DNA of 61,136 nt, taken from an uncultured virus (IMG/VR IMGVR_UViG_3300050132_000502) (taxonomy: Duplodnaviria > Heunggongvirae > Uroviricota > Caudoviricetes). Position 1 is the stretch's first letter. Each line of letters starts with the position of its first letter. The notes under the pieces are model-generated. The model did no database searches. It was given only the letters and a program-made list of their open reading frames with translations, and was not told the DNA's origin. This document shows, in pieces, positions 1 to 61,136 of the stretch. The stretch lies in the IMG/VR virus record IMGVR_UViG_3300050132_000502; one strand, 5' to 3'. The translations under genes were made by a program, and so were the position numbers.

Positions 1-668
1 GGAGCCACTTTGCTCCAAGGAAGGCGGAGGCTGTTTGGCGAGAAAATGAAGAAAGCACCCGCCGCAATGACTACGACCAAGAACAGAAGCAAGAGCAATC
101 CCACTCGCACCCTGCTCCGACGTAATCGGTCCTTGTGTTTCACGACCTTTTTGCTTGATCGTTTCTTCGTTTTCGGGGGTCTACTTCCTGCCGCCGACGC
201 TGGTTGATGACGTGCGCTCATAGTCGCTGGAGGAGGACTTGCTTCTGGCGGTTCGTCCACGCTTGACGCAGGAGGTAGTTCAATGCACTCGCGCTCCGAA
301 GCGAGACTCTCGGCCTCCGATGAGTGCTCGCCGATCTGGAGAGAACGAGACACCCGCTCAACTGCGCGAGTCAACGTATCACGCTCTGATGAGAGAGTCT
401 CGACCTCCGAACGAAGGGCTTCGCGGTCGCTCTCTATTGCGCGTGCCAACACATCTCGATCTAATGTCAGTGCCTCAACTTCCGAACGAAGGGCTTCTTG
501 TTCGCTCTCAATCGTTTGCGTCAAGGCATCTCGCTCCGAGATGAGTGTTTCGACTTCCAAGCGAAGGGACTTGAGTTCGTCGTCAACCTGACCAAACAAT
601 CGATCCACGCTTGACGTGAACTCTCGTTGCGCGAGTTGCGCTGGTGTTGGTGACTCTCGCTCGCTCAT
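1..668 (-). CDS. Coiled-coil repeat protein with a basic stretch and a transmembrane helix (3'-truncated by the window edge; not in the ORF track)
   Basis: I translated it by hand from ATG at 668 (MSERESPTPAQLAQREF...). The frame is open to base 1. It has ~25-aa repeats (ALRSEVETLxxERDxL), then a K/R-rich patch and the hydrophobic segment VGLLLLLFLVVVIAAGAFFIF. Confidence 0.75.
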   Translation of the reverse strand, partial: MSERESPTPAQLAQREFTSSVDRLFGQVDDELKSLRLEVETLISERDALTQTIESEQEALRSEVEALTLDRDVLARAIESDREALRSEVETLSSERDTLTRAVERVSRSLQIGEHSSEAESLASERECIELPPASSVDEPPEASPPPATMSARHQPASAAGSRPPKTKKRSSKKVVKHKDRLRRSRVRVGLLLLLFLVVVIAAGAFFIFSPNSLRLPWSKVA

Positions 669-670
669 GT

Positions 671-1072
671 TCAATTCCCTTCTGACGGGGGAGGTGTGAT
701 TGAAATGCCAACACCCTTGAGAGACGTCGCAATGCCATCGATTGTTTGAGCCAATGCATTGCGCTCTGACGTGAGCACCTCTACTTCGGAACGAAGGGCG
801 CTCAGTTCACGGTCGCCCGTCTGCGCCAACGTATTACGTTCGGCGGTGAGTACCTCGATATCGGAACGAAGGGCGCTGAGTTCGCGCTCGCTTGTTTGAG
901 CCAACGTATTGCGTTCGGCGGTGAGTGTCTCGATCTCCGAACGAAGGGTACTAAGTTCGCGATCAACCTCGGCGAAGAAGCGATTCATACCGAGATTTAT
1001 GTCGTCCATAAATGCTTGGTGAGAAGGTTTCACATCGGTCGATGTCTCAATTGGTGTGTCGTGTTCGCTCAT
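671..1072 (-). CDS. Coiled-coil repeat protein, paralogous to the N-terminus of the downstream gene
   Basis: ATG at 1072 follows GAAAGGA. Three 25-aa repeats (RELSALRSEIETLTAERNTLAQT) are present. Confidence 0.75.
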   Translation of the reverse strand: MSEHDTPIETSTDVKPSHQAFMDDINLGMNRFFAEVDRELSTLRSEIETLTAERNTLAQTSERELSALRSDIEVLTAERNTLAQTGDRELSALRSEVEVLTSERNALAQTIDGIATSLKGVGISITPPPSEGN

Positions 1073-1102
1073 GTTGTTCCTTTCAGAGATCAGTTGATTA
1101 TT

Positions 1103-1132
1103 CTCTAGCCCCACCACTAATGGTCCGGCCCC
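1103..1132 (-). promoter_or_regulatory. Element-specific bipartite promoter-like motif GGGGC-N15-GGGGCTAGAG
   Basis: Intergenic, ~30 nt upstream of ATG 1072. The same motif recurs before many genes. Confidence 0.6.
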
Positions 1133-1136
1133 GTGC

Positions 1137-1979
1137 TCATCTTTTGTTGTACGTCCGCTTATGACACTGTGGACACCTGTAACCGTGCGTACGAGCACGG
1201 ATACTGACGTTCCACGTGTGGTCTTTACTGCAACGCCACTTCATGATCTTGTTCGAGGTTGGTCGCACGGTTGAGGGGTCCCAACCGTCGGCTTCTTTGG
1301 CGATCTCTGGATAGAAGAAGGCAAGGTCATTGAATCCGGCAAGGATTTTCGTGTTCGAGCAGTAGGGACAACCCGCACCTCTATCACGTTGGGTGACTTG
1401 TGACTCCCACACGTGTCCCTTGTCGCACCGCCACGACATTCTTTTGTTGCTCCCATACACGAGCGTTGAGGGGTCCCATCCGTAGGCTTCCCTGGCAAGG
1501 TCGGGATGAACGGAGGCAAAGTCATTGAACCCGACCAGCAGTTTGCGATTAGCACAGTACGGACATTCGTGTCCTCGTGTGCGATGACACAGTTGGGTAG
1601 TCCAGATGTGGCCCTTACGACACTTCCACTCGAAGTATCTCGTGGACCCTCGACTGACTTTGGTCGGGTCCCATCCGTGGGCTTCCTTGGCGAGTGCAGG
1701 ATGAACGAAAGCAAGAGAGTTGATCTCTCGTGCTTTTTGAATTGCCTTACGTTGAGCCGGGGTTTTCTCCTTGACGATCTTGCCGTCCTTACAGCGAGGA
1801 CAGCGTCCGAGTCCACGCGAACGATTGACTGGTGACGCCTTCCAGACGTGACCCTTTGCGCACTTCCATTCGTAGTTTTTGCTCGATCCATGACTAACCA
1901 TGTCCGAGTCCCACCCGTGGGCTTCCTTCGCGAGTTCGGGGTAGATGGCGGCGACCGACTTCGCTCGCTTTGCGGCCAT
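1137..1979 (-). CDS. Zinc-ribbon repeat protein (DUF4379-like treble-clef repeats)
   Basis: Four repeats of HPxLAxEAxGWDP...WKCxKGHxW...RxxGxxCPxC. Start placed at MAAKR (1979) to avoid overlap with the upstream gene. Confidence 0.8.
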   Translation of the reverse strand: MAAKRAKSVAAIYPELAKEAHGWDSDMVSHGSSKNYEWKCAKGHVWKASPVNRSRGLGRCPRCKDGKIVKEKTPAQRKAIQKAREINSLAFVHPALAKEAHGWDPTKVSRGSTRYFEWKCRKGHIWTTQLCHRTRGHECPYCANRKLLVGFNDFASVHPDLAREAYGWDPSTLVYGSNKRMSWRCDKGHVWESQVTQRDRGAGCPYCSNTKILAGFNDLAFFYPEIAKEADGWDPSTVRPTSNKIMKWRCSKDHTWNVSIRARTHGYRCPQCHKRTYNKR

Positions 1980-2028
1980 AATTTTCCCAAACTCTGCGAA
2001 GACGTCGGTCTCGTTCAAGTCGATTCCT

Positions 2029-2559
2029 TTATCCGCCTGGTTGACTGACGACGATATCAAGACACTCGTCGAGTGATCTCTTCCAGCATTGGGCCTTGTC
2101 GTTATGACCATTGCTCCATTGCCTTGCTCGATCATTTGTCCACCGTTTGGCATCATCACTAAGCGCCTCGAATCGAGTGATGTCGTCGTCACCGACAGGA
2201 CCACCAGCGAACCATTCGCTTAACGCAGGTCCCACCTTGACGGCGTATCGACGATTGAGCCACGCCAGCGCGATGCGCGTAGCCCCCTTCGGGTCGTACG
2301 CGAGGTGCTCGCGAATAGCATTCTCGCTCACGGCGCATGACCTCACGCGCAACTCACGCGGACGTCTCGGGTTGCTCGCTATCTCCAAAAGGAACGATCC
2401 TTCGTGTGACGGGTCAAAGGCGAGTCGAGTCACGCGGTCGTAGATGGTGATGGTGTCGTGCGGAGCATTCCATGCCCAACGTTGCACACCGTCTCGCGTG
2501 GTGACGAACGAGCCGAGGTCCTCGGCCTGAACGGGGATATCTTTCTTGCTCTTGCTCAT
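2029..2559 (-). CDS. Hypothetical protein
   Basis: 176-aa ORF in a tightly packed minus-strand run. Confidence 0.6.
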   Translation of the reverse strand: MSKSKKDIPVQAEDLGSFVTTRDGVQRWAWNAPHDTITIYDRVTRLAFDPSHEGSFLLEIASNPRRPRELRVRSCAVSENAIREHLAYDPKGATRIALAWLNRRYAVKVGPALSEWFAGGPVGDDDITRFEALSDDAKRWTNDRARQWSNGHNDKAQCWKRSLDECLDIVVSQPGG

Positions 2560-2565
2560 GCTTCT

Positions 2566-2784
2566 CTAACCTCGACGGTCTGTCTTTTGCGGCTGTGAGG
2601 TGAGGTGGTATTTCCGACATATTCGACACCAATAGATGCGAGTTTCGTTGACCCACTTGCCGCCACTCCACGACCTCGACCGTCGGGTCGAACTAAGAGC
2701 GAGTTCAGCGGCGAACTTGTCTTTGTATCCGCGCTTTTTACACACTTGCGGCTTACTCGTGGAAGATGACTCGGTCGAACTCAT
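2566..2784 (-). CDS. Small phage-type Zn-binding protein
   Basis: CxKxxY...A..AL...RxYxCxxCxxYHLTS pattern. Overlaps the upstream stop. Confidence 0.65.
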   Translation of the reverse strand: MSSTESSSTSKPQVCKKRGYKDKFAAELALSSTRRSRSWSGGKWVNETRIYWCRICRKYHLTSQPQKTDRRG

Positions 2785-2990
2785 ATCAATCTCAACCGTG
2801 CCTCGGATACACGAAATGTGGTACGGGCGTTGTCCTTCACAGTGGCTACGCGATCACCAGGATTCGTCCCGTCTGACCAGTCAACGATGACGCCGGTACG
2901 AAGTCGGTTCTCAGGCGTCTCGTCCTCTTCGCCGACTATTTTGTCGCCCCACGCCACGCGATCACCAACAGTCAATTGTGCCTTTGTCAT
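2781..2990 (-). CDS. Small hypothetical protein (possible SH3-like beta-barrel)
   Basis: VGDRV...GVIV...ATV pattern. ATGA-type overlaps on both sides. Confidence 0.6.
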   Translation of the reverse strand: MTKAQLTVGDRVAWGDKIVGEEDETPENRLRTGVIVDWSDGTNPGDRVATVKDNARTTFRVSEARLRLI

Positions 2991-3289
2991 AGGAGACCTT
3001 TCGCTTCGAGTGTGGACAGGCGCTTCTTGGCTTTGATGCGATCAGGAGTGAAGTGCCGCCACTTGCCGCCGTAGTTTCCGTGAGCGCCACCAAAGACACA
3101 GATGGAGTCGACCTCACCATTGCGAATGTGAGCGTAGAAGAACTTGAAGTCACCGGGCACCTTGGTGATCGTCACGATGTCGCCCTTTTTGAGATGACGG
3201 TTGCCGATCTGCACCTCTTCAACCTGCCCGCGATTAGCACGAATCTCGGCTACTTCCTTCGCTGTGAAGGTAGTGCGTACCCGTGTCAT
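2987..3289 (-). CDS. Phage-type hypothetical protein
   Basis: ATG at 3289 overlaps the upstream stop. Confidence 0.6.
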   Translation of the reverse strand: MTRVRTTFTAKEVAEIRANRGQVEEVQIGNRHLKKGDIVTITKVPGDFKFFYAHIRNGEVDSICVFGGAHGNYGGKWRHFTPDRIKAKKRLSTLEAKGLL

Positions 3290-3753
3290 GAGAGTTCTCG
3301 TTGCTTCGCGCCGTAGGGTTCCGCGTCCTCGCTGTCGGTGGTGATGCGTCCCTCGGTGAATCCGATAGGGAGCGACTCTCCCGGTGGTGCGCACCATAAC
3401 CAAAATTGGTTCGCGGTATCGACGAGTCGAGACTCAGCGGGATACAACTCCACCGCTTCGATTTCTGGACCAGCGATCTCGTTCTTGATTCGTTGGAAGT
3501 CGCGCCAGTCACGCGGCCACCCTCGGTCGGCACGTCGGATCGAAAGTGACATCACGAAACCGTCGTCGTCGCGACGAACGTGAACAACGTACTTGTCGTT
3601 GAGCCACACTTCCTTGTCGAAGTCTTCACCGTCTACCGGCTCGCGTCCGAGCACTGTTTTGATGGACTCGATCTTCTCCGGTGACATGTAGTTGACGCCA
3701 CGCTTCATCGGTTGCCAGACCTTTGAGGGGGTGGGGCCTCTGCGTTTAGGCAT
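3286..3753 (-). CDS. Conserved phage hypothetical protein
   Basis: LSIRR...DWRDFQRIKNEIAGPEIEAVELYPAESRLVDTANQFWLW is a motif I recognise from phage proteins of unknown function. Confidence 0.7.
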   Translation of the reverse strand: MPKRRGPTPSKVWQPMKRGVNYMSPEKIESIKTVLGREPVDGEDFDKEVWLNDKYVVHVRRDDDGFVMSLSIRRADRGWPRDWRDFQRIKNEIAGPEIEAVELYPAESRLVDTANQFWLWCAPPGESLPIGFTEGRITTDSEDAEPYGAKQRELS

Positions 3754-3913
3754 AGCGCGACCGCCTCTTGCGCGGAAGGCGTCCGTGAACAGTGATCTGG
3801 TGTTGTTTGCTCGCGTTGTCCGCATGGTAGCGACGTGAAGAGAAGTCACTCCATTCAGGGCACTTCGCGCACGTCGCGACGTAGGCGCGATACGCCTTCT
3901 TGGTAACGGCCAT
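3746..3913 (-). CDS. Small Zn-finger-like hypothetical protein
   Basis: CxxC...HxxxxH. Translationally coupled to its neighbours. Confidence 0.5.
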   Translation of the reverse strand: MAVTKKAYRAYVATCAKCPEWSDFSSRRYHADNASKQHQITVHGRLPRKRRSRYA

Positions 3914-4284
3914 CAGAACACCAGGTCCTCTGTGAGCGCCGCAATGGAGACTGGTTCTCCGTCGCGGACGTAGCGGCGGCTGACCGAAAGACGATGCTCC
4001 CACAGTCCGGGGCTGTCGGAGTCAAATGTGAGCAACCTCCAGCCGACCCCATCCACGTAAACGTGATGGTAGAAGGCTCGGCCATTTTCGTCGTGATAGA
4101 CGTACGACGTTTCGTCGCCGTAGCCGTTGTTGTACTCGTACACCTCGTCACTACGAGTGATGACTACGCGCTCCAACACAACGTACGCGGGCATGTCGAT
4201 GTCCCAAAAGTCTTTGTAGGCGTGCATGACGTACCGGGTGCGGTAGAGCACGACGGTCGTCGGCATCCACGAGAGATCGCTCAT
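3913..4284 (-). CDS. Hypothetical protein
   Basis: 123-aa ORF with coupled start/stop overlaps. Confidence 0.6.
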   Translation of the reverse strand: MSDLSWMPTTVVLYRTRYVMHAYKDFWDIDMPAYVVLERVVITRSDEVYEYNNGYGDETSYVYHDENGRAFYHHVYVDGVGWRLLTFDSDSPGLWEHRLSVSRRYVRDGEPVSIAALTEDLVF

Positions 4285-4523
4285 TGTGTCACCTGACTTT
4301 CGACGAAGTCCTTGGCATCCTTGAGGACACCACAGCGAGCCCGTGACTCATCGCGATACGACACACGCCAGTAGCGGACATGACCAGGTCGCCCAAAAAC
4401 GATCTTGCCCGTGCGCTTGCTGATCGGCTCAATGCGCCACTCTCCGAGAATGTAAATGCGCCTCGCCCACGAGCCAGTCCGTGAAGGCGTTGATGTCCAC
4501 TTCGAGTTAGGGGTCATCATCAT
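4281..4523 (-). CDS. Hypothetical protein
   Basis: ATG at 4523 overlaps the upstream stop. Confidence 0.5.
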   Translation of the reverse strand: MMMTPNSKWTSTPSRTGSWARRIYILGEWRIEPISKRTGKIVFGRPGHVRYWRVSYRDESRARCGVLKDAKDFVESQVTQ

Positions 4524-4903
4524 CCAGCCTTGGCGTAGAACTCGGCCAATGAACCGGGGCCGATGTCGTGGTTGTTGTCTTGACACGTACCGAACTGATT
4601 GACGCACTGACCGCACGTCCGGCACCACTCGACGATGCCATTGCAAATCTCGCAGAAGTCGATGAGAGACATTGAGAGAACCTCTGACTTGACTTGCGTC
4701 CCCACACACGATCCGTGCAGTTCGCAGATCGCCCAATACTTGAAGTCGGCGTCGAGTCCGATGACGGACTCGGTCCAAATCGTAAGGTCGCCCTCTATCC
4801 AGAGCGCACCATTCTTGTGACGCTTGTTGATGTGCGCGTTCGCCCGCTCCTCAGTGGAGAACTTGGCCCCACAGCCAGAGCAACGAAAGCGACCGGTCGT
4901 CAT
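4520..4903 (-). CDS. C2H2/CxxC zinc-finger protein
   Basis: FRCSGCGAKF...HINKRH plus further CxxC pairs. Confidence 0.6.
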   Translation of the reverse strand: MTTGRFRCSGCGAKFSTEERANAHINKRHKNGALWIEGDLTIWTESVIGLDADFKYWAICELHGSCVGTQVKSEVLSMSLIDFCEICNGIVEWCRTCGQCVNQFGTCQDNNHDIGPGSLAEFYAKAG

Positions 4904-5211
4904 TACGCACCAAGACGCTTCAACAAGAGGTTGAAGTCCTTGCGGTCGATGTGAATGGTCGAGCCATGTCCGTAGACGCGGTACTTGTTTGGTCCGTACG
5001 TTGAGTCACTGGGATCGATGGACTCAAGCAACTTCCTAGCCCGAGCGCATATCTTCTCGTTCTGTGCGCCGTCTAATTCGGCGAGCCTTTGCGTGCGCTT
5101 CCACGCGTCGTCTTTGTTCTTGCGGCGTGTCACAGCGCCACGGCAGGGAGAGCACAAAGTGTCACCGGCACGAGCCTTGCGACTACACCACTCGTTCTTG
5201 CAGGTCTGCAT
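4903..5211 (-). CDS. Hypothetical Cys-rich protein
   Basis: ATG at 5211 follows AAGGAG and lies downstream of a GGGGCTAG motif. Confidence 0.6.
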   Translation of the reverse strand: MQTCKNEWCSRKARAGDTLCSPCRGAVTRRKNKDDAWKRTQRLAELDGAQNEKICARARKLLESIDPSDSTYGPNKYRVYGHGSTIHIDRKDFNLLLKRLGA

Positions 5212-5243
5212 TTCGACTCCTTGGCTCAACCTCTCTACAGACT

Positions 5244-5272
5244 CTCTAGCCCCATGACGTCGACGTCGCTCC
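5244..5272 (-). promoter_or_regulatory. Bipartite promoter-like motif GGAGC-N14-GGGGCTAGAG
   Basis: Intergenic copy of the recurring motif. Confidence 0.6.
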
Positions 5273-5274
5273 AC

Positions 5275-8019
5275 CTATTCTTCGTCGTCCTCTTCCTTTT
5301 CGTCTTCCGGTGCGCCAATGATGTAGTCGTCGAGGCCATTGAGAATCGGCTCATCGAATCCGTAGAGCACCTTCGCTCGGTCAAGGACTTCGCTCACGGT
5401 GAGCCCTGTGAGAACGTGGCCTCCTTCGACGAGCAGTTCCAGGGCAGTCTCCAGTTCCCCGAAGTCGCGCTGACCTGGCTCCAGCAACTTGAGCCGAAGA
5501 GTCTTCTGATGTCCTTCCCACAAGTCGGGGTCGCCGTACTCTTCAAGGAAGGCGGCGTAGGCTTCGCGTTCCACATTCTCGTTGTACTGAACGCACACAC
5601 TGCGCTCGTAGTCCCACACCCTGCGACTGAGAGTCTGAGCGTGTGCGCGAACTTCGCGGTAGGTCTCGTACGCGAGATTGGCGACCTTCACGACCGAGTC
5701 GCTCAACCACAGTTGTCGCCATCCCTTCGCGTAACGACCCGTGGGCTCCCAGCACGGCCATTCCGATCCGGTGGGGTACGACGAGCCCCACGAGAACTCC
5801 CACTCGATGATCCCGTCAGCCTTGCGTTCGAGTCGCACGGAGTGACTCTTGATGTTTGGCTCTCGGTAACGAGCCGTGAGCGGCTTGGCGACGGCGTTCG
5901 CCCAGTAGTCGCTCATACTCAGATCATCTCTGTTGTCTTCCAACTCCAGCCACGACAACGTGGTGGAGCGATAGTGATTGCCGTGCATACCATCAAGGCA
6001 CATGACCGCAATAACGTCGCGACCTTCTTTGATCTGCTTTTGCACGAGCCGCTCGACCACTTCGGCGATCTCGGGCTCCGTGAAGACGCTCCTCGGACTC
6101 ACCAAGGTGTTCCAGGTCGCCAGGAGCGGACTCTCATACACGATGACCCATCGTGAGGGGCGAGTGCCGACGATCTGCCACTCGACTCGATCCTTCAAGA
6201 GCCCCCGAGCAGAGTACGTGGTCTCGATGACGTAGGTGTCGCCATCGTCTTGTGGTTCGAGCACGACGTAGGTGCCTTCGCGACGACGCGCTATCAACAG
6301 AGCATTCTCGTGCGCCAAACGTAGGGTAGCGACGAGTCGCTGGTTGACGGGCTTGGCGATGTCCTCTAAACGGCGGCGGTGCTCGTCGACAATCATGCGA
6401 ACAGCCTTGGCGTTGTCCTCGACCGAGCCAACGAGTGGACGGTGATTCTTGTTGGACGTCTTCCACCACTCAATGAGGGTGGGCACCATGACCTCCGTAT
6501 CACTCAGGGGGACGTTGTTCGTCGTCGAGAGCACACCGGTCAGCAAGAGAGAGAAGGGAGCCTCCTCTGCCGCCTCCGCGATGAGAGCGCGACGAGCGGC
6601 CTTGAGGAGCGGGAACATCTCAACGTACCCGTGCCGATTGCTTCGCGACGCCAGAAAACGATCAATGTCCTCGATAGTGATTAAGTCAAAGGGCAAGACC
6701 AAATTGTTGTTGATCTCAAACGTGCAACTTGCCCGCCTCGCGGGTGCTCGACCGCCCCACTTCATCCAACCGGGATTGTCAGGGTCTCGTTCGTAGCCGT
6801 AGATTTTATCCGTGCGCTCGTAAGTGAACCTCATGCGGCGTTCGCCGATGCGTTCGGTAATGACGTAGGGAACGTAAGGGTCCGGCCCCGAAGCAAACTT
6901 AGGGTGAATCACCCATTGATCTTCGGAACGATACGTCTGCGAAGCGGCGATGATTCTCATGCCCGGTCGTATGTCGTGCATCAGACGACGTTGCCACTCG
7001 CGGAATACTTCTCGTCCGTCGGTCAGCGCGAAATCTCCGTCGGCGATGATGACGATGCGACCTTCGTCGTAGTCATCGGCCTCCAAGAAGCGCACGGTGC
7101 CGGGGAGCGGGTGAAAGACGGTGGTCCTATCGACGAGCCCCTGGAGAATGAGCCCCACGCGCATGTAGTGACGCTTGCGGAAGTCCGCGCTCGCCTCGGC
7201 CTTCTCCCATTCGTGGGTGTCGGGCTTGATAGGGCGTCGTTCGTTCCACGAGGTAGCCCGCTCGTAGAAGAAGTCCGTGAACTCACTGGCGGTGGGGACG
7301 AGCCGCTCACCGGCTATGAAGTTCGTCACGTAGCGGTACAGTCGCTCGCCGTTACGAATCAAGAAGTACGTCTGGTGATTATCTTTGTTGCGCTGTTGGC
7401 TCTCCCACGGGTTCCCGTAGTCCACCATGCTCCAACGAGGCACCAGGGCGACCACACCGCGTTGCTCGGGGAAGACCTGGTTGAGATGTCGCTTGCTCTT
7501 GAGAAGCCACCTGTCGAACTCTTCAATCGACATCGCGTCGATGCCACCTTTTTCTGCGGCTACGGCACACTCTTCGTCCATCGCCAGCACCAGTTGACGC
7601 ACACTGACAGGCGTATCCGCCTTGGCTGGTTTTCCGTCGCGAAGTTGGACGATCTCCTCGCCTTGGCCGAGGTAGAGATTCGCGGTCCAGATTCCCTCTT
7701 CGAGCCGCTTCACCATCGCGTTGAGGGGCGTGATGATGTTGTTGACTTCACGCATCTTCTGCTCAAGAAGGTCCTTGAGTTCCGCTTGCTTCTCCGTAAT
7801 CAGTTGCTTTTGTTTCATCACCACCGAACGGGTGACAGCCATCCGCTTCTTCATCACTGCCGGTGACTTGGCGGTCACTTCGACGAGAGCCGTACTCGGG
7901 TCAGAACTCAGTCCTGAACTGAGTTCGTCGGCCTCGGCAATCAGCGCGTTGAGTTCACCGGAGACGGCATCAATCCGCGCCCCAATGGAGTCATCGTGAC
8001 GTTCAATGTCAGACATCAT
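5275..8019 (-). CDS. Large hypothetical protein (914 aa) with an N-terminal coiled coil
   Basis: Long ORF with a GGAGG RBS. No catalytic family recognised. Confidence 0.8.
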   Translation of the reverse strand: MMSDIERHDDSIGARIDAVSGELNALIAEADELSSGLSSDPSTALVEVTAKSPAVMKKRMAVTRSVVMKQKQLITEKQAELKDLLEQKMREVNNIITPLNAMVKRLEEGIWTANLYLGQGEEIVQLRDGKPAKADTPVSVRQLVLAMDEECAVAAEKGGIDAMSIEEFDRWLLKSKRHLNQVFPEQRGVVALVPRWSMVDYGNPWESQQRNKDNHQTYFLIRNGERLYRYVTNFIAGERLVPTASEFTDFFYERATSWNERRPIKPDTHEWEKAEASADFRKRHYMRVGLILQGLVDRTTVFHPLPGTVRFLEADDYDEGRIVIIADGDFALTDGREVFREWQRRLMHDIRPGMRIIAASQTYRSEDQWVIHPKFASGPDPYVPYVITERIGERRMRFTYERTDKIYGYERDPDNPGWMKWGGRAPARRASCTFEINNNLVLPFDLITIEDIDRFLASRSNRHGYVEMFPLLKAARRALIAEAAEEAPFSLLLTGVLSTTNNVPLSDTEVMVPTLIEWWKTSNKNHRPLVGSVEDNAKAVRMIVDEHRRRLEDIAKPVNQRLVATLRLAHENALLIARRREGTYVVLEPQDDGDTYVIETTYSARGLLKDRVEWQIVGTRPSRWVIVYESPLLATWNTLVSPRSVFTEPEIAEVVERLVQKQIKEGRDVIAVMCLDGMHGNHYRSTTLSWLELEDNRDDLSMSDYWANAVAKPLTARYREPNIKSHSVRLERKADGIIEWEFSWGSSYPTGSEWPCWEPTGRYAKGWRQLWLSDSVVKVANLAYETYREVRAHAQTLSRRVWDYERSVCVQYNENVEREAYAAFLEEYGDPDLWEGHQKTLRLKLLEPGQRDFGELETALELLVEGGHVLTGLTVSEVLDRAKVLYGFDEPILNGLDDYIIGAPEDEKEEDDEE

Positions 8020-8038
8020 CCTCCGATGAATGGATTAT

Positions 8039-8302
8039 TCACGACGCCACTTCTTTGAGCGAAAAGTCGGCCACTCGCGAGCCGTAGCGAAAGGCGATAC
8101 GTGTCACCCCGGAGCGACGAAGACGGCGAATCTCCGCGCCGGACGACCGCTTGATGCCGGGGTAGTTCCTCCACCCCTTTTCAGGAGTGAACGTCTGGTC
8201 AATCAGAATCGAGTCGGCGTACGAGGTCGCCGCGTTGGGGCACCCGTGCGTACGAAAGTACGTGACGACGGTGGCCGGAGGAGTTGCTTGATGAGTGGTC
8301 AT
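8039..8302 (-). CDS. Hypothetical protein
   Basis: 87-aa ORF coupled to the upstream gene. Confidence 0.55.
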   Translation of the reverse strand: MTTHQATPPATVVTYFRTHGCPNAATSYADSILIDQTFTPEKGWRNYPGIKRSSGAEIRRLRRSGVTRIAFRYGSRVADFSLKEVAS

Positions 8303-9315
8303 GAGGGATCGCTTTCTGTTTCGTCTTCGGTTTCGAGCAGTTCCACAACGTCACTCCAGTGAGCCGACGTTTTCTTGAGCAACCTGCGGTGGGTATTTTC
8401 TTCCTCCACACGAGCGTCCCACAGTGTGGGATCAATGATGTCGTCGATCTCACTCTCGATGAGCGCATCGAGCGTAGCGGGGTCAAGAGCGTCAAGTTCC
8501 CACGACTCACTGCCGTACTCCTCCAGGTACTTCGCAAATCGAGCGTCAGTTGCCTTCGCGGGGTTGGGTGGCGGGTTGTACTGCTGAACCTGGTCGTAGT
8601 TGAGCGCGATGCGGCGCACGTCGAACCAAGTGCGTCCGTCACAACGCTCGTCCATGCTGGCGATGATGTCGCGAAACTTGATGGCCCCAGTCTCTTCCAT
8701 CTCATTGTTCGCCCAGTCTTGAAGGATGAAGGTGCGAAGACGGTCGGTGATGTCGCGAGTCATGTCGATTCCACTGGGGTCATGGTCACCGAGGTGAAGA
8801 AGGATGACGTTCTGGCCCACCTTGATGTACTCACGGAGGCGTTGGCCCGCCGCCCACATCTCAGACTGACTGACGTAGCCACGACACGAGAACCACGCCA
8901 CATCATTGCGATCAGCGGCTCGTTGCACCACACCAGCAAGGGCTTCTTTCTCGACCCACACTTCAATGCGTGTTGGTGCTGTTGACCACTTGTCGAGACG
9001 GAACTGACGCGAAACTGTGTCGATGATGTCGGCAGGATTCTCCCAGTGCGCGACGCTACGAATGTTGCGGGTGCGGTCAACAAGGTGGTCCCAGTCCATC
9101 AGACCGGCGAGACGCGCACGGTTGATGATCTGACCGAGACGGTCGTAGGACTTCTGCGTGTTGGGGAGCAGATCGCGAGAGACGAACTGGTAGTACAACT
9201 GACGGAGTGTCAGGTCATATCCCTGGTTCGCGTAGTCGATGGCGATCTGATTGGCGTACTGCACGATGACCGCGCTCTCGCCTCGTGGTGCCCATTTCTC
9301 GTAGGCGATCCTCAC
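8299..9315 (-). CDS. Topoisomerase VI-A/Spo11-like winged-helix + TOPRIM protein
   Basis: TLRQLYYQ (WH Tyr motif), VWVEKEA (TOPRIM Glu), RGY, GDHDPSG (DxD), WELDAL. Confidence 0.75.
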   Translation of the reverse strand: MRIAYEKWAPRGESAVIVQYANQIAIDYANQGYDLTLRQLYYQFVSRDLLPNTQKSYDRLGQIINRARLAGLMDWDHLVDRTRNIRSVAHWENPADIIDTVSRQFRLDKWSTAPTRIEVWVEKEALAGVVQRAADRNDVAWFSCRGYVSQSEMWAAGQRLREYIKVGQNVILLHLGDHDPSGIDMTRDITDRLRTFILQDWANNEMEETGAIKFRDIIASMDERCDGRTWFDVRRIALNYDQVQQYNPPPNPAKATDARFAKYLEEYGSESWELDALDPATLDALIESEIDDIIDPTLWDARVEEENTHRRLLKKTSAHWSDVVELLETEDETESDPS

Positions 9316-9381
9316 GAGGATGCTCTTTCAATGAGATGTTCCACCGCTGACTCCTTTAGGACGAGAAGATCGTCACCGACT

Positions 9382-9411
9382 CTCTAGCCCCGTTCGTGGT
9401 CTGCGTGTCCC
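9382..9411 (-). promoter_or_regulatory. Bipartite promoter-like motif GGGAC-N15-GGGGCTAGAG
   Basis: Upstream of the TOPRIM gene. Recurring motif. Confidence 0.6.
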
Positions 9412-9551
9412 GACTCCGATGATTCCTCTGTCGATTCAATTTCGAGAGGGGCCGCAGGCCAACGACACCCCGGACAGAGAGGTGACTCGCGCAGGTTCGC
9501 GCCGCACCGGGGACACAGCGGCTTCGGTGGGTCTTCGTCGAAAACACTCAT
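9384..9551 (-). CDS. Small zinc-ribbon protein
   Basis: CPRCG...CPGC. Start overlaps the upstream stop. Confidence 0.5.
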   Translation of the reverse strand: MSVFDEDPPKPLCPRCGANLRESPLCPGCRWPAAPLEIESTEESSESGHADHERG

Positions 9552-10108
9552 GACGTTGGCGGCAAGGATCGAATGGTATCGATGGCAAGACCGATGTCCT
9601 CCCACAGACTTCCGTGAAAGGTGGCACTCGAACGCAGTGCTTCGAGTGCCGTGATGAACTCTCCACGTCCCGGTTCTTTGGAAACGTCCTGAGGCTGAGT
9701 CTCGTGCAAGAGTTTGGTCAAGTCATCGCGCCAGTCGATGTCGAACGCATAGATGGTCTCATGCTCGATGAGCCAACGCACGTCTTCAATGACTTTCGCA
9801 GGATCGGGATTGCTCGGCTCTCCCTGACCTGAGCCAACGCGCCAGCCCTCCATGTACGCCAAGTCCTCCGGCGAAGCCACAACGCTCGTTGAGAGGAGAA
9901 GATCGCCGGGAGTCTCTTCGATCTTCTTCAACATGTCGAATCTCCACTCTCCTCGACCAACGCCGGTTACGTCATCCACAATTTGGAGCCACTGGTTGCC
10001 CATGCCGTCGAGACGTATCGACTTCACTCGCATACGTTGATCTGTCATATCGTGGCGGAACGTCTCCACGACGTCATCCACTTTGAACGATCCGTGGGTG
10101 ATGCTCAC
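9548..10108 (-). CDS. Hypothetical protein
   Basis: 186-aa coupled ORF. Confidence 0.6.
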   Translation of the reverse strand: MSITHGSFKVDDVVETFRHDMTDQRMRVKSIRLDGMGNQWLQIVDDVTGVGRGEWRFDMLKKIEETPGDLLLSTSVVASPEDLAYMEGWRVGSGQGEPSNPDPAKVIEDVRWLIEHETIYAFDIDWRDDLTKLLHETQPQDVSKEPGRGEFITALEALRSSATFHGSLWEDIGLAIDTIRSLPPTS

Positions 10109-10617
10109 AGTTCGTCTCCACAGTCAGGGCAGTGCTTGTAGTGCTTCAACTTCCACGAGTGAAAAACCTTCTCGTCAATCGGGTGTTTCAGATAGAGGTC
10201 ACCGGGATTGAAGCGACGCTCCCAACCCATCCAGCCGTGAGGACATTCGTTGGGCACCGATTCGTCGAGGACCGCAATGATGTCATTGCGCAAGTCGTAG
10301 ACGGCTGTGTGACCTTCTTGCACCACGTTGAGTATCCGACGTCGCAAGTCGGAGGCAAGTCTCAAACGGGAGAGGCCAGAACCGTAAAGAATGCTGTTGA
10401 GTTGTTGCGCGAGAGCCTTAGAGAGGTCCTTGGTCATCTCGGGTTCGGACAGCAGAGTGAAAAGTCGCTCGTGCTCGTCATCCCAAATAGCCAACTTGCC
10501 CTGGCACGCGGCCCACTCGCCGAACCTGCCGTCCCCGATGTCGGCCAGAGAGACATCACCGAAGGGTCGGCGCGGATTTTGGTCATCCCATTCCAGTTGT
10601 ACGTCGGTCGTCTCCAT
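10105..10617 (-). CDS. Hypothetical protein with a C-terminal Cys/His cluster
   Basis: CPHG...HCPDCG. Confidence 0.6.
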   Translation of the reverse strand: METTDVQLEWDDQNPRRPFGDVSLADIGDGRFGEWAACQGKLAIWDDEHERLFTLLSEPEMTKDLSKALAQQLNSILYGSGLSRLRLASDLRRRILNVVQEGHTAVYDLRNDIIAVLDESVPNECPHGWMGWERRFNPGDLYLKHPIDEKVFHSWKLKHYKHCPDCGDEL

Positions 10618-10626
10618 GAGTCTCTC

Positions 10627-10914
10627 TTAGCCCTGGCTTTCGCTCACGGGATCGACACTGACGATCTGATAGATGTTCTCTTTCTTGGAGGGGTCGTACA
10701 GATTGAAAGTGTTGCCGTTCCACCGGACCCGGCCTTGCTCTATGAGCAGGTCGATGGCTTTCTGCGCACGAGTTCTCGTCCAACGAAAGTGGTCGCGCAC
10801 CTCAACGATGCTGTACGACTCGAAGAACGGCAATTCGCCGCGCATGATGTCGTGAGCCTTCTTGTACATGAACGTGTAGGCGCGTTCGCTGTCTTGTTCG
10901 GCGCGGGTTGTCAT
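10627..10914 (-). CDS. Small protein, possibly winged-helix DNA-binding
   Basis: EVRDHFRWTRTRAQKAIDLLIEQGRV resembles a wHTH. Confidence 0.5.
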   Translation of the reverse strand: MTTRAEQDSERAYTFMYKKAHDIMRGELPFFESYSIVEVRDHFRWTRTRAQKAIDLLIEQGRVRWNGNTFNLYDPSKKENIYQIVSVDPVSESQG

Positions 10915-11201
10915 TGGGTACCGATGGGCGACGTTCGTTCGTACGTCTGCTGGAACTCCTCATTGGCGACAACGATGAAGTCGTTCCATTCGTCCTTGAC
11001 AATCCAATCTCCGTCGAGTGCCAACGTCATCGTCTTCTGCAATGTCAATACTCGAATGCGAGGAGGAGCGGTCTCGTCGGGCTGTTCACTTTCGTGCGTC
11101 GCGTTAGAGTCATCCAACCAAGCGCAGATGTCCTGAAAACTCTCTCTCGTGAGTTGTCGTGCTTCAACTACCGATCTCCGGCGATACGTGGTCTCTATCA
11201 T
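10911..11201 (-). CDS. Conserved phage protein (YRxxxVVEAxQ...GDWIVK...FxxTYE family)
   Basis: Matches a widespread phage small-protein pattern. Function not assigned. Confidence 0.65.
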   Translation of the reverse strand: MIETTYRRRSVVEARQLTRESFQDICAWLDDSNATHESEQPDETAPPRIRVLTLQKTMTLALDGDWIVKDEWNDFIVVANEEFQQTYERTSPIGTQ

Positions 11202-11500
11202 TGCTTCTCCCATTTCACCGTGGCGATACCGTTTTCGTTGTCGAAGGCCACACACTTCCACTTCGTCCCGTCTCTACCGGCGATGGTGGTGCCGAGAGTG
11301 AACGGATCGAATTCCTGTGGCAGGTCTACGCCAACGATGAGTTCACGTAGCGAGGTCACGACCTTGATGAAATCGACGTTGCGTTGGTTGTCGTCGGCTC
11401 CATGCCAGTCGTGTTCTCGGTAAATCTTCGCGACGAGTTCATCGACGTCGCTCGACTTCACGCCCTTCGGCAAGAACTCTTCGATGACGAGATCACTCAT
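11198..11500 (-). CDS. Hypothetical protein
   Basis: ATG at 11500 lies inside the first copy of a 32-bp repeat. Confidence 0.55.
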   Translation of the reverse strand: MSDLVIEEFLPKGVKSSDVDELVAKIYREHDWHGADDNQRNVDFIKVVTSLRELIVGVDLPQEFDPFTLGTTIAGRDGTKWKCVAFDNENGIATVKWEKQ

Positions 11501-11949
11501 TGTTCTTCTCTCTCCAAGAGAGCCCCGCACTTCGGACAGTTCCGATATCCGTAGCCAATGCGTTGCCCGCTTTCGAGCGTTTCGTGGCCGTAGGAAACGT
11601 TGTTCTCGTCGAGGTGTCCGGTGGGGCAGTTCAATGTCGCCGACGCAATGAGTAAGAGATCGCGCAAGTCGGTCGCGCCGGATCGATAGATACCAGCCGT
11701 GATCCAATTCTCTTCGGTGCGCTTCTCGATGTTCAACTCCTTGATGAGTCCGTCAAGAAACTCTTGATGCAATTGCGCGACGGCTCCATCAGACTCCGCC
11801 ATGCGTATGCCCATCAACATCCCTAAGTGATAGGGACAGGTGTAGTTATCGCCACAGGACTTTTGGCCGACCGGATTGTGGCATATCTCCTCTGACTCTC
11901 TGAGAGATTGGATCGCGCTCATTGTTCTTTCCTCTCCAAGAGAGCCCCG
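11496..11949. repeat. 32-bp direct repeat pair (11496-11527 and 11918-11949) at gene junctions
   Basis: ctcattgttcttYYctctccaagagagccccg, 2 mismatches. It encodes GALLER[EK]EQ-stop plus the RBS and ATG of the next gene. Confidence 0.85.
11497..11922 (-). CDS. Hypothetical Cys-rich protein
   Basis: 141 aa, CPTGH...CPKCG. Bracketed by the 32-bp repeats. Confidence 0.6.
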   Translation of the reverse strand: MSAIQSLRESEEICHNPVGQKSCGDNYTCPYHLGMLMGIRMAESDGAVAQLHQEFLDGLIKELNIEKRTEENWITAGIYRSGATDLRDLLLIASATLNCPTGHLDENNVSYGHETLESGQRIGYGYRNCPKCGALLEREEQ

Positions 11950-12200
11950 GAAGTAATGATCTGTTCCGGCGAGTCGATGCCGTCAACTGTGTTCTGGAGA
12001 CGTTGCGCGAGGGCCTGTGCCTCCTCAGGAGTCTTGGACCCCTTGCCGATGTCGGCCCCTTCGTCCCAGTCGATGTCGATGACCACGTAGTAGAGCCACG
12101 GGCTACCGAGTCGCTCAGTGTCCTCTAGCGCACCGACCACATGAAAGTTCCCGTTCGACTCCCATCGGGTGCCGTCGTATTCAGTCCAGGTCAGCATCAT
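11919..12200 (-). CDS. Hypothetical protein
   Basis: 93-aa coupled ORF. Confidence 0.55.
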   Translation of the reverse strand: MMLTWTEYDGTRWESNGNFHVVGALEDTERLGSPWLYYVVIDIDWDEGADIGKGSKTPEEAQALAQRLQNTVDGIDSPEQIITSGALLERKEQ

Positions 12201-12670
12201 TCTGGTTGCACCCCGTCGAGGTTCCCGCTCGATACTCCGGGCGGCGGCAGTTCACCGTGGACACGAATCACGCTCTCCAGTAAGCCGCACATCGTCGCGG
12301 TGGCCTTGGCGACCATCTGTCGTCCCTGTGGGGTGTCGAGACCGAAGAGGTTGGCGCGGTGCAGATACATCGCCACCTGATCTTGCCACCACGTCTCGGG
12401 CTGAACCCCGAACTCGATGGTGTGCTGGTCATCAAGACCGATGCCGAACTTGTTGATCTGGTAGTCACGCTCACTAATCAGCCAGTTGAAAGTGGCGTCC
12501 ATTGGTGTGATCGGGCGCGGCGTCAACTCATCGTGTTGACGAGCGACAATGGCGTAGAACGTGTCACGGCTAGTCTCGTCGAGATAGTCAGTGTCGAACA
12601 GATTCTCGGCAGTGGTTTCAACTTCACCAAGCAAGAAGCGCAGATGGTTTTCGATGTCAGTGTTGCTCAT
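12197..12670 (-). CDS. Hypothetical protein; C-terminal half possibly all-alpha NTP-pyrophosphatase-like
   Basis: ERDYQINKFG...H...W...KATAT..LLE pattern. Weak. Confidence 0.45.
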   Translation of the reverse strand: MSNTDIENHLRFLLGEVETTAENLFDTDYLDETSRDTFYAIVARQHDELTPRPITPMDATFNWLISERDYQINKFGIGLDDQHTIEFGVQPETWWQDQVAMYLHRANLFGLDTPQGRQMVAKATATMCGLLESVIRVHGELPPPGVSSGNLDGVQPE

Positions 12671-12915
12671 TGGCTTGCCTCGTTGCTCAGTGTGCGTGCT
12701 GTTCTGACTCGACGCAGGGCATCCGTCACTTCCTTGAGAGAACGACTCGGGTCGGTCAGGTGCTCGTAGGCACCGAGTACCGAGGCAACCGATAGTCGCT
12801 GTTCTTCTCGACGCTCAGGAGTGCCGTAGCGAAGCGTCCACTCGGCACTGTCCTCGTCGTCTGTCGAAACATCGACGGGCCACGAAGTGTCATCCACAGT
12901 GATGTTGCGGATCAT
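12667..12915 (-). CDS. Hypothetical protein
   Basis: 82-aa coupled ORF. Confidence 0.55.
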   Translation of the reverse strand: MIRNITVDDTSWPVDVSTDDEDSAEWTLRYGTPERREEQRLSVASVLGAYEHLTDPSRSLKEVTDALRRVRTARTLSNEASQ

Positions 12916-13373
12916 GTCTCCTCCGATGTGACGCTCGCGTCGTGAGACGCTCCAGGGCTTTCTAACCCGGCTTTGTTGAGGATGGCAAGAGCCTTGGCAC
13001 TGCCACGTTCTACGCCTTCAAACGTAGGCTCCCTGACTGCCATATCCAATGTGACTCTCACCTCTTCAAGAGTCTCGGAAAGTTGAGCATGTTCTTGGGT
13101 CAACTCTCTGATGCGTGCCGCGAACCCTTGTGAGTACGTACGTGATGCGTCTCGCTCCGCCTTCGTAAGTTCGAGTTCTCCCGAGAGTCGAGTGACGATG
13201 GCGTCAGATTCGTCAAGTGCTTTGATCACGTCACAGGGGTAGGTGACACTCATTAAGTCGTTGAATCTATCGTTGGAGTTATAGCAACACACAGCACATT
13301 CCGAAAACTCGTACTCTGTGCCAGCGTTGGAGACATCAGGATGATGCTTTGCTCGAAGTTCGTCACTCATCAT
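12912..13373 (-). CDS. Hypothetical protein with a CxxC...YPC motif and a coiled coil
   Basis: H...CAVC...YPC pattern typical of small actinophage proteins. Confidence 0.55.
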   Translation of the reverse strand: MMSDELRAKHHPDVSNAGTEYEFSECAVCCYNSNDRFNDLMSVTYPCDVIKALDESDAIVTRLSGELELTKAERDASRTYSQGFAARIRELTQEHAQLSETLEEVRVTLDMAVREPTFEGVERGSAKALAILNKAGLESPGASHDASVTSEET

Positions 13374-13842
13374 TCACATCTGTCTGTCGATCTATATCTT
13401 CGATCCATCGTCCGGCGACCGCCATGACCTGCGTCAGTTCGACGCGCTTCCTCGACAGAACGGGCTCGGCGAAGACCTCGCAGACCTCTTCGTTCAGCAC
13501 GAGTTGCCAGGTGAGGTTCCCGTCCGCTACGGCTTTCGTCACGCGCATCTTGGCGGCGTCCTCTTCGCCCTTCCAGTAGTTGGTGTCCTCGCCGTTGGGC
13601 AGATGTTGCTGAGGGAATCGCGCCTCTTGACGTTTGTGTTCAGCGATGTAATCGTTCACCACGTTCATCGGTATCGCGTTCGCGAGAATGTTACGAGCGT
13701 CGGTGAGGGATATGAGTTTCATCCGTGCGCTCTCTCGCGCCTCAGGTGTTGCGGCGGGGTCCTCTGACGCCTCGCGCCACACGTTGCGCCACTGATCGAG
13801 AGAGTAGAACAAATCTTGGAGGGGTTCTTGGGCTGGACTCAT
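13363..13842 (-). CDS. MazG-like nucleotide pyrophosphohydrolase-domain protein
   Basis: EHKRQEARF...TWQLVLNEEVCEVFAE...RVELTQVMAVAGRWIEDID (EExxE...ExxQ). Confidence 0.6.
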   Translation of the reverse strand: MSPAQEPLQDLFYSLDQWRNVWREASEDPAATPEARESARMKLISLTDARNILANAIPMNVVNDYIAEHKRQEARFPQQHLPNGEDTNYWKGEEDAAKMRVTKAVADGNLTWQLVLNEEVCEVFAEPVLSRKRVELTQVMAVAGRWIEDIDRQTDVNDE

Positions 13843-14237
13843 ACCAGCACATCCTTCGTTAGGACTGTGACTTTTGAGAGGTCGATGCTACAGCACTCCC
13901 ATCGGTACGCCCAACGGCGCTTGCGACTCTTGAGCACCCATGAGGGAACGTCACAGCCATCGCGGGTCACCCAACACGGCCCCTCGGGGACGCCACCATT
14001 CAGGTGTTCTGAGATGAAATCGCACGTCGAACGACTCAACCAAAAGACCTCAGTCACTTCAACCTGAGGGAATGAAGAGAATTCGAACTGCACTCCGTCC
14101 TCGTAGTCGTAGGCGATGTGATCGGCGAGTTCCTCTTGCATTTCGAGTTGCGCGGAACGTTGCGCTTCGTCACTCGGTAGTTCACCTTTTTCGAGGATGA
14201 CGCCCCACGGATTGCCACAGTCGATGCAGGTAGTCAT
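13839..14237 (-). CDS. Hypothetical protein
   Basis: ATG at 14237 follows GGAGAAG. Confidence 0.55.
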   Translation of the reverse strand: MTTCIDCGNPWGVILEKGELPSDEAQRSAQLEMQEELADHIAYDYEDGVQFEFSSFPQVEVTEVFWLSRSTCDFISEHLNGGVPEGPCWVTRDGCDVPSWVLKSRKRRWAYRWECCSIDLSKVTVLTKDVLV

Positions 14238-14578
14238 CAGTTCTTCTCCACCATTTCGACACGATACCGACGGTCTATCCATTTGAGCGCATGTATCTCG
14301 GCGGTGAACACACCAGCGAAACGATTGTGACGAGTGGCATGGATGTTGCACGCGCACGTCGTCACCGTGACGTCGTTGAATCCCTTGCCGTAGGTCGTCT
14401 GTGTAATTTTAACTTTGAAAGCACCGAGGTCTTCTGTGTCGAAGACTTGCTTGGTGACCTGATCGACGAGATACATCTGGCGCATGTTGATGTCGCGCCA
14501 CTTCCACTTCGCGTCACCGTGGTCGTTCCAATCGAAGTATCCGAGGTCGGTCGCCTTGACAGTGGTCTTGACGGTCAT
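14237..14578 (-). CDS. Hypothetical protein
   Basis: ATG at 14578 is coupled to the upstream stop. Confidence 0.55.
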   Translation of the reverse strand: MTVKTTVKATDLGYFDWNDHGDAKWKWRDINMRQMYLVDQVTKQVFDTEDLGAFKVKITQTTYGKGFNDVTVTTCACNIHATRHNRFAGVFTAEIHALKWIDRRYRVEMVEKN

Positions 14579-14928
14579 TTGCCAAGCCTTGATGTGACGA
14601 TGAGATAGTTGCCGTGATTCTTGGAGATGTACCCCTCTCGAAGTAGGCAACTCGAATACGACGCGATCTTCTTCGCAACGGCTTCGGCGCGAGCCTCGAT
14701 AGTTCCGGGTCGGCTGTTGTTGAACTCCCAACCCGCGTGATCGTTGCCGAGGAGGTACGTCACCGTCACAGGACTACTGAGTCCCTCGCCGATGGTCACC
14801 TTGAAGCCGCTGTAGCGCGATTTGAAACCTCGCACCGCACTGCGCTCCTCGGTGTACTTCTCGAACTTGCCAGCCTTCAAAACGGAACTGACGTGAGCCG
14901 CGCTTACGGTCTTGGTCGAGGCTTCCAT
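14575..14928 (-). CDS. Hypothetical protein (first gene of a long small-gene operon; possibly leaderless)
   Basis: ATG lies 9 nt after the GGGGCTAG motif, with no room for an RBS. Confidence 0.6.
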   Translation of the reverse strand: MEASTKTVSAAHVSSVLKAGKFEKYTEERSAVRGFKSRYSGFKVTIGEGLSSPVTVTYLLGNDHAGWEFNNSRPGTIEARAEAVAKKIASYSSCLLREGYISKNHGNYLIVTSRLGK

Positions 14929-14935
14929 GTGAACG

Positions 14936-14945
14936 CTCTAGCCCC
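14936..14945 (-). promoter_or_regulatory. GGGGCTAGAG motif (proximal box only)
   Basis: Intergenic. The distal box is not at the standard spacing, and the site sits in an inverted repeat (~14942-14972). Confidence 0.5.
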
Positions 14946-15000
14946 GGTGTCTAACGACCGGGACACACGGGGTAGAGCGTGGACAACCTCATACCGACTC

Positions 15001-17124
15001 TTAACCCTGACTGGTGGTACTGGGAACAGTCGTCGAGGTCGCGGTTGAAGTCGAAGCGGGGATTGCGACTCCGACAATCGGCACCGTATTCGTGCCGTTC
15101 AGGTTCAGCGCCGGAGCGAGGTCGGGAGCCACGTACTTCGAGTATTGCGGAGTCAAGTGCGCTCCGTCGTAGGTGGGGATCATGCCGTTGATGATGGCGG
15201 GGCACTCACCTGCGTCACAGAAGAGGGGAGTGACGTTGAGGTACTGCACTCCGGTCTGAGCGGCGATTGCCGCCGTCTGCAAGTCGTTCTCGATGCGTCC
15301 CGTAGGCATGGGCACCAAGCACGTACCTTGGTTGGCTCCGGCAGTGGTGAGGCAGACGTTGGGAGCCTGAATCCCGCGAGAGAGTTGACGCGTCTCGGGC
15401 GAGGTACTCAGCAGAATGAATCGCTTGGCGAGGGGCTTGAGTTGGTTGACCACCATCGTCTCACCCTGCACCCAGTTCGTGGTGTTCGTGTAACTGCCCA
15501 TGATCAAAACGTCGGGGTGAATCTTGGTGATCTGCGTCTTGGCCCACGAGTAGAACGTGTCGCAGACGTTGCCCTTGCCTTCGCCAGGGTCAATGCCGAC
15601 GTAGGTGTCGTAGCCACATGCTTCGCGCACCACGGTGTATAACTTCCAGTGCTCTTGCTTGGCGATGATGGCGAGTGCGGGCACCCACATGGTGGAGTGC
15701 GAGTCACCAAAGATGACCATCGACTTGGTGCCGGTGGGGTCACCGAGTTGGCAGACCTTGCCGGTGAACTTGGGGTACTGACTGCACGAACCGAGGTTCA
15801 CGTTGTCGGTCCCGGCAGTCAGCAAGGAAGGGTCAGTGGTAGCAGGAACCGGCGTGTTGTTCTGACCGGCAACGACAGCCTGTTCGATAGCCACCAGGGG
15901 ACTGAGGGCTACGTTCTTGGCAGTAGCGGCACCCGCGAACGGGACCGAAGGGGCACCAAAGATGGCGACTGAAACAACCAAACCGGTGGCAACGGGCCAG
16001 AGCAACAGCCCTCTCCAGGTACGGCGGGAAAGCATTTGAATGTGACGCATGGGATTCTCCAATCCATAGTAGGAAATTGTGGCAACAGCAATTGAGACGG
16101 CAATCAATCCGACCCGAACGGGCAGGGTGTCGCGTGCACCGAGGTAGGCCGCACCGATAATCAAGATCGGCCAGTGCCAGAGGTACAGCGAATATGAGAT
16201 GTCACCAAGGAAGCGCAGTGGCTTCATCGACATCAGAGTGTGTGCGCCGAAGCGCGGGGCGTTGATGCCACCGATGAGCAGAGCGCCGCAACCAAGAACT
16301 GGGAGCAACGCCTTGTAGCCGGGGATGGCCGTCGATGCGGTGAAGAGAAGGGCGGCACTCATGATGGCGACCAAGCCCATCCACGACAGAGCCGAACGCA
16401 CGTAGTCAGGAATCTTGGCGAGCCAGGGCAACGCCACGGCGAGCAACGCACCGACTGCGAGTTCCCAGGTGCGGTCGAGGGTTGAGAAGTACGCCGCCGT
16501 AGGGTTCGCCGCCGTCTGCACGATGGACATGTAGAGCGAGAAGGCACCAACGGCCACGAGGGTGATGGCGATAGGAACGCGGGGGATGTGACCAGTGACG
16601 TGACGCTTACGGAAGATGAACGCGACCAGTCCGAGCAGAGCGGGCCACACGAGGTAGAACTGTTCCTCAACGGCCAGCGACCAGTAGTGCTGGAGGGGCG
16701 ACGTCGCGCTTCCGGCGGCGAAGTAGTTGGTGCCGACTGCGGCGAAGTGAATGTTCGCTCCGAAGAATACGGCCCACACCCCATCGACTAGCACCGAGCG
16801 TGCTTGGATGACGCCGAGCAACGCAACCGAGGCGAGACAGGTAGCGATAATGACCACCGTGGCGGCGGGCAGGATGCGCTGGGCGCGACGTGAGTAGAAG
16901 TGCAAGAAGCGCACCTTGGCGTACTTGCCGATGTCACCGAGCAGAATGCCAGTGATGAGGAATCCAGAGATGACGAAGAACACGTCTACACCGATGAAGC
17001 CTCCGGGGATGCCGGGGATGTGCGCGTGATCGAGAACGACGACGCCAACAGCCAGTGCACGCAGACCTTGGATGTCGCCACGAAACTTGGGCTTGTCCTT
17101 CGTAAGAGTGGTGTCCTTCGACAT
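15001..17124 (-). CDS. O-acyltransferase (acyltransferase-3 membrane domain + C-terminal SGNH domain; OafA/OatA/YrhL-like)
   Basis: FRGDIQGLRALAV, GGFIGVDVFFVISGFLIT, HYWSLAVEEQFY, GDISYSLYLWHWP, GDSH, DGAHL. Confidence 0.92.
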   Translation of the reverse strand: MSKDTTLTKDKPKFRGDIQGLRALAVGVVVLDHAHIPGIPGGFIGVDVFFVISGFLITGILLGDIGKYAKVRFLHFYSRRAQRILPAATVVIIATCLASVALLGVIQARSVLVDGVWAVFFGANIHFAAVGTNYFAAGSATSPLQHYWSLAVEEQFYLVWPALLGLVAFIFRKRHVTGHIPRVPIAITLVAVGAFSLYMSIVQTAANPTAAYFSTLDRTWELAVGALLAVALPWLAKIPDYVRSALSWMGLVAIMSAALLFTASTAIPGYKALLPVLGCGALLIGGINAPRFGAHTLMSMKPLRFLGDISYSLYLWHWPILIIGAAYLGARDTLPVRVGLIAVSIAVATISYYGLENPMRHIQMLSRRTWRGLLLWPVATGLVVSVAIFGAPSVPFAGAATAKNVALSPLVAIEQAVVAGQNNTPVPATTDPSLLTAGTDNVNLGSCSQYPKFTGKVCQLGDPTGTKSMVIFGDSHSTMWVPALAIIAKQEHWKLYTVVREACGYDTYVGIDPGEGKGNVCDTFYSWAKTQITKIHPDVLIMGSYTNTTNWVQGETMVVNQLKPLAKRFILLSTSPETRQLSRGIQAPNVCLTTAGANQGTCLVPMPTGRIENDLQTAAIAAQTGVQYLNVTPLFCDAGECPAIINGMIPTYDGAHLTPQYSKYVAPDLAPALNLNGTNTVPIVGVAIPASTSTATSTTVPSTTSQG

Positions 17125-17240
17125 GAGAATGCGACTCCTTGTATGTGAGCCATGCTTTATGGCCTCAATGCCTTATCTATCCCCGCGAAGCCTACAATGC
17201 CCCCTCTGTGACTCCGTTGACGAAGTGTTGTCAAACGTCG

Positions 17241-17531
17241 TTAGTCGTTGAGCGAGTTGAAGCGCGAGACACCGACAACGACGTACGCCGAGTTGCCATA
17301 GCCCGAAGGAAGCACCACGCAGAGTCGCAGAGGAGCGTTAGGTTCGACGATCTTTGCGGCCTCTTTGAGTGACCACAATCGGTAGTCGTTGATCGAGACT
17401 TTTTCATCGACGGTCACAACGTATTTGAGATTGGCCCACACGGGAGTGTTGGAACCGACACGCATCCCGGCGTTGCGACGGGCCTCTTCCGCAAGGACTC
17501 GAAGTCGCTTGAGATTGGAGGTCGTGCTCAT
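17241..17531 (-). CDS. Hypothetical protein (possibly leaderless)
   Basis: ATG lies 9 nt after GGGGCTAG. Confidence 0.55.
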   Translation of the reverse strand: MSTTSNLKRLRVLAEEARRNAGMRVGSNTPVWANLKYVVTVDEKVSINDYRLWSLKEAAKIVEPNAPLRLCVVLPSGYGNSAYVVVGVSRFNSLND

Positions 17532-17540
17532 AACTACTCA

Positions 17541-17567
17541 CTAGCCCCGCGAGATCGCTACCGCCCC
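17541..17567 (-). promoter_or_regulatory. Bipartite promoter-like motif GGGGC-N14-GGGGCTAG
   Basis: Recurring motif. Confidence 0.6.
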
Positions 17568-17956
17568 TGTCGAACCCGATACTCCCACACGATGGAGGTC
17601 GATTCTCCGGGTGGAAAATACGAACTGCGACGACGCTCCAAGCGATTGGTGTAGAGACGCGACGGGACTCGACTGCCCTTGCGAAGATTGTGGGACGCAC
17701 AGAGCGCCGTGAAGTTACTCATCGTCGTGGCCCCACCGCGTGAGTAGGGATAGTGATGATCGCCGTGTGACGCCGTACGACGACACCTCATCCCAAAGAT
17801 GTTGAAGTGTTCACAGCGATTGCCCGCCCGAGCGAAACCGGCGAGCCGCTCGTTCACCGTGAAGATTCGCTTGGGGTCCTTCGCGACGCTGCCGCGAGAT
17901 CGCGACAAGAGGAAAGCCAGGACGATGACCCCGGCCACCACGTAGACAATGGTCAT
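17558..17956 (-). CDS. Membrane-anchored HNH endonuclease
   Basis: N-terminal hydrophobic helix. RCE...C...HGDHHYPYSRGGATTMSNFTALCASHNLRKG. Confidence 0.8.
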   Translation of the reverse strand: MTIVYVVAGVIVLAFLLSRSRGSVAKDPKRIFTVNERLAGFARAGNRCEHFNIFGMRCRRTASHGDHHYPYSRGGATTMSNFTALCASHNLRKGSRVPSRLYTNRLERRRSSYFPPGESTSIVWEYRVRQGR

Positions 17957-17958
17957 CG

Positions 17959-18177
17959 CTACAGAACGGTGCGATGTGTCGAAGGACGAACTGGTTCTTC
18001 TTCAGCCGCCTTCTCAGTGGAGTCGACCTCTACCGAGATCACCTCGTCTCGGTACTGGTCGAGTTCGACAATCTCCGCGAGTGGGCTGTCCGACGGGTGA
18101 CGACGAATCGAGTCGGCCCGCGTGTCGCGTACCCGTCTCTTGCCCTTGAACTCATTGATGTCACGGATGTCGGCCAT
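17959..18177 (-). CDS. Hypothetical protein
   Basis: Short ORF between the DUF805 and HNH genes. Start uncertain. Confidence 0.4.
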   Translation of the reverse strand: MADIRDINEFKGKRRVRDTRADSIRRHPSDSPLAEIVELDQYRDEVISVEVDSTEKAAEEEPVRPSTHRTVL

Positions 18178-18251
18178 GTTCACTCTCGCTTGACTGCCTG
18201 ACATCATGATAGTTACCTCGTGACTGAGATTGGTGACTAAGCGTTTGTTTC

Positions 18252-18542
18252 TTAGGTGAGTTGTGGCTTGGTCGGCTGGCAGTAGAGCACGATGTTGACG
18301 ATGGGGCACAGCATCCACCAGGCCGAGTGATTGCTGTCGTGTAAACGACGAGCATTCACCGCGAGCAGCGGAATCCAGATGGCGAGCAAAACGATGTCGA
18401 GGACGGGAACTCGAATGAGGGCGATCACGTAGTCCACGATCACGAAGAACAACCAGAAGTACCAGAACTCGCTTCGAGATGCTCGCCCGTCAAAGTCGGC
18501 GTACTTTCTAAAGCACGTCTCGATTGCGTCAAACATGTTCAT
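18252..18542 (-). CDS. DUF805/YhaH-family membrane protein
   Basis: KYADFDGRASRSEFWYF...RRLHDSNHSAWW. Confidence 0.85.
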   Translation of the reverse strand: MNMFDAIETCFRKYADFDGRASRSEFWYFWLFFVIVDYVIALIRVPVLDIVLLAIWIPLLAVNARRLHDSNHSAWWMLCPIVNIVLYCQPTKPQLT

Positions 18543-18551
18543 TGGGTTCTC

Positions 18552-20273
18552 CTAATCGGTAGTTGGTTTTGATGCGGCCTCAAGTCTCCGACGAACTTCA
18601 TTGGCTCTGTCGTAGCCCTTCAAGACGTTGCCGTCTTCATCGGTGATCGGTGGTTGCGGCCGCACGCTCGGACTTTGCCACGGCGCGTCACTTCCTCCAC
18701 CTCCGTCGTCCATCTCCAGTGACGGAGTGTTGGCCGAGATAGTGGCCGCTGATGGTCTCGGGCGCTTCGAGTGACTGATGGGCAGTTTCTTCAGCCACGT
18801 CCCGTACTCCTTGGGGGTGGCGAAGTAGGTCTTCACGATGCCCGGACGCTGGCCCTCGAACTCATAGACCCCGACACCCCTCGACTCTCCGTTGGGCGAG
18901 TCCACGATGTTGAGAGGCACACGGGGCACCGCGTCGGGATCGTTGAGAGCGAGGCGACGGTTGTTGTCGGTCGGCTTGGAGCCGAGGAGCAGTTTGGCCC
19001 CGAGGTTCGCTCGCAGTTCGGTGGGAACTCCGGTAGTGGTGCTCGCCACCTGCGTCGAGGCCACCAAAGAGATGCCCGCAAAGCGGAGTTCACGAGCGAT
19101 CTTGCCGAGGTTGTTGAGGATCGTCGCTTTCATGAGGTTGCGCTCCGCCACCTCCAGCGCCAACGGGTTGTCCTTGGGCACGCCCTTGGGGGTCGGCTCG
19201 GGCATGATGAGTGAGGTTAACTCGTCCACCATCAGCATGAGGGGCTTGACACCATCGGACGCGGGCAACTGGGTCCACTTCTGGACCCCCGCCGCCTGGA
19301 CGATCTTCTTGCGACGGAGACCTTCCTTGTAGACCAGGGTGATGACGCAACACGCAGAAGCGAGGTCGTCTCCCCAGCCGTCGTCGCGAACGAACGGTTG
19401 CCACTCAATGAAGTCGATCCCGCCCTTCACCGCGTCGATGATGCAGAGTTCCCATCCGTTCGCCAGTGCGCCGGTCATCATGGTCATCAGCGTGAGTCCC
19501 TTACCGGCTCCAGTCAGACCACTGATCTGCATGTGAGGAGCGAGCACCATGTCGGTCATCAACTCTGGTCCTGCGCCGCCGCCGGGAGGACCCAGCGTGA
19601 CGCCCAGCGGGATGTGCGACCACTCCTCGTTGGCGAGCACCAGACGACCGTTGCTGTGGCTGAACGGGTACGACTGAATGATCGGGAACGTCGGCGGATC
19701 ACCGGGCAGAATCGACGCCTTGAGAGTCTGCGGATTCACGTCCACGTACCAACCGAGTCGCCCCACGATGGCTGTCGCCACCTCGTCGAGTTTGTCGTCG
19801 TGCTTCGAGGGAACGTAGGACTGCGGCAACACCAGATCGAACCCTTCGTCGGGGCGAGGTGTGATCTTGATGTCCCACGGCTTCGCCCCGAGCACCACCG
19901 CGATAGCCGCACGAGCACGGATTGTCCGTTCGTTCATCTTGGAGAGCGTGGCGCGACCGACGTGGGGCTCAAAGGAGACCATCTGGTAGCCGGGGTTCTG
20001 CTCGGCCATCTTCGCGGCCATCTTCTCACCGTCACCCGCCTTGGTGCCGCGAGGAAGGTGCACGGTGATGCTGTCCTTGCCGACAGAGACTTCGGCGACT
20101 TGTCCTTGGCGAGTCGCGTACGCCTTCTGTGCCTCCAGGTCGATGGAATCGATCTCGAAACCCTCGCCGTAACGTTCGGAAATGCTCGCGGCGAGTGCCT
20201 TGATGTGACGATTGGGATCGAACCCTTCAGGGAGACGCACGGTGACGCGCTCGATCTTCACTAGTCGTCCCAC
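18552..20273 (-). CDS. FtsK/SpoIIIE-family ATPase (no transmembrane segment)
   Basis: HMQISGLTGAGKG (Walker A), IIDAVKGG, LMLMVDEL (Walker B), ARELRFAGISLVASTQ, LRANL. Confidence 0.85.
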   Translation of the reverse strand: MGRLVKIERVTVRLPEGFDPNRHIKALAASISERYGEGFEIDSIDLEAQKAYATRQGQVAEVSVGKDSITVHLPRGTKAGDGEKMAAKMAEQNPGYQMVSFEPHVGRATLSKMNERTIRARAAIAVVLGAKPWDIKITPRPDEGFDLVLPQSYVPSKHDDKLDEVATAIVGRLGWYVDVNPQTLKASILPGDPPTFPIIQSYPFSHSNGRLVLANEEWSHIPLGVTLGPPGGGAGPELMTDMVLAPHMQISGLTGAGKGLTLMTMMTGALANGWELCIIDAVKGGIDFIEWQPFVRDDGWGDDLASACCVITLVYKEGLRRKKIVQAAGVQKWTQLPASDGVKPLMLMVDELTSLIMPEPTPKGVPKDNPLALEVAERNLMKATILNNLGKIARELRFAGISLVASTQVASTTTGVPTELRANLGAKLLLGSKPTDNNRRLALNDPDAVPRVPLNIVDSPNGESRGVGVYEFEGQRPGIVKTYFATPKEYGTWLKKLPISHSKRPRPSAATISANTPSLEMDDGGGGSDAPWQSPSVRPQPPITDEDGNVLKGYDRANEVRRRLEAASKPTTD

Positions 20274-20434
20274 ACGTCGGTCTTGTGGTTTTCGATCTCT
20301 TCGAGATTCCGTTCTTGCTCTCGACGTTTTTTATCGGCGTCGAAGACAACCCACTCTTCGCGGTAGATCGTGAGTCGTCCCCCCGCAGGAGTCACGACCG
20401 AGCGAACGGGCTTGAACTTGGTGGACGTGTCCAT
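20261..20434 (-). CDS. Small hypothetical protein ending LEEIENHKTDVWDD
   Basis: Coupled ORF. Its C-terminus is shared with the upstream gene. Confidence 0.5.
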   Translation of the reverse strand: MDTSTKFKPVRSVVTPAGGRLTIYREEWVVFDADKKRREQERNLEEIENHKTDVWDD

Positions 20435-20472
20435 TAGTCCCACACATCGGTCTTGTGGCTCTCGATTTCTTC
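20267..20472. repeat. 36-bp direct repeat pair (20267-20302 and 20437-20472)
   Basis: gtcccacacRtcggtcttgtggYtYtcgatYtcttc, 4 mismatches. Confidence 0.85.
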
Positions 20473-20610
20473 CAGGTCCCATGCGTCTTGATCTCTCGCG
20501 AGATCATTGATGAAGTCGCTGACGGGTGCGACGAGACTTCTGAGGGTGGTGGAATAGCCAGTGCCGCCGTGGGCCAGGGCTTCGGTGATCTGCTTCATTT
20601 TCATCGTCAT
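20434..20610 (-). CDS. Small hypothetical protein ending LEEIESHKTDVWD
   Basis: Start overlaps the stop of the large FtsK gene. Confidence 0.5.
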   Translation of the reverse strand: MTMKMKQITEALAHGGTGYSTTLRSLVAPVSDFINDLARDQDAWDLEEIESHKTDVWD

Positions 20611-23600
20611 CACCCCTCCCACGTTGCTTCCTTGACCGGTCTCGACCACCCACCAAACTCGTCGTCATCGCTGTCGGTCGACTCTGGTGTGTGGTCAGCG
20701 AAGACGCTCCACACGTCGTCCGATGCGGCCTCCGCAACGCCCGAGGCTACTTCCTCAATGATCGGTTCCGGGGGACTCACTTCTTCTGCGATCACCTCGG
20801 TCACGGCAGGAGTTTCCTCTTCCACGTCGTCGAGAGAGAAGGCGAACTCACCGATGTCGGTCACTTCGTCGTCATCGGTCTTCACTACCTCGCCACCGTC
20901 AACGGGAGAGAAGGCAGTGGCCGCAGGTGCCTTCCTCTTGCGCAGTGCCACGATGTCGATCTTCTCGTCTTCGGGGAGTGGAGTAATACGCTTCGCGAGT
21001 TCTTCGGCAAGTTCTGAAGCGGGCGCGTACCAACCTTGAATCAGTATCCCGGTGCGCACCGCCGACTCCCAAATGGCGCGACCCTTGGGGATGTTCTCAC
21101 CGGGATCGGGAGCCTGGTCGAAGGCTCGGAGCGCGGACATGCGCTCACCCATTGAGGTGTTGCCGATGAGAAGACGTGACATATTTGTTTTGAGATCGCC
21201 GCCACCAGGGATCGAGTCAAGAGTGTTCGCCATCAACTTCTGCGTACCGAGTCCGAGAGCGACACCCGCCGAGCGCGACTCGCGAGCGAGTCTGCCCGTC
21301 ATCATTCCGACGGTGGCACGGTCGTTCTTCTCGGCGATTTGTTCTTGACGTTCGGCTTCGAGAACGGGATCGTCGAGAGGTGACCGGTCGATCTTTTCCG
21401 TCGAGATGATAAGCGAGGTGAACTCGTCAATAAACACAAAGATGGGAGGTGGACGCACCTCGTCCGGCAAATCGTTGATGGACGCCGCGCCGTATTTTGA
21501 GTTGAGGTCCTTGCGACGTTCGACCTCTGCGTAAATCGCCCGCAACGTGAGAGCCGCATCACCAACAGTGGTCGCTATAGCCTTCGCATATGGCTCGATG
21601 AACTTGAAGTCCGCTGCACCTTTTTGAGGGTCGATCACGTAGATGTCGTAGCCCTTGATGGCGGCTCCGTACAAAATGACCTGTGCCGTGACCGACTTAC
21701 CAGAACCAGTCATACCGATGATGGCGACGTGAACATCCGTCGCGGGAACGAACTCCACCGGCTCGCCAGAGACCCCCGTCGCGAAAGCGAGACCCTGTGC
21801 TCGATCCGCCGCCTCGAAGTCCACGGGGATCGGAAAGGAGAGTGGGTTCTCCACACTGGTCTGTACCGTGATGTGTGTCGGTCCATTGTCGGAACTCTGC
21901 ACCTCGATGTAGGCGTTGCCGGTCGCGGTGCGCAACTTTTGGATCGATGACTTGACGATGGACTGATTAAGTCCCGGCGGCAGAGCGAAGTCGAGCACCT
22001 GGACCAACTCGTTAGACGGGAGGTGACCCGTCGAGACCAACGTCGGAACCGAGCCGTTGGTTCCGACCACGCTGGTGAGCAAGAACGCCTGCTCCCAGTT
22101 GAGTGAGGCGACCAGTGCCCGATCCGATTCTTTGGCAACCATCTCGTCGGTAGGTATCGCTCCGAGGTACAAGATGCATCCGTCTTCCGCGTCGGTGACG
22201 CGCACCCACGGGATCGCCAGCATCTCGGCGATGCGAGTGTTGTTCTTTCGGATGTTCGCCGTCGTCACGTCGCCGTAGAGTCGCAGGGAGATAGCCCACG
22301 TGTGCTCCGTCGCCTTCTTGCTAGTGAGTGCCCGCACCGAGGTCACCTCCGGCAACGGCAACTTCAACGTCTTGAAGACTTCGTTCACCACGCCCGCGAG
22401 CACCCACTGGTTAGCCGGAGAGATCGACGGTTCGAGTTTGGAGGGTGTCATCGGCACGTAGTCCATCGACCAGTAGACGCAGAGAGCCTGAGGATGACGG
22501 TCTCCCGGTCGGCCCACGCCGCCGTCCACATCAGGCCATCCAGTCACGGCCACGAACTTGGCTCCGCCGAGCGCGGTCTTCAGGTTGCCCTCGACGTCGC
22601 GGTACTTCTGTGGGTCGATACCTTCGGAGACCGAGAAGGGCATCCGATTGATCTCTGCCCCCGATGTCAACTCGGCGGTTAGGGCCAACGGTGACTGAGC
22701 ACGAGGAGCGTTGACTCCACTCTTCAATGCGTTCTTCCAGATGTTGCGCCAGCGGTCCTGCGTGGCGAGCGAGTCGATGATGGCCGCGTGCTTGGCGTTC
22801 ACCGAGTCGCCTTCGAGCACGCCGAAGTACACCGTGTCGGATCGGTGGTCGATGGCGACATCGGTCTGTGAGAAGCCGATCAGAGTGTCGAGCATCTCCT
22901 CACGCATGTACCACGACGCGCAGTTCGGAGGGAAGTTCCAGTTCGAGCACCAGAGTTGATCGCCGGGACCAGAGGCCGGAGGAGCATCTTCGATCTCTTC
23001 CTTCTTGAGTTCGATCTCCAGCGTGGAGGTCTTCGGACTGTTCTCCTTGAATCGCGTCCACCAACTCTTCGACGGTCCGCTGTGCACGATGTCTGCGGCT
23101 ACATCCTCACCTTCACTGATGAGCGAGAGACGAGCGAGCACCGGCTCGGGGTAGACCGACGCGGTGTGCACGGTCCAGGCCATGCACGAACGAAGCCACC
23201 ACGAGGTCACTTCGGCGGAGGCCGAGGTCACGTCAGGAGTATCCGCCCACTGCGCGATGGCGAACTTGGTGGGACTCCAGGTTCCCGGTTGATCGTCGCG
23301 CTCGGGGACCGAGAGGGTCGCGACCCGTGCCGCTCCGGTCATGGCGACAAACTTGGACTCGAACGCGAGATACTCCGACACATTTTCGTGAGGAAGAATC
23401 TGAAAGGTCTCGACAGTGAGGATGTCTTCGATGACGACTCGTTCGATCAGACGAGGAGGCGGGTCCTTCTTCAGCGGCAACCAATAATTGCCCCACATCA
23501 CTCGTGACTCGCTCAGTTCCTTCCAGGCCACCAGCGACTCTTTGCCCCACGCCGCGACGAAGATGAGCCAACCCACCAAGAGAGCCATAGTGATGATGAA

Positions 23601-24260
23601 GAGAATCGGCGAGATCAACGTGATGCCCGAGGGTTTGTGAGCGTAGACCGCCGCGTTGAGACCGGCGGCGGGCTTCAGCAGAGTGGTCTGAATGGGGTAG
23701 CCGAGTTTCGAGCCGTTCGTCCCGAGTTCGTAGGCCCCGAGGATGCCGAGTCCGAAGCCCAGCACGGCTCCCAGCACGAAGAAGGGAACAGATTTCGCCG
23801 CACCCTTGATCTTGGTGAGCGGGAGTCCAGGGAAGTCCGATCCGAGCACGCTGGCGCGAGCACCCGTGATGGCAAACGAAAGGAAGGCCGCGAGAATCGC
23901 GTTGATCCAGTGCCCGTCGATGGAGGAGATCGCCTTGTCACCCGTACACGGGATGAGAAAGCCGAGGAGACCAAAGAGGATTCCGGTGATCCACGACGAC
24001 TGATTGATGTTCGTGATCGAGCGGAACGGAAAGATCAGTGAGGTCTGCAACTGCTTGGCGTACGAATGGCGTCGCACCGACTTCTCATCGTCAGGATTGA
24101 CCGCGACGTTCGACCATGACGCGAAGACCACTGCGGCCCATAAGACGAACACACCAGGAAGACCAAACCAGATGGCCGCGATCATGCCCGCAAAGCCGAC
24201 CGCCACGATGATGGCCGTCATGTCTTGCGTGGGAGTCGCGGCCTTCCTACGGGTCGCCAT
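20610..24260 (-). CDS. Large membrane-anchored FtsK/SpoIIIE-family ATPase (1216 aa)
   Basis: Several N-terminal TM helices. HVAIIGMTGSGKS, VIDPQKG, IFVFIDEF, ARESRSAGVALGLGTQ. Acidic tail. Confidence 0.88.
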   Translation of the reverse strand: MATRRKAATPTQDMTAIIVAVGFAGMIAAIWFGLPGVFVLWAAVVFASWSNVAVNPDDEKSVRRHSYAKQLQTSLIFPFRSITNINQSSWITGILFGLLGFLIPCTGDKAISSIDGHWINAILAAFLSFAITGARASVLGSDFPGLPLTKIKGAAKSVPFFVLGAVLGFGLGILGAYELGTNGSKLGYPIQTTLLKPAAGLNAAVYAHKPSGITLISPILFIITMALLVGWLIFVAAWGKESLVAWKELSESRVMWGNYWLPLKKDPPPRLIERVVIEDILTVETFQILPHENVSEYLAFESKFVAMTGAARVATLSVPERDDQPGTWSPTKFAIAQWADTPDVTSASAEVTSWWLRSCMAWTVHTASVYPEPVLARLSLISEGEDVAADIVHSGPSKSWWTRFKENSPKTSTLEIELKKEEIEDAPPASGPGDQLWCSNWNFPPNCASWYMREEMLDTLIGFSQTDVAIDHRSDTVYFGVLEGDSVNAKHAAIIDSLATQDRWRNIWKNALKSGVNAPRAQSPLALTAELTSGAEINRMPFSVSEGIDPQKYRDVEGNLKTALGGAKFVAVTGWPDVDGGVGRPGDRHPQALCVYWSMDYVPMTPSKLEPSISPANQWVLAGVVNEVFKTLKLPLPEVTSVRALTSKKATEHTWAISLRLYGDVTTANIRKNNTRIAEMLAIPWVRVTDAEDGCILYLGAIPTDEMVAKESDRALVASLNWEQAFLLTSVVGTNGSVPTLVSTGHLPSNELVQVLDFALPPGLNQSIVKSSIQKLRTATGNAYIEVQSSDNGPTHITVQTSVENPLSFPIPVDFEAADRAQGLAFATGVSGEPVEFVPATDVHVAIIGMTGSGKSVTAQVILYGAAIKGYDIYVIDPQKGAADFKFIEPYAKAIATTVGDAALTLRAIYAEVERRKDLNSKYGAASINDLPDEVRPPPIFVFIDEFTSLIISTEKIDRSPLDDPVLEAERQEQIAEKNDRATVGMMTGRLARESRSAGVALGLGTQKLMANTLDSIPGGGDLKTNMSRLLIGNTSMGERMSALRAFDQAPDPGENIPKGRAIWESAVRTGILIQGWYAPASELAEELAKRITPLPEDEKIDIVALRKRKAPAATAFSPVDGGEVVKTDDDEVTDIGEFAFSLDDVEEETPAVTEVIAEEVSPPEPIIEEVASGVAEAASDDVWSVFADHTPESTDSDDDEFGGWSRPVKEATWEG

Positions 24261-24697
24261 TAACGCACCCGATCAATACCGAGTTGTTTCGTCAGCACTC
24301 GCATAGCCGCGTGGCGGCGCTCCCCATTGTCTGATGAGATGACCAGGTTGGTGTCAACCACGACGGCCACTCCATCGTCGAAGAGAGCCATCGCCGTCGT
24401 CAGCACGTGAGAACCGATGTCCGCCCCCACCACGATGACTTCCTCGAACGCGAGGAGGTTCCTTATGGGCAGTCTCGTTATCACCTCGGGCATGAGCGCC
24501 TGGATGGGCTCTAGGAGTTCGGTGTCCATCTTGAGTTCCTCTAAGTTGCCGACGTACTCTCGGCGGACTAATGCATAGACCGGCTCGTGGTCATGATCGA
24601 CCTCGCGATAGATGCGCTGGGAGAGTTCGCGCAGTTCGTCGGTTGCGGCATCGTGCGTCATGTCCACCACGACCCAGCAACGGTTGACGGTTCCCAT
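24260..24697 (-). CDS. Isochorismatase/nicotinamidase-fold protein, degenerate
   Basis: VVVDM at the N-terminus and EEVIVVGADIGSHVLTTAMALFDDG, with His at the usual catalytic Cys position. Confidence 0.5.
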   Translation of the reverse strand: MGTVNRCWVVVDMTHDAATDELRELSQRIYREVDHDHEPVYALVRREYVGNLEELKMDTELLEPIQALMPEVITRLPIRNLLAFEEVIVVGADIGSHVLTTAMALFDDGVAVVVDTNLVISSDNGERRHAAMRVLTKQLGIDRVR

Positions 24698-24704
24698 GAC
24701 GCTC

Positions 24705-25298
24705 CTACGGGTTGATGACGAGTGGATAGAGTGCGGCGATGATCTGTTGGTTGGCGGGCTTGAGCCGACGCAAGGCGTGCTTGGCTCTGTGCGCGGGGAC
24801 GGCCCGCGCTCCACGTGCGTTGTAGAAGTGCAGGTTGACCGAACCGCTGGAGGGCCAGACGAAGAGGAACGATCCGGCGATGTGATACTTCACGCCCTTG
24901 TCGCGGAGAATTTTCGTGACGAAGTTGTTCGCCCACTCCATTGTCTTCTTGTCGAGGTGAGGAACCTTCTTGAGTCCACGACGGGTCGTGCCACCGAGCG
25001 TCCAGTAGAACCCTGGTTTCCACGTCTTGGTGTCGATGATGTAGACCGTATTGCCGCTGATGAGTATGTGGTCGATGTTGGCGTCGCGAGTGCCGCCACT
25101 GCGGTTGGTGCTGGAGAGTCGAAGGTCGTGGAGAACCGTGGGTCCACCGTTGCGACAAAGAGGATCGAGAAGTTCGAGCGCGGTACGAATCTCTGCTCGT
25201 GCTCCGATGTCCGCCGTAGTCCCGAATTTCTTCTGAAGGTCAAGTGAGCCAAGACTTCCGCCAGGGTGCCCGATGATCTGAGGGTACATGCGATCCAT
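24705..25298 (-). CDS. NERD-domain (nuclease-related) protein
   Basis: GARAE...VLHDL...NIDHILISGNTVYIIDTKTW. Confidence 0.8.
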   Translation of the reverse strand: MDRMYPQIIGHPGGSLGSLDLQKKFGTTADIGARAEIRTALELLDPLCRNGGPTVLHDLRLSSTNRSGGTRDANIDHILISGNTVYIIDTKTWKPGFYWTLGGTTRRGLKKVPHLDKKTMEWANNFVTKILRDKGVKYHIAGSFLFVWPSSGSVNLHFYNARGARAVPAHRAKHALRRLKPANQQIIAALYPLVINP

Positions 25299-25371
25299 AA
25301 GCGTCAGTGACTCCGTCTACTGGAGAACCAGTGGACTCAGTGTACTGCCGAGGTCTTACAAAAGGTGGTTT

Positions 25372-26271
25372 CTAGCCGATGAGGTCGTAGTGCTCGTAGC
25401 CCGATATCTCGGCGGGTCCGTAGAGGTGAGCGTGTGGCCCGTGAAGAGAAGCGTGACCAGAAATCCTGGCTTCGTCACCCACGGTCGCTCCATCAAACAC
25501 ACCCGCGTGCTGGAAGACCTTGGCACTACCGTAGATGTCGGACCCATCGGATACCGTGGCGAATCCACTGACCGACGCGTTCTCGCGAACGACACTCTTG
25601 TTGAGCACCCGCGCTTCCTTCGCCACCACCGCGTGATCTTGGACGGTGGAGTCATGGACGAGCGCATTGTCGGTGACGATGGCGTCGCCGGAGATGATCG
25701 ACTGACCAGTCACTCGGGCGTTCGCCGTGACCTCTGCCGCATCACAGACCTTGGCGTCTTGACCGACGAAGGCCGTGTTCTCGACGAACGCGGTGTTCGC
25801 GACCCAGCCTTTTCCGTTGATGTGCTGACGTGCGGGAACAGGTCCGTTACCGAAGTCGAAGTGTGCCCCATCGAAGGCTCCGAACTGACCAAGGACTTGA
25901 CGAATCTCAGAAACCACGTCGCCTCGACCTTCGCCACCAATATGCCACGCAAACTCTTCTAAGGGTCGTTGGTCTCGGTCGTCGAAGTCGTAGATCGTGG
26001 CGACACCCGCCGGGGTATCGAGATACCACATGGCGGTGCTCTTGTCTCGGTCGTCACTCTCGTCGTCGAACTGCGGCGGGCCAAAGACTTGCACCAGTTT
26101 GGCGTACGTGGTTTCGACGTTGCCGACCAGACTCGTGCCGTTGACTTGATCGTACGAAACCGCCGAGAATCCTTCGGGCATGACGTGCGTAGCCAGGTCG
26201 ATGCCGTCGGGCTTGCGGTCTTCCGCGAACTGTCCTCCGACTGGGGTGCCCTTGGGCTGACGTGTAGTCAT
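25372..26271 (-). CDS. Leader-tagged protein: RQPKG..GGQF leader + phage-type middle domain + hexapeptide beta-helix
   Basis: Starts MTTRQPKGTPVGGQFAEDRKPDGIDL after a GAAGGAG RBS. C-terminal [AV]xVxxxA hexapeptide repeats. Confidence 0.8.
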   Translation of the reverse strand: MTTRQPKGTPVGGQFAEDRKPDGIDLATHVMPEGFSAVSYDQVNGTSLVGNVETTYAKLVQVFGPPQFDDESDDRDKSTAMWYLDTPAGVATIYDFDDRDQRPLEEFAWHIGGEGRGDVVSEIRQVLGQFGAFDGAHFDFGNGPVPARQHINGKGWVANTAFVENTAFVGQDAKVCDAAEVTANARVTGQSIISGDAIVTDNALVHDSTVQDHAVVAKEARVLNKSVVRENASVSGFATVSDGSDIYGSAKVFQHAGVFDGATVGDEARISGHASLHGPHAHLYGPAEISGYEHYDLIG

Positions 26272-26292
26272 GTGGTCTCCTTCACTCTTCAC

Positions 26293-26301
26293 TATGGGTG
26301 C
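26293..26301 (-). promoter_or_regulatory. GCACCCATA motif upstream of a leader-tagged gene
   Basis: The identical 9-mer occurs at 32252-32260 and 38772-38780, each just upstream of a leader-tagged start. Confidence 0.6.
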
Positions 26302-26387
26302 GACTTCACCAGAAGTAGAATCGTCCTATTGGGCATGTTGGGGAGAGGGCATAGAAGATGCCGTGGTGTCCTCTGTCTCTACCCTAA

Positions 26388-26891
26388 CTACGGGTGCGAA
26401 CGGCTAGAGCGCCAGCGACCGAAGTGCCCTGAGGGAAAGAAATCATCGACGTATTCGCTCTCCAGTTGAAAGCCGAACTTGGCTGCGAGTATCGCCATCT
26501 CGACGTTGCGACACGCGATCTCGGTCTCTATCGACGTGACGAAAAATGATTTGCACCACTCCATGCTCCTTGCTATGAGCGATGAGCCCACACCTTCTCC
26601 ACGAACCGAGCAGTAGAGACCCCCGAAGTGAGCACGATGATCCCCTAGCAAGGTCACGTACGCAGTACCGAGAAGTCCGTCAACGTCATCACTCTCGACA
26701 ACCAGAACGTGCGTGCGTGCACCGTCGTTGATTCTTTCGAGCACCTTGGACGACGTGGCGTTAGCGGTCCGCCATCGATTGAGTTCCTCTGACGTCCCCT
26801 CGGTACCGACGCCACTGGCGGACCCCGCAAGGATCAACGTCGAGATGGACTGAGCGTCAAGGACCGTTGCTGGTCGAACGTGATGCTCCAC
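26388..26891 (-). CDS. GNAT-family acetyltransferase
   Basis: VRPATVLDA...RGEGVGSSL (motif A)...N..A...KFGF. Confidence 0.75.
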   Translation of the reverse strand: MEHHVRPATVLDAQSISTLILAGSASGVGTEGTSEELNRWRTANATSSKVLERINDGARTHVLVVESDDVDGLLGTAYVTLLGDHRAHFGGLYCSVRGEGVGSSLIARSMEWCKSFFVTSIETEIACRNVEMAILAAKFGFQLESEYVDDFFPSGHFGRWRSSRSHP

Positions 26892-26893
26892 CT

Positions 26894-28249
26894 CTAGCCC
26901 GTGTAGGTGACAGTGAAACTAGTGCCGTCGTATGGTCCGGGTACCGAAACAGGAACGCCATTAATGACGCCGTTGAGCGTCACCTCCCAAGCGTCATTAT
27001 CGGGAAGTACACCATTCGGAGTTACCTTGAGATTGGTGAAGGTCACACTCCCGTAGTTGGGAAACGCCTCTAGCGAATTCGTGGTCGCGCTCGTGACATC
27101 TTCTTGAATCCACTCTGCCGTATCTCCACCTGAGTACGAGTCGTTGGTCGCGTAGCCCTGGATACTGCCTACTGCATCGTCGGTCGAGATGTTGACGACC
27201 TCCCACGCATCTCCGGCGACAAACTCACCCGCGAGACCAGTGGTGGTGTCTTCGAGCAGTGTGACCCATTGACCATTCTCATAACCAACTCCCGCAATCA
27301 TGGAGTCTCCGGCGCTGACGGGGAAGTTCGAGAACGACTCACTGTGATTTGGGGTCATCGGATAGATTTCCCAAAATCCGTAATTCTCTTGAACGCCACC
27401 GACACACTCTTCGTTGACTCCAGTTTGGATCAGCGCACTGTCAATGCCACCTATCCCAACCCATGTTCCGGTTGACCCGTTAGGAGTCGCCGCGCAGTTC
27501 AGAGTCGGCACCGTGAAGTCACCGGATACCAACGTCGCTGGTCCTCCAGTTGGAAGCACGTAGCCGGACCAGTTCGACGAAGTTGTTCCAGTGAACCCAC
27601 TAGTCGGTGTCGTCGCGGTCCACTGCGCGTAGAAGGTGGCGCTCGTCGTGAAGTCCACCACCTCGCCATCAGTGAAACTCGTGCCACTTCCATTCGCCGA
27701 CGTGTTCCATCCGCTGAAGGTGTACCCGGTCTGAGTGAAGGTATTGATGGTCAATGCTGTCGAGGTGTCTACCGTCTCGATCTCGGGAGCCATGATCCCG
27801 ATGCCGCCATTGGCGTTGAAGGTGATGGTTGCCGTTGTGCCGGTCGTTGTCGTCGTAGGCGGAGTAGTCACGGGAGCGGTCGGGGTGACCGAAGCCGACG
27901 GAGCCGAATAGGTGCCTCTTCCGAACTTGTTGACTGCCGCGACCGAAAAGCGGTAGCCAACTCCGTTGGGCAAACCCGGTATGGAGCACCGTGTCCCCGC
28001 GCAGCGATGGATGGCTGCGTTCGTGCCGAGTTCCTTGACGTAGTAAACGGTGATCCGCGAGTCGCCACTGGAGGCTGGCACGCTCCAGGTCACGGTGGCG
28101 GAGTTGTCGCCCGCTACTGCCCTCACGTCACGAGGAGCACTGGGCTTTGCTGCGGTCGCTGCGGACGACACGGTGGAGAAGGCGAAGAGTCCGGCGCAAG
28201 AGATCGCCACCGTGATGGTCAGCCTGCTGAGAAGGTGATGTTTCATCAC
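26894..28249 (-). CDS. Secreted G1-family glutamic peptidase with FN3 and InlB B-repeat domains
   Basis: Signal peptide. FN3 (PSAP...VTWSVP..G.S.ITVY). ITFNANGG...TGYTFSGWNT. SSNWSGY, WVGIGG, LIQTG, TAEWIQE. Confidence 0.85.
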   Translation of the reverse strand: MMKHHLLSRLTITVAISCAGLFAFSTVSSAATAAKPSAPRDVRAVAGDNSATVTWSVPASSGDSRITVYYVKELGTNAAIHRCAGTRCSIPGLPNGVGYRFSVAAVNKFGRGTYSAPSASVTPTAPVTTPPTTTTTGTTATITFNANGGIGIMAPEIETVDTSTALTINTFTQTGYTFSGWNTSANGSGTSFTDGEVVDFTTSATFYAQWTATTPTSGFTGTTSSNWSGYVLPTGGPATLVSGDFTVPTLNCAATPNGSTGTWVGIGGIDSALIQTGVNEECVGGVQENYGFWEIYPMTPNHSESFSNFPVSAGDSMIAGVGYENGQWVTLLEDTTTGLAGEFVAGDAWEVVNISTDDAVGSIQGYATNDSYSGGDTAEWIQEDVTSATTNSLEAFPNYGSVTFTNLKVTPNGVLPDNDAWEVTLNGVINGVPVSVPGPYDGTSFTVTYTG

Positions 28250-29040
28250 GCGTCACGGAAAAGGCCAGCGGGGTCTAATTCCTGACGCGTGGTTTCACTG
28301 AGGTTGTCCCACCATCGTGAGTAGATGAACTTGTCGAAGACGTTGGCCGGGACGGAAAGAAGCGGCGCGAGATCGAGTTCCTCGGGTGAGCAGTAGAAGC
28401 GGTTGAGGCCGTCGAAAAGGCACATGAGATATCCCGCGTCGGTGAGGAGGTACTCCCACTCTTGGTCGGTGGTGACGGTCGAAGCGGGGAGAGTGGACTC
28501 GACCACGACCACCTTCGGCAACCAGGTCGGAATATCGAAGGAGAGGAGCACGTCGAGTTCCGCGCCCTCCGCGTCGATCTTGAGGAGTTCGAACTTCGGG
28601 GTCATGTACTTAGCGAGCACCGCGTCGAGTGTCTCCACGTTGATGGGGGTGACTGACACGTCCCAACCGTTCTTGCGGTGAGCCTCCGCGATACCCGCGT
28701 CGAGTGTGCTCATGCCCCAGTTGTTGGTGAGCCGATAGAAGTTTTGCTCTCCGGGCTTGGAACCGATGGCGCTGTGCACCACGGTGCTCCTCGGTCGAGC
28801 AGCCTCTAGGAGTTGAGCCTCGGTGTCCAGGGGCTCCACTTCCACGCCGGTCCAATCGAGTCGGTCGTAGAGATTCTTGGTGAGTGAGCCAAACTTGGGA
28901 TGGCCCGCGCCGACGTCTACGTAACGACCGTCGCGCACACCCTCGAAGGTGCGACACAACACCACGTCCTCTCCGTTCTGTGCGTAGGAGACGAGCCGGA
29001 GTTGGGTGTCCGTATTGGACGTGAGAACGCGATTGGTCAT
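28246..29040 (-). CDS. FkbM-family SAM-dependent methyltransferase
   Basis: SYAQNGED, YVDVGAGHP, GVEVEP, LLKIDAEGAE, FDGLNRFY. Confidence 0.9.
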   Translation of the reverse strand: MTNRVLTSNTDTQLRLVSYAQNGEDVVLCRTFEGVRDGRYVDVGAGHPKFGSLTKNLYDRLDWTGVEVEPLDTEAQLLEAARPRSTVVHSAIGSKPGEQNFYRLTNNWGMSTLDAGIAEAHRKNGWDVSVTPINVETLDAVLAKYMTPKFELLKIDAEGAELDVLLSFDIPTWLPKVVVVESTLPASTVTTDQEWEYLLTDAGYLMCLFDGLNRFYCSPEELDLAPLLSVPANVFDKFIYSRWWDNLSETTRQELDPAGLFRDA

Positions 29041-29079
29041 GGCGAGAAACTTACCACCGGGGGTCTGCGAATCGAGGGA

Positions 29080-29643
29080 CTAACTAAAGGAGAAAACGCC
29101 GGGGCACTCACCGGCTTCGGCCATCCACTGCACCCCGAAACGACCGTTGCGTTTGAAGTACCACACGGCCACTTCGGACTGCATGTTTCCCGAGGCTCGG
29201 TTGGGTGACCAAGTTTCGGTCCACGACGGCAAGTGGAGCGCAGTCGCCGCATCGTTCCACGTTGACTGTGTGAACTGGTACCAGCCCTGTGACCCGCCAC
29301 CGTCGTTGAGTTTGTTGCGTGACTCGTGATAGCGGATGCAGGCGAAGGCGAGTTGGTCAATGCGAGGAAGAGTTCGTGTGGGGTCGGTGGTATCGGGGTA
29401 GGCCACGCCAGCGCCACTGGTGCGGTATTCCTTCGGCACGTGAATGGGAGTATCGGCGGACACCGCGACGTGCGACGAGACGGTCTGCATCACAACGACG
29501 GGGGCTTGTTTATGAGGGACGTGCGCAACAACGTGGTGCGGGTGCAGAACGACGTGGACCTGTCCCGCCCCCGCCAATGATGGTGAGAGCGACACGACTG
29601 CAATAGCAGCAACAGCGGAAATCTTTTTGACGAGCGGCAACAT
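29080..29643 (-). CDS. Secreted Rpf-like/lysozyme-like transglycosylase
   Basis: Signal peptide, AAGGAG RBS, FACIRYHES (catalytic Glu), GWYQFTQSTW, Q..VA, W..C. Confidence 0.75.
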   Translation of the reverse strand: MLPLVKKISAVAAIAVVSLSPSLAGAGQVHVVLHPHHVVAHVPHKQAPVVVMQTVSSHVAVSADTPIHVPKEYRTSGAGVAYPDTTDPTRTLPRIDQLAFACIRYHESRNKLNDGGGSQGWYQFTQSTWNDAATALHLPSWTETWSPNRASGNMQSEVAVWYFKRNGRFGVQWMAEAGECPGVFSFS

Positions 29644-29715
29644 TGGTGACTCCTTGGTAGGCGTTACTTCATGGCAGCGAATATCGCTTGATCTCCTTGG
29701 GGTTCGTCACCAACT

Positions 29716-29725
29716 CTCTAGCCCT
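29716..29725 (-). promoter_or_regulatory. AGGGCTAGAG motif upstream of the Rpf-like gene
   Basis: Shares GGGCTAGAGAGTYGGTGACG with the 9.38-kb copy. Confidence 0.55.
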
Positions 29726-29930
29726 ATGGAGCATTGCTCGGGCAATATGGTGACGACTTCGTGGACGTTGTGTAGTCCTTGCGGAAAATTTTAGATCAGC
29801 ACGTCAGAGATCACGGTCTTTCAGTGAAAGTTGTGAATGCGCGAGAACGTTGTCTGCACTGGTGATCGTTGATGTTTGTGCGCATGTGAATAATTAAAAT
29901 TCAATGCACAACACAACAACAGCCGTGTAA

Positions 29931-30221
29931 CTACGCGGTCTTCTTTTTCTTCGCGACGATCTTCACTGGAGTGCTCTCACGTTCGAGAGCCTTCTTGATG
30001 TCGCGACGCATCTTCGCACGATCACGCGGACTGGTCTTCGCCCATCGTCCTTGCACGTAATTCGCGAGCGCATCATCGAGACACTCACCACTCGTAAACG
30101 CGGGGCACTTGTCGCAGGCTTGATCGGCTCGGGGGTCAAGCGATTGTCCTCGCTTGGGGAAGAAAATCTCGGGGTCCATGTCACGGCATTCTGCCGTTTG
30201 CAACCAATTGCTACTGCCCAC
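29931..30221 (-). CDS. whiB: WhiB-family transcriptional regulator
   Basis: W...AECRDMDPEIFFP...ACDKCP...CLDDAL...G.WA...RDR. Confidence 0.85.
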   Translation of the reverse strand: MGSSNWLQTAECRDMDPEIFFPKRGQSLDPRADQACDKCPAFTSGECLDDALANYVQGRWAKTSPRDRAKMRRDIKKALERESTPVKIVAKKKKTA

Positions 30222-30251
30222 TAGTGACTCTCCTCATCCGTTGGGAAGTCA

Positions 30252-30509
30252 CTAACCCTGGTCTTCACGTCTCGCCTCAATGTTGGCGAAGCGCCTCATG
30301 CGGACATACTTGCGGCGCTCTCTTTGGGTGAGCCCGCCAGTGATCCCCTCATTGTTGGTCTCGATGCCCCAGGTCAAACATTCCTCACGGACGCTGCACG
30401 AGAGACACACGGATTTCGCTTTTTCGATGAGCAGTAAGTCTGCGGAGAAGAACATCTCGCGGTCCTTATCGGCGCAGTTCGCGTCGTACCGCCATTCTTC
30501 ATTCTTCAC
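30252..30509 (-). CDS. whiB: WhiB-family transcriptional regulator
   Basis: W...ANC...MFF...AKSVCLSCSVREECLTWGI...GITGGLTQRERR. Confidence 0.9.
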   Translation of the reverse strand: MKNEEWRYDANCADKDREMFFSADLLLIEKAKSVCLSCSVREECLTWGIETNNEGITGGLTQRERRKYVRMRRFANIEARREDQG

Positions 30510-30596
30510 AGGTGACCGGGCTCTCGTAGAAGGTGACTTCTGTCAGTGTACGTGGACGGGTTGCTTCATGGGCGGATATTAAAACAGATCGGCGAC

Positions 30597-31199
30597 TCAC
30601 TTCGTCGAGGTTCCTCTCTTGATGTTCGTGTCGCCACCAAAAATAACTTTTCCCTTGCCGATGGCCTTGCCGTGAACCTTGGCACGGTCTCGGGTTTCAG
30701 CGTCTTCGAGAATCATGGCGTCGTCGTAGACCTGAGCGTTTCCGTAGACGTGTCCCGCATTAGCGACCCGTGCCGAACCGTAGATCATGGCGTTGTCATC
30801 AACCTGTGCAAAACCTTCCACCACAGCATCGTCGAGCACTTGCGCACTGCCGCTCACTTTGGCGTTGTAGGACACCGTCGCCCTGTCGGATACTTCAGCG
30901 TTACCCGACACCGTGGCGGAGCCGACAATGTGTGCTGACCCGCGCACGAGGGCGTAGTCGAGAACCTTGGCATTGAGACCGACCGTGGCGGTTGGTGCGA
31001 CGAGAGCCGTAAGCGCCACGAAGCCACCCAGCGACCCGTCGGGATTGTTGTGTCGCCGTCCTTCATAGGTGTGCAACTCGAACACCAATTCCTCAATCGG
31101 ATTGGTGTTCTCAGACGTGAGATCGGGACCGTCGGGATGATGAGTCTCGGCGAACTCTCCACCCACGGGAGTGCCTTTCGGTTGACGTGAGAGTCTCAT
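30597..31199 (-). CDS. Leader-tagged hexapeptide beta-helix protein
   Basis: MRLSRQPKGTPVGGEFAETHHPDGPDL, then VxGxAxVxDxA repeats. ATG overlaps the upstream TGA. Confidence 0.8.
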   Translation of the reverse strand: MRLSRQPKGTPVGGEFAETHHPDGPDLTSENTNPIEELVFELHTYEGRRHNNPDGSLGGFVALTALVAPTATVGLNAKVLDYALVRGSAHIVGSATVSGNAEVSDRATVSYNAKVSGSAQVLDDAVVEGFAQVDDNAMIYGSARVANAGHVYGNAQVYDDAMILEDAETRDRAKVHGKAIGKGKVIFGGDTNIKRGTSTK

Positions 31200-31888
31200 G
31201 CCCGTTCCCATCGTGCTCCGTAGACATCAACGCCACCCGTGATCCGAAAGTGAAGAGGCGTCAGCGAGCCATCCTCTTCGGTCCGGTATCGCTGCACCGT
31301 TCGGTATCCGCCACTGCCGTTCATGATGTCGTCGAGACTGGCATCCGGGTCGGATTCAGACTCATCGAAATACTTCGTCACCTCGTGCACCTCGTCGTCG
31401 GTGAGTTCTTGGTTGAGTCGAACCTTGATGGCTGCGCCGCCCGTGTACTTTTCGGTCGTCACGCTGAAGGTGACCTCGGGGAAGTTCTCCTTGAGAGCCG
31501 CTCGCACCATCTTGGCGGTGTCGGTGGCCGAGACGTCTTCGCGAGGATTGATCTTCTGCCCCGGCTCGGGCGCTTTGACCCGTCGCGATGCCTCGTACTC
31601 GGCGAGTTTCTTCGCATCCATGAGTGATGAACGATGGCCGACTACCTTGCCGCCAATCCACACCACATACGCGTAGCCAGACTCACTACGAAGAGAACTT
31701 TTGATCTCCCTCTTTCTGATGGAGACGAGCAATCCGTTGACTCGACCACCGTCCCACACGGTGCCACTGGATAACTTGACCCACTCGATTTTTGGGGTCT
31801 CGGGATCAGTCAAGTCGGTGCCCTCGGGCTTGCGATCTTCAGCGAACTGTCCGCCGACGGGAACTCCTTTTGGTTGACGATTGGTCAC
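31196..31888 (-). CDS. Leader-tagged protein with a C-terminal LPD29-like (large polyvalent protein-associated) domain
   Basis: MTNRQPKGVPVGGQFAEDRKPEGTDL. SATDTAKMVRAALKENFPEVTFSV...YTGGAAI resembles LPD29. Confidence 0.75.
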   Translation of the reverse strand: MTNRQPKGVPVGGQFAEDRKPEGTDLTDPETPKIEWVKLSSGTVWDGGRVNGLLVSIRKREIKSSLRSESGYAYVVWIGGKVVGHRSSLMDAKKLAEYEASRRVKAPEPGQKINPREDVSATDTAKMVRAALKENFPEVTFSVTTEKYTGGAAIKVRLNQELTDDEVHEVTKYFDESESDPDASLDDIMNGSGGYRTVQRYRTEEDGSLTPLHFRITGGVDVYGARWERA

Positions 31889-31890
31889 AA

Positions 31891-32242
31891 TTATCTCCAG
31901 GCCGCGACCACAAGATTACGGTGCACGAGTGCGTCGTAGGTGACCTTCTGTTCGTCCTCGATCCAGGGGTATGAGCCTGAATGGTGACGGCTAGCGATAC
32001 AGACGCCGTTGCTGTAGACGTGATAGTTCCCGTTGAAGATTTTGCCGTCTTGCCAACCACCCGTCATCTCACCATCGAAAGCGGTGAAGCCATTTCCTCG
32101 ACACATCTTCAGGTCTTCGACGATGGCTTCGACGTCTTCACCGAGGTCGACAGGACCAGATTGGAGGGGGACCAGATTCGGGCTTGCGATCCTCCATGAA
32201 CTGCCCACCCTTCGGCGAACCCTTTGATTGGCGTTTGCTCAT
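31891..32242 (-). pseudogene. Leader-tagged gene split by a 16-bp duplication/insertion
   Basis: MSKRQSKGSPKGGQFMEDRKPE is in one frame and the body is in another. GGACCAGATT occurs at 32153-32162 and 32169-32178. Removing 16 bp gives ...KPESGPVDLGEDV in frame. Confidence 0.7.
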
Positions 32243-32251
32243 GTCTTTAGT

Positions 32252-32260
32252 TATGGGTGC
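32252..32260 (-). promoter_or_regulatory. GCACCCATA motif heading the three-gene leader-tagged operon
   Basis: Ends 9 nt upstream of ATG 32242 (leaderless-type spacing). Confidence 0.6.
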
Positions 32261-32325
32261 AACCACATCGATGGACTGAATGGTACTTTTGACCACCGCC
32301 ATTGTGTGGTTTTCACTAAGGGAGA

Positions 32326-32814
32326 ATGGCGATAATGGCCGTACGCTCACGAATTTCATTGCTGGTTACGGTCGCTGCCTTCGCGTCACTGGTCGCCCTA
32401 CCCGCTGGAGCAAGCACCCCTTCGTACTGCTCTCCGGCCACCATCAAGAGCCATGAGGTGAAGGCAGCACCGCAACTGAAATCCGGGGTCCCCTCGGTGG
32501 CCGACGTCCACTCGACGGTTGTGTGGGTGGTCAAGGCTGACGAAGACGAAGCATCACTCCCCATCTTCGCGCAACCGCCGACCAAGGTCAGCCTCGGAAA
32601 CGTGAAGACTGTCTTCGGAACTCTCGGGATCGATGACTTTTCTCTCCTCGCCGACCGCAACCAGTACGTCGCCGTCGCTAGTCAGACACCTGCTCTGAAG
32701 TCCAAGATAGAGATCGCCGTCAAGAAGGTGAACGCCGAAGAGATTCTCGCCGAGAAGGATTTAAACACCGATCTAAACCGCGCTCTCGCCGCGTGCAAAG
32801 GTCTCTCCTCGTAG
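32326..32814 (+). CDS. Secreted hypothetical protein (paralogue 1)
   Basis: Signal peptide ending ALPAGAS. Two Cys. Aligns with the next gene. Confidence 0.75.
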   Translation: MAIMAVRSRISLLVTVAAFASLVALPAGASTPSYCSPATIKSHEVKAAPQLKSGVPSVADVHSTVVWVVKADEDEASLPIFAQPPTKVSLGNVKTVFGTLGIDDFSLLADRNQYVAVASQTPALKSKIEIAVKKVNAEEILAEKDLNTDLNRALAACKGLSS

Positions 32815-32882
32815 CCGTTTTCGGTGCACCAATTCGGTTGATGCTGATGGTATTTTTGCGTCACCACTCACAAAGGAATTTG

Positions 32883-33347
32883 ATGACTATTCGTCCCCGC
32901 ATTGCGGCGCTCATCGCACTGGCCGTTCTGACACCGCTCATCGCAATTCCCGCAGGAGCGAGCAGCATCAAGCCGAAGTGCACCGCCTCGGTCATCAAGA
33001 GTCACTACACAGACAAGCCGCCGAAGATGGTCGAAGGATTCCCCAACAAGACCGTGGTCTTGAAACTCGACAAGTGGGTCACCAAGGCTGACGAGAAAGA
33101 GACATTCGTCGCCTTTGAGTTCAATCCTCCGAAAGTGAAACTCGGCTCTATCAAAAATGAGTTCGACACCCTCGGTGTTGACAACCTCAACCTTCTACAG
33201 GACTCCGCCAAGTACACCAAGCACCCGTCAGCGAAACTCAAAGCGACGATCATGACTTTTTACCGAGATGTCGAAACCGTCGATCTAGTAGCCGCAAAGG
33301 ACCTCAATAGGGACCTAAGTCGCGCACTCACCGCCTGCAAGGACTAG
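32883..33347 (+). CDS. Secreted hypothetical protein (paralogue 2)
   Basis: AAAGGA RBS and signal peptide. Shares C...IKSH, WVxKADE, PPxKVxLG, FxTLGxD and KDLNxDLxRALxACK with paralogue 1. Confidence 0.75.
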   Translation: MTIRPRIAALIALAVLTPLIAIPAGASSIKPKCTASVIKSHYTDKPPKMVEGFPNKTVVLKLDKWVTKADEKETFVAFEFNPPKVKLGSIKNEFDTLGVDNLNLLQDSAKYTKHPSAKLKATIMTFYRDVETVDLVAAKDLNRDLSRALTACKD

Positions 33348-33511
33348 GTCTCTGAGTAAGTAGGAAATCCATCACCAAACCACAATAAGAAGCACACCAT
33401 AACCGACGTCAATGCACTAACCGCATAGCAATGAAGTTCTCTCCAGAAACGTTTCGCGGTAATTATGTTTAACTCTGTAGAGCCATCATGTAACTCAACC
33501 CGATTTAGTTT

Positions 33512-34081
33512 TCAGTGGTGACCACCGCGACACATTGTCGCTGGAGAAATAGTGAACTCAAATTTCGTTCTGGATGTAAGTCCACTTATGTTCCGAAATG
33601 AGTCGATTAAACCTTTAGATATAACTAATCCACTGTCGTTAAAAAATGAAGATACCGAACTGTCTAAGCCAGAAAGTATTTTGATATCGGTGGTGATTTC
33701 GTAGTGAAAAGGGTTGTCTTCTGTATTGACCAAAAGCCACGGAATACCTATGTCAATTAACGGAACGGTTGAAATTCGTGGTTCACCAACAGGTCTGTCT
33801 CTAAAAACTTGCACCAATTCGACCAACGGGGACGGGGTTGGAGATACAAGGCAGTTCATGTGTATATGAAGTCGAGGGGCATTAGGAATTTTTCTCGCGA
33901 AATAAATCCAATTTATTAGAGTGCTCTCTGTTTTATCAATGGCTTCAAGGAGCAGTGGATAGAAATTTTCACTGCAACTTCTCACTGCCTGTATTTGACT
34001 ACTTTCGTCAACCTCTGAGTCGCAGATCGTCATGTCGGCTTCAAATGAATGGGGGTGGTCTTCTTGTGTCCATGTGCCCAT
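33512..34081 (-). CDS. Low-GC hypothetical protein
   Basis: ATG at 34081 follows GGAG within repeat B. The sequence is visibly more AT-rich than the flanks. Confidence 0.55.
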   Translation of the reverse strand: MGTWTQEDHPHSFEADMTICDSEVDESSQIQAVRSCSENFYPLLLEAIDKTESTLINWIYFARKIPNAPRLHIHMNCLVSPTPSPLVELVQVFRDRPVGEPRISTVPLIDIGIPWLLVNTEDNPFHYEITTDIKILSGLDSSVSSFFNDSGLVISKGLIDSFRNISGLTSRTKFEFTISPATMCRGGHH

Positions 34082-34170
34082 TGTCAACTCCAGAATTGAT
34101 GGAAGAACCATCTTCCACACCAACCAGTCATTACGTCAAGAAGAAATCAAATCTGCATGGATATGCATCA

Positions 34171-35328
34171 TCACCTCATGTCGATGAGTCCAACCAACTC
34201 GTTGAGAGAGTGAGTGGTGAAGTCGTCGATTGACCATGCCTCGGTGTAACCACTGAACTTGCCAGCGATCTCGTGTTGCCCGAGCCGCACGCCACGGGAC
34301 TCTAGCGCACGCAAGATGTTCTGTTCTAAACGGTAGGTCTCATCTCCAGGGAATGGACCGATCATGTCGAGCACTCTCCACCCACTCTTCTTGTGGACAT
34401 CGAGTCGTTGTTCTGGTTTATTTGAGATGCCGATCTGAAGCATCTCCCACACTGGGTGCTCGACGAGATAGAGCCATCCTTCTTTGTGGGGCCGGTACCC
34501 TTGCCGATTGCACTTCGGACAGTTCGCGTTCCTCCGTGATGATGGTGATGCGATCCAGATATGTCTGTTCTCACATATCCACTTTCTTTTTCGTATCGAT
34601 CTCTTCATGACGGTCGTGGGGTCCCAGTCAAAAGCCTGTTCCGCGAGTCTTGGATGGGTGGTCTTTAGGTCGTTGAATTTAGGGAACGCGAGTTCATTAT
34701 GGCAGTAAGGGCAATAAAAAGCCCCCGGTGTTTTTCGGTCAAACAACTCGACTTGCTTGTTGATCCTCTGCCTAAAGACATGACCTAATTCACACTTCCA
34801 GTCGAATGCCCTGGTTGATGTTTTAGTGAACTCATGTGGGTGCCACCCGTATGCGTGTTTAGAGAGTTCATGGTGAGTTGTGGTGATGTCATTCTGACCG
34901 CTCCGCACCCACCGATAATTACAGACGGGGCATCCGTCTTTGTCTCTCGCGATTCGTGTCTTGATCGTCGCGGTCCACTCGTGACCAAAGTCGCACCTCC
35001 ATAAGCACACTTTGTCAAAATCAACTGTTACCGTCGTTGGGTCATTGTGCGCGTGAGGAAAGAGAGTCGACCACCCACACATTGTTCCGCCAATATCGGG
35101 GTGGGTGGTTAAGAGGTCGTTGATGTTTACAAGCACCTCATTGCTATGACACACAGGGCATCCCGGCCACTTAGTTATGGTGCAAACACCTACCTCCCAT
35201 GTGTGGTCGTGCTCACATCTCCACTTACGAATTGCGTATGACTGAAATGACACCCCTGAGGGGTCCCAACCGTCCGCCATCGCTGCGATCTTGGGGTGGG
35301 TCAAAATGATTGGAGAGATGGTCGTCAC
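34171..35328 (-). CDS. Zinc-ribbon repeat protein with a C-terminal GIY-YIG-like (T5orf172/Mug113-type) domain
   Basis: Four DUF4379-like repeats, then GWLYLV...QIGISNKPEQRL..H...LEQNIL...GYTEAW. Confidence 0.75.
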   Translation of the reverse strand: MTTISPIILTHPKIAAMADGWDPSGVSFQSYAIRKWRCEHDHTWEVGVCTITKWPGCPVCHSNEVLVNINDLLTTHPDIGGTMCGWSTLFPHAHNDPTTVTVDFDKVCLWRCDFGHEWTATIKTRIARDKDGCPVCNYRWVRSGQNDITTTHHELSKHAYGWHPHEFTKTSTRAFDWKCELGHVFRQRINKQVELFDRKTPGAFYCPYCHNELAFPKFNDLKTTHPRLAEQAFDWDPTTVMKRSIRKRKWICENRHIWIASPSSRRNANCPKCNRQGYRPHKEGWLYLVEHPVWEMLQIGISNKPEQRLDVHKKSGWRVLDMIGPFPGDETYRLEQNILRALESRGVRLGQHEIAGKFSGYTEAWSIDDFTTHSLNELVGLIDMR

Positions 35329-35335
35329 GAGGTGT

Positions 35336-35364
35336 CTCTAGCCCCGCCATAAGTGTGATGTCCG
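35336..35364 (-). promoter_or_regulatory. Bipartite promoter-like motif CGGAC-N14-GGGGCTAGAG
   Basis: GGGGCTAG ends 9 nt upstream of GTG 35328. Confidence 0.6.
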
Positions 35365-35372
35365 CGAAAGGA

Positions 35373-35927
35373 CTAAGTCTCTGAGTAGGTAGGAAATCCA
35401 TCTCGGGTGACGAAGGTGTTTGTCTCGGGATCGAACTCCACCCACTCGATATGACGGATGAGTGAGTAGTGTCCCGTACCGGCCTTGTTGAGAATTGACT
35501 CGACCCGCACACGGGCGTGGTGTCCGGCGAGTTTTAGGCAGCGACGCCACACTCGGTAGTCGAGACCGATATCGACATAGAACCCACGGTCTGTGACACG
35601 AGCAGGTACAACGAGCCCTAATCGACGACCCTCGACGTGTATCGTCTTGTTAATCTCAATGATCTCTTCCTCGGTTACGAAAGGAGCCTGCGTCAAGTCT
35701 CTTGGGTTGATCCACTCGTCGCTGTCGTCGAGTTTGTAGAGTTGCCCGTTCTTGCGACTGGAGCCCACGAGGATTCGAAAGGCGATCACTTCTGATTCCT
35801 CGTCGTCACTCACGTCAACATTGGTGTTGGTCGTTGGGTTCAAGACTCCCGAATTTAGTACACCACTACTCGGGTAGGTGTGATGGTCTACAAAAGACAG
35901 TGGGTGAAACTGACTCCGACGAGTCAA
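35373..35927 (-). CDS. Hypothetical protein (ends DGFPTYSET in repeat A)
   Basis: 184-aa ORF coupled to the upstream gene. Confidence 0.6.
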   Translation of the reverse strand: MTRRSQFHPLSFVDHHTYPSSGVLNSGVLNPTTNTNVDVSDDEESEVIAFRILVGSSRKNGQLYKLDDSDEWINPRDLTQAPFVTEEEIIEINKTIHVEGRRLGLVVPARVTDRGFYVDIGLDYRVWRRCLKLAGHHARVRVESILNKAGTGHYSLIRHIEWVEFDPETNTFVTRDGFPTYSET

Positions 35928-36430
35928 TGGATTGTGAACGAAAAGAACGTATTGCCTATATCTCCTTCAATCTTTTCAAAGAAATCAATAACTCGAATGA
36001 CGATCTCATCAGAAAAATTACGAACCACAATCGGCATCGTCCGTCGGTGGTTTGACATTTTCTTGATTTCTATTGGTTCACTTGAGTGACCAACTCTCCA
36101 CGTCACCCAAAGTTCTGCAACATATATGGAATTATTTGCTCGACACCACTCGTGATCTTCATGTCCAACAACCTTGGTTTCTCCAAGGGATGGCAAAACG
36201 CGAGGTTCACTTCTCTTAGGGTGAGTGATGAAAAGACCAGCGTGGGTATAGCCGAGTTTCTCTTTATCAGTGATCTCAGTAAATTTCTTGAGTTCATTCA
36301 GTTCACTAGCCGCAAAATCGCAAAAAATTTTGTCCGCTCGATCTTGCTCAAGCGGTATTTCGATGTTCCACGGCTTCCTATTATTTTGTCTATTTGCACT
36401 TGCTGTTACCCAACAGGTATTCGTGGTCAT
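35924..36430 (-). CDS. Low-GC hypothetical protein
   Basis: 168-aa ORF in an operon. Confidence 0.55.
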   Translation of the reverse strand: MTTNTCWVTASANRQNNRKPWNIEIPLEQDRADKIFCDFAASELNELKKFTEITDKEKLGYTHAGLFITHPKRSEPRVLPSLGETKVVGHEDHEWCRANNSIYVAELWVTWRVGHSSEPIEIKKMSNHRRTMPIVVRNFSDEIVIRVIDFFEKIEGDIGNTFFSFTIH

Positions 36431-36434
36431 TTAC

Positions 36435-36977
36435 TTATTCCCCAAACAGGTCATTAAGAGATGACTTGGAATTCGTTATTGGAAGAGTCAATTTGATGAA
36501 CCCGTCGAGAGGGAACCCGTGGTGGATTATGTACCCCAATACAGAAGTGACAGCCGACTCATTAAATCGAGAAGGGGACACAATGAGGTATGCCTTTGAA
36601 TAGACACATGAGAGGAGTGCATAATCATGTACTTCTTTCAGTAACAGTTGTCCGATTCCACGTCGTCGATATGTTGATAGAACAAACAATTCAGAAATAC
36701 ATACCACTGTCGCTCCAAGTTGTGGAGATGCAAGAAGTAAAACACAGCCAACTGGTGAATCACCGACGTAGGCTACAAAACCAGCAATTTTCTCCGGTAG
36801 GTTTCCTGATCTAATTGCTTCGATGAATCGGTCGTCTTCTAGATTTAATGTGTCCGCACGTTGATCACTCCAAATTGTCGCGTACTTGAATATGAGGTTG
36901 GCTAAGTCGTTTCGCTGCTCGGATGTCTCAATCTTGATAACTCTTGGTGTTAGTGCTCCGGCGGATAGTAGTGACAT
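36435..36977 (-). CDS. GNAT-family acetyltransferase
   Basis: ISELFVLSTYRRRGIGQLLL (motif A). Confidence 0.75.
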   Translation of the reverse strand: MSLLSAGALTPRVIKIETSEQRNDLANLIFKYATIWSDQRADTLNLEDDRFIEAIRSGNLPEKIAGFVAYVGDSPVGCVLLLASPQLGATVVCISELFVLSTYRRRGIGQLLLKEVHDYALLSCVYSKAYLIVSPSRFNESAVTSVLGYIIHHGFPLDGFIKLTLPITNSKSSLNDLFGE

Positions 36978-36986
36978 GTTGATGAG

Positions 36987-37235
36987 TTACTCGTTTGTGG
37001 TGACCAGCAATGGCTTGATGAAGATGAGTTGCCAATCTTCTTCATCTTTGGTGGGTGCAAACCCCTGAAAGGTGAATTGTTCTCGCTGGATTTTGTTAAT
37101 GACTCCGGCCAGCCGATCTATATCTTCTAGATTGTCGCCTTCACCTAGAAAAACTTCTTTGTGGTTGTGTTTGCGCCAAACAGGAATAATGGCGACAGTG
37201 TCGAATTTTATTCCATCTCTGTCTGTTGATGACAT
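36987..37235 (-). CDS. Low-GC hypothetical protein
   Basis: ATG at 37235 follows GAGGAG in repeat B. Confidence 0.55.
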   Translation of the reverse strand: MSSTDRDGIKFDTVAIIPVWRKHNHKEVFLGEGDNLEDIDRLAGVINKIQREQFTFQGFAPTKDEEDWQLIFIKPLLVTTNE

Positions 37236-37290
37236 AGACAACTCCTCTTGATTGATGGACTAGTCATCTTCACACCAACCACTAACTACG

Positions 37291-38748
37291 TCAAGAAGAA
37301 ATTAACCCGCGCAACATCACCAACGCTTCAGCCTCAGTCGTCACCACCCCGTCCAACTGTGCGTCGTAGACGGCTCCGAGGTATTCCTTAAACCGAACCC
37401 CTGGTTCAAGTCCTAGAGCAATGAGGTGGCGTCCATTCACAAGACCTTTCGGTGGCCCGTCGCGTAGGTCAAGGTTCTTCACTCGCTCGCTGAACGCGTC
37501 GATCTTGTCGAAGGCTTCAGAGTTCGCCAACGGTGGTCGCCCGCCGGAGTCCGCTCTCGACAACTGTGCGAGGAGATCGAGTCGCGGCACTTTGGTGGAG
37601 AGTCGTCGGATGGCCTTGTCGGTCGTCAGCGTTACTGGAGCAAGGTGGTGTTCAACAAGTGGTGTTACTTCATCCGTCAGTCGCAACTGTCCGAGTCGCT
37701 TTAAGAGTGACTGGGTGAGGGGCACTCCCGCCTCCTCGTGACCGTGGGAGCGGAACCGTCCGTCGAAGAACTTGGTGGTGTTCGCTTTTCCGAGATCGTG
37801 ACACATCGCCGCCACAGCCACCACGAGGTCGTCGTGCTCGTCACCGATCCGGTGTGCGTCCGCATAGTCAAGGACGTGCGCCGTGTGTACGAAGACATCC
37901 CCTTCGGGGTGCCATCCCGCGTCTTGCTCGACACCACGGAGCGCAGCCACCTCGGGGAAGACGTCGATCCAACCGATGTTGTTGAGCGCGTGCAACGCCG
38001 TGCCGGGGGACTGTGACTGAAGGATGCCGACCAACTCACCCCACACTCTCTCGGGTGGGAGGTGCTCCGCGAGCGGTCGCATGTTTTGACAGAGATCGAC
38101 GGTGCTCTGGTCAATGTCGAAGCCGAAGCGTCCGGCGAATCTCGCCGCTCGCAGCGGTCGCAGCGCGTCTTCGCTGAACTTGTCGGAGACGTGCTTGATG
38201 ATCCCCGCACGGAGATCAGCCTCGCCGCCGAAGGGGTCGAGGAGTTCTCCGGTGAGAGGGTCGAGACCCATTGCGTTGATGGTGAAGTCGCGTCGGCTCG
38301 CGGCGGTCTCGAAGTCGAGGTCTTTGTCCGCCCTCACGTCGAAGTCGGTGTGCTTAGAGCCGGTCACCTCCTCGGTCCGGGGAAGCGCCAGGTCGATCAC
38401 ATCCGCCGATCCCGGCACCTTGACCTTGAGCACGGAGAAATTCGCGCCGGTCACGTCAAGCGAAAACTTGTTCGCCACGATCTCGTGGACAGTCTCCAGG
38501 TCGAGGCCCGCGACTTCGAGGTCGAGATCGTGGCTGGGGAGTCCCAGCAGCATGTCGCGGACGGAGCCGCCGACCACGGTGACCGACCCGCCGGACTCGT
38601 GGAGGTCGGTCACCAGAGTGTCGAGCGTGGCCTGAGTCGAGCGGTCGAGCGGGAGCCGGTGCCCAAGGCTGAGACCCTCGGGGTGGCGGAACTCGGTGAA
38701 GCGGCCACCGGTCACAGGGTTGCCCTTAGGCACTCTCGGTCGGTCCAC
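37291..38748 (-). CDS. cca: CCA tRNA nucleotidyltransferase/poly(A) polymerase family with HD domain, carrying the N-terminal leader tag
   Basis: VGGSVRD..LG...DLDLE, RRDFTINA, EDALRPLRAARF, ERV, HPEGDVFVHT, CHDLGK. GTG at 38748 follows AAAGGAG and gives MDRPRVPKGNPVTGGRFTEFRHPEG. Confidence 0.9.
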   Translation of the reverse strand: MDRPRVPKGNPVTGGRFTEFRHPEGLSLGHRLPLDRSTQATLDTLVTDLHESGGSVTVVGGSVRDMLLGLPSHDLDLEVAGLDLETVHEIVANKFSLDVTGANFSVLKVKVPGSADVIDLALPRTEEVTGSKHTDFDVRADKDLDFETAASRRDFTINAMGLDPLTGELLDPFGGEADLRAGIIKHVSDKFSEDALRPLRAARFAGRFGFDIDQSTVDLCQNMRPLAEHLPPERVWGELVGILQSQSPGTALHALNNIGWIDVFPEVAALRGVEQDAGWHPEGDVFVHTAHVLDYADAHRIGDEHDDLVVAVAAMCHDLGKANTTKFFDGRFRSHGHEEAGVPLTQSLLKRLGQLRLTDEVTPLVEHHLAPVTLTTDKAIRRLSTKVPRLDLLAQLSRADSGGRPPLANSEAFDKIDAFSERVKNLDLRDGPPKGLVNGRHLIALGLEPGVRFKEYLGAVYDAQLDGVVTTEAEALVMLRGLISS

Positions 38749-38771
38749 GTCGCTCCTTTGCCTCCTTCCAT

Positions 38772-38780
38772 TATGGGTGC
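38772..38780 (-). promoter_or_regulatory. GCACCCATA motif upstream of the leader-tagged cca gene
   Basis: Third identical copy (reads GCACCCATAAT). Confidence 0.6.
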
Positions 38781-39099
38781 GAGGCCGCGTGGATCGGGTG
38801 ACTGAGAACGTGACGTGACGGGCTGGACGACAAGAGGTTGTCAACTGCTTGTTGAGCGCAGCGCGGTGGCAGCGCGGGGTGGTCTCCGCCTCATTCGCGA
38901 GGGGCGCGGTTTCGCAGCGAAGCGTAGAAAAGTTGACGAAAAGTGCATAGTGGTGAAGATTCCCTCAAAATGGGCTGTTTTCTGGTCTCCGGCGCTCGAA
39001 ACCGTAATTTTGGTGTAATCCGAGGAGGGGCGGGGAGGGGCTGGAGGTGGCCGGTTGATGGTGAAAGTGGGGCTGAAGGGTCTTGATCTCCGTCTTCAG

Positions 39100-39450
39100 A
39101 GGTCGCTGGTCACAAAAGAGCCATTTGTAACACCAGTGTGACCACTTATCTTACCTGATCAAAGGCTATTTATTGGGTAGTTGTCACCTGTCACGCAAAG
39201 GTAGAGAGTGTGTATATAGGTGAGTGAGAAAGTGAGGGGCGGAGATCGTCGAGCGCCGGTAGATGAAAAAGGTTCCATAGGAAACATACTCTGGTGGAGG
39301 GTGTTTATGCGTGACTACCTATATAAATAAATACTTAATTATTACTTATATTTATATATAGGGAAAGGCTTTTCGGCGAGTCACACCTCCCAAAAATCGG
39401 GTGTCACAAAATGCGTGACAGGGTGTTACGAAGCGTGACAGGTTCACCGT
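39100..39450. other. Candidate replication origin: AT-rich core flanked by GTCAC/GTGAC iteron-like repeats in both orientations
   Basis: Near-pure A/T tract at ~39320-39360 and about 10 TGTCAC/GTGACA-like units. CCTGTCACGCA (39187-39197) is the reverse complement of TGCGTGACAGG (39412-39422). Located at the divergence in gene orientation. Confidence 0.55.
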
Positions 39451-39770
39451 ACATCACCAATCGGCAAAACTGGTGGTCTTGCTGGTTTCCTCACTTCCGG
39501 CTTTCTTCATCTTCGGGGGGTCTCCGGCCACGTCAGGTAGGTGATGGCGACATCGAGCACCAGCGATCCCGTGTGTTCGAGCAACACCGTCGCGGGGTGC
39601 AGCGGCAGCGCAGCCGCATCGAGCATGAACTTTCCAGTGGTCAAACCAGGGAGCAGGTAATAGCACATTTTGTGCTTATGGAGTTTCTTCATTCCCCGTA
39701 CCGTCCGGGCTGGAGGCGGCAGCGCACTCATCTGACGAAGATTTTTTGACACCCCGAGAGCCGGTCCACG

Positions 39771-39797
39771 GGGGCGACTCCGGCTCGCTCGGGCTAG
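39771..39797 (+). promoter_or_regulatory. Bipartite promoter-like motif GGGGC-N14-CGGGCTAG (plus strand)
   Basis: 30 nt upstream of ligA. Its orientation follows the gene direction. Confidence 0.6.
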
Positions 39798-39827
39798 GAA
39801 GTCGGTAAGGAAAATGACGAGGGGCCA

Positions 39828-41849
39828 ATGACCATCACCACGAAGAAGTCCTATGACGAGGCGGTCTCCAAAGTCCAGGCCGCAGCGATGGCGTACTACG
39901 AAACTGACTCCCTCGAAATTGACGACCCGACGTACGACGCCCTCTTGCGCGAGATCGCTACCGCCGAGATAGCCCACCCCGAGTGGTCGGTTGGGGCATC
40001 GACATCGGTCGCGGCTGGTGCGCTCAGTGGTGGCGACATCACCCACTCATCGAAGATGCTGAGTCTCGACAACGCGATGGACAGCGACGAACTCACCACC
40101 TGGTTCAAGAAGATCACCTCAGTCATCGGAGCCACGGCTCCCTTCGTGGTCGAGCCCAAACTCGACGGGCTCGCCATCTCCGCTACCTACATCGGTGGAG
40201 TTCTTCATCGTGCGGCGACCCGAGGCGACGGAGCGTCCGGCGACGACGTAACTGAACGAGCCAAGACCATCGCCGGTCTCTCGGTGTTCCTCGCCCAACC
40301 CCTCGACATCGAACTTCGTGGTGAGGTCTTAATGACCAACGACGACTACACCGAAGCCCAGTCCCATCGTGCCGAGTACGGCAAGCCCGAGTTCACCAAT
40401 CGCCGGAGCGCCGCCGCTGGCGGACTTCGCAACTCCAATCTTGAAGAGGTCGTCCCTCTCACCTTCTCGTGCTACGGCGCGTACGGAGTTCCCGAGGTCG
40501 AGGGCGACCACTCTGACGCAATGGACTTCGTCCGCTCACTCGGAGTCACCATCGCTCGGGACCGTCTCAGTCTCGACGGCGGCATCGCCGTCGGACTCGA
40601 CGCGATACTCGACACCATCGCCTACTTCGAAGACGCCCGCGACGGCCTCGCGTTCGAGATCGACGGAGCCGTCATCAAGGCAAATCGTCAGAGCGACCGC
40701 ACGAAAGCCGGTGAAGGGTCCAAGGCTCCCAAGTGGGCCATCGCCTTCAAGTACCCCGCCGAGGAGCGACTCACCACTCTCATTAACGTGAACTGGCAAG
40801 TCGGTCGGACCGGCGTCATCACTCCTCGCGCCGAGATCACCCCGACCGAAGTCGGCGGTGTCATCGTCACATTCGCCACGATGCACAACGTGGACCACAT
40901 TTCACGCAACGGCTGGAGGATCGGCGACACGGTTGGTATCCGTCGTGCGGGTGATGTCGTGCCAGAACTCCTGGCTCCCCTCCTCGAACAGCGAGCGGAC
41001 ACCACCACCTACGAAATCGAACTACCCACCGTCTGCCCCCAGTGCGGTGCCGACATCGACAAGTCACAGGCACGGTGGCGTTGCTCGCGAGGTCGCGCCT
41101 GTGGCGCAGTCGAAGCAATCTCCTACGCGGTGAGTCGTGACGCCCTCGATATCGAAGGCATGGGGTCCAAGTTGGTCGAGCAGTTAGTGAAGAGTGGACG
41201 AGTCCTTGACGTCGCCGACCTGTTCACTCTGACTGTGGCCGACCTCACGAAACTCGACCGCATGGGTGAGACCTCCGCACAGAACGTCATCGCTCAAATC
41301 GAAGTCGCCAAAGGCCAACCACTCGCGAGGTTCATCACCGCACTCGGTATCCGTGGCACAGGTCGCAGTCTCTCTCGACGACTCGCTACCTACTGCGGAC
41401 GGCTCAAGAACCTCTTAGACATCAGTGCCACCCAACTCACCAACGTGGACGGTATCGGCACCGAGAAGGCAGCACTCATCGTCGATGAGATCGACGACAT
41501 TCGACTCACTATCGAGAAGTTGATCTCCCTCGGATTTGACTTCGGCGGCGAGTCCAAGAAGGTTGTTCTCACTGAGTCCAAGGCTCCCAACGGACCCGAC
41601 GTCGAAGGCATCTTCGACGGTAAAACCATCGTGGTGACGGGCTCTATGACCGGAGCACTCGCCGAACTCTCACGCAACGAGATGAACGAACTCATCGAGT
41701 CCTGCGGTGCGAAGTCTTCATCGTCAGTCTCCAAGAACACTTCGTTCGTCGTCGCGGGTGACGGAGCGGGGTCCAAGTTATCCAAGGCCAACGAACTCGG
41801 CATCAAGGTCTACACCCCGGACGAGTTTGCAAAGATGCTGAACATATGA
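39828..41849 (+). CDS. ligA: NAD-dependent DNA ligase
   Basis: MLSLDN, EPKLDG, TRGDG, RGEV, IDGAVIK, PKWAIAFKY, VGRTG, RRAGDVVP, Zn finger, HhH and C-terminal BRCT. Confidence 0.97.
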   Translation: MTITTKKSYDEAVSKVQAAAMAYYETDSLEIDDPTYDALLREIATAEIAHPEWSVGASTSVAAGALSGGDITHSSKMLSLDNAMDSDELTTWFKKITSVIGATAPFVVEPKLDGLAISATYIGGVLHRAATRGDGASGDDVTERAKTIAGLSVFLAQPLDIELRGEVLMTNDDYTEAQSHRAEYGKPEFTNRRSAAAGGLRNSNLEEVVPLTFSCYGAYGVPEVEGDHSDAMDFVRSLGVTIARDRLSLDGGIAVGLDAILDTIAYFEDARDGLAFEIDGAVIKANRQSDRTKAGEGSKAPKWAIAFKYPAEERLTTLINVNWQVGRTGVITPRAEITPTEVGGVIVTFATMHNVDHISRNGWRIGDTVGIRRAGDVVPELLAPLLEQRADTTTYEIELPTVCPQCGADIDKSQARWRCSRGRACGAVEAISYAVSRDALDIEGMGSKLVEQLVKSGRVLDVADLFTLTVADLTKLDRMGETSAQNVIAQIEVAKGQPLARFITALGIRGTGRSLSRRLATYCGRLKNLLDISATQLTNVDGIGTEKAALIVDEIDDIRLTIEKLISLGFDFGGESKKVVLTESKAPNGPDVEGIFDGKTIVVTGSMTGALAELSRNEMNELIESCGAKSSSSVSKNTSFVVAGDGAGSKLSKANELGIKVYTPDEFAKMLNI

Positions 41850-42304
41850 CCCCTGACGTCATCTACCGTTTCGTGTGGCCGTGGGATGTTCTCTCGAACT
41901 TCCACCAGTCGCCACTCATCTACCAAGGCATCACCTACCCCACGGTCGAACACGCTTTCCAGGCGGCGAAGACTCACGAGAGATTCTTGCGCGAACAGAT
42001 CGCCGAAGCCAAGACTCCCTCCGTGGCGAAGCAACTCGGACGGCAAGTGAAATTGCGCGGTGACTGGGAAGACGTGAAGGACTCCATCATGGAGGAACTC
42101 CTCACCATCAAGTTCTCAGAGATCGAACCGGCCATGCTTCTCAACACCAGTGGTGACGCACTCCTCGTCGAAGGCAATAACTGGCACGACCAATACTGGG
42201 GCGATTGCCGATGCGGGCAACACATCGGGGTCACCGGACTCAACCGGCTCGGTGAACTTCTCATGGTCGTCCGTTCCAGAAACCGAGAGACCATCAACCA
42301 ATGA
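41846..42304 (+). CDS. NADAR-family protein (YbiA-like)
   Basis: LSNF, YPTVEHAFQAAK, AKQLGR, DWE, KF, LVEGN.WHD.YWG, GLNRLGELLM. Confidence 0.9.
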   Translation: MTPDVIYRFVWPWDVLSNFHQSPLIYQGITYPTVEHAFQAAKTHERFLREQIAEAKTPSVAKQLGRQVKLRGDWEDVKDSIMEELLTIKFSEIEPAMLLNTSGDALLVEGNNWHDQYWGDCRCGQHIGVTGLNRLGELLMVVRSRNRETINQ

Positions 42305-43179
42305 GGATTTTTCTGAGCGGCCCCATGAACGAAATCGAAATGTTCAACTACCCCGCTTTCGATCTCAACGAGGAGTGGCTACGTGACGGCGGGTGGGATG
42401 TCGTCTCTCCTGCCGAACTCAATCGTCAAGTCGGACTCAGTGAGTTTGCGCTACCAGAGGAATTCACCGACACCGATTACCACAAGACCATGATCCGTAA
42501 CTACACCGCTCTCTTGACGTGTGACGCCATCGCATTCATGCCTGGATGGGGACAGTCCAAAGGATCAAACCTAGAACGTGATCTCGCTCAACGAATCGGC
42601 TTACCCATGTACCGAGTCGATGCGGCCAGCGACTACTTCGAGAAGGAACTCATCCTCGGGATCGGTGGGTACGCCAAGTCCGGCAAAGACACGCTCGCTA
42701 ACCTCCTCGTCGAGGGCTACGGCTTCGAACGACACGCTTTCGCCGATGCACTGAAGAGTGTTCTCTACTCCGTTAGTCCCGCTGTCAATGTCGATGGACG
42801 ATACACCCCGCTCAAGAAAGTGATCGACGATTTTGGGTGGGATGACGCCAAGCGGTATCACCCCGAGATCAGAGAGATTCAACAGGGACTCGGCAACGGA
42901 GTGCGAGACAACGTCGCTGACAACACGTGGGTGAGAGTCGTGATGGAAACTCCACATGGTCCGAGGCTCGCGATCCCTGACACTCGATTCCCCAACGAGA
43001 GTGACGCCATCCATCGCAACGGCGGGTACGTCGTGCGCATTGACCGAGAGGGAATCGGCCCGGTGAACAACCACTCCTCAGAGTCTCTCGACATCAATCC
43101 CGATCTCATCATTGCGAACAACGGCAAGCCTGAGGAGATGCTTCCTCCGTTGCTCGAATTTCTTGGCAACGTTTTATGA
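42301..43179 (+). CDS. DUF4406/nucleoside deoxyribosyltransferase-like domain fused to a deoxynucleoside monophosphate kinase
   Basis: N-terminal IFLSGPM...FNYPAF...SPA...CDAI..MPGWxxSKG..E. C-terminal GGYAKSGKDT, AFADALK, DTRFPNE, HSSE. Confidence 0.8.
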   Translation: MRIFLSGPMNEIEMFNYPAFDLNEEWLRDGGWDVVSPAELNRQVGLSEFALPEEFTDTDYHKTMIRNYTALLTCDAIAFMPGWGQSKGSNLERDLAQRIGLPMYRVDAASDYFEKELILGIGGYAKSGKDTLANLLVEGYGFERHAFADALKSVLYSVSPAVNVDGRYTPLKKVIDDFGWDDAKRYHPEIREIQQGLGNGVRDNVADNTWVRVVMETPHGPRLAIPDTRFPNESDAIHRNGGYVVRIDREGIGPVNNHSSESLDINPDLIIANNGKPEEMLPPLLEFLGNVL

Positions 43180-43598
43180 GTCATTTTGATCGCTGGTTCA
43201 AATTTGCGCAGTCTTACTGGTACGGTCCACTGCTCGCGCTCGCGATTGACATGCTGTTCGAAAACCTCCTCGTCTTTCTCGGCACATCGAGACTCTGGTC
43301 ATTCGTCATTGCCACACCTCTTCACCTCGTGGTTTTGTCAGCCGCAGCAACTCGGCTGCGGTCACGGAATGTGGTGCTTCGAGCACTCGCCGGTTTCTAC
43401 ATCGCGTGGCTCTTGCTCTACCCGGACCTGAACTCGATCCAACGCGACGCCCACGGCACCGAGGTATTTATCATCCTCGGTCCGGTCTTGGTCATCATGG
43501 TGGTGCTCATCGTCTTTGCGGCGGCACAGACTCTCGGCGAGCACACTGGTCACGCCGATGCGGTCGTCGGTGAACGTCGAATTCGGCTGGAGGTGTAG
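43176..43598 (+). CDS. Membrane protein (about 4 TM)
   Basis: Four hydrophobic segments. Coupled to the kinase gene. Confidence 0.65.
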   Translation: MSHFDRWFKFAQSYWYGPLLALAIDMLFENLLVFLGTSRLWSFVIATPLHLVVLSAAATRLRSRNVVLRALAGFYIAWLLLYPDLNSIQRDAHGTEVFIILGPVLVIMVVLIVFAAAQTLGEHTGHADAVVGERRIRLEV

Positions 43599-43645
43599 GA
43601 ACCGAAGCACCTCCTCCTTGTAGGAACTTCCGGCGCGGGTGGTCT

Positions 43646-43813
43646 TCATGTGGTGAGTGACTCCTCCTCGGCCCACGCACGGCCTTGGTGCGGCGTCCAT
43701 CCAAGAATCGACAGCGCCCGAAGAACTCGTGGGTCCTCGAACCATAAGTGCTCCGGCATGAGACCGGCGATGGTCAGCACATCCTTGGCAAGTTCTTCGC
43801 GTGTGACCTCCAC
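43646..43813 (-). CDS. Small hypothetical protein
   Basis: GTG at 43813 follows AAAGGAGG and lies downstream of a promoter motif. Confidence 0.5.
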   Translation of the reverse strand: MEVTREELAKDVLTIAGLMPEHLWFEDPRVLRALSILGWTPHQGRAWAEEESLTT

Positions 43814-43835
43814 GGTCCTCCTTTGTCTTCCCACT

Positions 43836-43865
43836 CTCTAGCCCGCCCGGTCCGACAGCGGCCCG
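43836..43865 (-). promoter_or_regulatory. Bipartite promoter-like motif CGGGC-N15-CGGGCTAGAG
   Basis: Recurring motif. Confidence 0.55.
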
Positions 43866-44070
43866 CCCACGGTGAATCTCATCATTTCAAATCGACGGAC
43901 ACACCTGCTCCGTCATGAACGGTCCGGCGATAGCCGCTCGAAATAAGTGGGGGTCTCCGAGTGGCTCGTTTCCTTAAAAGAGGCTCCGCCGCTGGCGCGG
44001 CTTCGCCCGTGTGTCGGCACGGGTCGACTCGTCGGTGCGCCCACGAGGAGGGTGCGTTCCACGTGCCGGA

Positions 44071-44158
44071 GCGCAGAGCATCGATTCGGCGTAGAGCATC
44101 GAAAAGAATCCCTTGGACTGGCAAACCCTCGCGGGGCGAAAGGGGGCGTAGAGCATCG
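44071..44158 (+). repeat. Three copies of GCGYAGAGCATCG (44071-44083, 44089-44101, 44146-44158)
   Basis: Read directly. They lie in an ~830-bp apparently non-coding gap. Confidence 0.75.
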
Positions 44159-44701
44159 TGAAGAGACCTGGTCCCCCTCAACGTCGTAGGTCCGTGGCAC
44201 GGGTGCAAACGCGGCGCGGGTGATCGAAGAGGACATCGACAACAGTCGGTGGACTCGGCATCGGAGGGACTGGCCGAGATCGAAGATCGCGGGTGCGGGC
44301 GCAAGACGGAGCGTTCAGAGTGAGAAGAGATTGCCAACCAGCAAGCCTCGACGAATCGATGAACGCGACGACGTAGATGTCCGCACTGCCAGGACCGGTG
44401 ATCGGAGATCACGCTGACCACGGTCAGCCAACGCCACGAGCCAACATGACACCAACCAATGCGAGTGGCCTCACGCCGAAGGCGTGCACGTCGAGCGTTC
44501 TCTGCGAGACTTTCCGTAAGCGACTAGCGAGCAATCAGCGCGAAGTGGGCGAGTGCCGGAGATGGAGGAAACAGCCGAGCGGCGGGGGCGTGTGGGTTTG
44601 CTGGGAGACGCTGTATAAAAACTCAACTCGATTGCGCGATAAAACCTTCTAGTTCCCCCGAGAGGGGTAGGATGTCCGACTAGGTCACCGGAAGGAAGAC
44701 G

Positions 44702-47158
44702 TTGAGACTCGCGTTCGCAGCAAAGACAGCAGCATCGACGCAGGTTTTCACTCTCGCTCGTTCATCATCGGCGACACCAGAACGTGATGAAGCCATTCAG
44801 CGAAGCGGCGCATTCGGTCGGGCGGTGAACGATGCGACCGGCAAGGGCGGGACGGTGACGTTGCTCACGGTGCGCGATCTTCACAACATCACGTCGTACG
44901 TTTTGACTCCGGGCCAAGGCATCGAGTCGCACATCGTGACCACGCTCTGCTCGGCGATTGGGGCGAAGGCGTTGGTCCCGGCGGAGAAGATTCCCGAACT
45001 CGGCGACGTCAATTATCTCGGATGGCTGAACGCGAGACCGAGCGAGAGCGCGAGCGTGGCGACGCAGTCTGGCGGCGATCAGTCCGAGGTGGCGATCCTT
45101 CTTTCACGGATCATGCAGCCCGGTTCGTGGGTGGCGATGACCTTGCGAGCGCCGACCAAGGGCGAGATCAAGAACACCCGTGAGTGGTTCGACTACCGAC
45201 GAGATGGCGCGGTCACCCACTACTCCAAGAGTCCCAACACGGTCGTCGCGTCACTCATCGCCGGGGGCGCGAGCCAGTCTGAAGTGGACACTCTGCTCAA
45301 CCAGATCGTCTCGGTCATCCCCGGTTTTGACGTGGACGTCGAGGCGGGCAAGAACCATCGCGGCCTCCCTCTGGTGCCGTCGATCATCGCGACCTTGGTG
45401 GTCGGAGCCGGAGCCGGAGTCGCGACTCATCACTGGATCGAAGGGCTCGGAGCGGGGGTGGTTATCCTCGTCGGCAGTTGGTTCAGCCGCCACGCGCCGA
45501 CCGCCAACCGGACCTGGGAGCGCGAGATCGACGAGGCCCTCAAGACCAACGAACTTCCTCGGCCCCGGACCCGGAACATCCCTCCGAGGTCGCCGGTCAA
45601 CCGCAAGGTCAAGCAGGACGACGGCACCGAGCGCGAGGTCAAGCACGGCGGGACCTATCCCCTCGCGGCTTCGTCACTTCTCCTGGCCCCGGCGATGACC
45701 ATCGGCCTAGTGAGCCCGCACGCGAGCGCGGCGGCAGCGGTCTCCGAGACTCGGATGCCCTCGGTGGCGTTGCTCGACGACATCGGTCCCTTGGTCGGTG
45801 ACGCGAGACCGGACGACTCGGGAACCATCAACGCTCCCGCCCATCTCGACGCCGCCGAGTCGTATCAGGGGGTCTTCATCTACGGGACGCCGGGGTCCGG
45901 CAAGACGGTGGCCGTCCAAAATCTGTGGGCCTGGAACACCCTCGAACGCACCCGGCCCTCGGGCAAGTTCGGTCGACCGGGAGCCAAGAACACCATCATC
46001 GCCTTCGAGTCCAAGGGTGAGGGAGCGGCGGTCTACGCCGAGTGGTCTGAGGCGTTCGGCGACCACTGCGTCATGATCGAGGTGGGGGACAAGAACTCCC
46101 CGGCCATCGACCTGACCGACCCCAAGTTGCCACCCAAAGAGCGAGCCCAGTTCTTCGTCTCGGCCATGAAGTACGCCTTTGGAGACGACGCCATCGGGGA
46201 CCGCAGTTCCGAGACCCTCCAGAATGTACTGACCGCCGCGATGTCCTTCCCGCCCGAAGCGTTCGCCACGACCGGGATGGCGAACCCCAGTTTCCTCGAC
46301 ATCACCCACGCCCTGCTCGGTGGGGTCGGTGACTACGAAGACGCCAAGGCGGTCGCCGCCGCGATGACCACTTACTACAGCAGGGTCGACGACTCGGACC
46401 CCAAGAAGTCTGTGCTCGGTGAGGCGATCAAGGGTCTTGGGTTCCTCTACGGATCGAGCGTGACGGTCTCGGCGTGGCGACAGAACACCGAGGCCCCGCG
46501 CAACAAGATCAACCTCCTCCAGCAGGTCGCCCACTGGTGGTCACCCTCGCGGCCACGCGGCACCTGGTCGGACATTCTGGTCAACCACCGAGCGGTGGTC
46601 ATCAACACCGGGATCACGACGTCGGGGGTTTTGGTCGACGAGAGCGTGTCCGAGAAGGTGGCCGCGATGATCGCCTACGCCCTCAAGGGGTCGATCCAGC
46701 GTCACTGCTCGAATTGGCAGAAGGAAGGCAGATCGGTGTCGATCTTCGCCGACGAGTTGGCGTTGCTCGCGCCCTCCAGCGCAGAAGTGATCGAGTGGCT
46801 CCGCGAGTACGGACGCTCCTACGGAGTTCGTCTCGTTCTGGCGACGCAACGTCCCGGCCAACTCCAAGACCAACTTCGCGCCACCTTGCGCGGGTACGGC
46901 ACCACCATGATCTTCCAGCAGAACGACCCCAAGATCATTGCCGAAGCGATCTCGGACCTCACGCTCGGTGGCGAAGTCTGGAACTCGGCGGACATCTCCA
47001 ACATGCCGCGCTTCCACGCGATCTTGAGCGCGACGTCGGGTGGACAGCGCCAGCCGCCGGTCTCCATTCAAGCCCTCTACTGGGCCAACGAGTATCGCCA
47101 GTTCGCCGTCGATCAGGGGTACGTCGCACCAGGTTTTAAGCACAAGGTGGTGGGATGA
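44702..47158 (+). CDS. VirD4/TraD-like (type IV coupling protein/HerA-FtsK superfamily) ATPase
   Basis: Two internal TM helices. GVFIYGTPGSGKT, AFESKGE, SIFADEL, GRSYGVRLVLATQRPGQL. Confidence 0.8.
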   Translation: MRLAFAAKTAASTQVFTLARSSSATPERDEAIQRSGAFGRAVNDATGKGGTVTLLTVRDLHNITSYVLTPGQGIESHIVTTLCSAIGAKALVPAEKIPELGDVNYLGWLNARPSESASVATQSGGDQSEVAILLSRIMQPGSWVAMTLRAPTKGEIKNTREWFDYRRDGAVTHYSKSPNTVVASLIAGGASQSEVDTLLNQIVSVIPGFDVDVEAGKNHRGLPLVPSIIATLVVGAGAGVATHHWIEGLGAGVVILVGSWFSRHAPTANRTWEREIDEALKTNELPRPRTRNIPPRSPVNRKVKQDDGTEREVKHGGTYPLAASSLLLAPAMTIGLVSPHASAAAAVSETRMPSVALLDDIGPLVGDARPDDSGTINAPAHLDAAESYQGVFIYGTPGSGKTVAVQNLWAWNTLERTRPSGKFGRPGAKNTIIAFESKGEGAAVYAEWSEAFGDHCVMIEVGDKNSPAIDLTDPKLPPKERAQFFVSAMKYAFGDDAIGDRSSETLQNVLTAAMSFPPEAFATTGMANPSFLDITHALLGGVGDYEDAKAVAAAMTTYYSRVDDSDPKKSVLGEAIKGLGFLYGSSVTVSAWRQNTEAPRNKINLLQQVAHWWSPSRPRGTWSDILVNHRAVVINTGITTSGVLVDESVSEKVAAMIAYALKGSIQRHCSNWQKEGRSVSIFADELALLAPSSAEVIEWLREYGRSYGVRLVLATQRPGQLQDQLRATLRGYGTTMIFQQNDPKIIAEAISDLTLGGEVWNSADISNMPRFHAILSATSGGQRQPPVSIQALYWANEYRQFAVDQGYVAPGFKHKVVG

Positions 47159-47616
47159 CCAAAATCGAAGATCGCTGCCACGAGGTCATCACCATTTTGA
47201 ACTCGTCCCTGTACGAGCCGACCGGCAACTCCGCTCGGGTGGACGCCGAGCGCATCATCGCGTGCCACGAAGAACTCGCGCAACTTCATAACCTCGCCAT
47301 GCTGGGGGTTACGCATCGTTCTGCAAAACGTCATCATCAACGAACGGAGGGATACCACCTGCACGTGGCGAAGTTGTGGACCGACGATCTGACCAGCGGC
47401 GGGCTGATCCAGACCTTCGGGGAATCAAAGTCCTTGCGATGGGTGTTTGACAACTTCGTCAAGCACGACAATCACGGCAGTGCTCGATTTCATGCTCTGA
47501 AGTCGAGACGAGCCATGTTGCGGACACTACGCAGTAAGCAATGGAGCGATAAAGAGTACGCGTGGCGGATACCTGATCTGTCACCTGAACCGGGAGAAGG
47601 AATGACATGTCGATGA
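47155..47616 (+). CDS. His-rich hypothetical protein
   Basis: 153-aa coupled ORF. Confidence 0.55.
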   Translation: MTKIEDRCHEVITILNSSLYEPTGNSARVDAERIIACHEELAQLHNLAMLGVTHRSAKRHHQRTEGYHLHVAKLWTDDLTSGGLIQTFGESKSLRWVFDNFVKHDNHGSARFHALKSRRAMLRTLRSKQWSDKEYAWRIPDLSPEPGEGMTCR

Positions 47617-47972
47617 AGAAGAAGGGGAAAACAGTTGAGGGTTTTCCAACGGAGTACGTCTTGCTGTCCAAGCACATCGCGTCGTACGCGCAGGGCGTCG
47701 GGGCAACAGCGACGGCTGAGGACATCCAAGTGATGAGCACCGCTCACGACAATCTCGCCTCCGCGCACTTACGGCGCACCTACTCGGGTCGACACATCTG
47801 GAAGCACCAGACCGCGACCGACGCTCATCGCAAGGCGCACAAGTTGTGGGGCGCGTTGGATCACGCCAAGCCGGACTCGATGCACAACCTTCTCTTCGAA
47901 GCGAAGGAGAGCACCGCCGCCGCGTGCAACAAGACCGCCGAACTCTCCGACTCCTTTGCGCAGGGCGGCTAG
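47607..47972 (+). CDS. His/Ala-rich helical hypothetical protein
   Basis: 121-aa ORF with an RBS. Confidence 0.55.
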   Translation: MSMKKKGKTVEGFPTEYVLLSKHIASYAQGVGATATAEDIQVMSTAHDNLASAHLRRTYSGRHIWKHQTATDAHRKAHKLWGALDHAKPDSMHNLLFEAKESTAAACNKTAELSDSFAQGG

Positions 47973-47981
47973 GGAGACACC

Positions 47982-48404
47982 TTGATGAGTCCAGAGTCAC
48001 GTGACAACCCAGTGGAAATAATCCGCCGTCTTGAAGCACTGCTTCGTGGGCGCAATTTCCCCTTGGCCGAGGTCATGGGCATCATGAATCATCACGGCTT
48101 GTTGGAGATCGCTCTCCAGGTCAACGACGGCTCACGTGCTCGCAGAGCGTTGGAACTCAATCAACGGGCAGTCGATGGATGGTATCAATTCGCCCTCAAC
48201 GCACGAGTGCACGGGGCTCCCTCTCTTCGTGAAGATTTCGTGCGGAGAGATGACGCTCTCCGAGCATCAAGAAAAGCACTCACAGCCGTCAAGAAGGTGC
48301 TGTGGAGAGATCAGATCAACAAGAAGGTGCTGTGGAGAGATCGCATCGGCGCATGGCTGTCGTCATTCCGGGTGTCGAAGCAGATGACGAAGTGGAGTGG
48401 CTGA
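47982..48404 (+). CDS. Hypothetical protein with an internal 30-bp-period duplication
   Basis: caagaaggtgctgtggagagatc at 48290-48312 and 48320-48342 (KKVLWRD twice). Confidence 0.55.
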   Translation: MMSPESRDNPVEIIRRLEALLRGRNFPLAEVMGIMNHHGLLEIALQVNDGSRARRALELNQRAVDGWYQFALNARVHGAPSLREDFVRRDDALRASRKALTAVKKVLWRDQINKKVLWRDRIGAWLSSFRVSKQMTKWSG

Positions 48405-49663
48405 TGCAGATCAACTCACCCACTCATCGTGACGCCGATACGTCCGAAGCGATTCCCTTCAAGGACGCCGCTCCTCGCTCGGGTGACTACATGGGACCGG
48501 CTGATCGCATGGACCCGTTCTGGAGTGGACTGTGGGCGACCGCCGACGGTGGCGTCTCTATCTCGTGGCGCTCGCGTCGCTCGGTGGCGAACTTGAACAA
48601 ACTCGGCTTCACCTCCTCGCGAGCCAACGAACAGCGATACACCCAAGAAGAGGCCATTCAGATTCTCACGGATCGACGACCGCGAGTCGAGATGCTCGGA
48701 GCCATCAACCTTTGGCGCACCGCCACGACCGAGCAGTTGGCGGCGATCACCGGACGACTTCAGGCGGTCAGTCAGATCGGCACCGATCTCTCGGTTCTGT
48801 GGGACGCGGGTCTCGTGCAACGCGGTCGCTACCACGACGGATTCCAACGCCTGCGCGACGTGCCCGACCTCTTTCGTCCCGACAACCGCATCCGTGATCG
48901 CCACCTCGAAAATCTCAACTACCGAGACTGGATCGGCGTGACCGGGGGCAGTGACTCGGTCTACTCTCACCAGTTCGACCGACACAACGTGCTCACCACC
49001 GAACTCGCTCTCCGCGCCGCCGAACTTTGTGCCTTGCGCGGGGTCGCCGGAGAGAGCATCGCCGGTTGGTCCAAACTCTTCCCCCCCGAACTCGAACCGA
49101 ATCCTCACCGTGCCGCCGATGCGGTCTTGGTGCGTCACGACGGCAGTCGCATCTTGTTGGAGATGACGGTGACGGTGTCGTCGGCCACGGTGACGAAGGT
49201 GAAGCAACTCGCCGACCTGCTCGCTCGCGATCCGACCGGAAAGACGTCGGCCATCTTCGTCGTGGCGGCTCACCCCTCTTCTTCGGAGTCCGCCAACGTT
49301 GCTCTGCTCGCCAGAAAAGCCGTTGCCAAGGCCACGTCGCAGTCGATGAACAACGTGCTGGCGAAAGTCGCCAATCGCATCGGTGTGGTTCGTTGGAAGG
49401 ACTGGTTCCCCTCCGAAGGATTCGTGTCACCCAACTTCTTTCACCTCTCCGCATTGACCGCGACTGGTCAGCCGGACGATCTGTGGCAGTCCACCGAATT
49501 CCTTAACCCGCTCGACGGAGCGTTTGCACCAGAGCCGACCGATGGTCTCAATGATCTCTACGGCGTGCCTCATTGGATGCGCTTTAAGCCCACCGATTTT
49601 TCACAACACCTACTCGCCAGCGCAGGATTGCCGACGGAGTATCTCAACAAAGGAGCAGCATGA
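48404..49663 (+). CDS. Replication-relaxation (Replic_Relax)-like wHTH + PD-(D/E)xK-fold protein
   Basis: WRTATTEQLA...LWDAGLV (wHTH), HNVLTTELALR, RAADAVLV...ILLEM. In the same operon as the VirD4-like ATPase. Confidence 0.6.
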   Translation: MQINSPTHRDADTSEAIPFKDAAPRSGDYMGPADRMDPFWSGLWATADGGVSISWRSRRSVANLNKLGFTSSRANEQRYTQEEAIQILTDRRPRVEMLGAINLWRTATTEQLAAITGRLQAVSQIGTDLSVLWDAGLVQRGRYHDGFQRLRDVPDLFRPDNRIRDRHLENLNYRDWIGVTGGSDSVYSHQFDRHNVLTTELALRAAELCALRGVAGESIAGWSKLFPPELEPNPHRAADAVLVRHDGSRILLEMTVTVSSATVTKVKQLADLLARDPTGKTSAIFVVAAHPSSSESANVALLARKAVAKATSQSMNNVLAKVANRIGVVRWKDWFPSEGFVSPNFFHLSALTATGQPDDLWQSTEFLNPLDGAFAPEPTDGLNDLYGVPHWMRFKPTDFSQHLLASAGLPTEYLNKGAA

Positions 49664-51288
49664 GCACAGTGACCGTCATCGTGCTTGACGTACCAGGACT
49701 CGCGAATCAATTAGAGATCAATGGCTACAAAGCCATTGATGGAGAGAACGCCATTGCCACCGCGAACGAACTGCGCGAGTCGGGAGCCAAGTACGTCGTC
49801 ATTGCCGATGCTGTCTCTCCGGTTAGTCGTGCGTGGCTCTCACGTCAAGCAAGCCAACGAACCCCGGTGCTCATCACCGGAGGCGACGAGATCGAAGGAA
49901 CTCGTGTCGTCACTTTGCCCGCGACCTTCAACGAGATCATGGCGAACTTCGGCGCACCCGCGTCACCGAAAGGTGATGTAGTCATCGGTCTAGTCGAAGA
50001 AGAGGTTCAGAGCGAAGAGGACATGTTCAGCGTCTTCGGTGGATTTGAGAGCGCCGACGAAGCGCCCGTAGTTGTACCAGAGCCGTCGATGGCGAAAGAG
50101 CCCGAGCGTGCAGCGTCGAGCGTGTTTGACATTGAGACCCCGGCAACCAGCGTGCTCGACGAACAGGTCTTCGAAGCCCCGACCGCCGAACAAGCGAACG
50201 GAGCACGGCCACATCGCGACGAGGAGCCACAGAGCGTCAGCGTCTTCGGGCCAGCGACCGAGGCTCCCTCGCGGAGTGTGCTCGATGAAGTGGACGTGCT
50301 TCCCACTCGCATCCAGCCCACTGACTCACGTCGTCTCTCGCCACCCGAACCGCGTCCCGCTCCTGAGGAAGCGCCGATTCGCGTCCGCACTCCACCGGCC
50401 CGCGCCCTCGCTCGCAAGTCGAACGTCATCGTGGTCTTCGGAGCCAAGGGAGGTATCGGAAAGTCGAGCACCGTTATCGCACTCGCCGAACGTGCCGCGA
50501 CCTCAGTCGTGCGACCGAGCGACAAGCCGTTCAAGGTCATTGCCATTGACGCCAACCGTGGTCAGGGCGATATGCGCACCTACTTGCACTTGCGCAACGT
50601 GCCGAGCATCTACGACGCGGCCAAATCGGGACGCGCTACCGCGTCGATCTTGACGCCGACGAAGTTGACGAGCGTTCGCGTGGGCAAGCCCGAACTGCAC
50701 TTCGGTGTGGTGCTCGCACCGACGCAAGATCAGGCGGACCCGTCGGTGGTGACGTCATCGGTCTATGCCGAAGTGATCGACGAAGCGAGATCGCTCGCCG
50801 ACTTGGTCATCATCGACACGCAGATCAAAGAGCACTTCGACACCACCGGCATCTTCGATGACGTCATCGTTCCGTTGCTGCGAAGTGGAGCGTGGGGCCT
50901 TGGTATCACGAACTCCACGACCGCGTCCTACGACAATCTGAAGCGGGCGTTGAAGAAACTTCAGACGGACCAAGTGCCGCGAGATCGCATCATGTTCTCC
51001 ATCAATAACGCAGACCCGGAGGGTGGTATCGACCCTGTTCAGGTCGAGAATAACCTCTCCCATCTGGCGAACTGGGTAGGCATGGCTGTCGCGGAACCGG
51101 CGGTTGCCGCCGCCTCGAACGTGGGAGAAGTGCCGGGAGTCGACGGAGACGCACCAGAGTTCACCACCTTGCTCGACGCGGTGATTGGTCGAGTGCTCGG
51201 CGGGGCCGAAGTGTTGAAGCCCACCGTAAGTCGCAGTGCCCAAGAAGTCGGGGCAAAAGAGAAACGACGACGTTGGGGACGTCGGTGA
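49660..51288 (+). CDS. MinD/ParA (CpaE-like) ATPase with a long acidic/Pro-rich linker
   Basis: Deviant Walker A KGGIGKS, IAIDAN..QGD, LVIIDT. Confidence 0.8.
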   Translation: MSTVTVIVLDVPGLANQLEINGYKAIDGENAIATANELRESGAKYVVIADAVSPVSRAWLSRQASQRTPVLITGGDEIEGTRVVTLPATFNEIMANFGAPASPKGDVVIGLVEEEVQSEEDMFSVFGGFESADEAPVVVPEPSMAKEPERAASSVFDIETPATSVLDEQVFEAPTAEQANGARPHRDEEPQSVSVFGPATEAPSRSVLDEVDVLPTRIQPTDSRRLSPPEPRPAPEEAPIRVRTPPARALARKSNVIVVFGAKGGIGKSSTVIALAERAATSVVRPSDKPFKVIAIDANRGQGDMRTYLHLRNVPSIYDAAKSGRATASILTPTKLTSVRVGKPELHFGVVLAPTQDQADPSVVTSSVYAEVIDEARSLADLVIIDTQIKEHFDTTGIFDDVIVPLLRSGAWGLGITNSTTASYDNLKRALKKLQTDQVPRDRIMFSINNADPEGGIDPVQVENNLSHLANWVGMAVAEPAVAAASNVGEVPGVDGDAPEFTTLLDAVIGRVLGGAEVLKPTVSRSAQEVGAKEKRRRWGRR

Positions 51289-51686
51289 GTGACCACATTA
51301 CCTCACCTCACAATCGTCTCTCCGTTGAAGAACTCAATGAGCGACGTCGAGCGGCGAGGCGATACCGTGCGGAGTGGTTGCTCGCGCTTCGCGCTGGCGC
51401 AGTCGATCTGTCTGACGTCTTGCGACAGTCCAAGACGGACGAGGGCTCTCCGCTCGCCGCGCTCGGGTTGCGCGACATTCTCAATACCGCCCCCGGTGGA
51501 ACACCGGCCAAGGCGAACAAGACGATCCAACGAACTCTCGATGGTGTGGGCGTCGAGATGAGACCGAGTGCAGTAAAGGTCCGATGGCTGACCGACCGCA
51601 GGGCGAGTGTTCGCCGTCTCACGTCACTGGCTGATGCTATGACGCGAGACAGCCGTAAGGCTCCGAGCGCGACGTGGCCGTGGTGA
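51285..51686 (+). CDS. Actinobacterial integration host factor (mIHF/sIHF)-like protein
   Basis: ARRYRAE...LRAGAVDLSDVL...L.LRDIL...PG..PAKA (H2TH-like). Confidence 0.55.
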   Translation: MSDHITSPHNRLSVEELNERRRAARRYRAEWLLALRAGAVDLSDVLRQSKTDEGSPLAALGLRDILNTAPGGTPAKANKTIQRTLDGVGVEMRPSAVKVRWLTDRRASVRRLTSLADAMTRDSRKAPSATWPW

Positions 51687-51699
51687 CAAGGGGTGGTCG

Positions 51700-52464
51700 G
51701 TGGATAAGTTAGAGCAACTCAGTGGCGGACGCCTGAATGAGCGCCAGACCAAACTCGTCATCGACGGTCTCTTAGGGGAGAACGACAAACTCTTTGGTCG
51801 CATCGCACATCGCTACTCGCAGTTCTACAGCGACGGACCTTTCCACGACAAGGAAGAGGCTCTCCAGATCGTTCGTCAAATTGCGTGGGAGGAACTCACC
51901 AAGATCGGCAAAGGCGAAGGCCGTGGTGATCTCGCGTGGGAGGCGGTGGTGAACGTCCGCTCACGTACCGCACTGCGCGACTACGTGACGTCGTCGGCTT
52001 CCACGGGCATCCCCGGATCGGGCTCCACCATCCGACGTCAGCAGGCTCTCGCCAAGCACTCGGACAGCGTGATGGAGACGACTGGTAAGTCGCTCGAAGG
52101 CACTGAACTGCTCGACGACTACAACGAGGCCAACGCGAACGTGCCGAACGCGGTCAAGCGTGGAGTGTTCGCCACCTACGCCGACCTCCAGCCGCCCGCG
52201 CTCGCGCTCACCGAACTATTCCCCGAGCGCACGCCCCTCGGCACCGAGAGCATTGAGATGCTCGACGTCATTCGTTCCGTGTTGGAGATTTGCAAAGAGG
52301 ACGAGGACACTGATCTGATTTTGGTGGCTGAGTTGTGGCTCGGCTGGTACCCCGATGGCGAGGCGATGACCTACGCCAACATCGCGCTGACGTGCAAATT
52401 GAGCCCGACCAAGGTGTCACGATTGGTCGAAACCACTCGTCAGATTTTCCAGTCTCAGTTCTAA
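51700..52464 (+). CDS. Divergent sigma-70-family factor (group 3-like)
   Basis: Region-2-like IAHRY...DKEEALQ...WEE...RTALRDYV and region-4 HTH MTYANIALTCKLSPTKVSRLV. Confidence 0.6.
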   Translation: MDKLEQLSGGRLNERQTKLVIDGLLGENDKLFGRIAHRYSQFYSDGPFHDKEEALQIVRQIAWEELTKIGKGEGRGDLAWEAVVNVRSRTALRDYVTSSASTGIPGSGSTIRRQQALAKHSDSVMETTGKSLEGTELLDDYNEANANVPNAVKRGVFATYADLQPPALALTELFPERTPLGTESIEMLDVIRSVLEICKEDEDTDLILVAELWLGWYPDGEAMTYANIALTCKLSPTKVSRLVETTRQIFQSQF

Positions 52465-52706
52465 GACTTACGGCTCGTCAACTCCGTGAGTTTCGATTCG
52501 AGTTTCTCGCGAGGCAATTTTCGTAGTTGCGCTTCCAACGTTGCGCGATTCGGCAACGACACCTTGAAGGGCTGAGGCTGGGCCAACTTCGCGACGAGTT
52601 GGCCTCGCGTGAGCGGACAGCCGCCTTTACGTTTCTGACCCTTCGACTGGTGGTTGCTCACCGTGGCTCCGCAGGTGGGGCACTTGCGATGGTCGACGTT
52701 AATCAC
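52461..52706 (-). CDS. Small Zn-binding hypothetical protein
   Basis: CPTCG...H...C. Convergent with the sigma gene. Confidence 0.45.
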   Translation of the reverse strand: MINVDHRKCPTCGATVSNHQSKGQKRKGGCPLTRGQLVAKLAQPQPFKVSLPNRATLEAQLRKLPREKLESKLTELTSRKS

Positions 52707-52709
52707 GGC

Positions 52710-53006
52710 CTAAGAATAGTCCGACGGGCGTTCTTGAAGGGCGATCCTGCGCGGCGCGAGGCAGATTCGAAACCCCGCCACCGTCGCGTGCAGTTGCGTG
52801 ACGTGTCGTCGAGCGTCGGCCAGTGTGAGTGCATCTTCCACGAGCGTGTTGACGCCGGGGTTTATAGGGAACACCCGAAGTCGCGGATTCTTGTTGTGCA
52901 CATCAGCGGCGACCACGAGTTCGCACTCGTCGCCTCGGTACACGTCCACGCCATCGTCGTGACGCCAGTAGACGGGATTGCAACACGAATAATCACGGAT
53001 AGTCAT
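52710..53006 (-). CDS. Hypothetical protein
   Basis: 98-aa ORF. Reading frame uncertain. Confidence 0.3.
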   Translation of the reverse strand: MTIRDYSCCNPVYWRHDDGVDVYRGDECELVVAADVHNKNPRLRVFPINPGVNTLVEDALTLADARRHVTQLHATVAGFRICLAPRRIALQERPSDYS

Positions 53007-53178
53007 TTCGGACTCAGTTTCTCGTAGAGACGTTGAAGCGATTTGTACTCTCGACGCATCCGCTGACCAACTTCATCTTCTCGGCCCGCTTGTTCGTTGT
53101 CGAGGTGATTGATAGCCGACCAGAGAGCATCGTGTTGCTCACTCGTGACCTCAATGGTCTTCTTCCAGCGGCGTGGCG

Positions 53179-53706
53179 TCATCGTCTTTTGACCTCAGTC
53201 ATCTCATCTTCTCCATTCAGGCGTGTCACATCGACGACGTACTCTTGCTCTCTCCGCTCGCTGAATCGACCTATGACGAACTCACGAGGAATGGTGATGG
53301 TGTAGACCTTGCCAACTAAGCCGCTCCGGTTGGGTTCGAGCCGATGGGCGAACCAGTCAGCCTGTGTGCGGTCAGTGGTCCACGACATGCCGAATGCGAA
53401 CTCGGGAATGGCTCCTCGATAGAGAGTGATCGACTCCGGCAACTCGTCGTACTTGAGAACCTTACCGTCGTCGGTGAGAAATTCATCGTGCTCGATCACC
53501 ATGCCGAAGATGATCGACCACGACTCGATCTCGATCTGTTGCGCGGGCCACTCAGCGGTCACCCACGTGGCGACGATTCCTTTAGCGAGTTCAGTGCCGC
53601 TGATCTGGTGTTCGAGAATGGCGTTGGCGAGCGCGGCGGGAAAGTCGTTGCGACCGAGGCCGTACGACAGGTCGCTCCACGTGTACTGGACGAGGGGCTT
53701 ACTCAC
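53179..53706 (-). CDS. Putative ADP-ribosyltransferase-fold protein (R-S-E type)
   Basis: ITLYRG...GMSWTTD...A.WFA...REQEYVV. Confidence 0.55.
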   Translation of the reverse strand: MSKPLVQYTWSDLSYGLGRNDFPAALANAILEHQISGTELAKGIVATWVTAEWPAQQIEIESWSIIFGMVIEHDEFLTDDGKVLKYDELPESITLYRGAIPEFAFGMSWTTDRTQADWFAHRLEPNRSGLVGKVYTITIPREFVIGRFSERREQEYVVDVTRLNGEDEMTEVKRR

Positions 53707-54020
53707 AGGCTCTCCCACATCTTTTCGATGCGCTTCACGGTAGCGCGGGCGCTCGTGCAAAGTCCGAAGTTGTCTTGAAAATCACTGCCCGTAAATGTGC
53801 CGTAGTGATCTGCGTCAGACCACAGTTCCTCGACGTCAAGTTCGTGCAGTCGCACGACGACACCGGTCCTCGTACGACGGACTTCGTAGCCGCCGACGTA
53901 GACCTGAGCGACACGATCCCACTCTCCGCGCTCACCACTGTTGGTGACCAGTTCGCGGTCCATGTGGTCGCGCCAGAACACCAGCGGGACCTCGAACTCG
54001 ACGAAGTCGTTGCTGATCAT
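53703..54020 (-). CDS. Hypothetical protein
   Basis: 105-aa coupled ORF. Confidence 0.55.
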   Translation of the reverse strand: MISNDFVEFEVPLVFWRDHMDRELVTNSGERGEWDRVAQVYVGGYEVRRTRTGVVVRLHELDVEELWSDADHYGTFTGSDFQDNFGLCTSARATVKRIEKMWESL

Positions 54021-54217
54021 ATTTGACTGAGTTTCGCTATGAGGCGGCGAGCGTCGGCGAGAATTCTGACATCTTCGATGTGCTGATTGCCGTGATCCTC
54101 AACGCGACCCACCGACCAGCCCCATCCGGGGTTCTTGAAGGTGTAGTGAAGACCATCGGTGCTTCGGTAGTAAAAGCGACCGTTCATCTTGGAGTTGCGG
54201 ACACGAATGAGTTTCAT
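54017..54217 (-). CDS. Hypothetical protein
   Basis: ATG at 54217 (MKLIRV). Confidence 0.5.
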   Translation of the reverse strand: MKLIRVRNSKMNGRFYYRSTDGLHYTFKNPGWGWSVGRVEDHGNQHIEDVRILADARRLIAKLSQI

Positions 54218-54424
54218 CGGGTGACCAAAATTACTCGACCAGTACCACGGAGGCACTCATGTCCATCGGCCTCTACTTGGGCGGCGTCGGCTGGCGCTCG
54301 CGTGTGTGGAGAAACCGTTCGATCTTCATGAAAGGTGCCGGACCATTCGCAACCCGCGTACTCGAAGAGGGAATCTCGACACTGGGCTTGGAAACCTTGC
54401 ACGGCACATCCTCTCGAACTCGAT

Positions 54425-54610
54425 CTACGGATTCTCTAGCCCCGTCCTGTACCTCTTGACCCAACCCCTCACCGGGCGCTCTAAGCCAATGGTGCACGAG
54501 GCACAGAGTTTCTTCGTGACTTTGAAAAGTCTCACTTTCATCAAGATGCCCGGTTCTTTGCAGTGGTAGCACTTCTTCAATTTCGATACGTGACGGCGAA
54601 GTCGTGCCAC
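54425..54610 (-). CDS. Small Cys-rich protein
   Basis: CYHC...CASC. Confidence 0.45.
   Translation of the reverse strand: MARLRRHVSKLKKCYHCKEPGILMKVRLFKVTKKLCASCTIGLERPVRGWVKRYRTGLENP
54434..54462 (-). promoter_or_regulatory. Bipartite promoter-like motif GGGTC-N14-GGGGCTAGAG
   Basis: Recurring motif, here within the 3' end of a small ORF. Confidence 0.55.
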
Positions 54611-55068
54611 TATTTCGGCTCAATGATTCGCACGGTGACGCCACTCTCTTCAAGCAGAGCGAGACTGAAAACGAATTCCCTACCCCATCGGTGGTGCGAA
54701 ATGTTCGGTGCGTACGTGACCAGTGTTGCGGCACCTATTTGAATGATCGCTCTGGAACAAGCAATGCAGGGAAAAAGCGTGGCGTACACGGTCGAGCCTT
54801 CGAGCGGTGATCCCAATCGTGCGGCGTTGAAGATGGCGTTACGTTCAGCGTGCTCGGTCCAGTCAAGTTTGGCTGGCTGTTCGTGGCGCTCGTCGATCTC
54901 GTCATCGATACCACGTGGGAACCCGTTGTAACCAGTTGAGAGAACTTGATTAGCGGAGCCCACGATGATGCAACCGACCTTGTGACGACGATCTTTGCTC
55001 CACATGCCCGTCTGTTCGGCGAGGTTGAGCCAACGCTTGTCCCACTTATCGGTTGATGCAGTATTCAC
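54610..55068 (-). CDS. dCMP deaminase family protein
   Basis: SKD...VGC, TGYNGFPRG, HAERNAI, PCIAC. Confidence 0.92.
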   Translation of the reverse strand: MNTASTDKWDKRWLNLAEQTGMWSKDRRHKVGCIIVGSANQVLSTGYNGFPRGIDDEIDERHEQPAKLDWTEHAERNAIFNAARLGSPLEGSTVYATLFPCIACSRAIIQIGAATLVTYAPNISHHRWGREFVFSLALLEESGVTVRIIEPK

Positions 55069-55652
55069 GACTGATCGCTACTCTTCCACTTACGTTCTTT
55101 GACTTCGGACCAACGATCTTGCAGAATCGTGTGCCACCCAAATCCTTCGGCATCAGCGATACTCATCGTGGCGTAGATGATTTTGGCACAGTATTTAGCA
55201 AGATTGAGGGACTGTCGCTCATTGAGAGTGTTGTCGAGCGAGTAGTCGGTCACCACGTCGGAGAGTTCTCCAACCGAGTGACTGAGTTCCAAAGCGGCGA
55301 CTTCTGACACGGCGTGGGTGAACGGATTGTCCCACGTCGAACCACCGAGTGCTGACAGGCCATCCATTAAGTCGAGTTGGTGATTCGCCGCAAATGCCAG
55401 CACGGTGATGATGACGTCCCCGAGTTCTATCCGCAGTTCACGCGTCCAGTGTTCAGCACCGCCTCGGATGTTCTGATCCCGCTTGACGTAGCACCGGCAG
55501 ACTTCACCAGTCTCCTCCACGATGATGAGTACGTCGATAAGCGTGTGAGGCGGCGACCCGTCAGGTCGAAACTCGCGTTTTTGCCATTCACCGATCTCAC
55601 GTTGAATGTCGAGGAACCACTCGTCACGCCACTTGTAGTACGACTCGTCCAC
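55065..55652 (-). CDS. MazG-like NTP pyrophosphohydrolase
   Basis: EETGE...ELGDV, plus a degenerate second helical repeat. Confidence 0.75.
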   Translation of the reverse strand: MDESYYKWRDEWFLDIQREIGEWQKREFRPDGSPPHTLIDVLIIVEETGEVCRCYVKRDQNIRGGAEHWTRELRIELGDVIITVLAFAANHQLDLMDGLSALGGSTWDNPFTHAVSEVAALELSHSVGELSDVVTDYSLDNTLNERQSLNLAKYCAKIIYATMSIADAEGFGWHTILQDRWSEVKERKWKSSDQS

Positions 55653-55657
55653 CCGTG

Positions 55658-56665
55658 CTACTTTTTCGGAGTCCAGCGACGAGAACCATCGACCGGCACG
55701 ACGAACTCCTCAGCAAGTTCGGGGTACATTTCTTTGAACGAGTCCATGTCGAATCCCAAACTGTCCTTGGACCTCTTGTAGGTGAGTACGACCTTGCCGT
55801 CGATGATGATTGACTCAGCATCACCAACGATGAGTTCGAGTTTTGCTCGCAAGAGTTTGGCTAACTTCTCCGACGTGTCGGCTATGTCCTTGTTGCTGGC
55901 CCACTGACGGTACAGTTCGGCCTGCTCTCCGTCGAGCGTGATTGATTTGCTCTCAACCTGCTTGGGAAACATCTTGTGGATCGTTTTGAATGTGCTCTCG
56001 CTGGCGTCAATATCCGCAGGTTCGGTCTTGGTTTCGACATTCTCCCAAAAGCCGAATTCCGTTTCGGTCAAGTCTTGAATGTCCTCGGCGTCGTAGGTAC
56101 GAGTACGAACAGTCAATCCTTCGTTGGCGATGAGGGCCGCGTAGGTGACACGGGAGATGCCAGTGACAGCAAAAGCGTGCATCCCTTGAGCCTCGTACTT
56201 CATCGGGATATCGTCGTCATCCCATCCGGCGGTAGACGAAGGGTTCAAGATGCCGACGGCCCGCACGTCGAGAATGGCGACAATGTTGGCGGGCGGCTCG
56301 TTGGACTCACTGAGGTTGTGGACGATCCCGCTTTGAAGGTCGGGGCGGTCACACACGAAATAATCTGAGCGGTACTGCATGAAGTCGAAGTCGGTTGAGC
56401 GAAGGGTGCGAGGCCAGTAGACCACGACCATGTTGCGCTCCTCGGCGTACATCTGTGCGATGGTGCGCTTGAGGTCCTTGCGGGCCTTGGACGCCTTCGG
56501 TCCTGAGTACGGAATTTTGCCGGTCTTCTCGGCCCACACTTCGAGACTGCCCTTGTAGTTGTTCGCGCCCATGATGGCGGACGCATCAAACGCGGTGATG
56601 CCAAGGGGCCTCGGCTTGTCGGGGTCGAAGGTGAGAACCTCGCAGTGCTCGTTGATAGTGGTCAT
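55658..56665 (-). CDS. YqaJ/lambda-exonuclease-family protein with degenerate catalytic motifs
   Basis: GITAFDASAIMG.NNYK..LEVWAEKTG, P.KYEAQ..H..AVTG, FWENV...P. D-V-R appears in place of E-x-K. Confidence 0.8.
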   Translation of the reverse strand: MTTINEHCEVLTFDPDKPRPLGITAFDASAIMGANNYKGSLEVWAEKTGKIPYSGPKASKARKDLKRTIAQMYAEERNMVVVYWPRTLRSTDFDFMQYRSDYFVCDRPDLQSGIVHNLSESNEPPANIVAILDVRAVGILNPSSTAGWDDDDIPMKYEAQGMHAFAVTGISRVTYAALIANEGLTVRTRTYDAEDIQDLTETEFGFWENVETKTEPADIDASESTFKTIHKMFPKQVESKSITLDGEQAELYRQWASNKDIADTSEKLAKLLRAKLELIVGDAESIIIDGKVVLTYKRSKDSLGFDMDSFKEMYPELAEEFVVPVDGSRRWTPKK

Positions 56666-56688
56666 GGGTGCTCCTTGATCTGGTGACT

Positions 56689-56717
56689 CTCTAACCCCAC
56701 AGCAGAACTCGCGACCC
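56689..56717 (-). promoter_or_regulatory. Bipartite promoter-like motif GGGTC-N14-GGGGTTAGAG
   Basis: Intergenic, upstream of the YqaJ operon. Confidence 0.6.
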
Positions 56718-56722
56718 GATGA

Positions 56723-57418
56723 TTAGTCGAATTCCAGGGTTTCTACGGCTATCTTCTGCCGCTTTTGTGGAGGTTGGGGTTGGTCAACCCTAATGCCCGA
56801 GTCGGTCAACATTGTGAGATCGAGCGTCCATATGAATTGATTGCGTTGGTCCCAAAGATCGAAGGCGTCCATAATCTGTTCGTCGGCCTCGTCACGGTCG
56901 ATGTGGTTCACCTTCATCAAATGCTCGGTCGCTCTTTCTCCGAGACCACGCATCTGCGCAAATCCGAAGTGAGTGACGGTGTGACAATCGGTGCAGAGAC
57001 AGATGAGTCGCTTGAGCGTCTGCGTCAACGTTGGCTGATCGTAGGCCCATCGTTCGTGAACCTCCAACCATCGTTTGATGCTGGGATCGCGAGTGGCTCC
57101 GCACAGTTCACACTTCGAATCGGCTCGGTCGACAATGACGCGACGAAGACGCTCCCAGTCGCGTTGCGAGACGCATGAGCGGACGTTGGTGAACCAGCAG
57201 GTGCGCGGAATGAGGTCGACGAAGAGTCCACTGCCCCAATTGAGGTCCTCGCCAGGGAACGTTGTCGCCACGTCGCCGTCCGGCAACCACTTGGTGAGCG
57301 CGGACACCTTGCTAGAAGGGGCATACCATCGCTGATCTTCACGACTCCATACCGCGCCGAGCGCCTTTGCCTCATCCTTCTCGTCGAATGGTACGTCGAG
57401 CCACGTGATGTCAGACAC
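56723..57418 (-). CDS. DUF5710 + HNH-like protein
   Basis: WLDVPFDEKDEAKALGAVW...WYAP, then LIPRTCWFTNVR...CELCG...LEVHERW...LCTDCH..TH. Confidence 0.75.
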   Translation of the reverse strand: MSDITWLDVPFDEKDEAKALGAVWSREDQRWYAPSSKVSALTKWLPDGDVATTFPGEDLNWGSGLFVDLIPRTCWFTNVRSCVSQRDWERLRRVIVDRADSKCELCGATRDPSIKRWLEVHERWAYDQPTLTQTLKRLICLCTDCHTVTHFGFAQMRGLGERATEHLMKVNHIDRDEADEQIMDAFDLWDQRNQFIWTLDLTMLTDSGIRVDQPQPPQKRQKIAVETLEFD

Positions 57419-57496
57419 GGCTTGCCCTTCGAGTCGCGGTGCGTTGAGTGGCACGGCTGAACGCCGCCATGAACATCTTGGGCATTGGCTCAGGCA

Positions 57497-57889
57497 TCAG
57501 ACGAGGCGCGCGATCTTTACGGCACGAAGAACGGAGCCCGATGCGACGAGTAGTCCCCAGTCGTCGGGCAATTCACTCTCCTTCACGACGTTCTTGTCGG
57601 TCACGACCAGCCACCAGTAGTCCATGTACCTTTTGATCGATTCTGCCTTCCACGGTTGGCGAAGTTCTACGAGCCAGTCCGCCCGCGAGCATTTGATCTC
57701 GTGCCCGTGGAAGAGAAGTTTCGAGCGCCAGACGTCGAAGGCCACGAAGTCGGCGATATGTGATGCCCCGCCCGTTGAGGTAGGGACGTGTTCCGCGACC
57801 GCGAACCGACGAGCGTTCATCGAGACGAATCCGTAACGGACGTGAAGTCGATGAAGGACGTCCGCCTCACATAACTTTTCGTCAACCAT
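57497..57889 (-). CDS. MmcB-like PD-(D/E)xK endonuclease-fold protein
   Basis: EHV...IADFVA...GHEIKCSRADWL.EL..P.K...DYWWLV...ELP..WGL. Confidence 0.7.
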   Translation of the reverse strand: MVDEKLCEADVLHRLHVRYGFVSMNARRFAVAEHVPTSTGGASHIADFVAFDVWRSKLLFHGHEIKCSRADWLVELRQPWKAESIKRYMDYWWLVVTDKNVVKESELPDDWGLLVASGSVLRAVKIARLV

Positions 57890-58262
57890 GAAACGTCCGA
57901 GAGATGAGATCGTCGTGTCGGTACTCTCTCGCGGTGAGTTCAGAGAAGAGAATGCAACGTTGCTCATCATCAAGCATCGACATGCAACGAAAGCACAGTT
58001 CCCCATCTTCGCAGTGATAGACCGCTCCTCGGTCTGGATCGTGAAGTCCGGTTTCGGAATACTTGCCGCAGAGCCCGTGGAACCGTTCGTAGAGCATCCA
58101 TCCGATCATCGACTCGTTGGTTTCGTCCTGCTCCTCTTGAGTGACCTTCTCGCCGAGTAAGTCTCGATACTCGACCCCGTGTTGGATGTGGACCGACTTG
58201 CCACTCCTCGTTCGAAAGAAGGCGATGTCCTGTCCGTCGGTGATGTAGATGCGTTGGGTCAT
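57882..58262 (-). CDS. Hypothetical protein
   Basis: 126-aa coupled ORF with Cys/His ligands. Confidence 0.55.
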   Translation of the reverse strand: MTQRIYITDGQDIAFFRTRSGKSVHIQHGVEYRDLLGEKVTQEEQDETNESMIGWMLYERFHGLCGKYSETGLHDPDRGAVYHCEDGELCFRCMSMLDDEQRCILFSELTAREYRHDDLISRTFHG

Positions 58263-58567
58263 GACAACTCCTTGAGTCTTTCAATGAGTTCTTCGGCGAC
58301 GTGACGAGGCATACGAACATACTTACGGTCAGACCACGCAGGGAAACCGAGTGCCGTCAACTCCTTCGCTACCGCACCAGACTCATTCAACTCTTCGGAC
58401 CAACGCTGTCTCTCTTCGGCCTTCTGTTGGGCAACCTTCTCCGAACGACGCTTACCAGCGAGATGGCGAGCACAAAGACCTTCGTCCTTGATAACGCCGT
58501 CACATATAAATTGCACTCGACCTCGGCCAGAGCCGGTTATCTCTTGGCAGGTGGTTGCTTCGGTCAT
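58259..58567 (-). CDS. Hypothetical protein
   Basis: ATG at 58567 is coupled to the upstream stop. C...C...C..H. Confidence 0.55.
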   Translation of the reverse strand: MTEATTCQEITGSGRGRVQFICDGVIKDEGLCARHLAGKRRSEKVAQQKAEERQRWSEELNESGAVAKELTALGFPAWSDRKYVRMPRHVAEELIERLKELS

Positions 58568-58797
58568 GGTGCAACCGTAAGGACCCGTACGAAATTCTCG
58601 CAGAATGCCTTGAGTGGTTCGATGTCGTGCGTGTGTGGTGACATCAACGTGTAGTTGGACTCTTCGAACAACGGATCGAGGAGGTAGATGCACAGGATCA
58701 CGGGTGAGATGCGAAACTCCACCAGTCCTTCAATCGACGACTTGTAGTAGGTCTGTCCACGGAGGCTCGTGGTGGACTCCCAGTCGAGCGTCGTCAT
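58564..58797 (-). CDS. Hypothetical protein
   Basis: ATG at 58797 (MTTLDWE). Confidence 0.45.
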   Translation of the reverse strand: MTTLDWESTTSLRGQTYYKSSIEGLVEFRISPVILCIYLLDPLFEESNYTLMSPHTHDIEPLKAFCENFVRVLTVAP

Positions 58798-58960
58798 AGT
58801 TCGTCGACCGGTGTCGCGCTCGCGGTTGACGTGGGGTCCTCGGGATAGCAAAGGGAGTCGTGACCATTGACGTGGACCCACAAACTCTTCTTCTTGCTGA
58901 GACGGGCAAGGTCGGTCGGCAGGACAGTCTCTACAATGTCGGCCCCGCAGTAGCACTCTG

Positions 58961-59548
58961 TCACGACTGCTCTCCGCCTGCTTCGCGCACTCTATCCACG
59001 AACGTTTCAGAACGGAGGGCGTAATCGATAGTGGATCGACGACGTTCGTCGCGCTCGACGAGTGCTTCGGTGAGTAAGTCGACGATCTCTTCGGGCATTC
59101 CCGAGAGTGGTTGCCACTCCGCGCCACCGAAAGTAGACGGAAACCTCTTGCCGGTCTCTTTTTTAACCAACTCTTCGAGTGCCTTGTACTTCGGAGCGTA
59201 GACCGCGATGTAGTGCTCCTTGGCGAGTACCTCCGCCGCCGCACGTTCTCTGCGCCTTTGGTCCTCCGCCGCTTTGCGCGTCTCGTAGTCCTCTTTCATG
59301 GGAGCCCAAAGACCTTTGATGGTGGAACAACGAATGTTGCGTCGGTTCGATTCTCCGTCTCCATCTTTGGAGGGGTAAAAATCAACCATCACTGAGGACT
59401 TGTCAAATCCAGATTGATGCCAAGCACCGAGCCGTCTTTCTGGTGGCTTCGGGTTAATGTCAAGCACAACCACCCTGCGATGGTAGAATTCCCTCTGCCC
59501 CTCTTGGCACCAATATGATTCGCCGATGACGAGTTCAGACTTCTTCAT
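58961..59548 (-). CDS. Hypothetical protein
   Basis: 195-aa ORF. Confidence 0.6.
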   Translation of the reverse strand: MKKSELVIGESYWCQEGQREFYHRRVVVLDINPKPPERRLGAWHQSGFDKSSVMVDFYPSKDGDGESNRRNIRCSTIKGLWAPMKEDYETRKAAEDQRRRERAAAEVLAKEHYIAVYAPKYKALEELVKKETGKRFPSTFGGAEWQPLSGMPEEIVDLLTEALVERDERRRSTIDYALRSETFVDRVREAGGEQS

Positions 59549-59810
59549 TCTTCACCTTCGGTTGGAAACTGATGATGTGTTCGAAACTGGTCAACTGCCA
59601 CCTATTGCGTCCACGAAACTTTCGGGCAACGATCACGTTCTCGTTGTAGATGGAGCGTCGCACCCATCCTTCGAATCGAGCCGGGGGAAGTCCGCCCATT
59701 CCACGCTCGTAGACCAAGGTGCCTAATATCTCGTCCGTCCCGATGGCAATGCGATCAGAGTGATCGTTGCTGGCGACGATGGTCGTTTGATCTTCGACCA
59801 TCAGCCACAC
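59535..59810 (-). CDS. Hypothetical protein
   Basis: 91-aa ORF in an operon. Confidence 0.45.
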   Translation of the reverse strand: MWLMVEDQTTIVASNDHSDRIAIGTDEILGTLVYERGMGGLPPARFEGWVRRSIYNENVIVARKFRGRNRWQLTSFEHIISFQPKVKNEEV

Positions 59811-60205
59811 AACTGTCGGTCAGAGGAGTAGTCCCAACTCGCGCCGTGAATTCTGACACCGCCAGTGATGCGGAAGTCGAGCGGGGTGAGCGAGCCATTT
59901 TCTTCGGCTTGGTAGCGACGAACGGTCCGATATCCACCACTGCCGTTCATGATGTCGTCGAGGCTGGCGTTCGGGTCGGGCTCACGCTCGTCGAAGTAAC
60001 GGGTGACCTCACGCACTTCGTCTTCCATGAGTTCGTGATGAAGAGAGACGACGATGCTCGCGCCGCCGACATACTTGTCGGTGACGACGCTGAACTTCAC
60101 ATCGGGGAATCGCTCCTTGAGCGCGAGTCGTACCATCTTGGCGGTGTCAGTAGCACTGATGTTCTTCGTCTCGTTGATCCTGAAGTTTTGCATGTTGACT
60201 GGCAT
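59801..60205 (-). CDS. Stand-alone LPD29-like domain protein (untagged paralogue of 31196-31888)
   Basis: SATDTAKMVRLALKERFPDVKFSV...ASLDDIMNGSGGYRTV.RY..EE.GSLTPL.FRITGGV is nearly identical to the C-terminal half of 31196-31888. Confidence 0.8.
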   Translation of the reverse strand: MPVNMQNFRINETKNISATDTAKMVRLALKERFPDVKFSVVTDKYVGGASIVVSLHHELMEDEVREVTRYFDEREPDPNASLDDIMNGSGGYRTVRRYQAEENGSLTPLDFRITGGVRIHGASWDYSSDRQLCG

Positions 60206-60233
60206 CGGAGACTCCTTTTCGCTTCTGGTCAGT

Positions 60234-60262
60234 TTCTAACCCCAAGCGTGCCAGGTAGCCCC
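60234..60262 (-). promoter_or_regulatory. Bipartite promoter-like motif GGGGC-N14-GGGGTTAG
   Basis: Intergenic, upstream of the untagged LPD29-like gene. Confidence 0.6.
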
Positions 60263-60275
60263 AGTCGAGAGACGT

Positions 60276-61136
60276 CTATTTGGCCTTATCGTGAGCGCGT
60301 AGATTGCCGCCAGAAGTGATCGAGACCCAGGCATTGCATTCGGTGCATCGGGTGCCTCGTGTTCGACCACCTACGTAGCGACCGCTCGAAGGACACCTCT
60401 TTTCGGCCTTGGCCTCTTTGTCGAGATCAAACTTGTTGGTGTACTCGACCGGGGCGCTGGGGTAGCAGACAGTGCAAAGGACCGCACCGTGCTCTTTGAC
60501 CGCGTCCTCTTCGTTGAGCCCACTCAAGTCGGGGAGCCAACCAAATCGAGTCTGCTTGCCTTCCTTGTTGCAGGTAGAGCAGTCGAGCGACGAGTGAATG
60601 TGACCGCCGGGGACGAGAAAGAAACGACTCCATCCCTCGTACTGCTTGTTCTCTTCTCGGAACTTGAGTTGCGCGAGATCGAGTTCTTCTTTTGCCTCGT
60701 CGTACTTCTCAAACTCTCTGACGTAGTGGTCGTGGTTGTAGGCCGTCATCTGACCAAACTCTCCGGCATCAAACATCTCTCGAATTCGTTCGGTAGAGGC
60801 GACTTCGTACTTGCCATCGATTCGGATGTACGCGCTGTCGTGCGTTCTCATCTCGTAAGGGACGACGTGGTAGAGACTTGACTTTAGTGCATTGACTTTG
60901 TGCGACTTCTTGAAGACCTCTTCGTATGCGGCCGCAATTTTCGTGTCGGTCCACGATTCCTTTCGGACACCGGGCTTAAACGCACCACACCATCCGCAAC
61001 GACCCGTGTCGTCGTACTGGTGCTGGTCGCTGAACTCGCCCGTGCACCGCGCGACGAGATCGGCACCATCGGGCTTGCGGTCTTCCGCGAACTCTCCGCC
61101 TTTCGGAGTTCCCTTCGACACTCGGTTCTGGTTCAC
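60276..61136 (-). CDS. Leader-tagged Cys/His-rich protein
   Basis: MNQNRVSKGTPKGGEFAEDRKPDGADL, followed by GHIHSSLDCSTC...LCTVCYPSAP and a C-terminal C..SG...CTEC...H. The start codon is at the window edge. Confidence 0.8.
   Translation of the reverse strand: MNQNRVSKGTPKGGEFAEDRKPDGADLVARCTGEFSDQHQYDDTGRCGWCGAFKPGVRKESWTDTKIAAAYEEVFKKSHKVNALKSSLYHVVPYEMRTHDSAYIRIDGKYEVASTERIREMFDAGEFGQMTAYNHDHYVREFEKYDEAKEELDLAQLKFREENKQYEGWSRFFLVPGGHIHSSLDCSTCNKEGKQTRFGWLPDLSGLNEEDAVKEHGAVLCTVCYPSAPVEYTNKFDLDKEAKAEKRCPSSGRYVGGRTRGTRCTECNAWVSITSGGNLRAHDKAK

What the first reader, a model, noticed from the sequence alone, without database searches (positions are those of the whole stretch)
25372..61136. A shared ~25-aa N-terminal leader fused to six largely unrelated cargo proteins: candidate protein-targeting (export/packaging) system
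Seen: six N-termini align. 26271 MTTRQPKGTPVGGQFAEDRKPDGIDL; 31199 MRLSRQPKGTPVGGEFAETHHPDGPDL; 31888 MTNRQPKGVPVGGQFAEDRKPEGTDL; 32242 MSKRQSKGSPKGGQFMEDRKPESGPVDL (after repairing a frameshift); 38748 MDRPRVPKGNPVTGGRFTEFRHPEGLSL; 61136 MNQNRVSKGTPKGGEFAEDRKPDGADL. The bodies differ: two beta-helix proteins, an LPD29-like protein, an unknown, a CCA-adding enzyme and a Cys/His-rich protein. Codons differ between copies, which suggests conservation at the peptide level. The leader has no hydrophobic core and no twin-Arg, so it is not a Sec or Tat signal. Established: phage T4 internal proteins use a short N-terminal capsid-targeting sequence, and LPD domains occur in polyvalent proteins of phages and conjugative elements that are thought to act early in a new host. 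Inference: the leader is a portable address tag that loads proteins into a virion or routes them through the element's FtsK/VirD4 ATPases into recipient cells.
Basis: partly seen in the sequence, partly recalled or inferred. Interest (0 to 1): 0.92.

Follow-up and report, generated by a model that had tools for sequence, protein, structure and literature searches.

The report
Shared start tag on megaplasmid proteins
Six unrelated proteins of a giant actinobacterial plasmid-like element begin with the same floppy 25-residue peptide, which also heads dozens of proteins on related megaplasmids and marks the cargo modules of phage portal and head proteins, so it probably labels proteins that travel or act with mobile DNA, though this is untested.

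Summary
All six minus-strand genes start with M-x(2-4)-R-[QV]-[PS]-K-G-x-P-x-G-G-[QER]-F-x-E-x-[RH]-[KH]-P-[DE]-[GS], and nothing else in the six frames matches. Codons differ, so selection is on the peptide.

The tag is not local. A profile of the six finds 122 protein clusters, 113 with the match at the N-terminus. 163 tagged proteins fall into 99 unrelated body groups. In PLSDB it occurs in only 5 of 72,556 plasmids by tblastn, all 375-440 kb Micrococcaceae megaplasmids. pACHL01 alone has 44 tagged genes, including a DNA ligase, a CCA-adding enzyme and a Fic protein. These elements share the window's NERD, FtsK-like and VirD4-like genes.

The core, PKGxPxGGQ[FW], is a lineage form of a widespread unannotated motif, QPRVPAGNPDGGQW. 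In viral contigs that motif sits after portal or MuF domains and before toxin or enzyme cargo.

Best reading (about 0.45): a portable, disordered header for effector modules delivered or processed with mobile DNA. Recognition, transfer and cleavage are all inferred. A co-fold with the ATPases gave no verdict. No Pfam, NCBIfam, PDB or literature record was found. Verdict: a new variant of a known kind, of high interest.

The parts
26194..26271 (-). Leader MTTRQPKGTPVGGQFAEDRKPDGIDL of gene 25372-26271 (left-handed beta-helix body)
   Evidence: AF2 gives residues 1-54 pLDDT below 50 and no secondary structure in 1-39.
31119..31199 (-). Leader MRLSRQPKGTPVGGEFAETHHPDGPDL of gene 30597-31199 (YdcK-type beta-solenoid body)
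31811..31888 (-). Leader (GTG start) TNRQPKGVPVGGQFAEDRKPEGTDL of gene 31196-31888 (LPD29 body)
   Evidence: A 98% identical copy, P0006, lies on a 331,861-bp contig.
32171..32242 (-). Leader MSKRQSKGSPKGGQFMEDRKPESG of a frameshifted gene. The body continues in another frame as ORF 31891-32208. There is one extra C in the C-run 32166-32170 relative to the intact relative P0057.
38665..38748 (-). Most diverged leader (GTG start) DRPRVPKGNPVTGGRFTEFRHPEGLSL of gene 37291-38748 (CCA-adding enzyme: PolyA_pol head, RNA-binding and HD domains)
   Evidence: The independent profile scores it only 4.2 bits. Its pACHL01 orthologue has a canonical leader.
61056..61136 (-). Leader (GTG at the window edge) NQNRVSKGTPKGGEFAEDRKPDGADL of gene 60276-61136 (Cys/His-rich body, phrog_2433)
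26293..26301 (-). GCACCCATA, a promoter-like 9-mer 22 nt upstream of the 26271 start
   Evidence: 3 exact sites in the window, 0.18 expected, 0 of 100 shuffles with 3 or more
32252..32260 (-). GCACCCATA 10 nt upstream of the 32242 start, which heads the 32242-31888-31199 gene run
38772..38780 (-). GCACCCATA 24 nt upstream of the 38748 GTG start
20610..24260 (-). Large FtsK/SpoIIIE-like ATPase (1216 aa). It is conserved in all tagged megaplasmids. It is a candidate machine, not shown to read the tag.
24705..25298 (-). NERD nuclease-related gene just upstream of the large FtsK gene. The same pair occurs in the pACHL01, Glaciihabitans and Curtobacterium plasmids.
18552..20273 (-). Second FtsK-like ATPase (573 aa, TraB-like), 45% identical to a pACHL01 protein
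44702..47158 (+). VirD4/TrwB-like type IV coupling protein (818 aa). The conserved 453-aa neighbour lies at 48302-49663.

Best explanation
The leader is a portable, intrinsically disordered header peptide for effector-type modules of mobile DNA. Its core is R-x-P-K-G-x-P-x-G-G-[QE]-[FW]. In actinobacterial forms an acidic-Pro-x3-Leu tail follows. Phages place the same core between a virion anchor (portal or MuF) and each enzyme or toxin module. This family of actinobacterial megaplasmids puts it at the very N-terminus of free-standing proteins, about 9% of the genes of pACHL01. I infer that one common partner reads it so that the tagged proteins are handed over, and perhaps trimmed, together with the DNA. 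In the plasmids that partner would be the conjugative DNA-transfer apparatus (VirD4-like or FtsK-like ATPases). In phages it would be the portal or head interior. Shown: the motif, its position, its selection at the peptide level, its portability, its restriction to these elements, and the effector-like cargo. Inferred: recognition, transfer and any cleavage.
For: 1. Six of six window copies, 44 of 44 pACHL01 copies and 113 of 122 database cluster representatives have the motif within about 20 residues of the start.
2. Selection acts on the peptide. The invariant R, G, G, G positions of the 44 pACHL01 paralogues each use 4-5 synonymous codons.
3. Bodies are unrelated. 163 tagged proteins give 99 BLASTP components, 72 of them singletons. 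The folds differ: beta-helix, nucleotidyltransferase, NAD-ligase, Fic, GNAT, pentapeptide repeat, ParB-like nuclease, LPD29, DUF2958.
4. The tag is an add-on. PHROG families align to the bodies only, from residue 56-71 onward. LigA is tagged in pACHL01 but not in the window.
5. Distribution is narrow. Only 5 of 72,556 PLSDB plasmids hold it by tblastn, all Micrococcaceae megaplasmids, with 19 to 40 or more places each. A profile search of three further plasmids added a Curtobacterium megaplasmid with diverged copies. All six carry the large FtsK homologue. pACHL01's largest array (200-229 kb, 18 of 44 annotated genes) abuts its FtsK and type IV coupling genes. An Acidimicrobiales MAG contig of 179,063 bp appears to hold both a tagged protein and the coupling-protein homologue; this is judged only from equal contig length.
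6. Five MuF-fused polyvalent proteins carry 3-4 internal copies of the core, and a sixth long protein with no Pfam family (P0077) carries 6. In IMG/VR the general form gave at least 131 loci. Of 68 host ORFs, 11 have a portal and 3 a MuF domain. In 12 of these 14 the motif lies 20-130 aa behind that domain, often exactly 41 aa. It lies 25-140 aa ahead of RNase, ADP-ribosyltransferase, GNAT, Zeta, topoisomerase IB or lytic-transglycosylase domains. 26 of 81 viral sites are themselves N-terminal.
7. The leader is predicted unstructured, as tethered targeting peptides usually are.
8. Iyer et al. 2017 (PMC5512222, passages read) argue that MuF- and portal-fused and polyvalent effectors are delivered with the DNA. 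LPD29 comes from that set.
Against: There is no experimental datum of any kind. In portal and MuF fusions the anchor domain already fixes the location, so an address there is redundant; a processing or post-delivery role explains those cases better. Two plasmids with the same NERD-FtsK module have no tag: Glaciihabitans NZ_CP043654.1 with 0 candidates, and B. breve pMP7017 with one chance-level hit. pACHL01 has no MuF domain, and no virion gene was seen in the window, so the phage partner cannot be the plasmid partner. From recall, the known signals read by VirD4-type and FtsK-type (type VII) ATPases are C-terminal, not N-terminal. Tagged cargo includes a DNA ligase and a CCA-adding enzyme, which could simply work in the cell that makes them. 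Exporting about 9% of a plasmid's proteins would be unprecedented.
Confidence: 0.45

Rival explanations
1. The motif is a processing or junction site, a 'pre-toxin'-like boundary at which modules are cut from their anchor or from each other by a protease or by self-cleavage. At N-termini only a short propeptide is removed. Delivery is decided elsewhere.
For: The position is constant: between portal or MuF and cargo, and between successive modules of polyvalent proteins. A portal-fused toxin must be released to leave the capsid (inference). Iyer et al. 2017 cite processing of phage P1 DdrB before packaging (passage read). The residue after GGQ is aromatic in all 50 plasmid and window leaders aligned (F or Y; Q is R in the window's CCA-enzyme copy) and is W in the copies seen in MuF polyvalent proteins and in the viral set, whose search pattern required W. 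A cut there would expose a bacterial N-degron (recalled rule, speculative).
Against: No conserved nucleophile or Asn/Asp is shared between the plasmid form (KGTPVGGQF) and the phage form (AGNPDGGQW). No protease is shared by the window and pACHL01. Removing 15-25 residues from free-standing proteins of about 100 unrelated folds has no obvious use, yet the tag is under strong purifying selection there.
Confidence: 0.2
2. The motif is a docking peptide for a common hub inside the cell. The hub could be a host factor (chaperone, protease adaptor) or an element-encoded one (replication, partition or entry complex). The peptide would concentrate or activate each module near the mobile DNA, in the producer cell or after entry. 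It would not itself be a transport signal.
For: One motif per module fits a need of each module, such as refolding or tethering. The core is conserved from phages with the AGNPDGGQW form to actinobacterial plasmids, which suggests a widely conserved partner. Tagged ligase and CCA enzyme could act on the element's own DNA and on tRNA in cis. The Pro-x-x-x-Pro plus aromatic pattern resembles ligands of small peptide-binding domains (inference).
Against: No candidate hub was identified. The best-conserved small shared protein (57497-58006) is widespread on plasmids of many phyla that lack the tag. The tag's tail differs between lineages (KPDGxDL, HxEPxxxL, IDTPxGLL), which argues for lineage-specific rather than universal partners.
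Confidence: 0.2
3. The conservation is at the nucleic-acid level. The shared 5' segment would be a recombination handle for swapping cargo cassettes, or a translation or transcription control element.
For: Three exact GCACCCATA sites lie just upstream of the three visible leader transcription units in the window. pACHL01 leader genes also follow a stereotyped upstream motif.
Against: Third codon positions vary freely at invariant residues. The motif also occurs deep inside long ORFs. In pACHL01 the upstream DNA motif has 224 sites, of which only 30 precede leader genes, so it is a general feature of the plasmid.
Confidence: 0.03
4. The tagged genes are one old paralogous family whose bodies have diverged beyond recognition. 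The tag is not a portable module.
For: Large tandem arrays of tagged genes in pACHL01 suggest duplication. Some bodies are related to each other: components of 18, 8 and 7 members.
Against: The bodies belong to unrelated, well-defined folds (beta-helix, Pol-beta-type nucleotidyltransferase, NAD-ligase, Fic, GNAT) with untagged homologues elsewhere.
Confidence: 0.03

Closest known systems
Polyvalent proteins and MuF- or portal-fused polymorphic toxins of phages and conjugative elements (Iyer et al. 2017, PMC5512222; Jamet et al. 2017, PMC5576092)
   Same: The cargo repertoire is the same: LPD29, DUF2958, Fic, GNAT, ADP-ribosyltransferases, RNases, Zeta, topoisomerase IB. The very same core motif separates their modules. 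They are proposed to be delivered with the DNA (passages read).
   Different: The window's proteins are single-module and free-standing, with no MuF, portal, relaxase or ArdC-N header. The motif sits at the N-terminus. Neither paper describes the peptide. In-text searches for motif, linker, cleav, glycine, short and repeat found nothing relevant. Their figures and supplements were not seen.
Phage T4 capsid targeting sequence on internal proteins IPI-III and Alt (recalled, not checked here)
   Same: A short N-terminal peptide shared by unrelated proteins that are loaded with DNA and injected.
   Different: The T4 peptide is about 10 residues, has a different sequence, acts through the scaffold core and is removed by the prohead protease. 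Here there are no capsid, scaffold or prohead protease genes, and cleavage is unknown.
Junction and marker motifs of polymorphic toxins: VENN of CdiA, DPxGL of Rhs, MIX/FIX of type VI effectors (recalled)
   Same: A short conserved motif marks the boundary before a variable cargo domain. It is found on many unrelated cargos and is tied to one delivery route.
   Different: The sequence, the taxa and the machinery differ. The function of the present motif is unknown.
Sec, Tat and double-glycine (C39 peptidase/ABC transporter) leaders
   Same: N-terminal position, and a Gly-Gly pair as in double-glycine leaders.
   Different: There is no hydrophobic core, no twin arginine and no amphipathic helix before GG. 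No C39-ABC transporter appeared in the window's Pfam scans. Cargo of up to 700 aa is far larger than bacteriocin precursors.

Membership tests
Sec signal peptide | Hydrophobic h-region of about 10-15 residues after a basic n-region | tested here: not met
   The six leaders and 44 pACHL01 leaders are polar and Gly/Pro-rich, with no hydrophobic run.
Tat signal peptide | Twin-arginine motif (S/T-R-R-x-F-L-K) followed by an h-region | tested here: not met
   There is a single invariant R and no RR or h-region.
Phage T4-type capsid targeting sequence | Encoded by a phage with scaffold core and prohead protease; the peptide is removed on maturation | tested here: inconclusive
   No capsid, portal, MuF or protease family was found in the window, and pACHL01 has no MuF. 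The window is only 61 kb of an element of at least 331 kb. Cleavage cannot be tested here.
MuF polymorphic toxins | N-terminal Phage_Mu_F domain followed by a C-terminal toxin | tested here: not met
   None of the six window proteins has PF04233. The motif itself does occur in five MuF proteins among the profile hits.
Polyvalent proteins (Iyer et al. 2017) | 2-15 effector domains in one polypeptide, encoded by a phage or conjugative element | tested here: not met
   Each window protein has one body domain. One is LPD29, a domain defined from polyvalent proteins. They fit the 'solo version' category rather than the polyvalent architecture.
Type IV secretion substrates | Recognition by the VirD4-type coupling protein; known signals are C-terminal or internal (recalled) | not testable with these tools
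   A VirD4-like gene is present. Binding or transfer cannot be established here.
Double-glycine leader peptides | Leader ending in GG, cleaved by a C39 peptidase domain of a dedicated ABC transporter | tested here: not met
   GG is followed by conserved Q-F-A and about 10 more conserved residues, so it is not a leader end. No C39 or ABC transporter appeared in the window scans.
GGQ[FW] header motif (defined here) | R-x-P-[KA]-G-x-P-x-G-G-[QE]-[FW] at an N-terminus or module junction of a mobile-element protein | tested here: met
   Six of six window proteins match. Five of six match a profile built from another element only.

The most novel reading that the evidence does not exclude
The GGQ[FW] peptide is a general 'take me along' handle read at DNA-translocating channels, both phage portals and conjugative FtsK/VirD4 rings. 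On this reading, actinobacterial megaplasmids of this family inject dozens of different free-standing proteins into recipient cells during conjugation, roughly a tenth of their coding capacity. These include a DNA ligase, a tRNA CCA-repair enzyme, Fic enzymes and DNA-mimic-like beta-helices. This would be a protein-delivery system on the scale of a type III, IV or VI effector repertoire. It would use a simple N-terminal consensus signal, and it would occur in Gram-positive soil bacteria where none is known.
Probability: 0.25. Interest if true: 0.9.

Novelty: new variant of a known kind. Interest (0 to 1): 0.72.

Why it matters
Protein transfer during actinobacterial conjugation is essentially unexplored. 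Effectors of phages and plasmids that act before the incoming DNA is expressed are hard to find, because most have no recognisable domain. A 12-residue consensus that flags them would give three things. First, a direct computational handle on hundreds of candidate early effectors and anti-defence proteins. Here 35 of 43 tagged pACHL01 proteins that were scanned have no Pfam family. Second, an easily testable signal: reporter fusions, point mutants and N-terminal proteomics in cultured, harmless Pseudarthrobacter chlorophenolicus A6. Third, a possible portable tag for sending proteins along with DNA. It also links free-standing plasmid proteins to phage portal- and MuF-fused toxins through one motif that no database models.

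Tried and rejected
1. Co-fold of the leader (alignment A5, residues 1-40) with the VirD4-like protein (A4, 330-818) and the large FtsK-like protein (A6, 640-1100): ipSAE 0.00 in two runs, no verdict. It counts neither for nor against binding.

2. My first related-loci scans used a pattern that was too strict (GG[QER]F[AMT]E[DTF][RH][KH]P). Results: viral contigs 0; genome contigs one spurious wrong-frame hit in a Streptomyces genome (L001); metagenome contigs a 1,295-bp copy of the window plus one weak hit.

3. tblastn of short peptides against INPHARED phages gave no match. Queries this short are insensitive, so this says little.

4. The exact-peptide DNA pattern found nothing in IMG/VR. A looser RQPKGxPxGGQF pattern found 3 loci, one ORF family of 425 aa with the motif at residue 76 and no Pfam or PHROG family.

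5. A sample of 301 genomes of the class of a Streptomyces genome had 0 with a match at E <= 1e-3. Only 26 candidates per genome were scored, no positive control lay in the set, and no taxon names were given. This is weak evidence of rarity.

6. Literature string searches found nothing relevant or nothing at all: GGQF; GGQW, GGQFA, PKGTP, GGRW; PRVPAG, DGGQW, EGGQW, GGQWT. Only the held open-access library was searched.

7. NCBIfam has no model over the leader. The PDB sequence search gave only chance matches at E about 1.

8. Phage_Mu_F was not found in pACHL01.

9. I considered the upstream DNA motif as part of a leader 'cassette'. It is specific in the window but plasmid-wide in pACHL01, so it is not part of the tag.

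10. I considered the 169-aa protein 57497-58006 as a candidate reader. It is widespread on untagged plasmids of many phyla, so I rejected it.

11. AF2 of the Cys/His-rich protein gave mean pLDDT 45.7, too poor for a fold search. No fold search was run.

12. The search of earlier findings by place and by sequence returned nothing.

13. I considered and dropped for lack of any test: a 2A-like ribosome skip, a Pup-like or release-factor-like GGQ function, and an AT-hook-like DNA-binding role.

Full report
**1. The observation**

All six genes lie on the minus strand. A simple regular expression for the core, [KR]G.P.{1,2}GG.F, hits only these six places in all six reading frames, and none lies in the first 25 kb.

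An HMM of the six (alignment A1) finds the six and nothing else below i-E 0.01 among all stop-to-stop frames. That test is circular. I therefore built a second HMM from 44 leaders of a different element, plasmid pACHL01. It recovers five of the six window leaders as its top five hits, at 14.1-33.7 bits. The best score in 20 shuffles of every window frame was 9.1 bits.

The sixth leader heads the CCA-adding enzyme at 38748. It has a one-residue insertion and scores only 4.2 bits. It belongs because its pACHL01 orthologue (36% identity) has a canonical leader.

The gene at 32242 is frameshifted. An intact relative, P0057, is 83/86 identical downstream. The window has one extra C in the run 32166-32170.

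The body assignments hold: two left-handed beta-helix proteins, an LPD29 protein, a CCA-adding enzyme, one body without a family, and a Cys/His-rich body that matches phage family phrog_2433 from residue 63 on.

**2. The tag is selected as a peptide, is unstructured, and is an add-on**

Among 44 paralogous leaders of pACHL01 the invariant Arg and three Gly positions each use four or five synonymous codons. The five window copies that could be anchored also differ at third positions.

AlphaFold2 on the 25372-26271 protein (8-row alignment, mean pLDDT 59) gives residues 1-54 a pLDDT below 50, with no secondary structure in 1-39. The beta-helix reaches 80-88.

PHROG families align to the bodies only: from residue 56 of the CCA enzyme, from 63 of the Cys/His protein, and from about 70 or 160 of the beta-helix proteins.

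The NAD-dependent DNA ligase carries the tag in pACHL01 but not in the window. The CCA enzyme carries it in both.

**3. The family**

A profile search of 1.84 billion cluster representatives with A1 gave 122 hits at E <= 1e-3, 20 of them at <= 1e-10. In 113 of the 122 the best match starts within the first 21 residues. Consensus: M-T-[NK]-RQPKGTPVGGQFAEGRKPEGGDL.

I took the hits with an N-terminal motif and a body of at least 40 aa, added the 44 pACHL01 proteins and the six window proteins, and obtained 163 bodies. They fall into 99 single-linkage BLASTP components (E <= 1e-4), 72 of them singletons. The eight long or motif-less hits were left out.

Pfam recognises few bodies: pentapeptide repeats, hexapeptide beta-helix, GNAT, KTSC, DUF7226, DUF6745.

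Four hits (P0007, P0008, P0011, P0030) lie on contigs whose longest is 51,668 bp in each case. This suggests several tagged genes per element elsewhere too.

**4. Where it lives**

The window's element is large. A 98% identical copy of the LPD29 protein is on a 331,861-bp contig. No whole genome is held. Megablast of 20 kb against the phage and plasmid collections finds nothing.

tblastn with a leader finds only Micrococcaceae megaplasmids in PLSDB: 5 of 72,556 records, 375-440 kb, with 19 to 40 or more places each.

In pACHL01 of Pseudarthrobacter chlorophenolicus A6 (426,858 bp, 541 annotated features) the A1 profile finds 48 places at E <= 1 and 44 at <= 1e-3. My own scan gives 44 genes, every one with the motif within about 10 residues of a start codon. 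In the 40-kb stretch next to the transfer genes, 18 of 44 annotated CDS start with a GGQF leader, and one more has an HPRGAAGRF variant. All are annotated 'hypothetical protein'.

Of 43 pACHL01 tagged proteins scanned, 8 have Pfam families: Fic/DOC, ParB-like nuclease, LPD29, DUF2958 twice, DUF7007 and NAD-ligase. The remaining 35 have none.

The window and pACHL01 share a core:
- two FtsK-like ATPases (45% and 33% identity);
- a VirD4-like coupling protein (39%) and its 453-aa neighbour;
- a ParA-like protein;
- the ligase and the CCA enzyme.

A NERD gene precedes the large FtsK gene in the window and in three plasmid families.

The large FtsK homologue occurs in 17 PLSDB records. These include all five tagged megaplasmids and a Curtobacterium megaplasmid with diverged tags such as VASRVPAGVRAGGQFAATLRPDAGEAL. 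They also include a Glaciihabitans plasmid and B. breve pMP7017, which have none. So the tag occurs only in elements of this transfer type, among those I could test, but the transfer module does not require it.

A sample of 301 genomes of the actinomycete class gave no match. Few candidates were scored per genome and there was no positive control, so this is only weak support for rarity on chromosomes.

**5. The link to phages**

Eight of the 122 hits are long proteins whose matches are mainly internal; one of them (P0097) also carries an N-terminal copy.
- Five contain Phage_Mu_F plus ADP-ribosyltransferase, glutamine-deamidase, Zeta or HNH domains. They carry 3-4 copies of forms such as QARAPKGTPIGGQWIDTP or QPRxPKGxPEGGQW between modules.
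- A sixth (P0077) has no Pfam family and carries 6 copies of KHPRGPKGTPAGGDFIEKP.
- A seventh (P0097) has three copies.
- The eighth (P0114) is a low-complexity false hit.

The first 80 loci hold 81 distinct sites, with consensus [KA][KG][FY][NDS]P[DN]QPRVPAGNPDGGQWT.

Of 68 host ORFs of 150 aa or more:
- 29 have a Pfam family;
- 9 have Phage_portal, 2 have Portal_Mu and 3 have Phage_Mu_F;
- in 12 of these 14 the motif lies 20-130 residues behind that domain, and at exactly 41 residues in five of them. The exceptions are L092, where it lies about 470 residues behind, and L101, where MuF is C-terminal;
- the motif lies 25-140 residues ahead of RNase A-like, barnase-like, ADP-ribosyltransferase, GNAT, Zeta, DUF3626 or lytic-transglycosylase domains; in L086 and L097 a topoisomerase IB domain lies several hundred residues further downstream.

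Twenty-six of the 81 sites lie within 60 residues of the upstream stop, so N-terminal versions exist in phages too.

The plasmid-type RQPKGxPxGGQF form is nearly absent from IMG/VR: three loci, all one ORF family, with the motif internal.

**6. What is known**

No Pfam or NCBIfam model covers the peptide. No PDB chain matches it. No paper in the held library contains the motif strings.

For Iyer et al. 2017 I read search passages only. They describe MuF- and portal-fused effectors as delivered with the DNA, describe processing of P1 DdrB, and propose an N-terminal ArdC-N 'header' for conjugative polyvalent proteins. No passage found describes this peptide.

For Jamet et al. 2017 an in-text search for motif, linker, conserved region, cleav, central domain and glycine found no occurrence. 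Figures and supplements of both papers were not seen.

Two earlier reports of this scan on other genomes (e1-5753139, e1-5328016) reached the same reading. They are not independent evidence, but I reproduced their main claims here.

**7. How it most likely works**

Shown:
- a short disordered peptide under purifying selection;
- placement at the front of free-standing proteins or of each module of virion-anchored multi-module proteins;
- attachment to about a hundred unrelated bodies with an effector or anti-defence flavour;
- confinement, as far as tested, to phage-like contigs and to one family of giant actinobacterial plasmids with FtsK- and VirD4-type transfer genes.

Inferred: one partner reads it so that modules are handed over with the DNA, and possibly trimmed.

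I put about 0.45 on this delivery-header reading. I put about 0.2 on a pure processing or junction site, and about 0.2 on a docking peptide for a host or element hub that acts without transport. DNA- or RNA-level explanations and the single-paralogous-family explanation get about 0.03 each.

The main argument against a pure address is that portal and MuF fusions do not need one. The main argument against pure processing is that free-standing proteins do not need releasing, yet they keep the tag under strong selection. A handle that is engaged at the channel, for exit rather than for loading, would fit both, but that is speculation.

The one co-fold allowed gave no verdict.

**8. Verdict**

The finding is real and much larger than the window. 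It is not in the databases or papers I could search, and it is readily testable in a cultured, harmless host. The kind, a shared tag or junction motif on mobile-element effectors, is known. The motif, its N-terminal use on about 9% of a megaplasmid's genes, and its link between plasmid proteins and phage portal and MuF cargo are new.

Noticed in passing
pACHL01 (NC_011879.1; loci L035-L056), whole record: A stereotyped motif, CCG[CT]ACAC, usually as CCGCACACAT-N5-6-CATG, occurs 224 times. It typically ends about 7-12 nt before a start codon. Only 30 sites precede leader genes. It looks like a plasmid-wide promoter or leaderless-start signal for some 200 genes, perhaps read by an element-specific factor.
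   Followed up: partly
window 26293-26301, 32252-32260, 38772-38780 (minus strand): Exact GCACCCATA occurs three times (0.18 expected). Each site lies 10-24 nt upstream of a leader-gene start. The CATA(A/G)T part resembles a -10 box, and at 32242 the spacing would give a leaderless mRNA. This suggests the window's leader genes are co-regulated.
   Followed up: partly
window 32166-32170: The leader gene at 32242 is broken by one extra C in a C-run relative to the intact relative P0057. Whether this is a sequencing error, a pseudogene or a slippery site was not checked against reads.
   Followed up: partly
window 32001-38000: GC drops to 0.49-0.51, against 0.57-0.61 around it. The stretch holds a DUF4379 treble-clef/HNH-type gene (34171-35328), a GNAT (36435-36977) and several orphan ORFs. 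It may be a recent insertion. A second DUF4379 gene lies at 1137-2204.
   Followed up: no
window 26894-28249 (minus strand): A protein combines fibronectin type III, a Listeria-Bacteroides repeat and a Peptidase_A4 (eqolisin-type) domain, which is unusual in bacteria. It is not conserved in pACHL01.
   Followed up: no
homologues of window 20610-24260: Many homologues of the large FtsK-like ATPase are 1,700-2,070 aa long and carry Hint and LAGLIDADG intein domains. Inteins have repeatedly invaded this transfer ATPase.
   Followed up: no
window 39828-43179 (plus strand): A run of NAD-dependent DNA ligase, a NADAR domain protein and a DUF4406/dNMP-kinase fusion. MazG (55065-55652) and a YqaJ-type recombinase (55658-56665) lie nearby. 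This is a phage-like nucleotide and repair toolkit on a plasmid-type element.
   Followed up: no
window 57497-58006 (minus strand): A 169-aa protein with no Pfam family has homologues on 34 PLSDB plasmids, from Arthrobacter, Mycobacterium and Rhodococcus to Xanthomonas and Enterobacter. It is a widespread uncharacterised plasmid protein.
   Followed up: partly
window 60276-61136; alignment A8: The Cys/His-rich cargo has a conserved core, GW[ST]RFFLV-GGH[IV]H-S-DCSTC ... CTVCYPSAPV (two CxxC pairs). It matches phrog_2433, a family of unknown function. The AF2 model was too poor to compare folds.
   Followed up: partly
L197-L199 (IMG/VR), ORF 1978-3255 of L197: A 425-aa viral ORF family with no Pfam or PHROG match carries the plasmid-type RQPKGTPQGGQF motif at residue 76. 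It is the only viral occurrence of that exact form found.
   Followed up: partly
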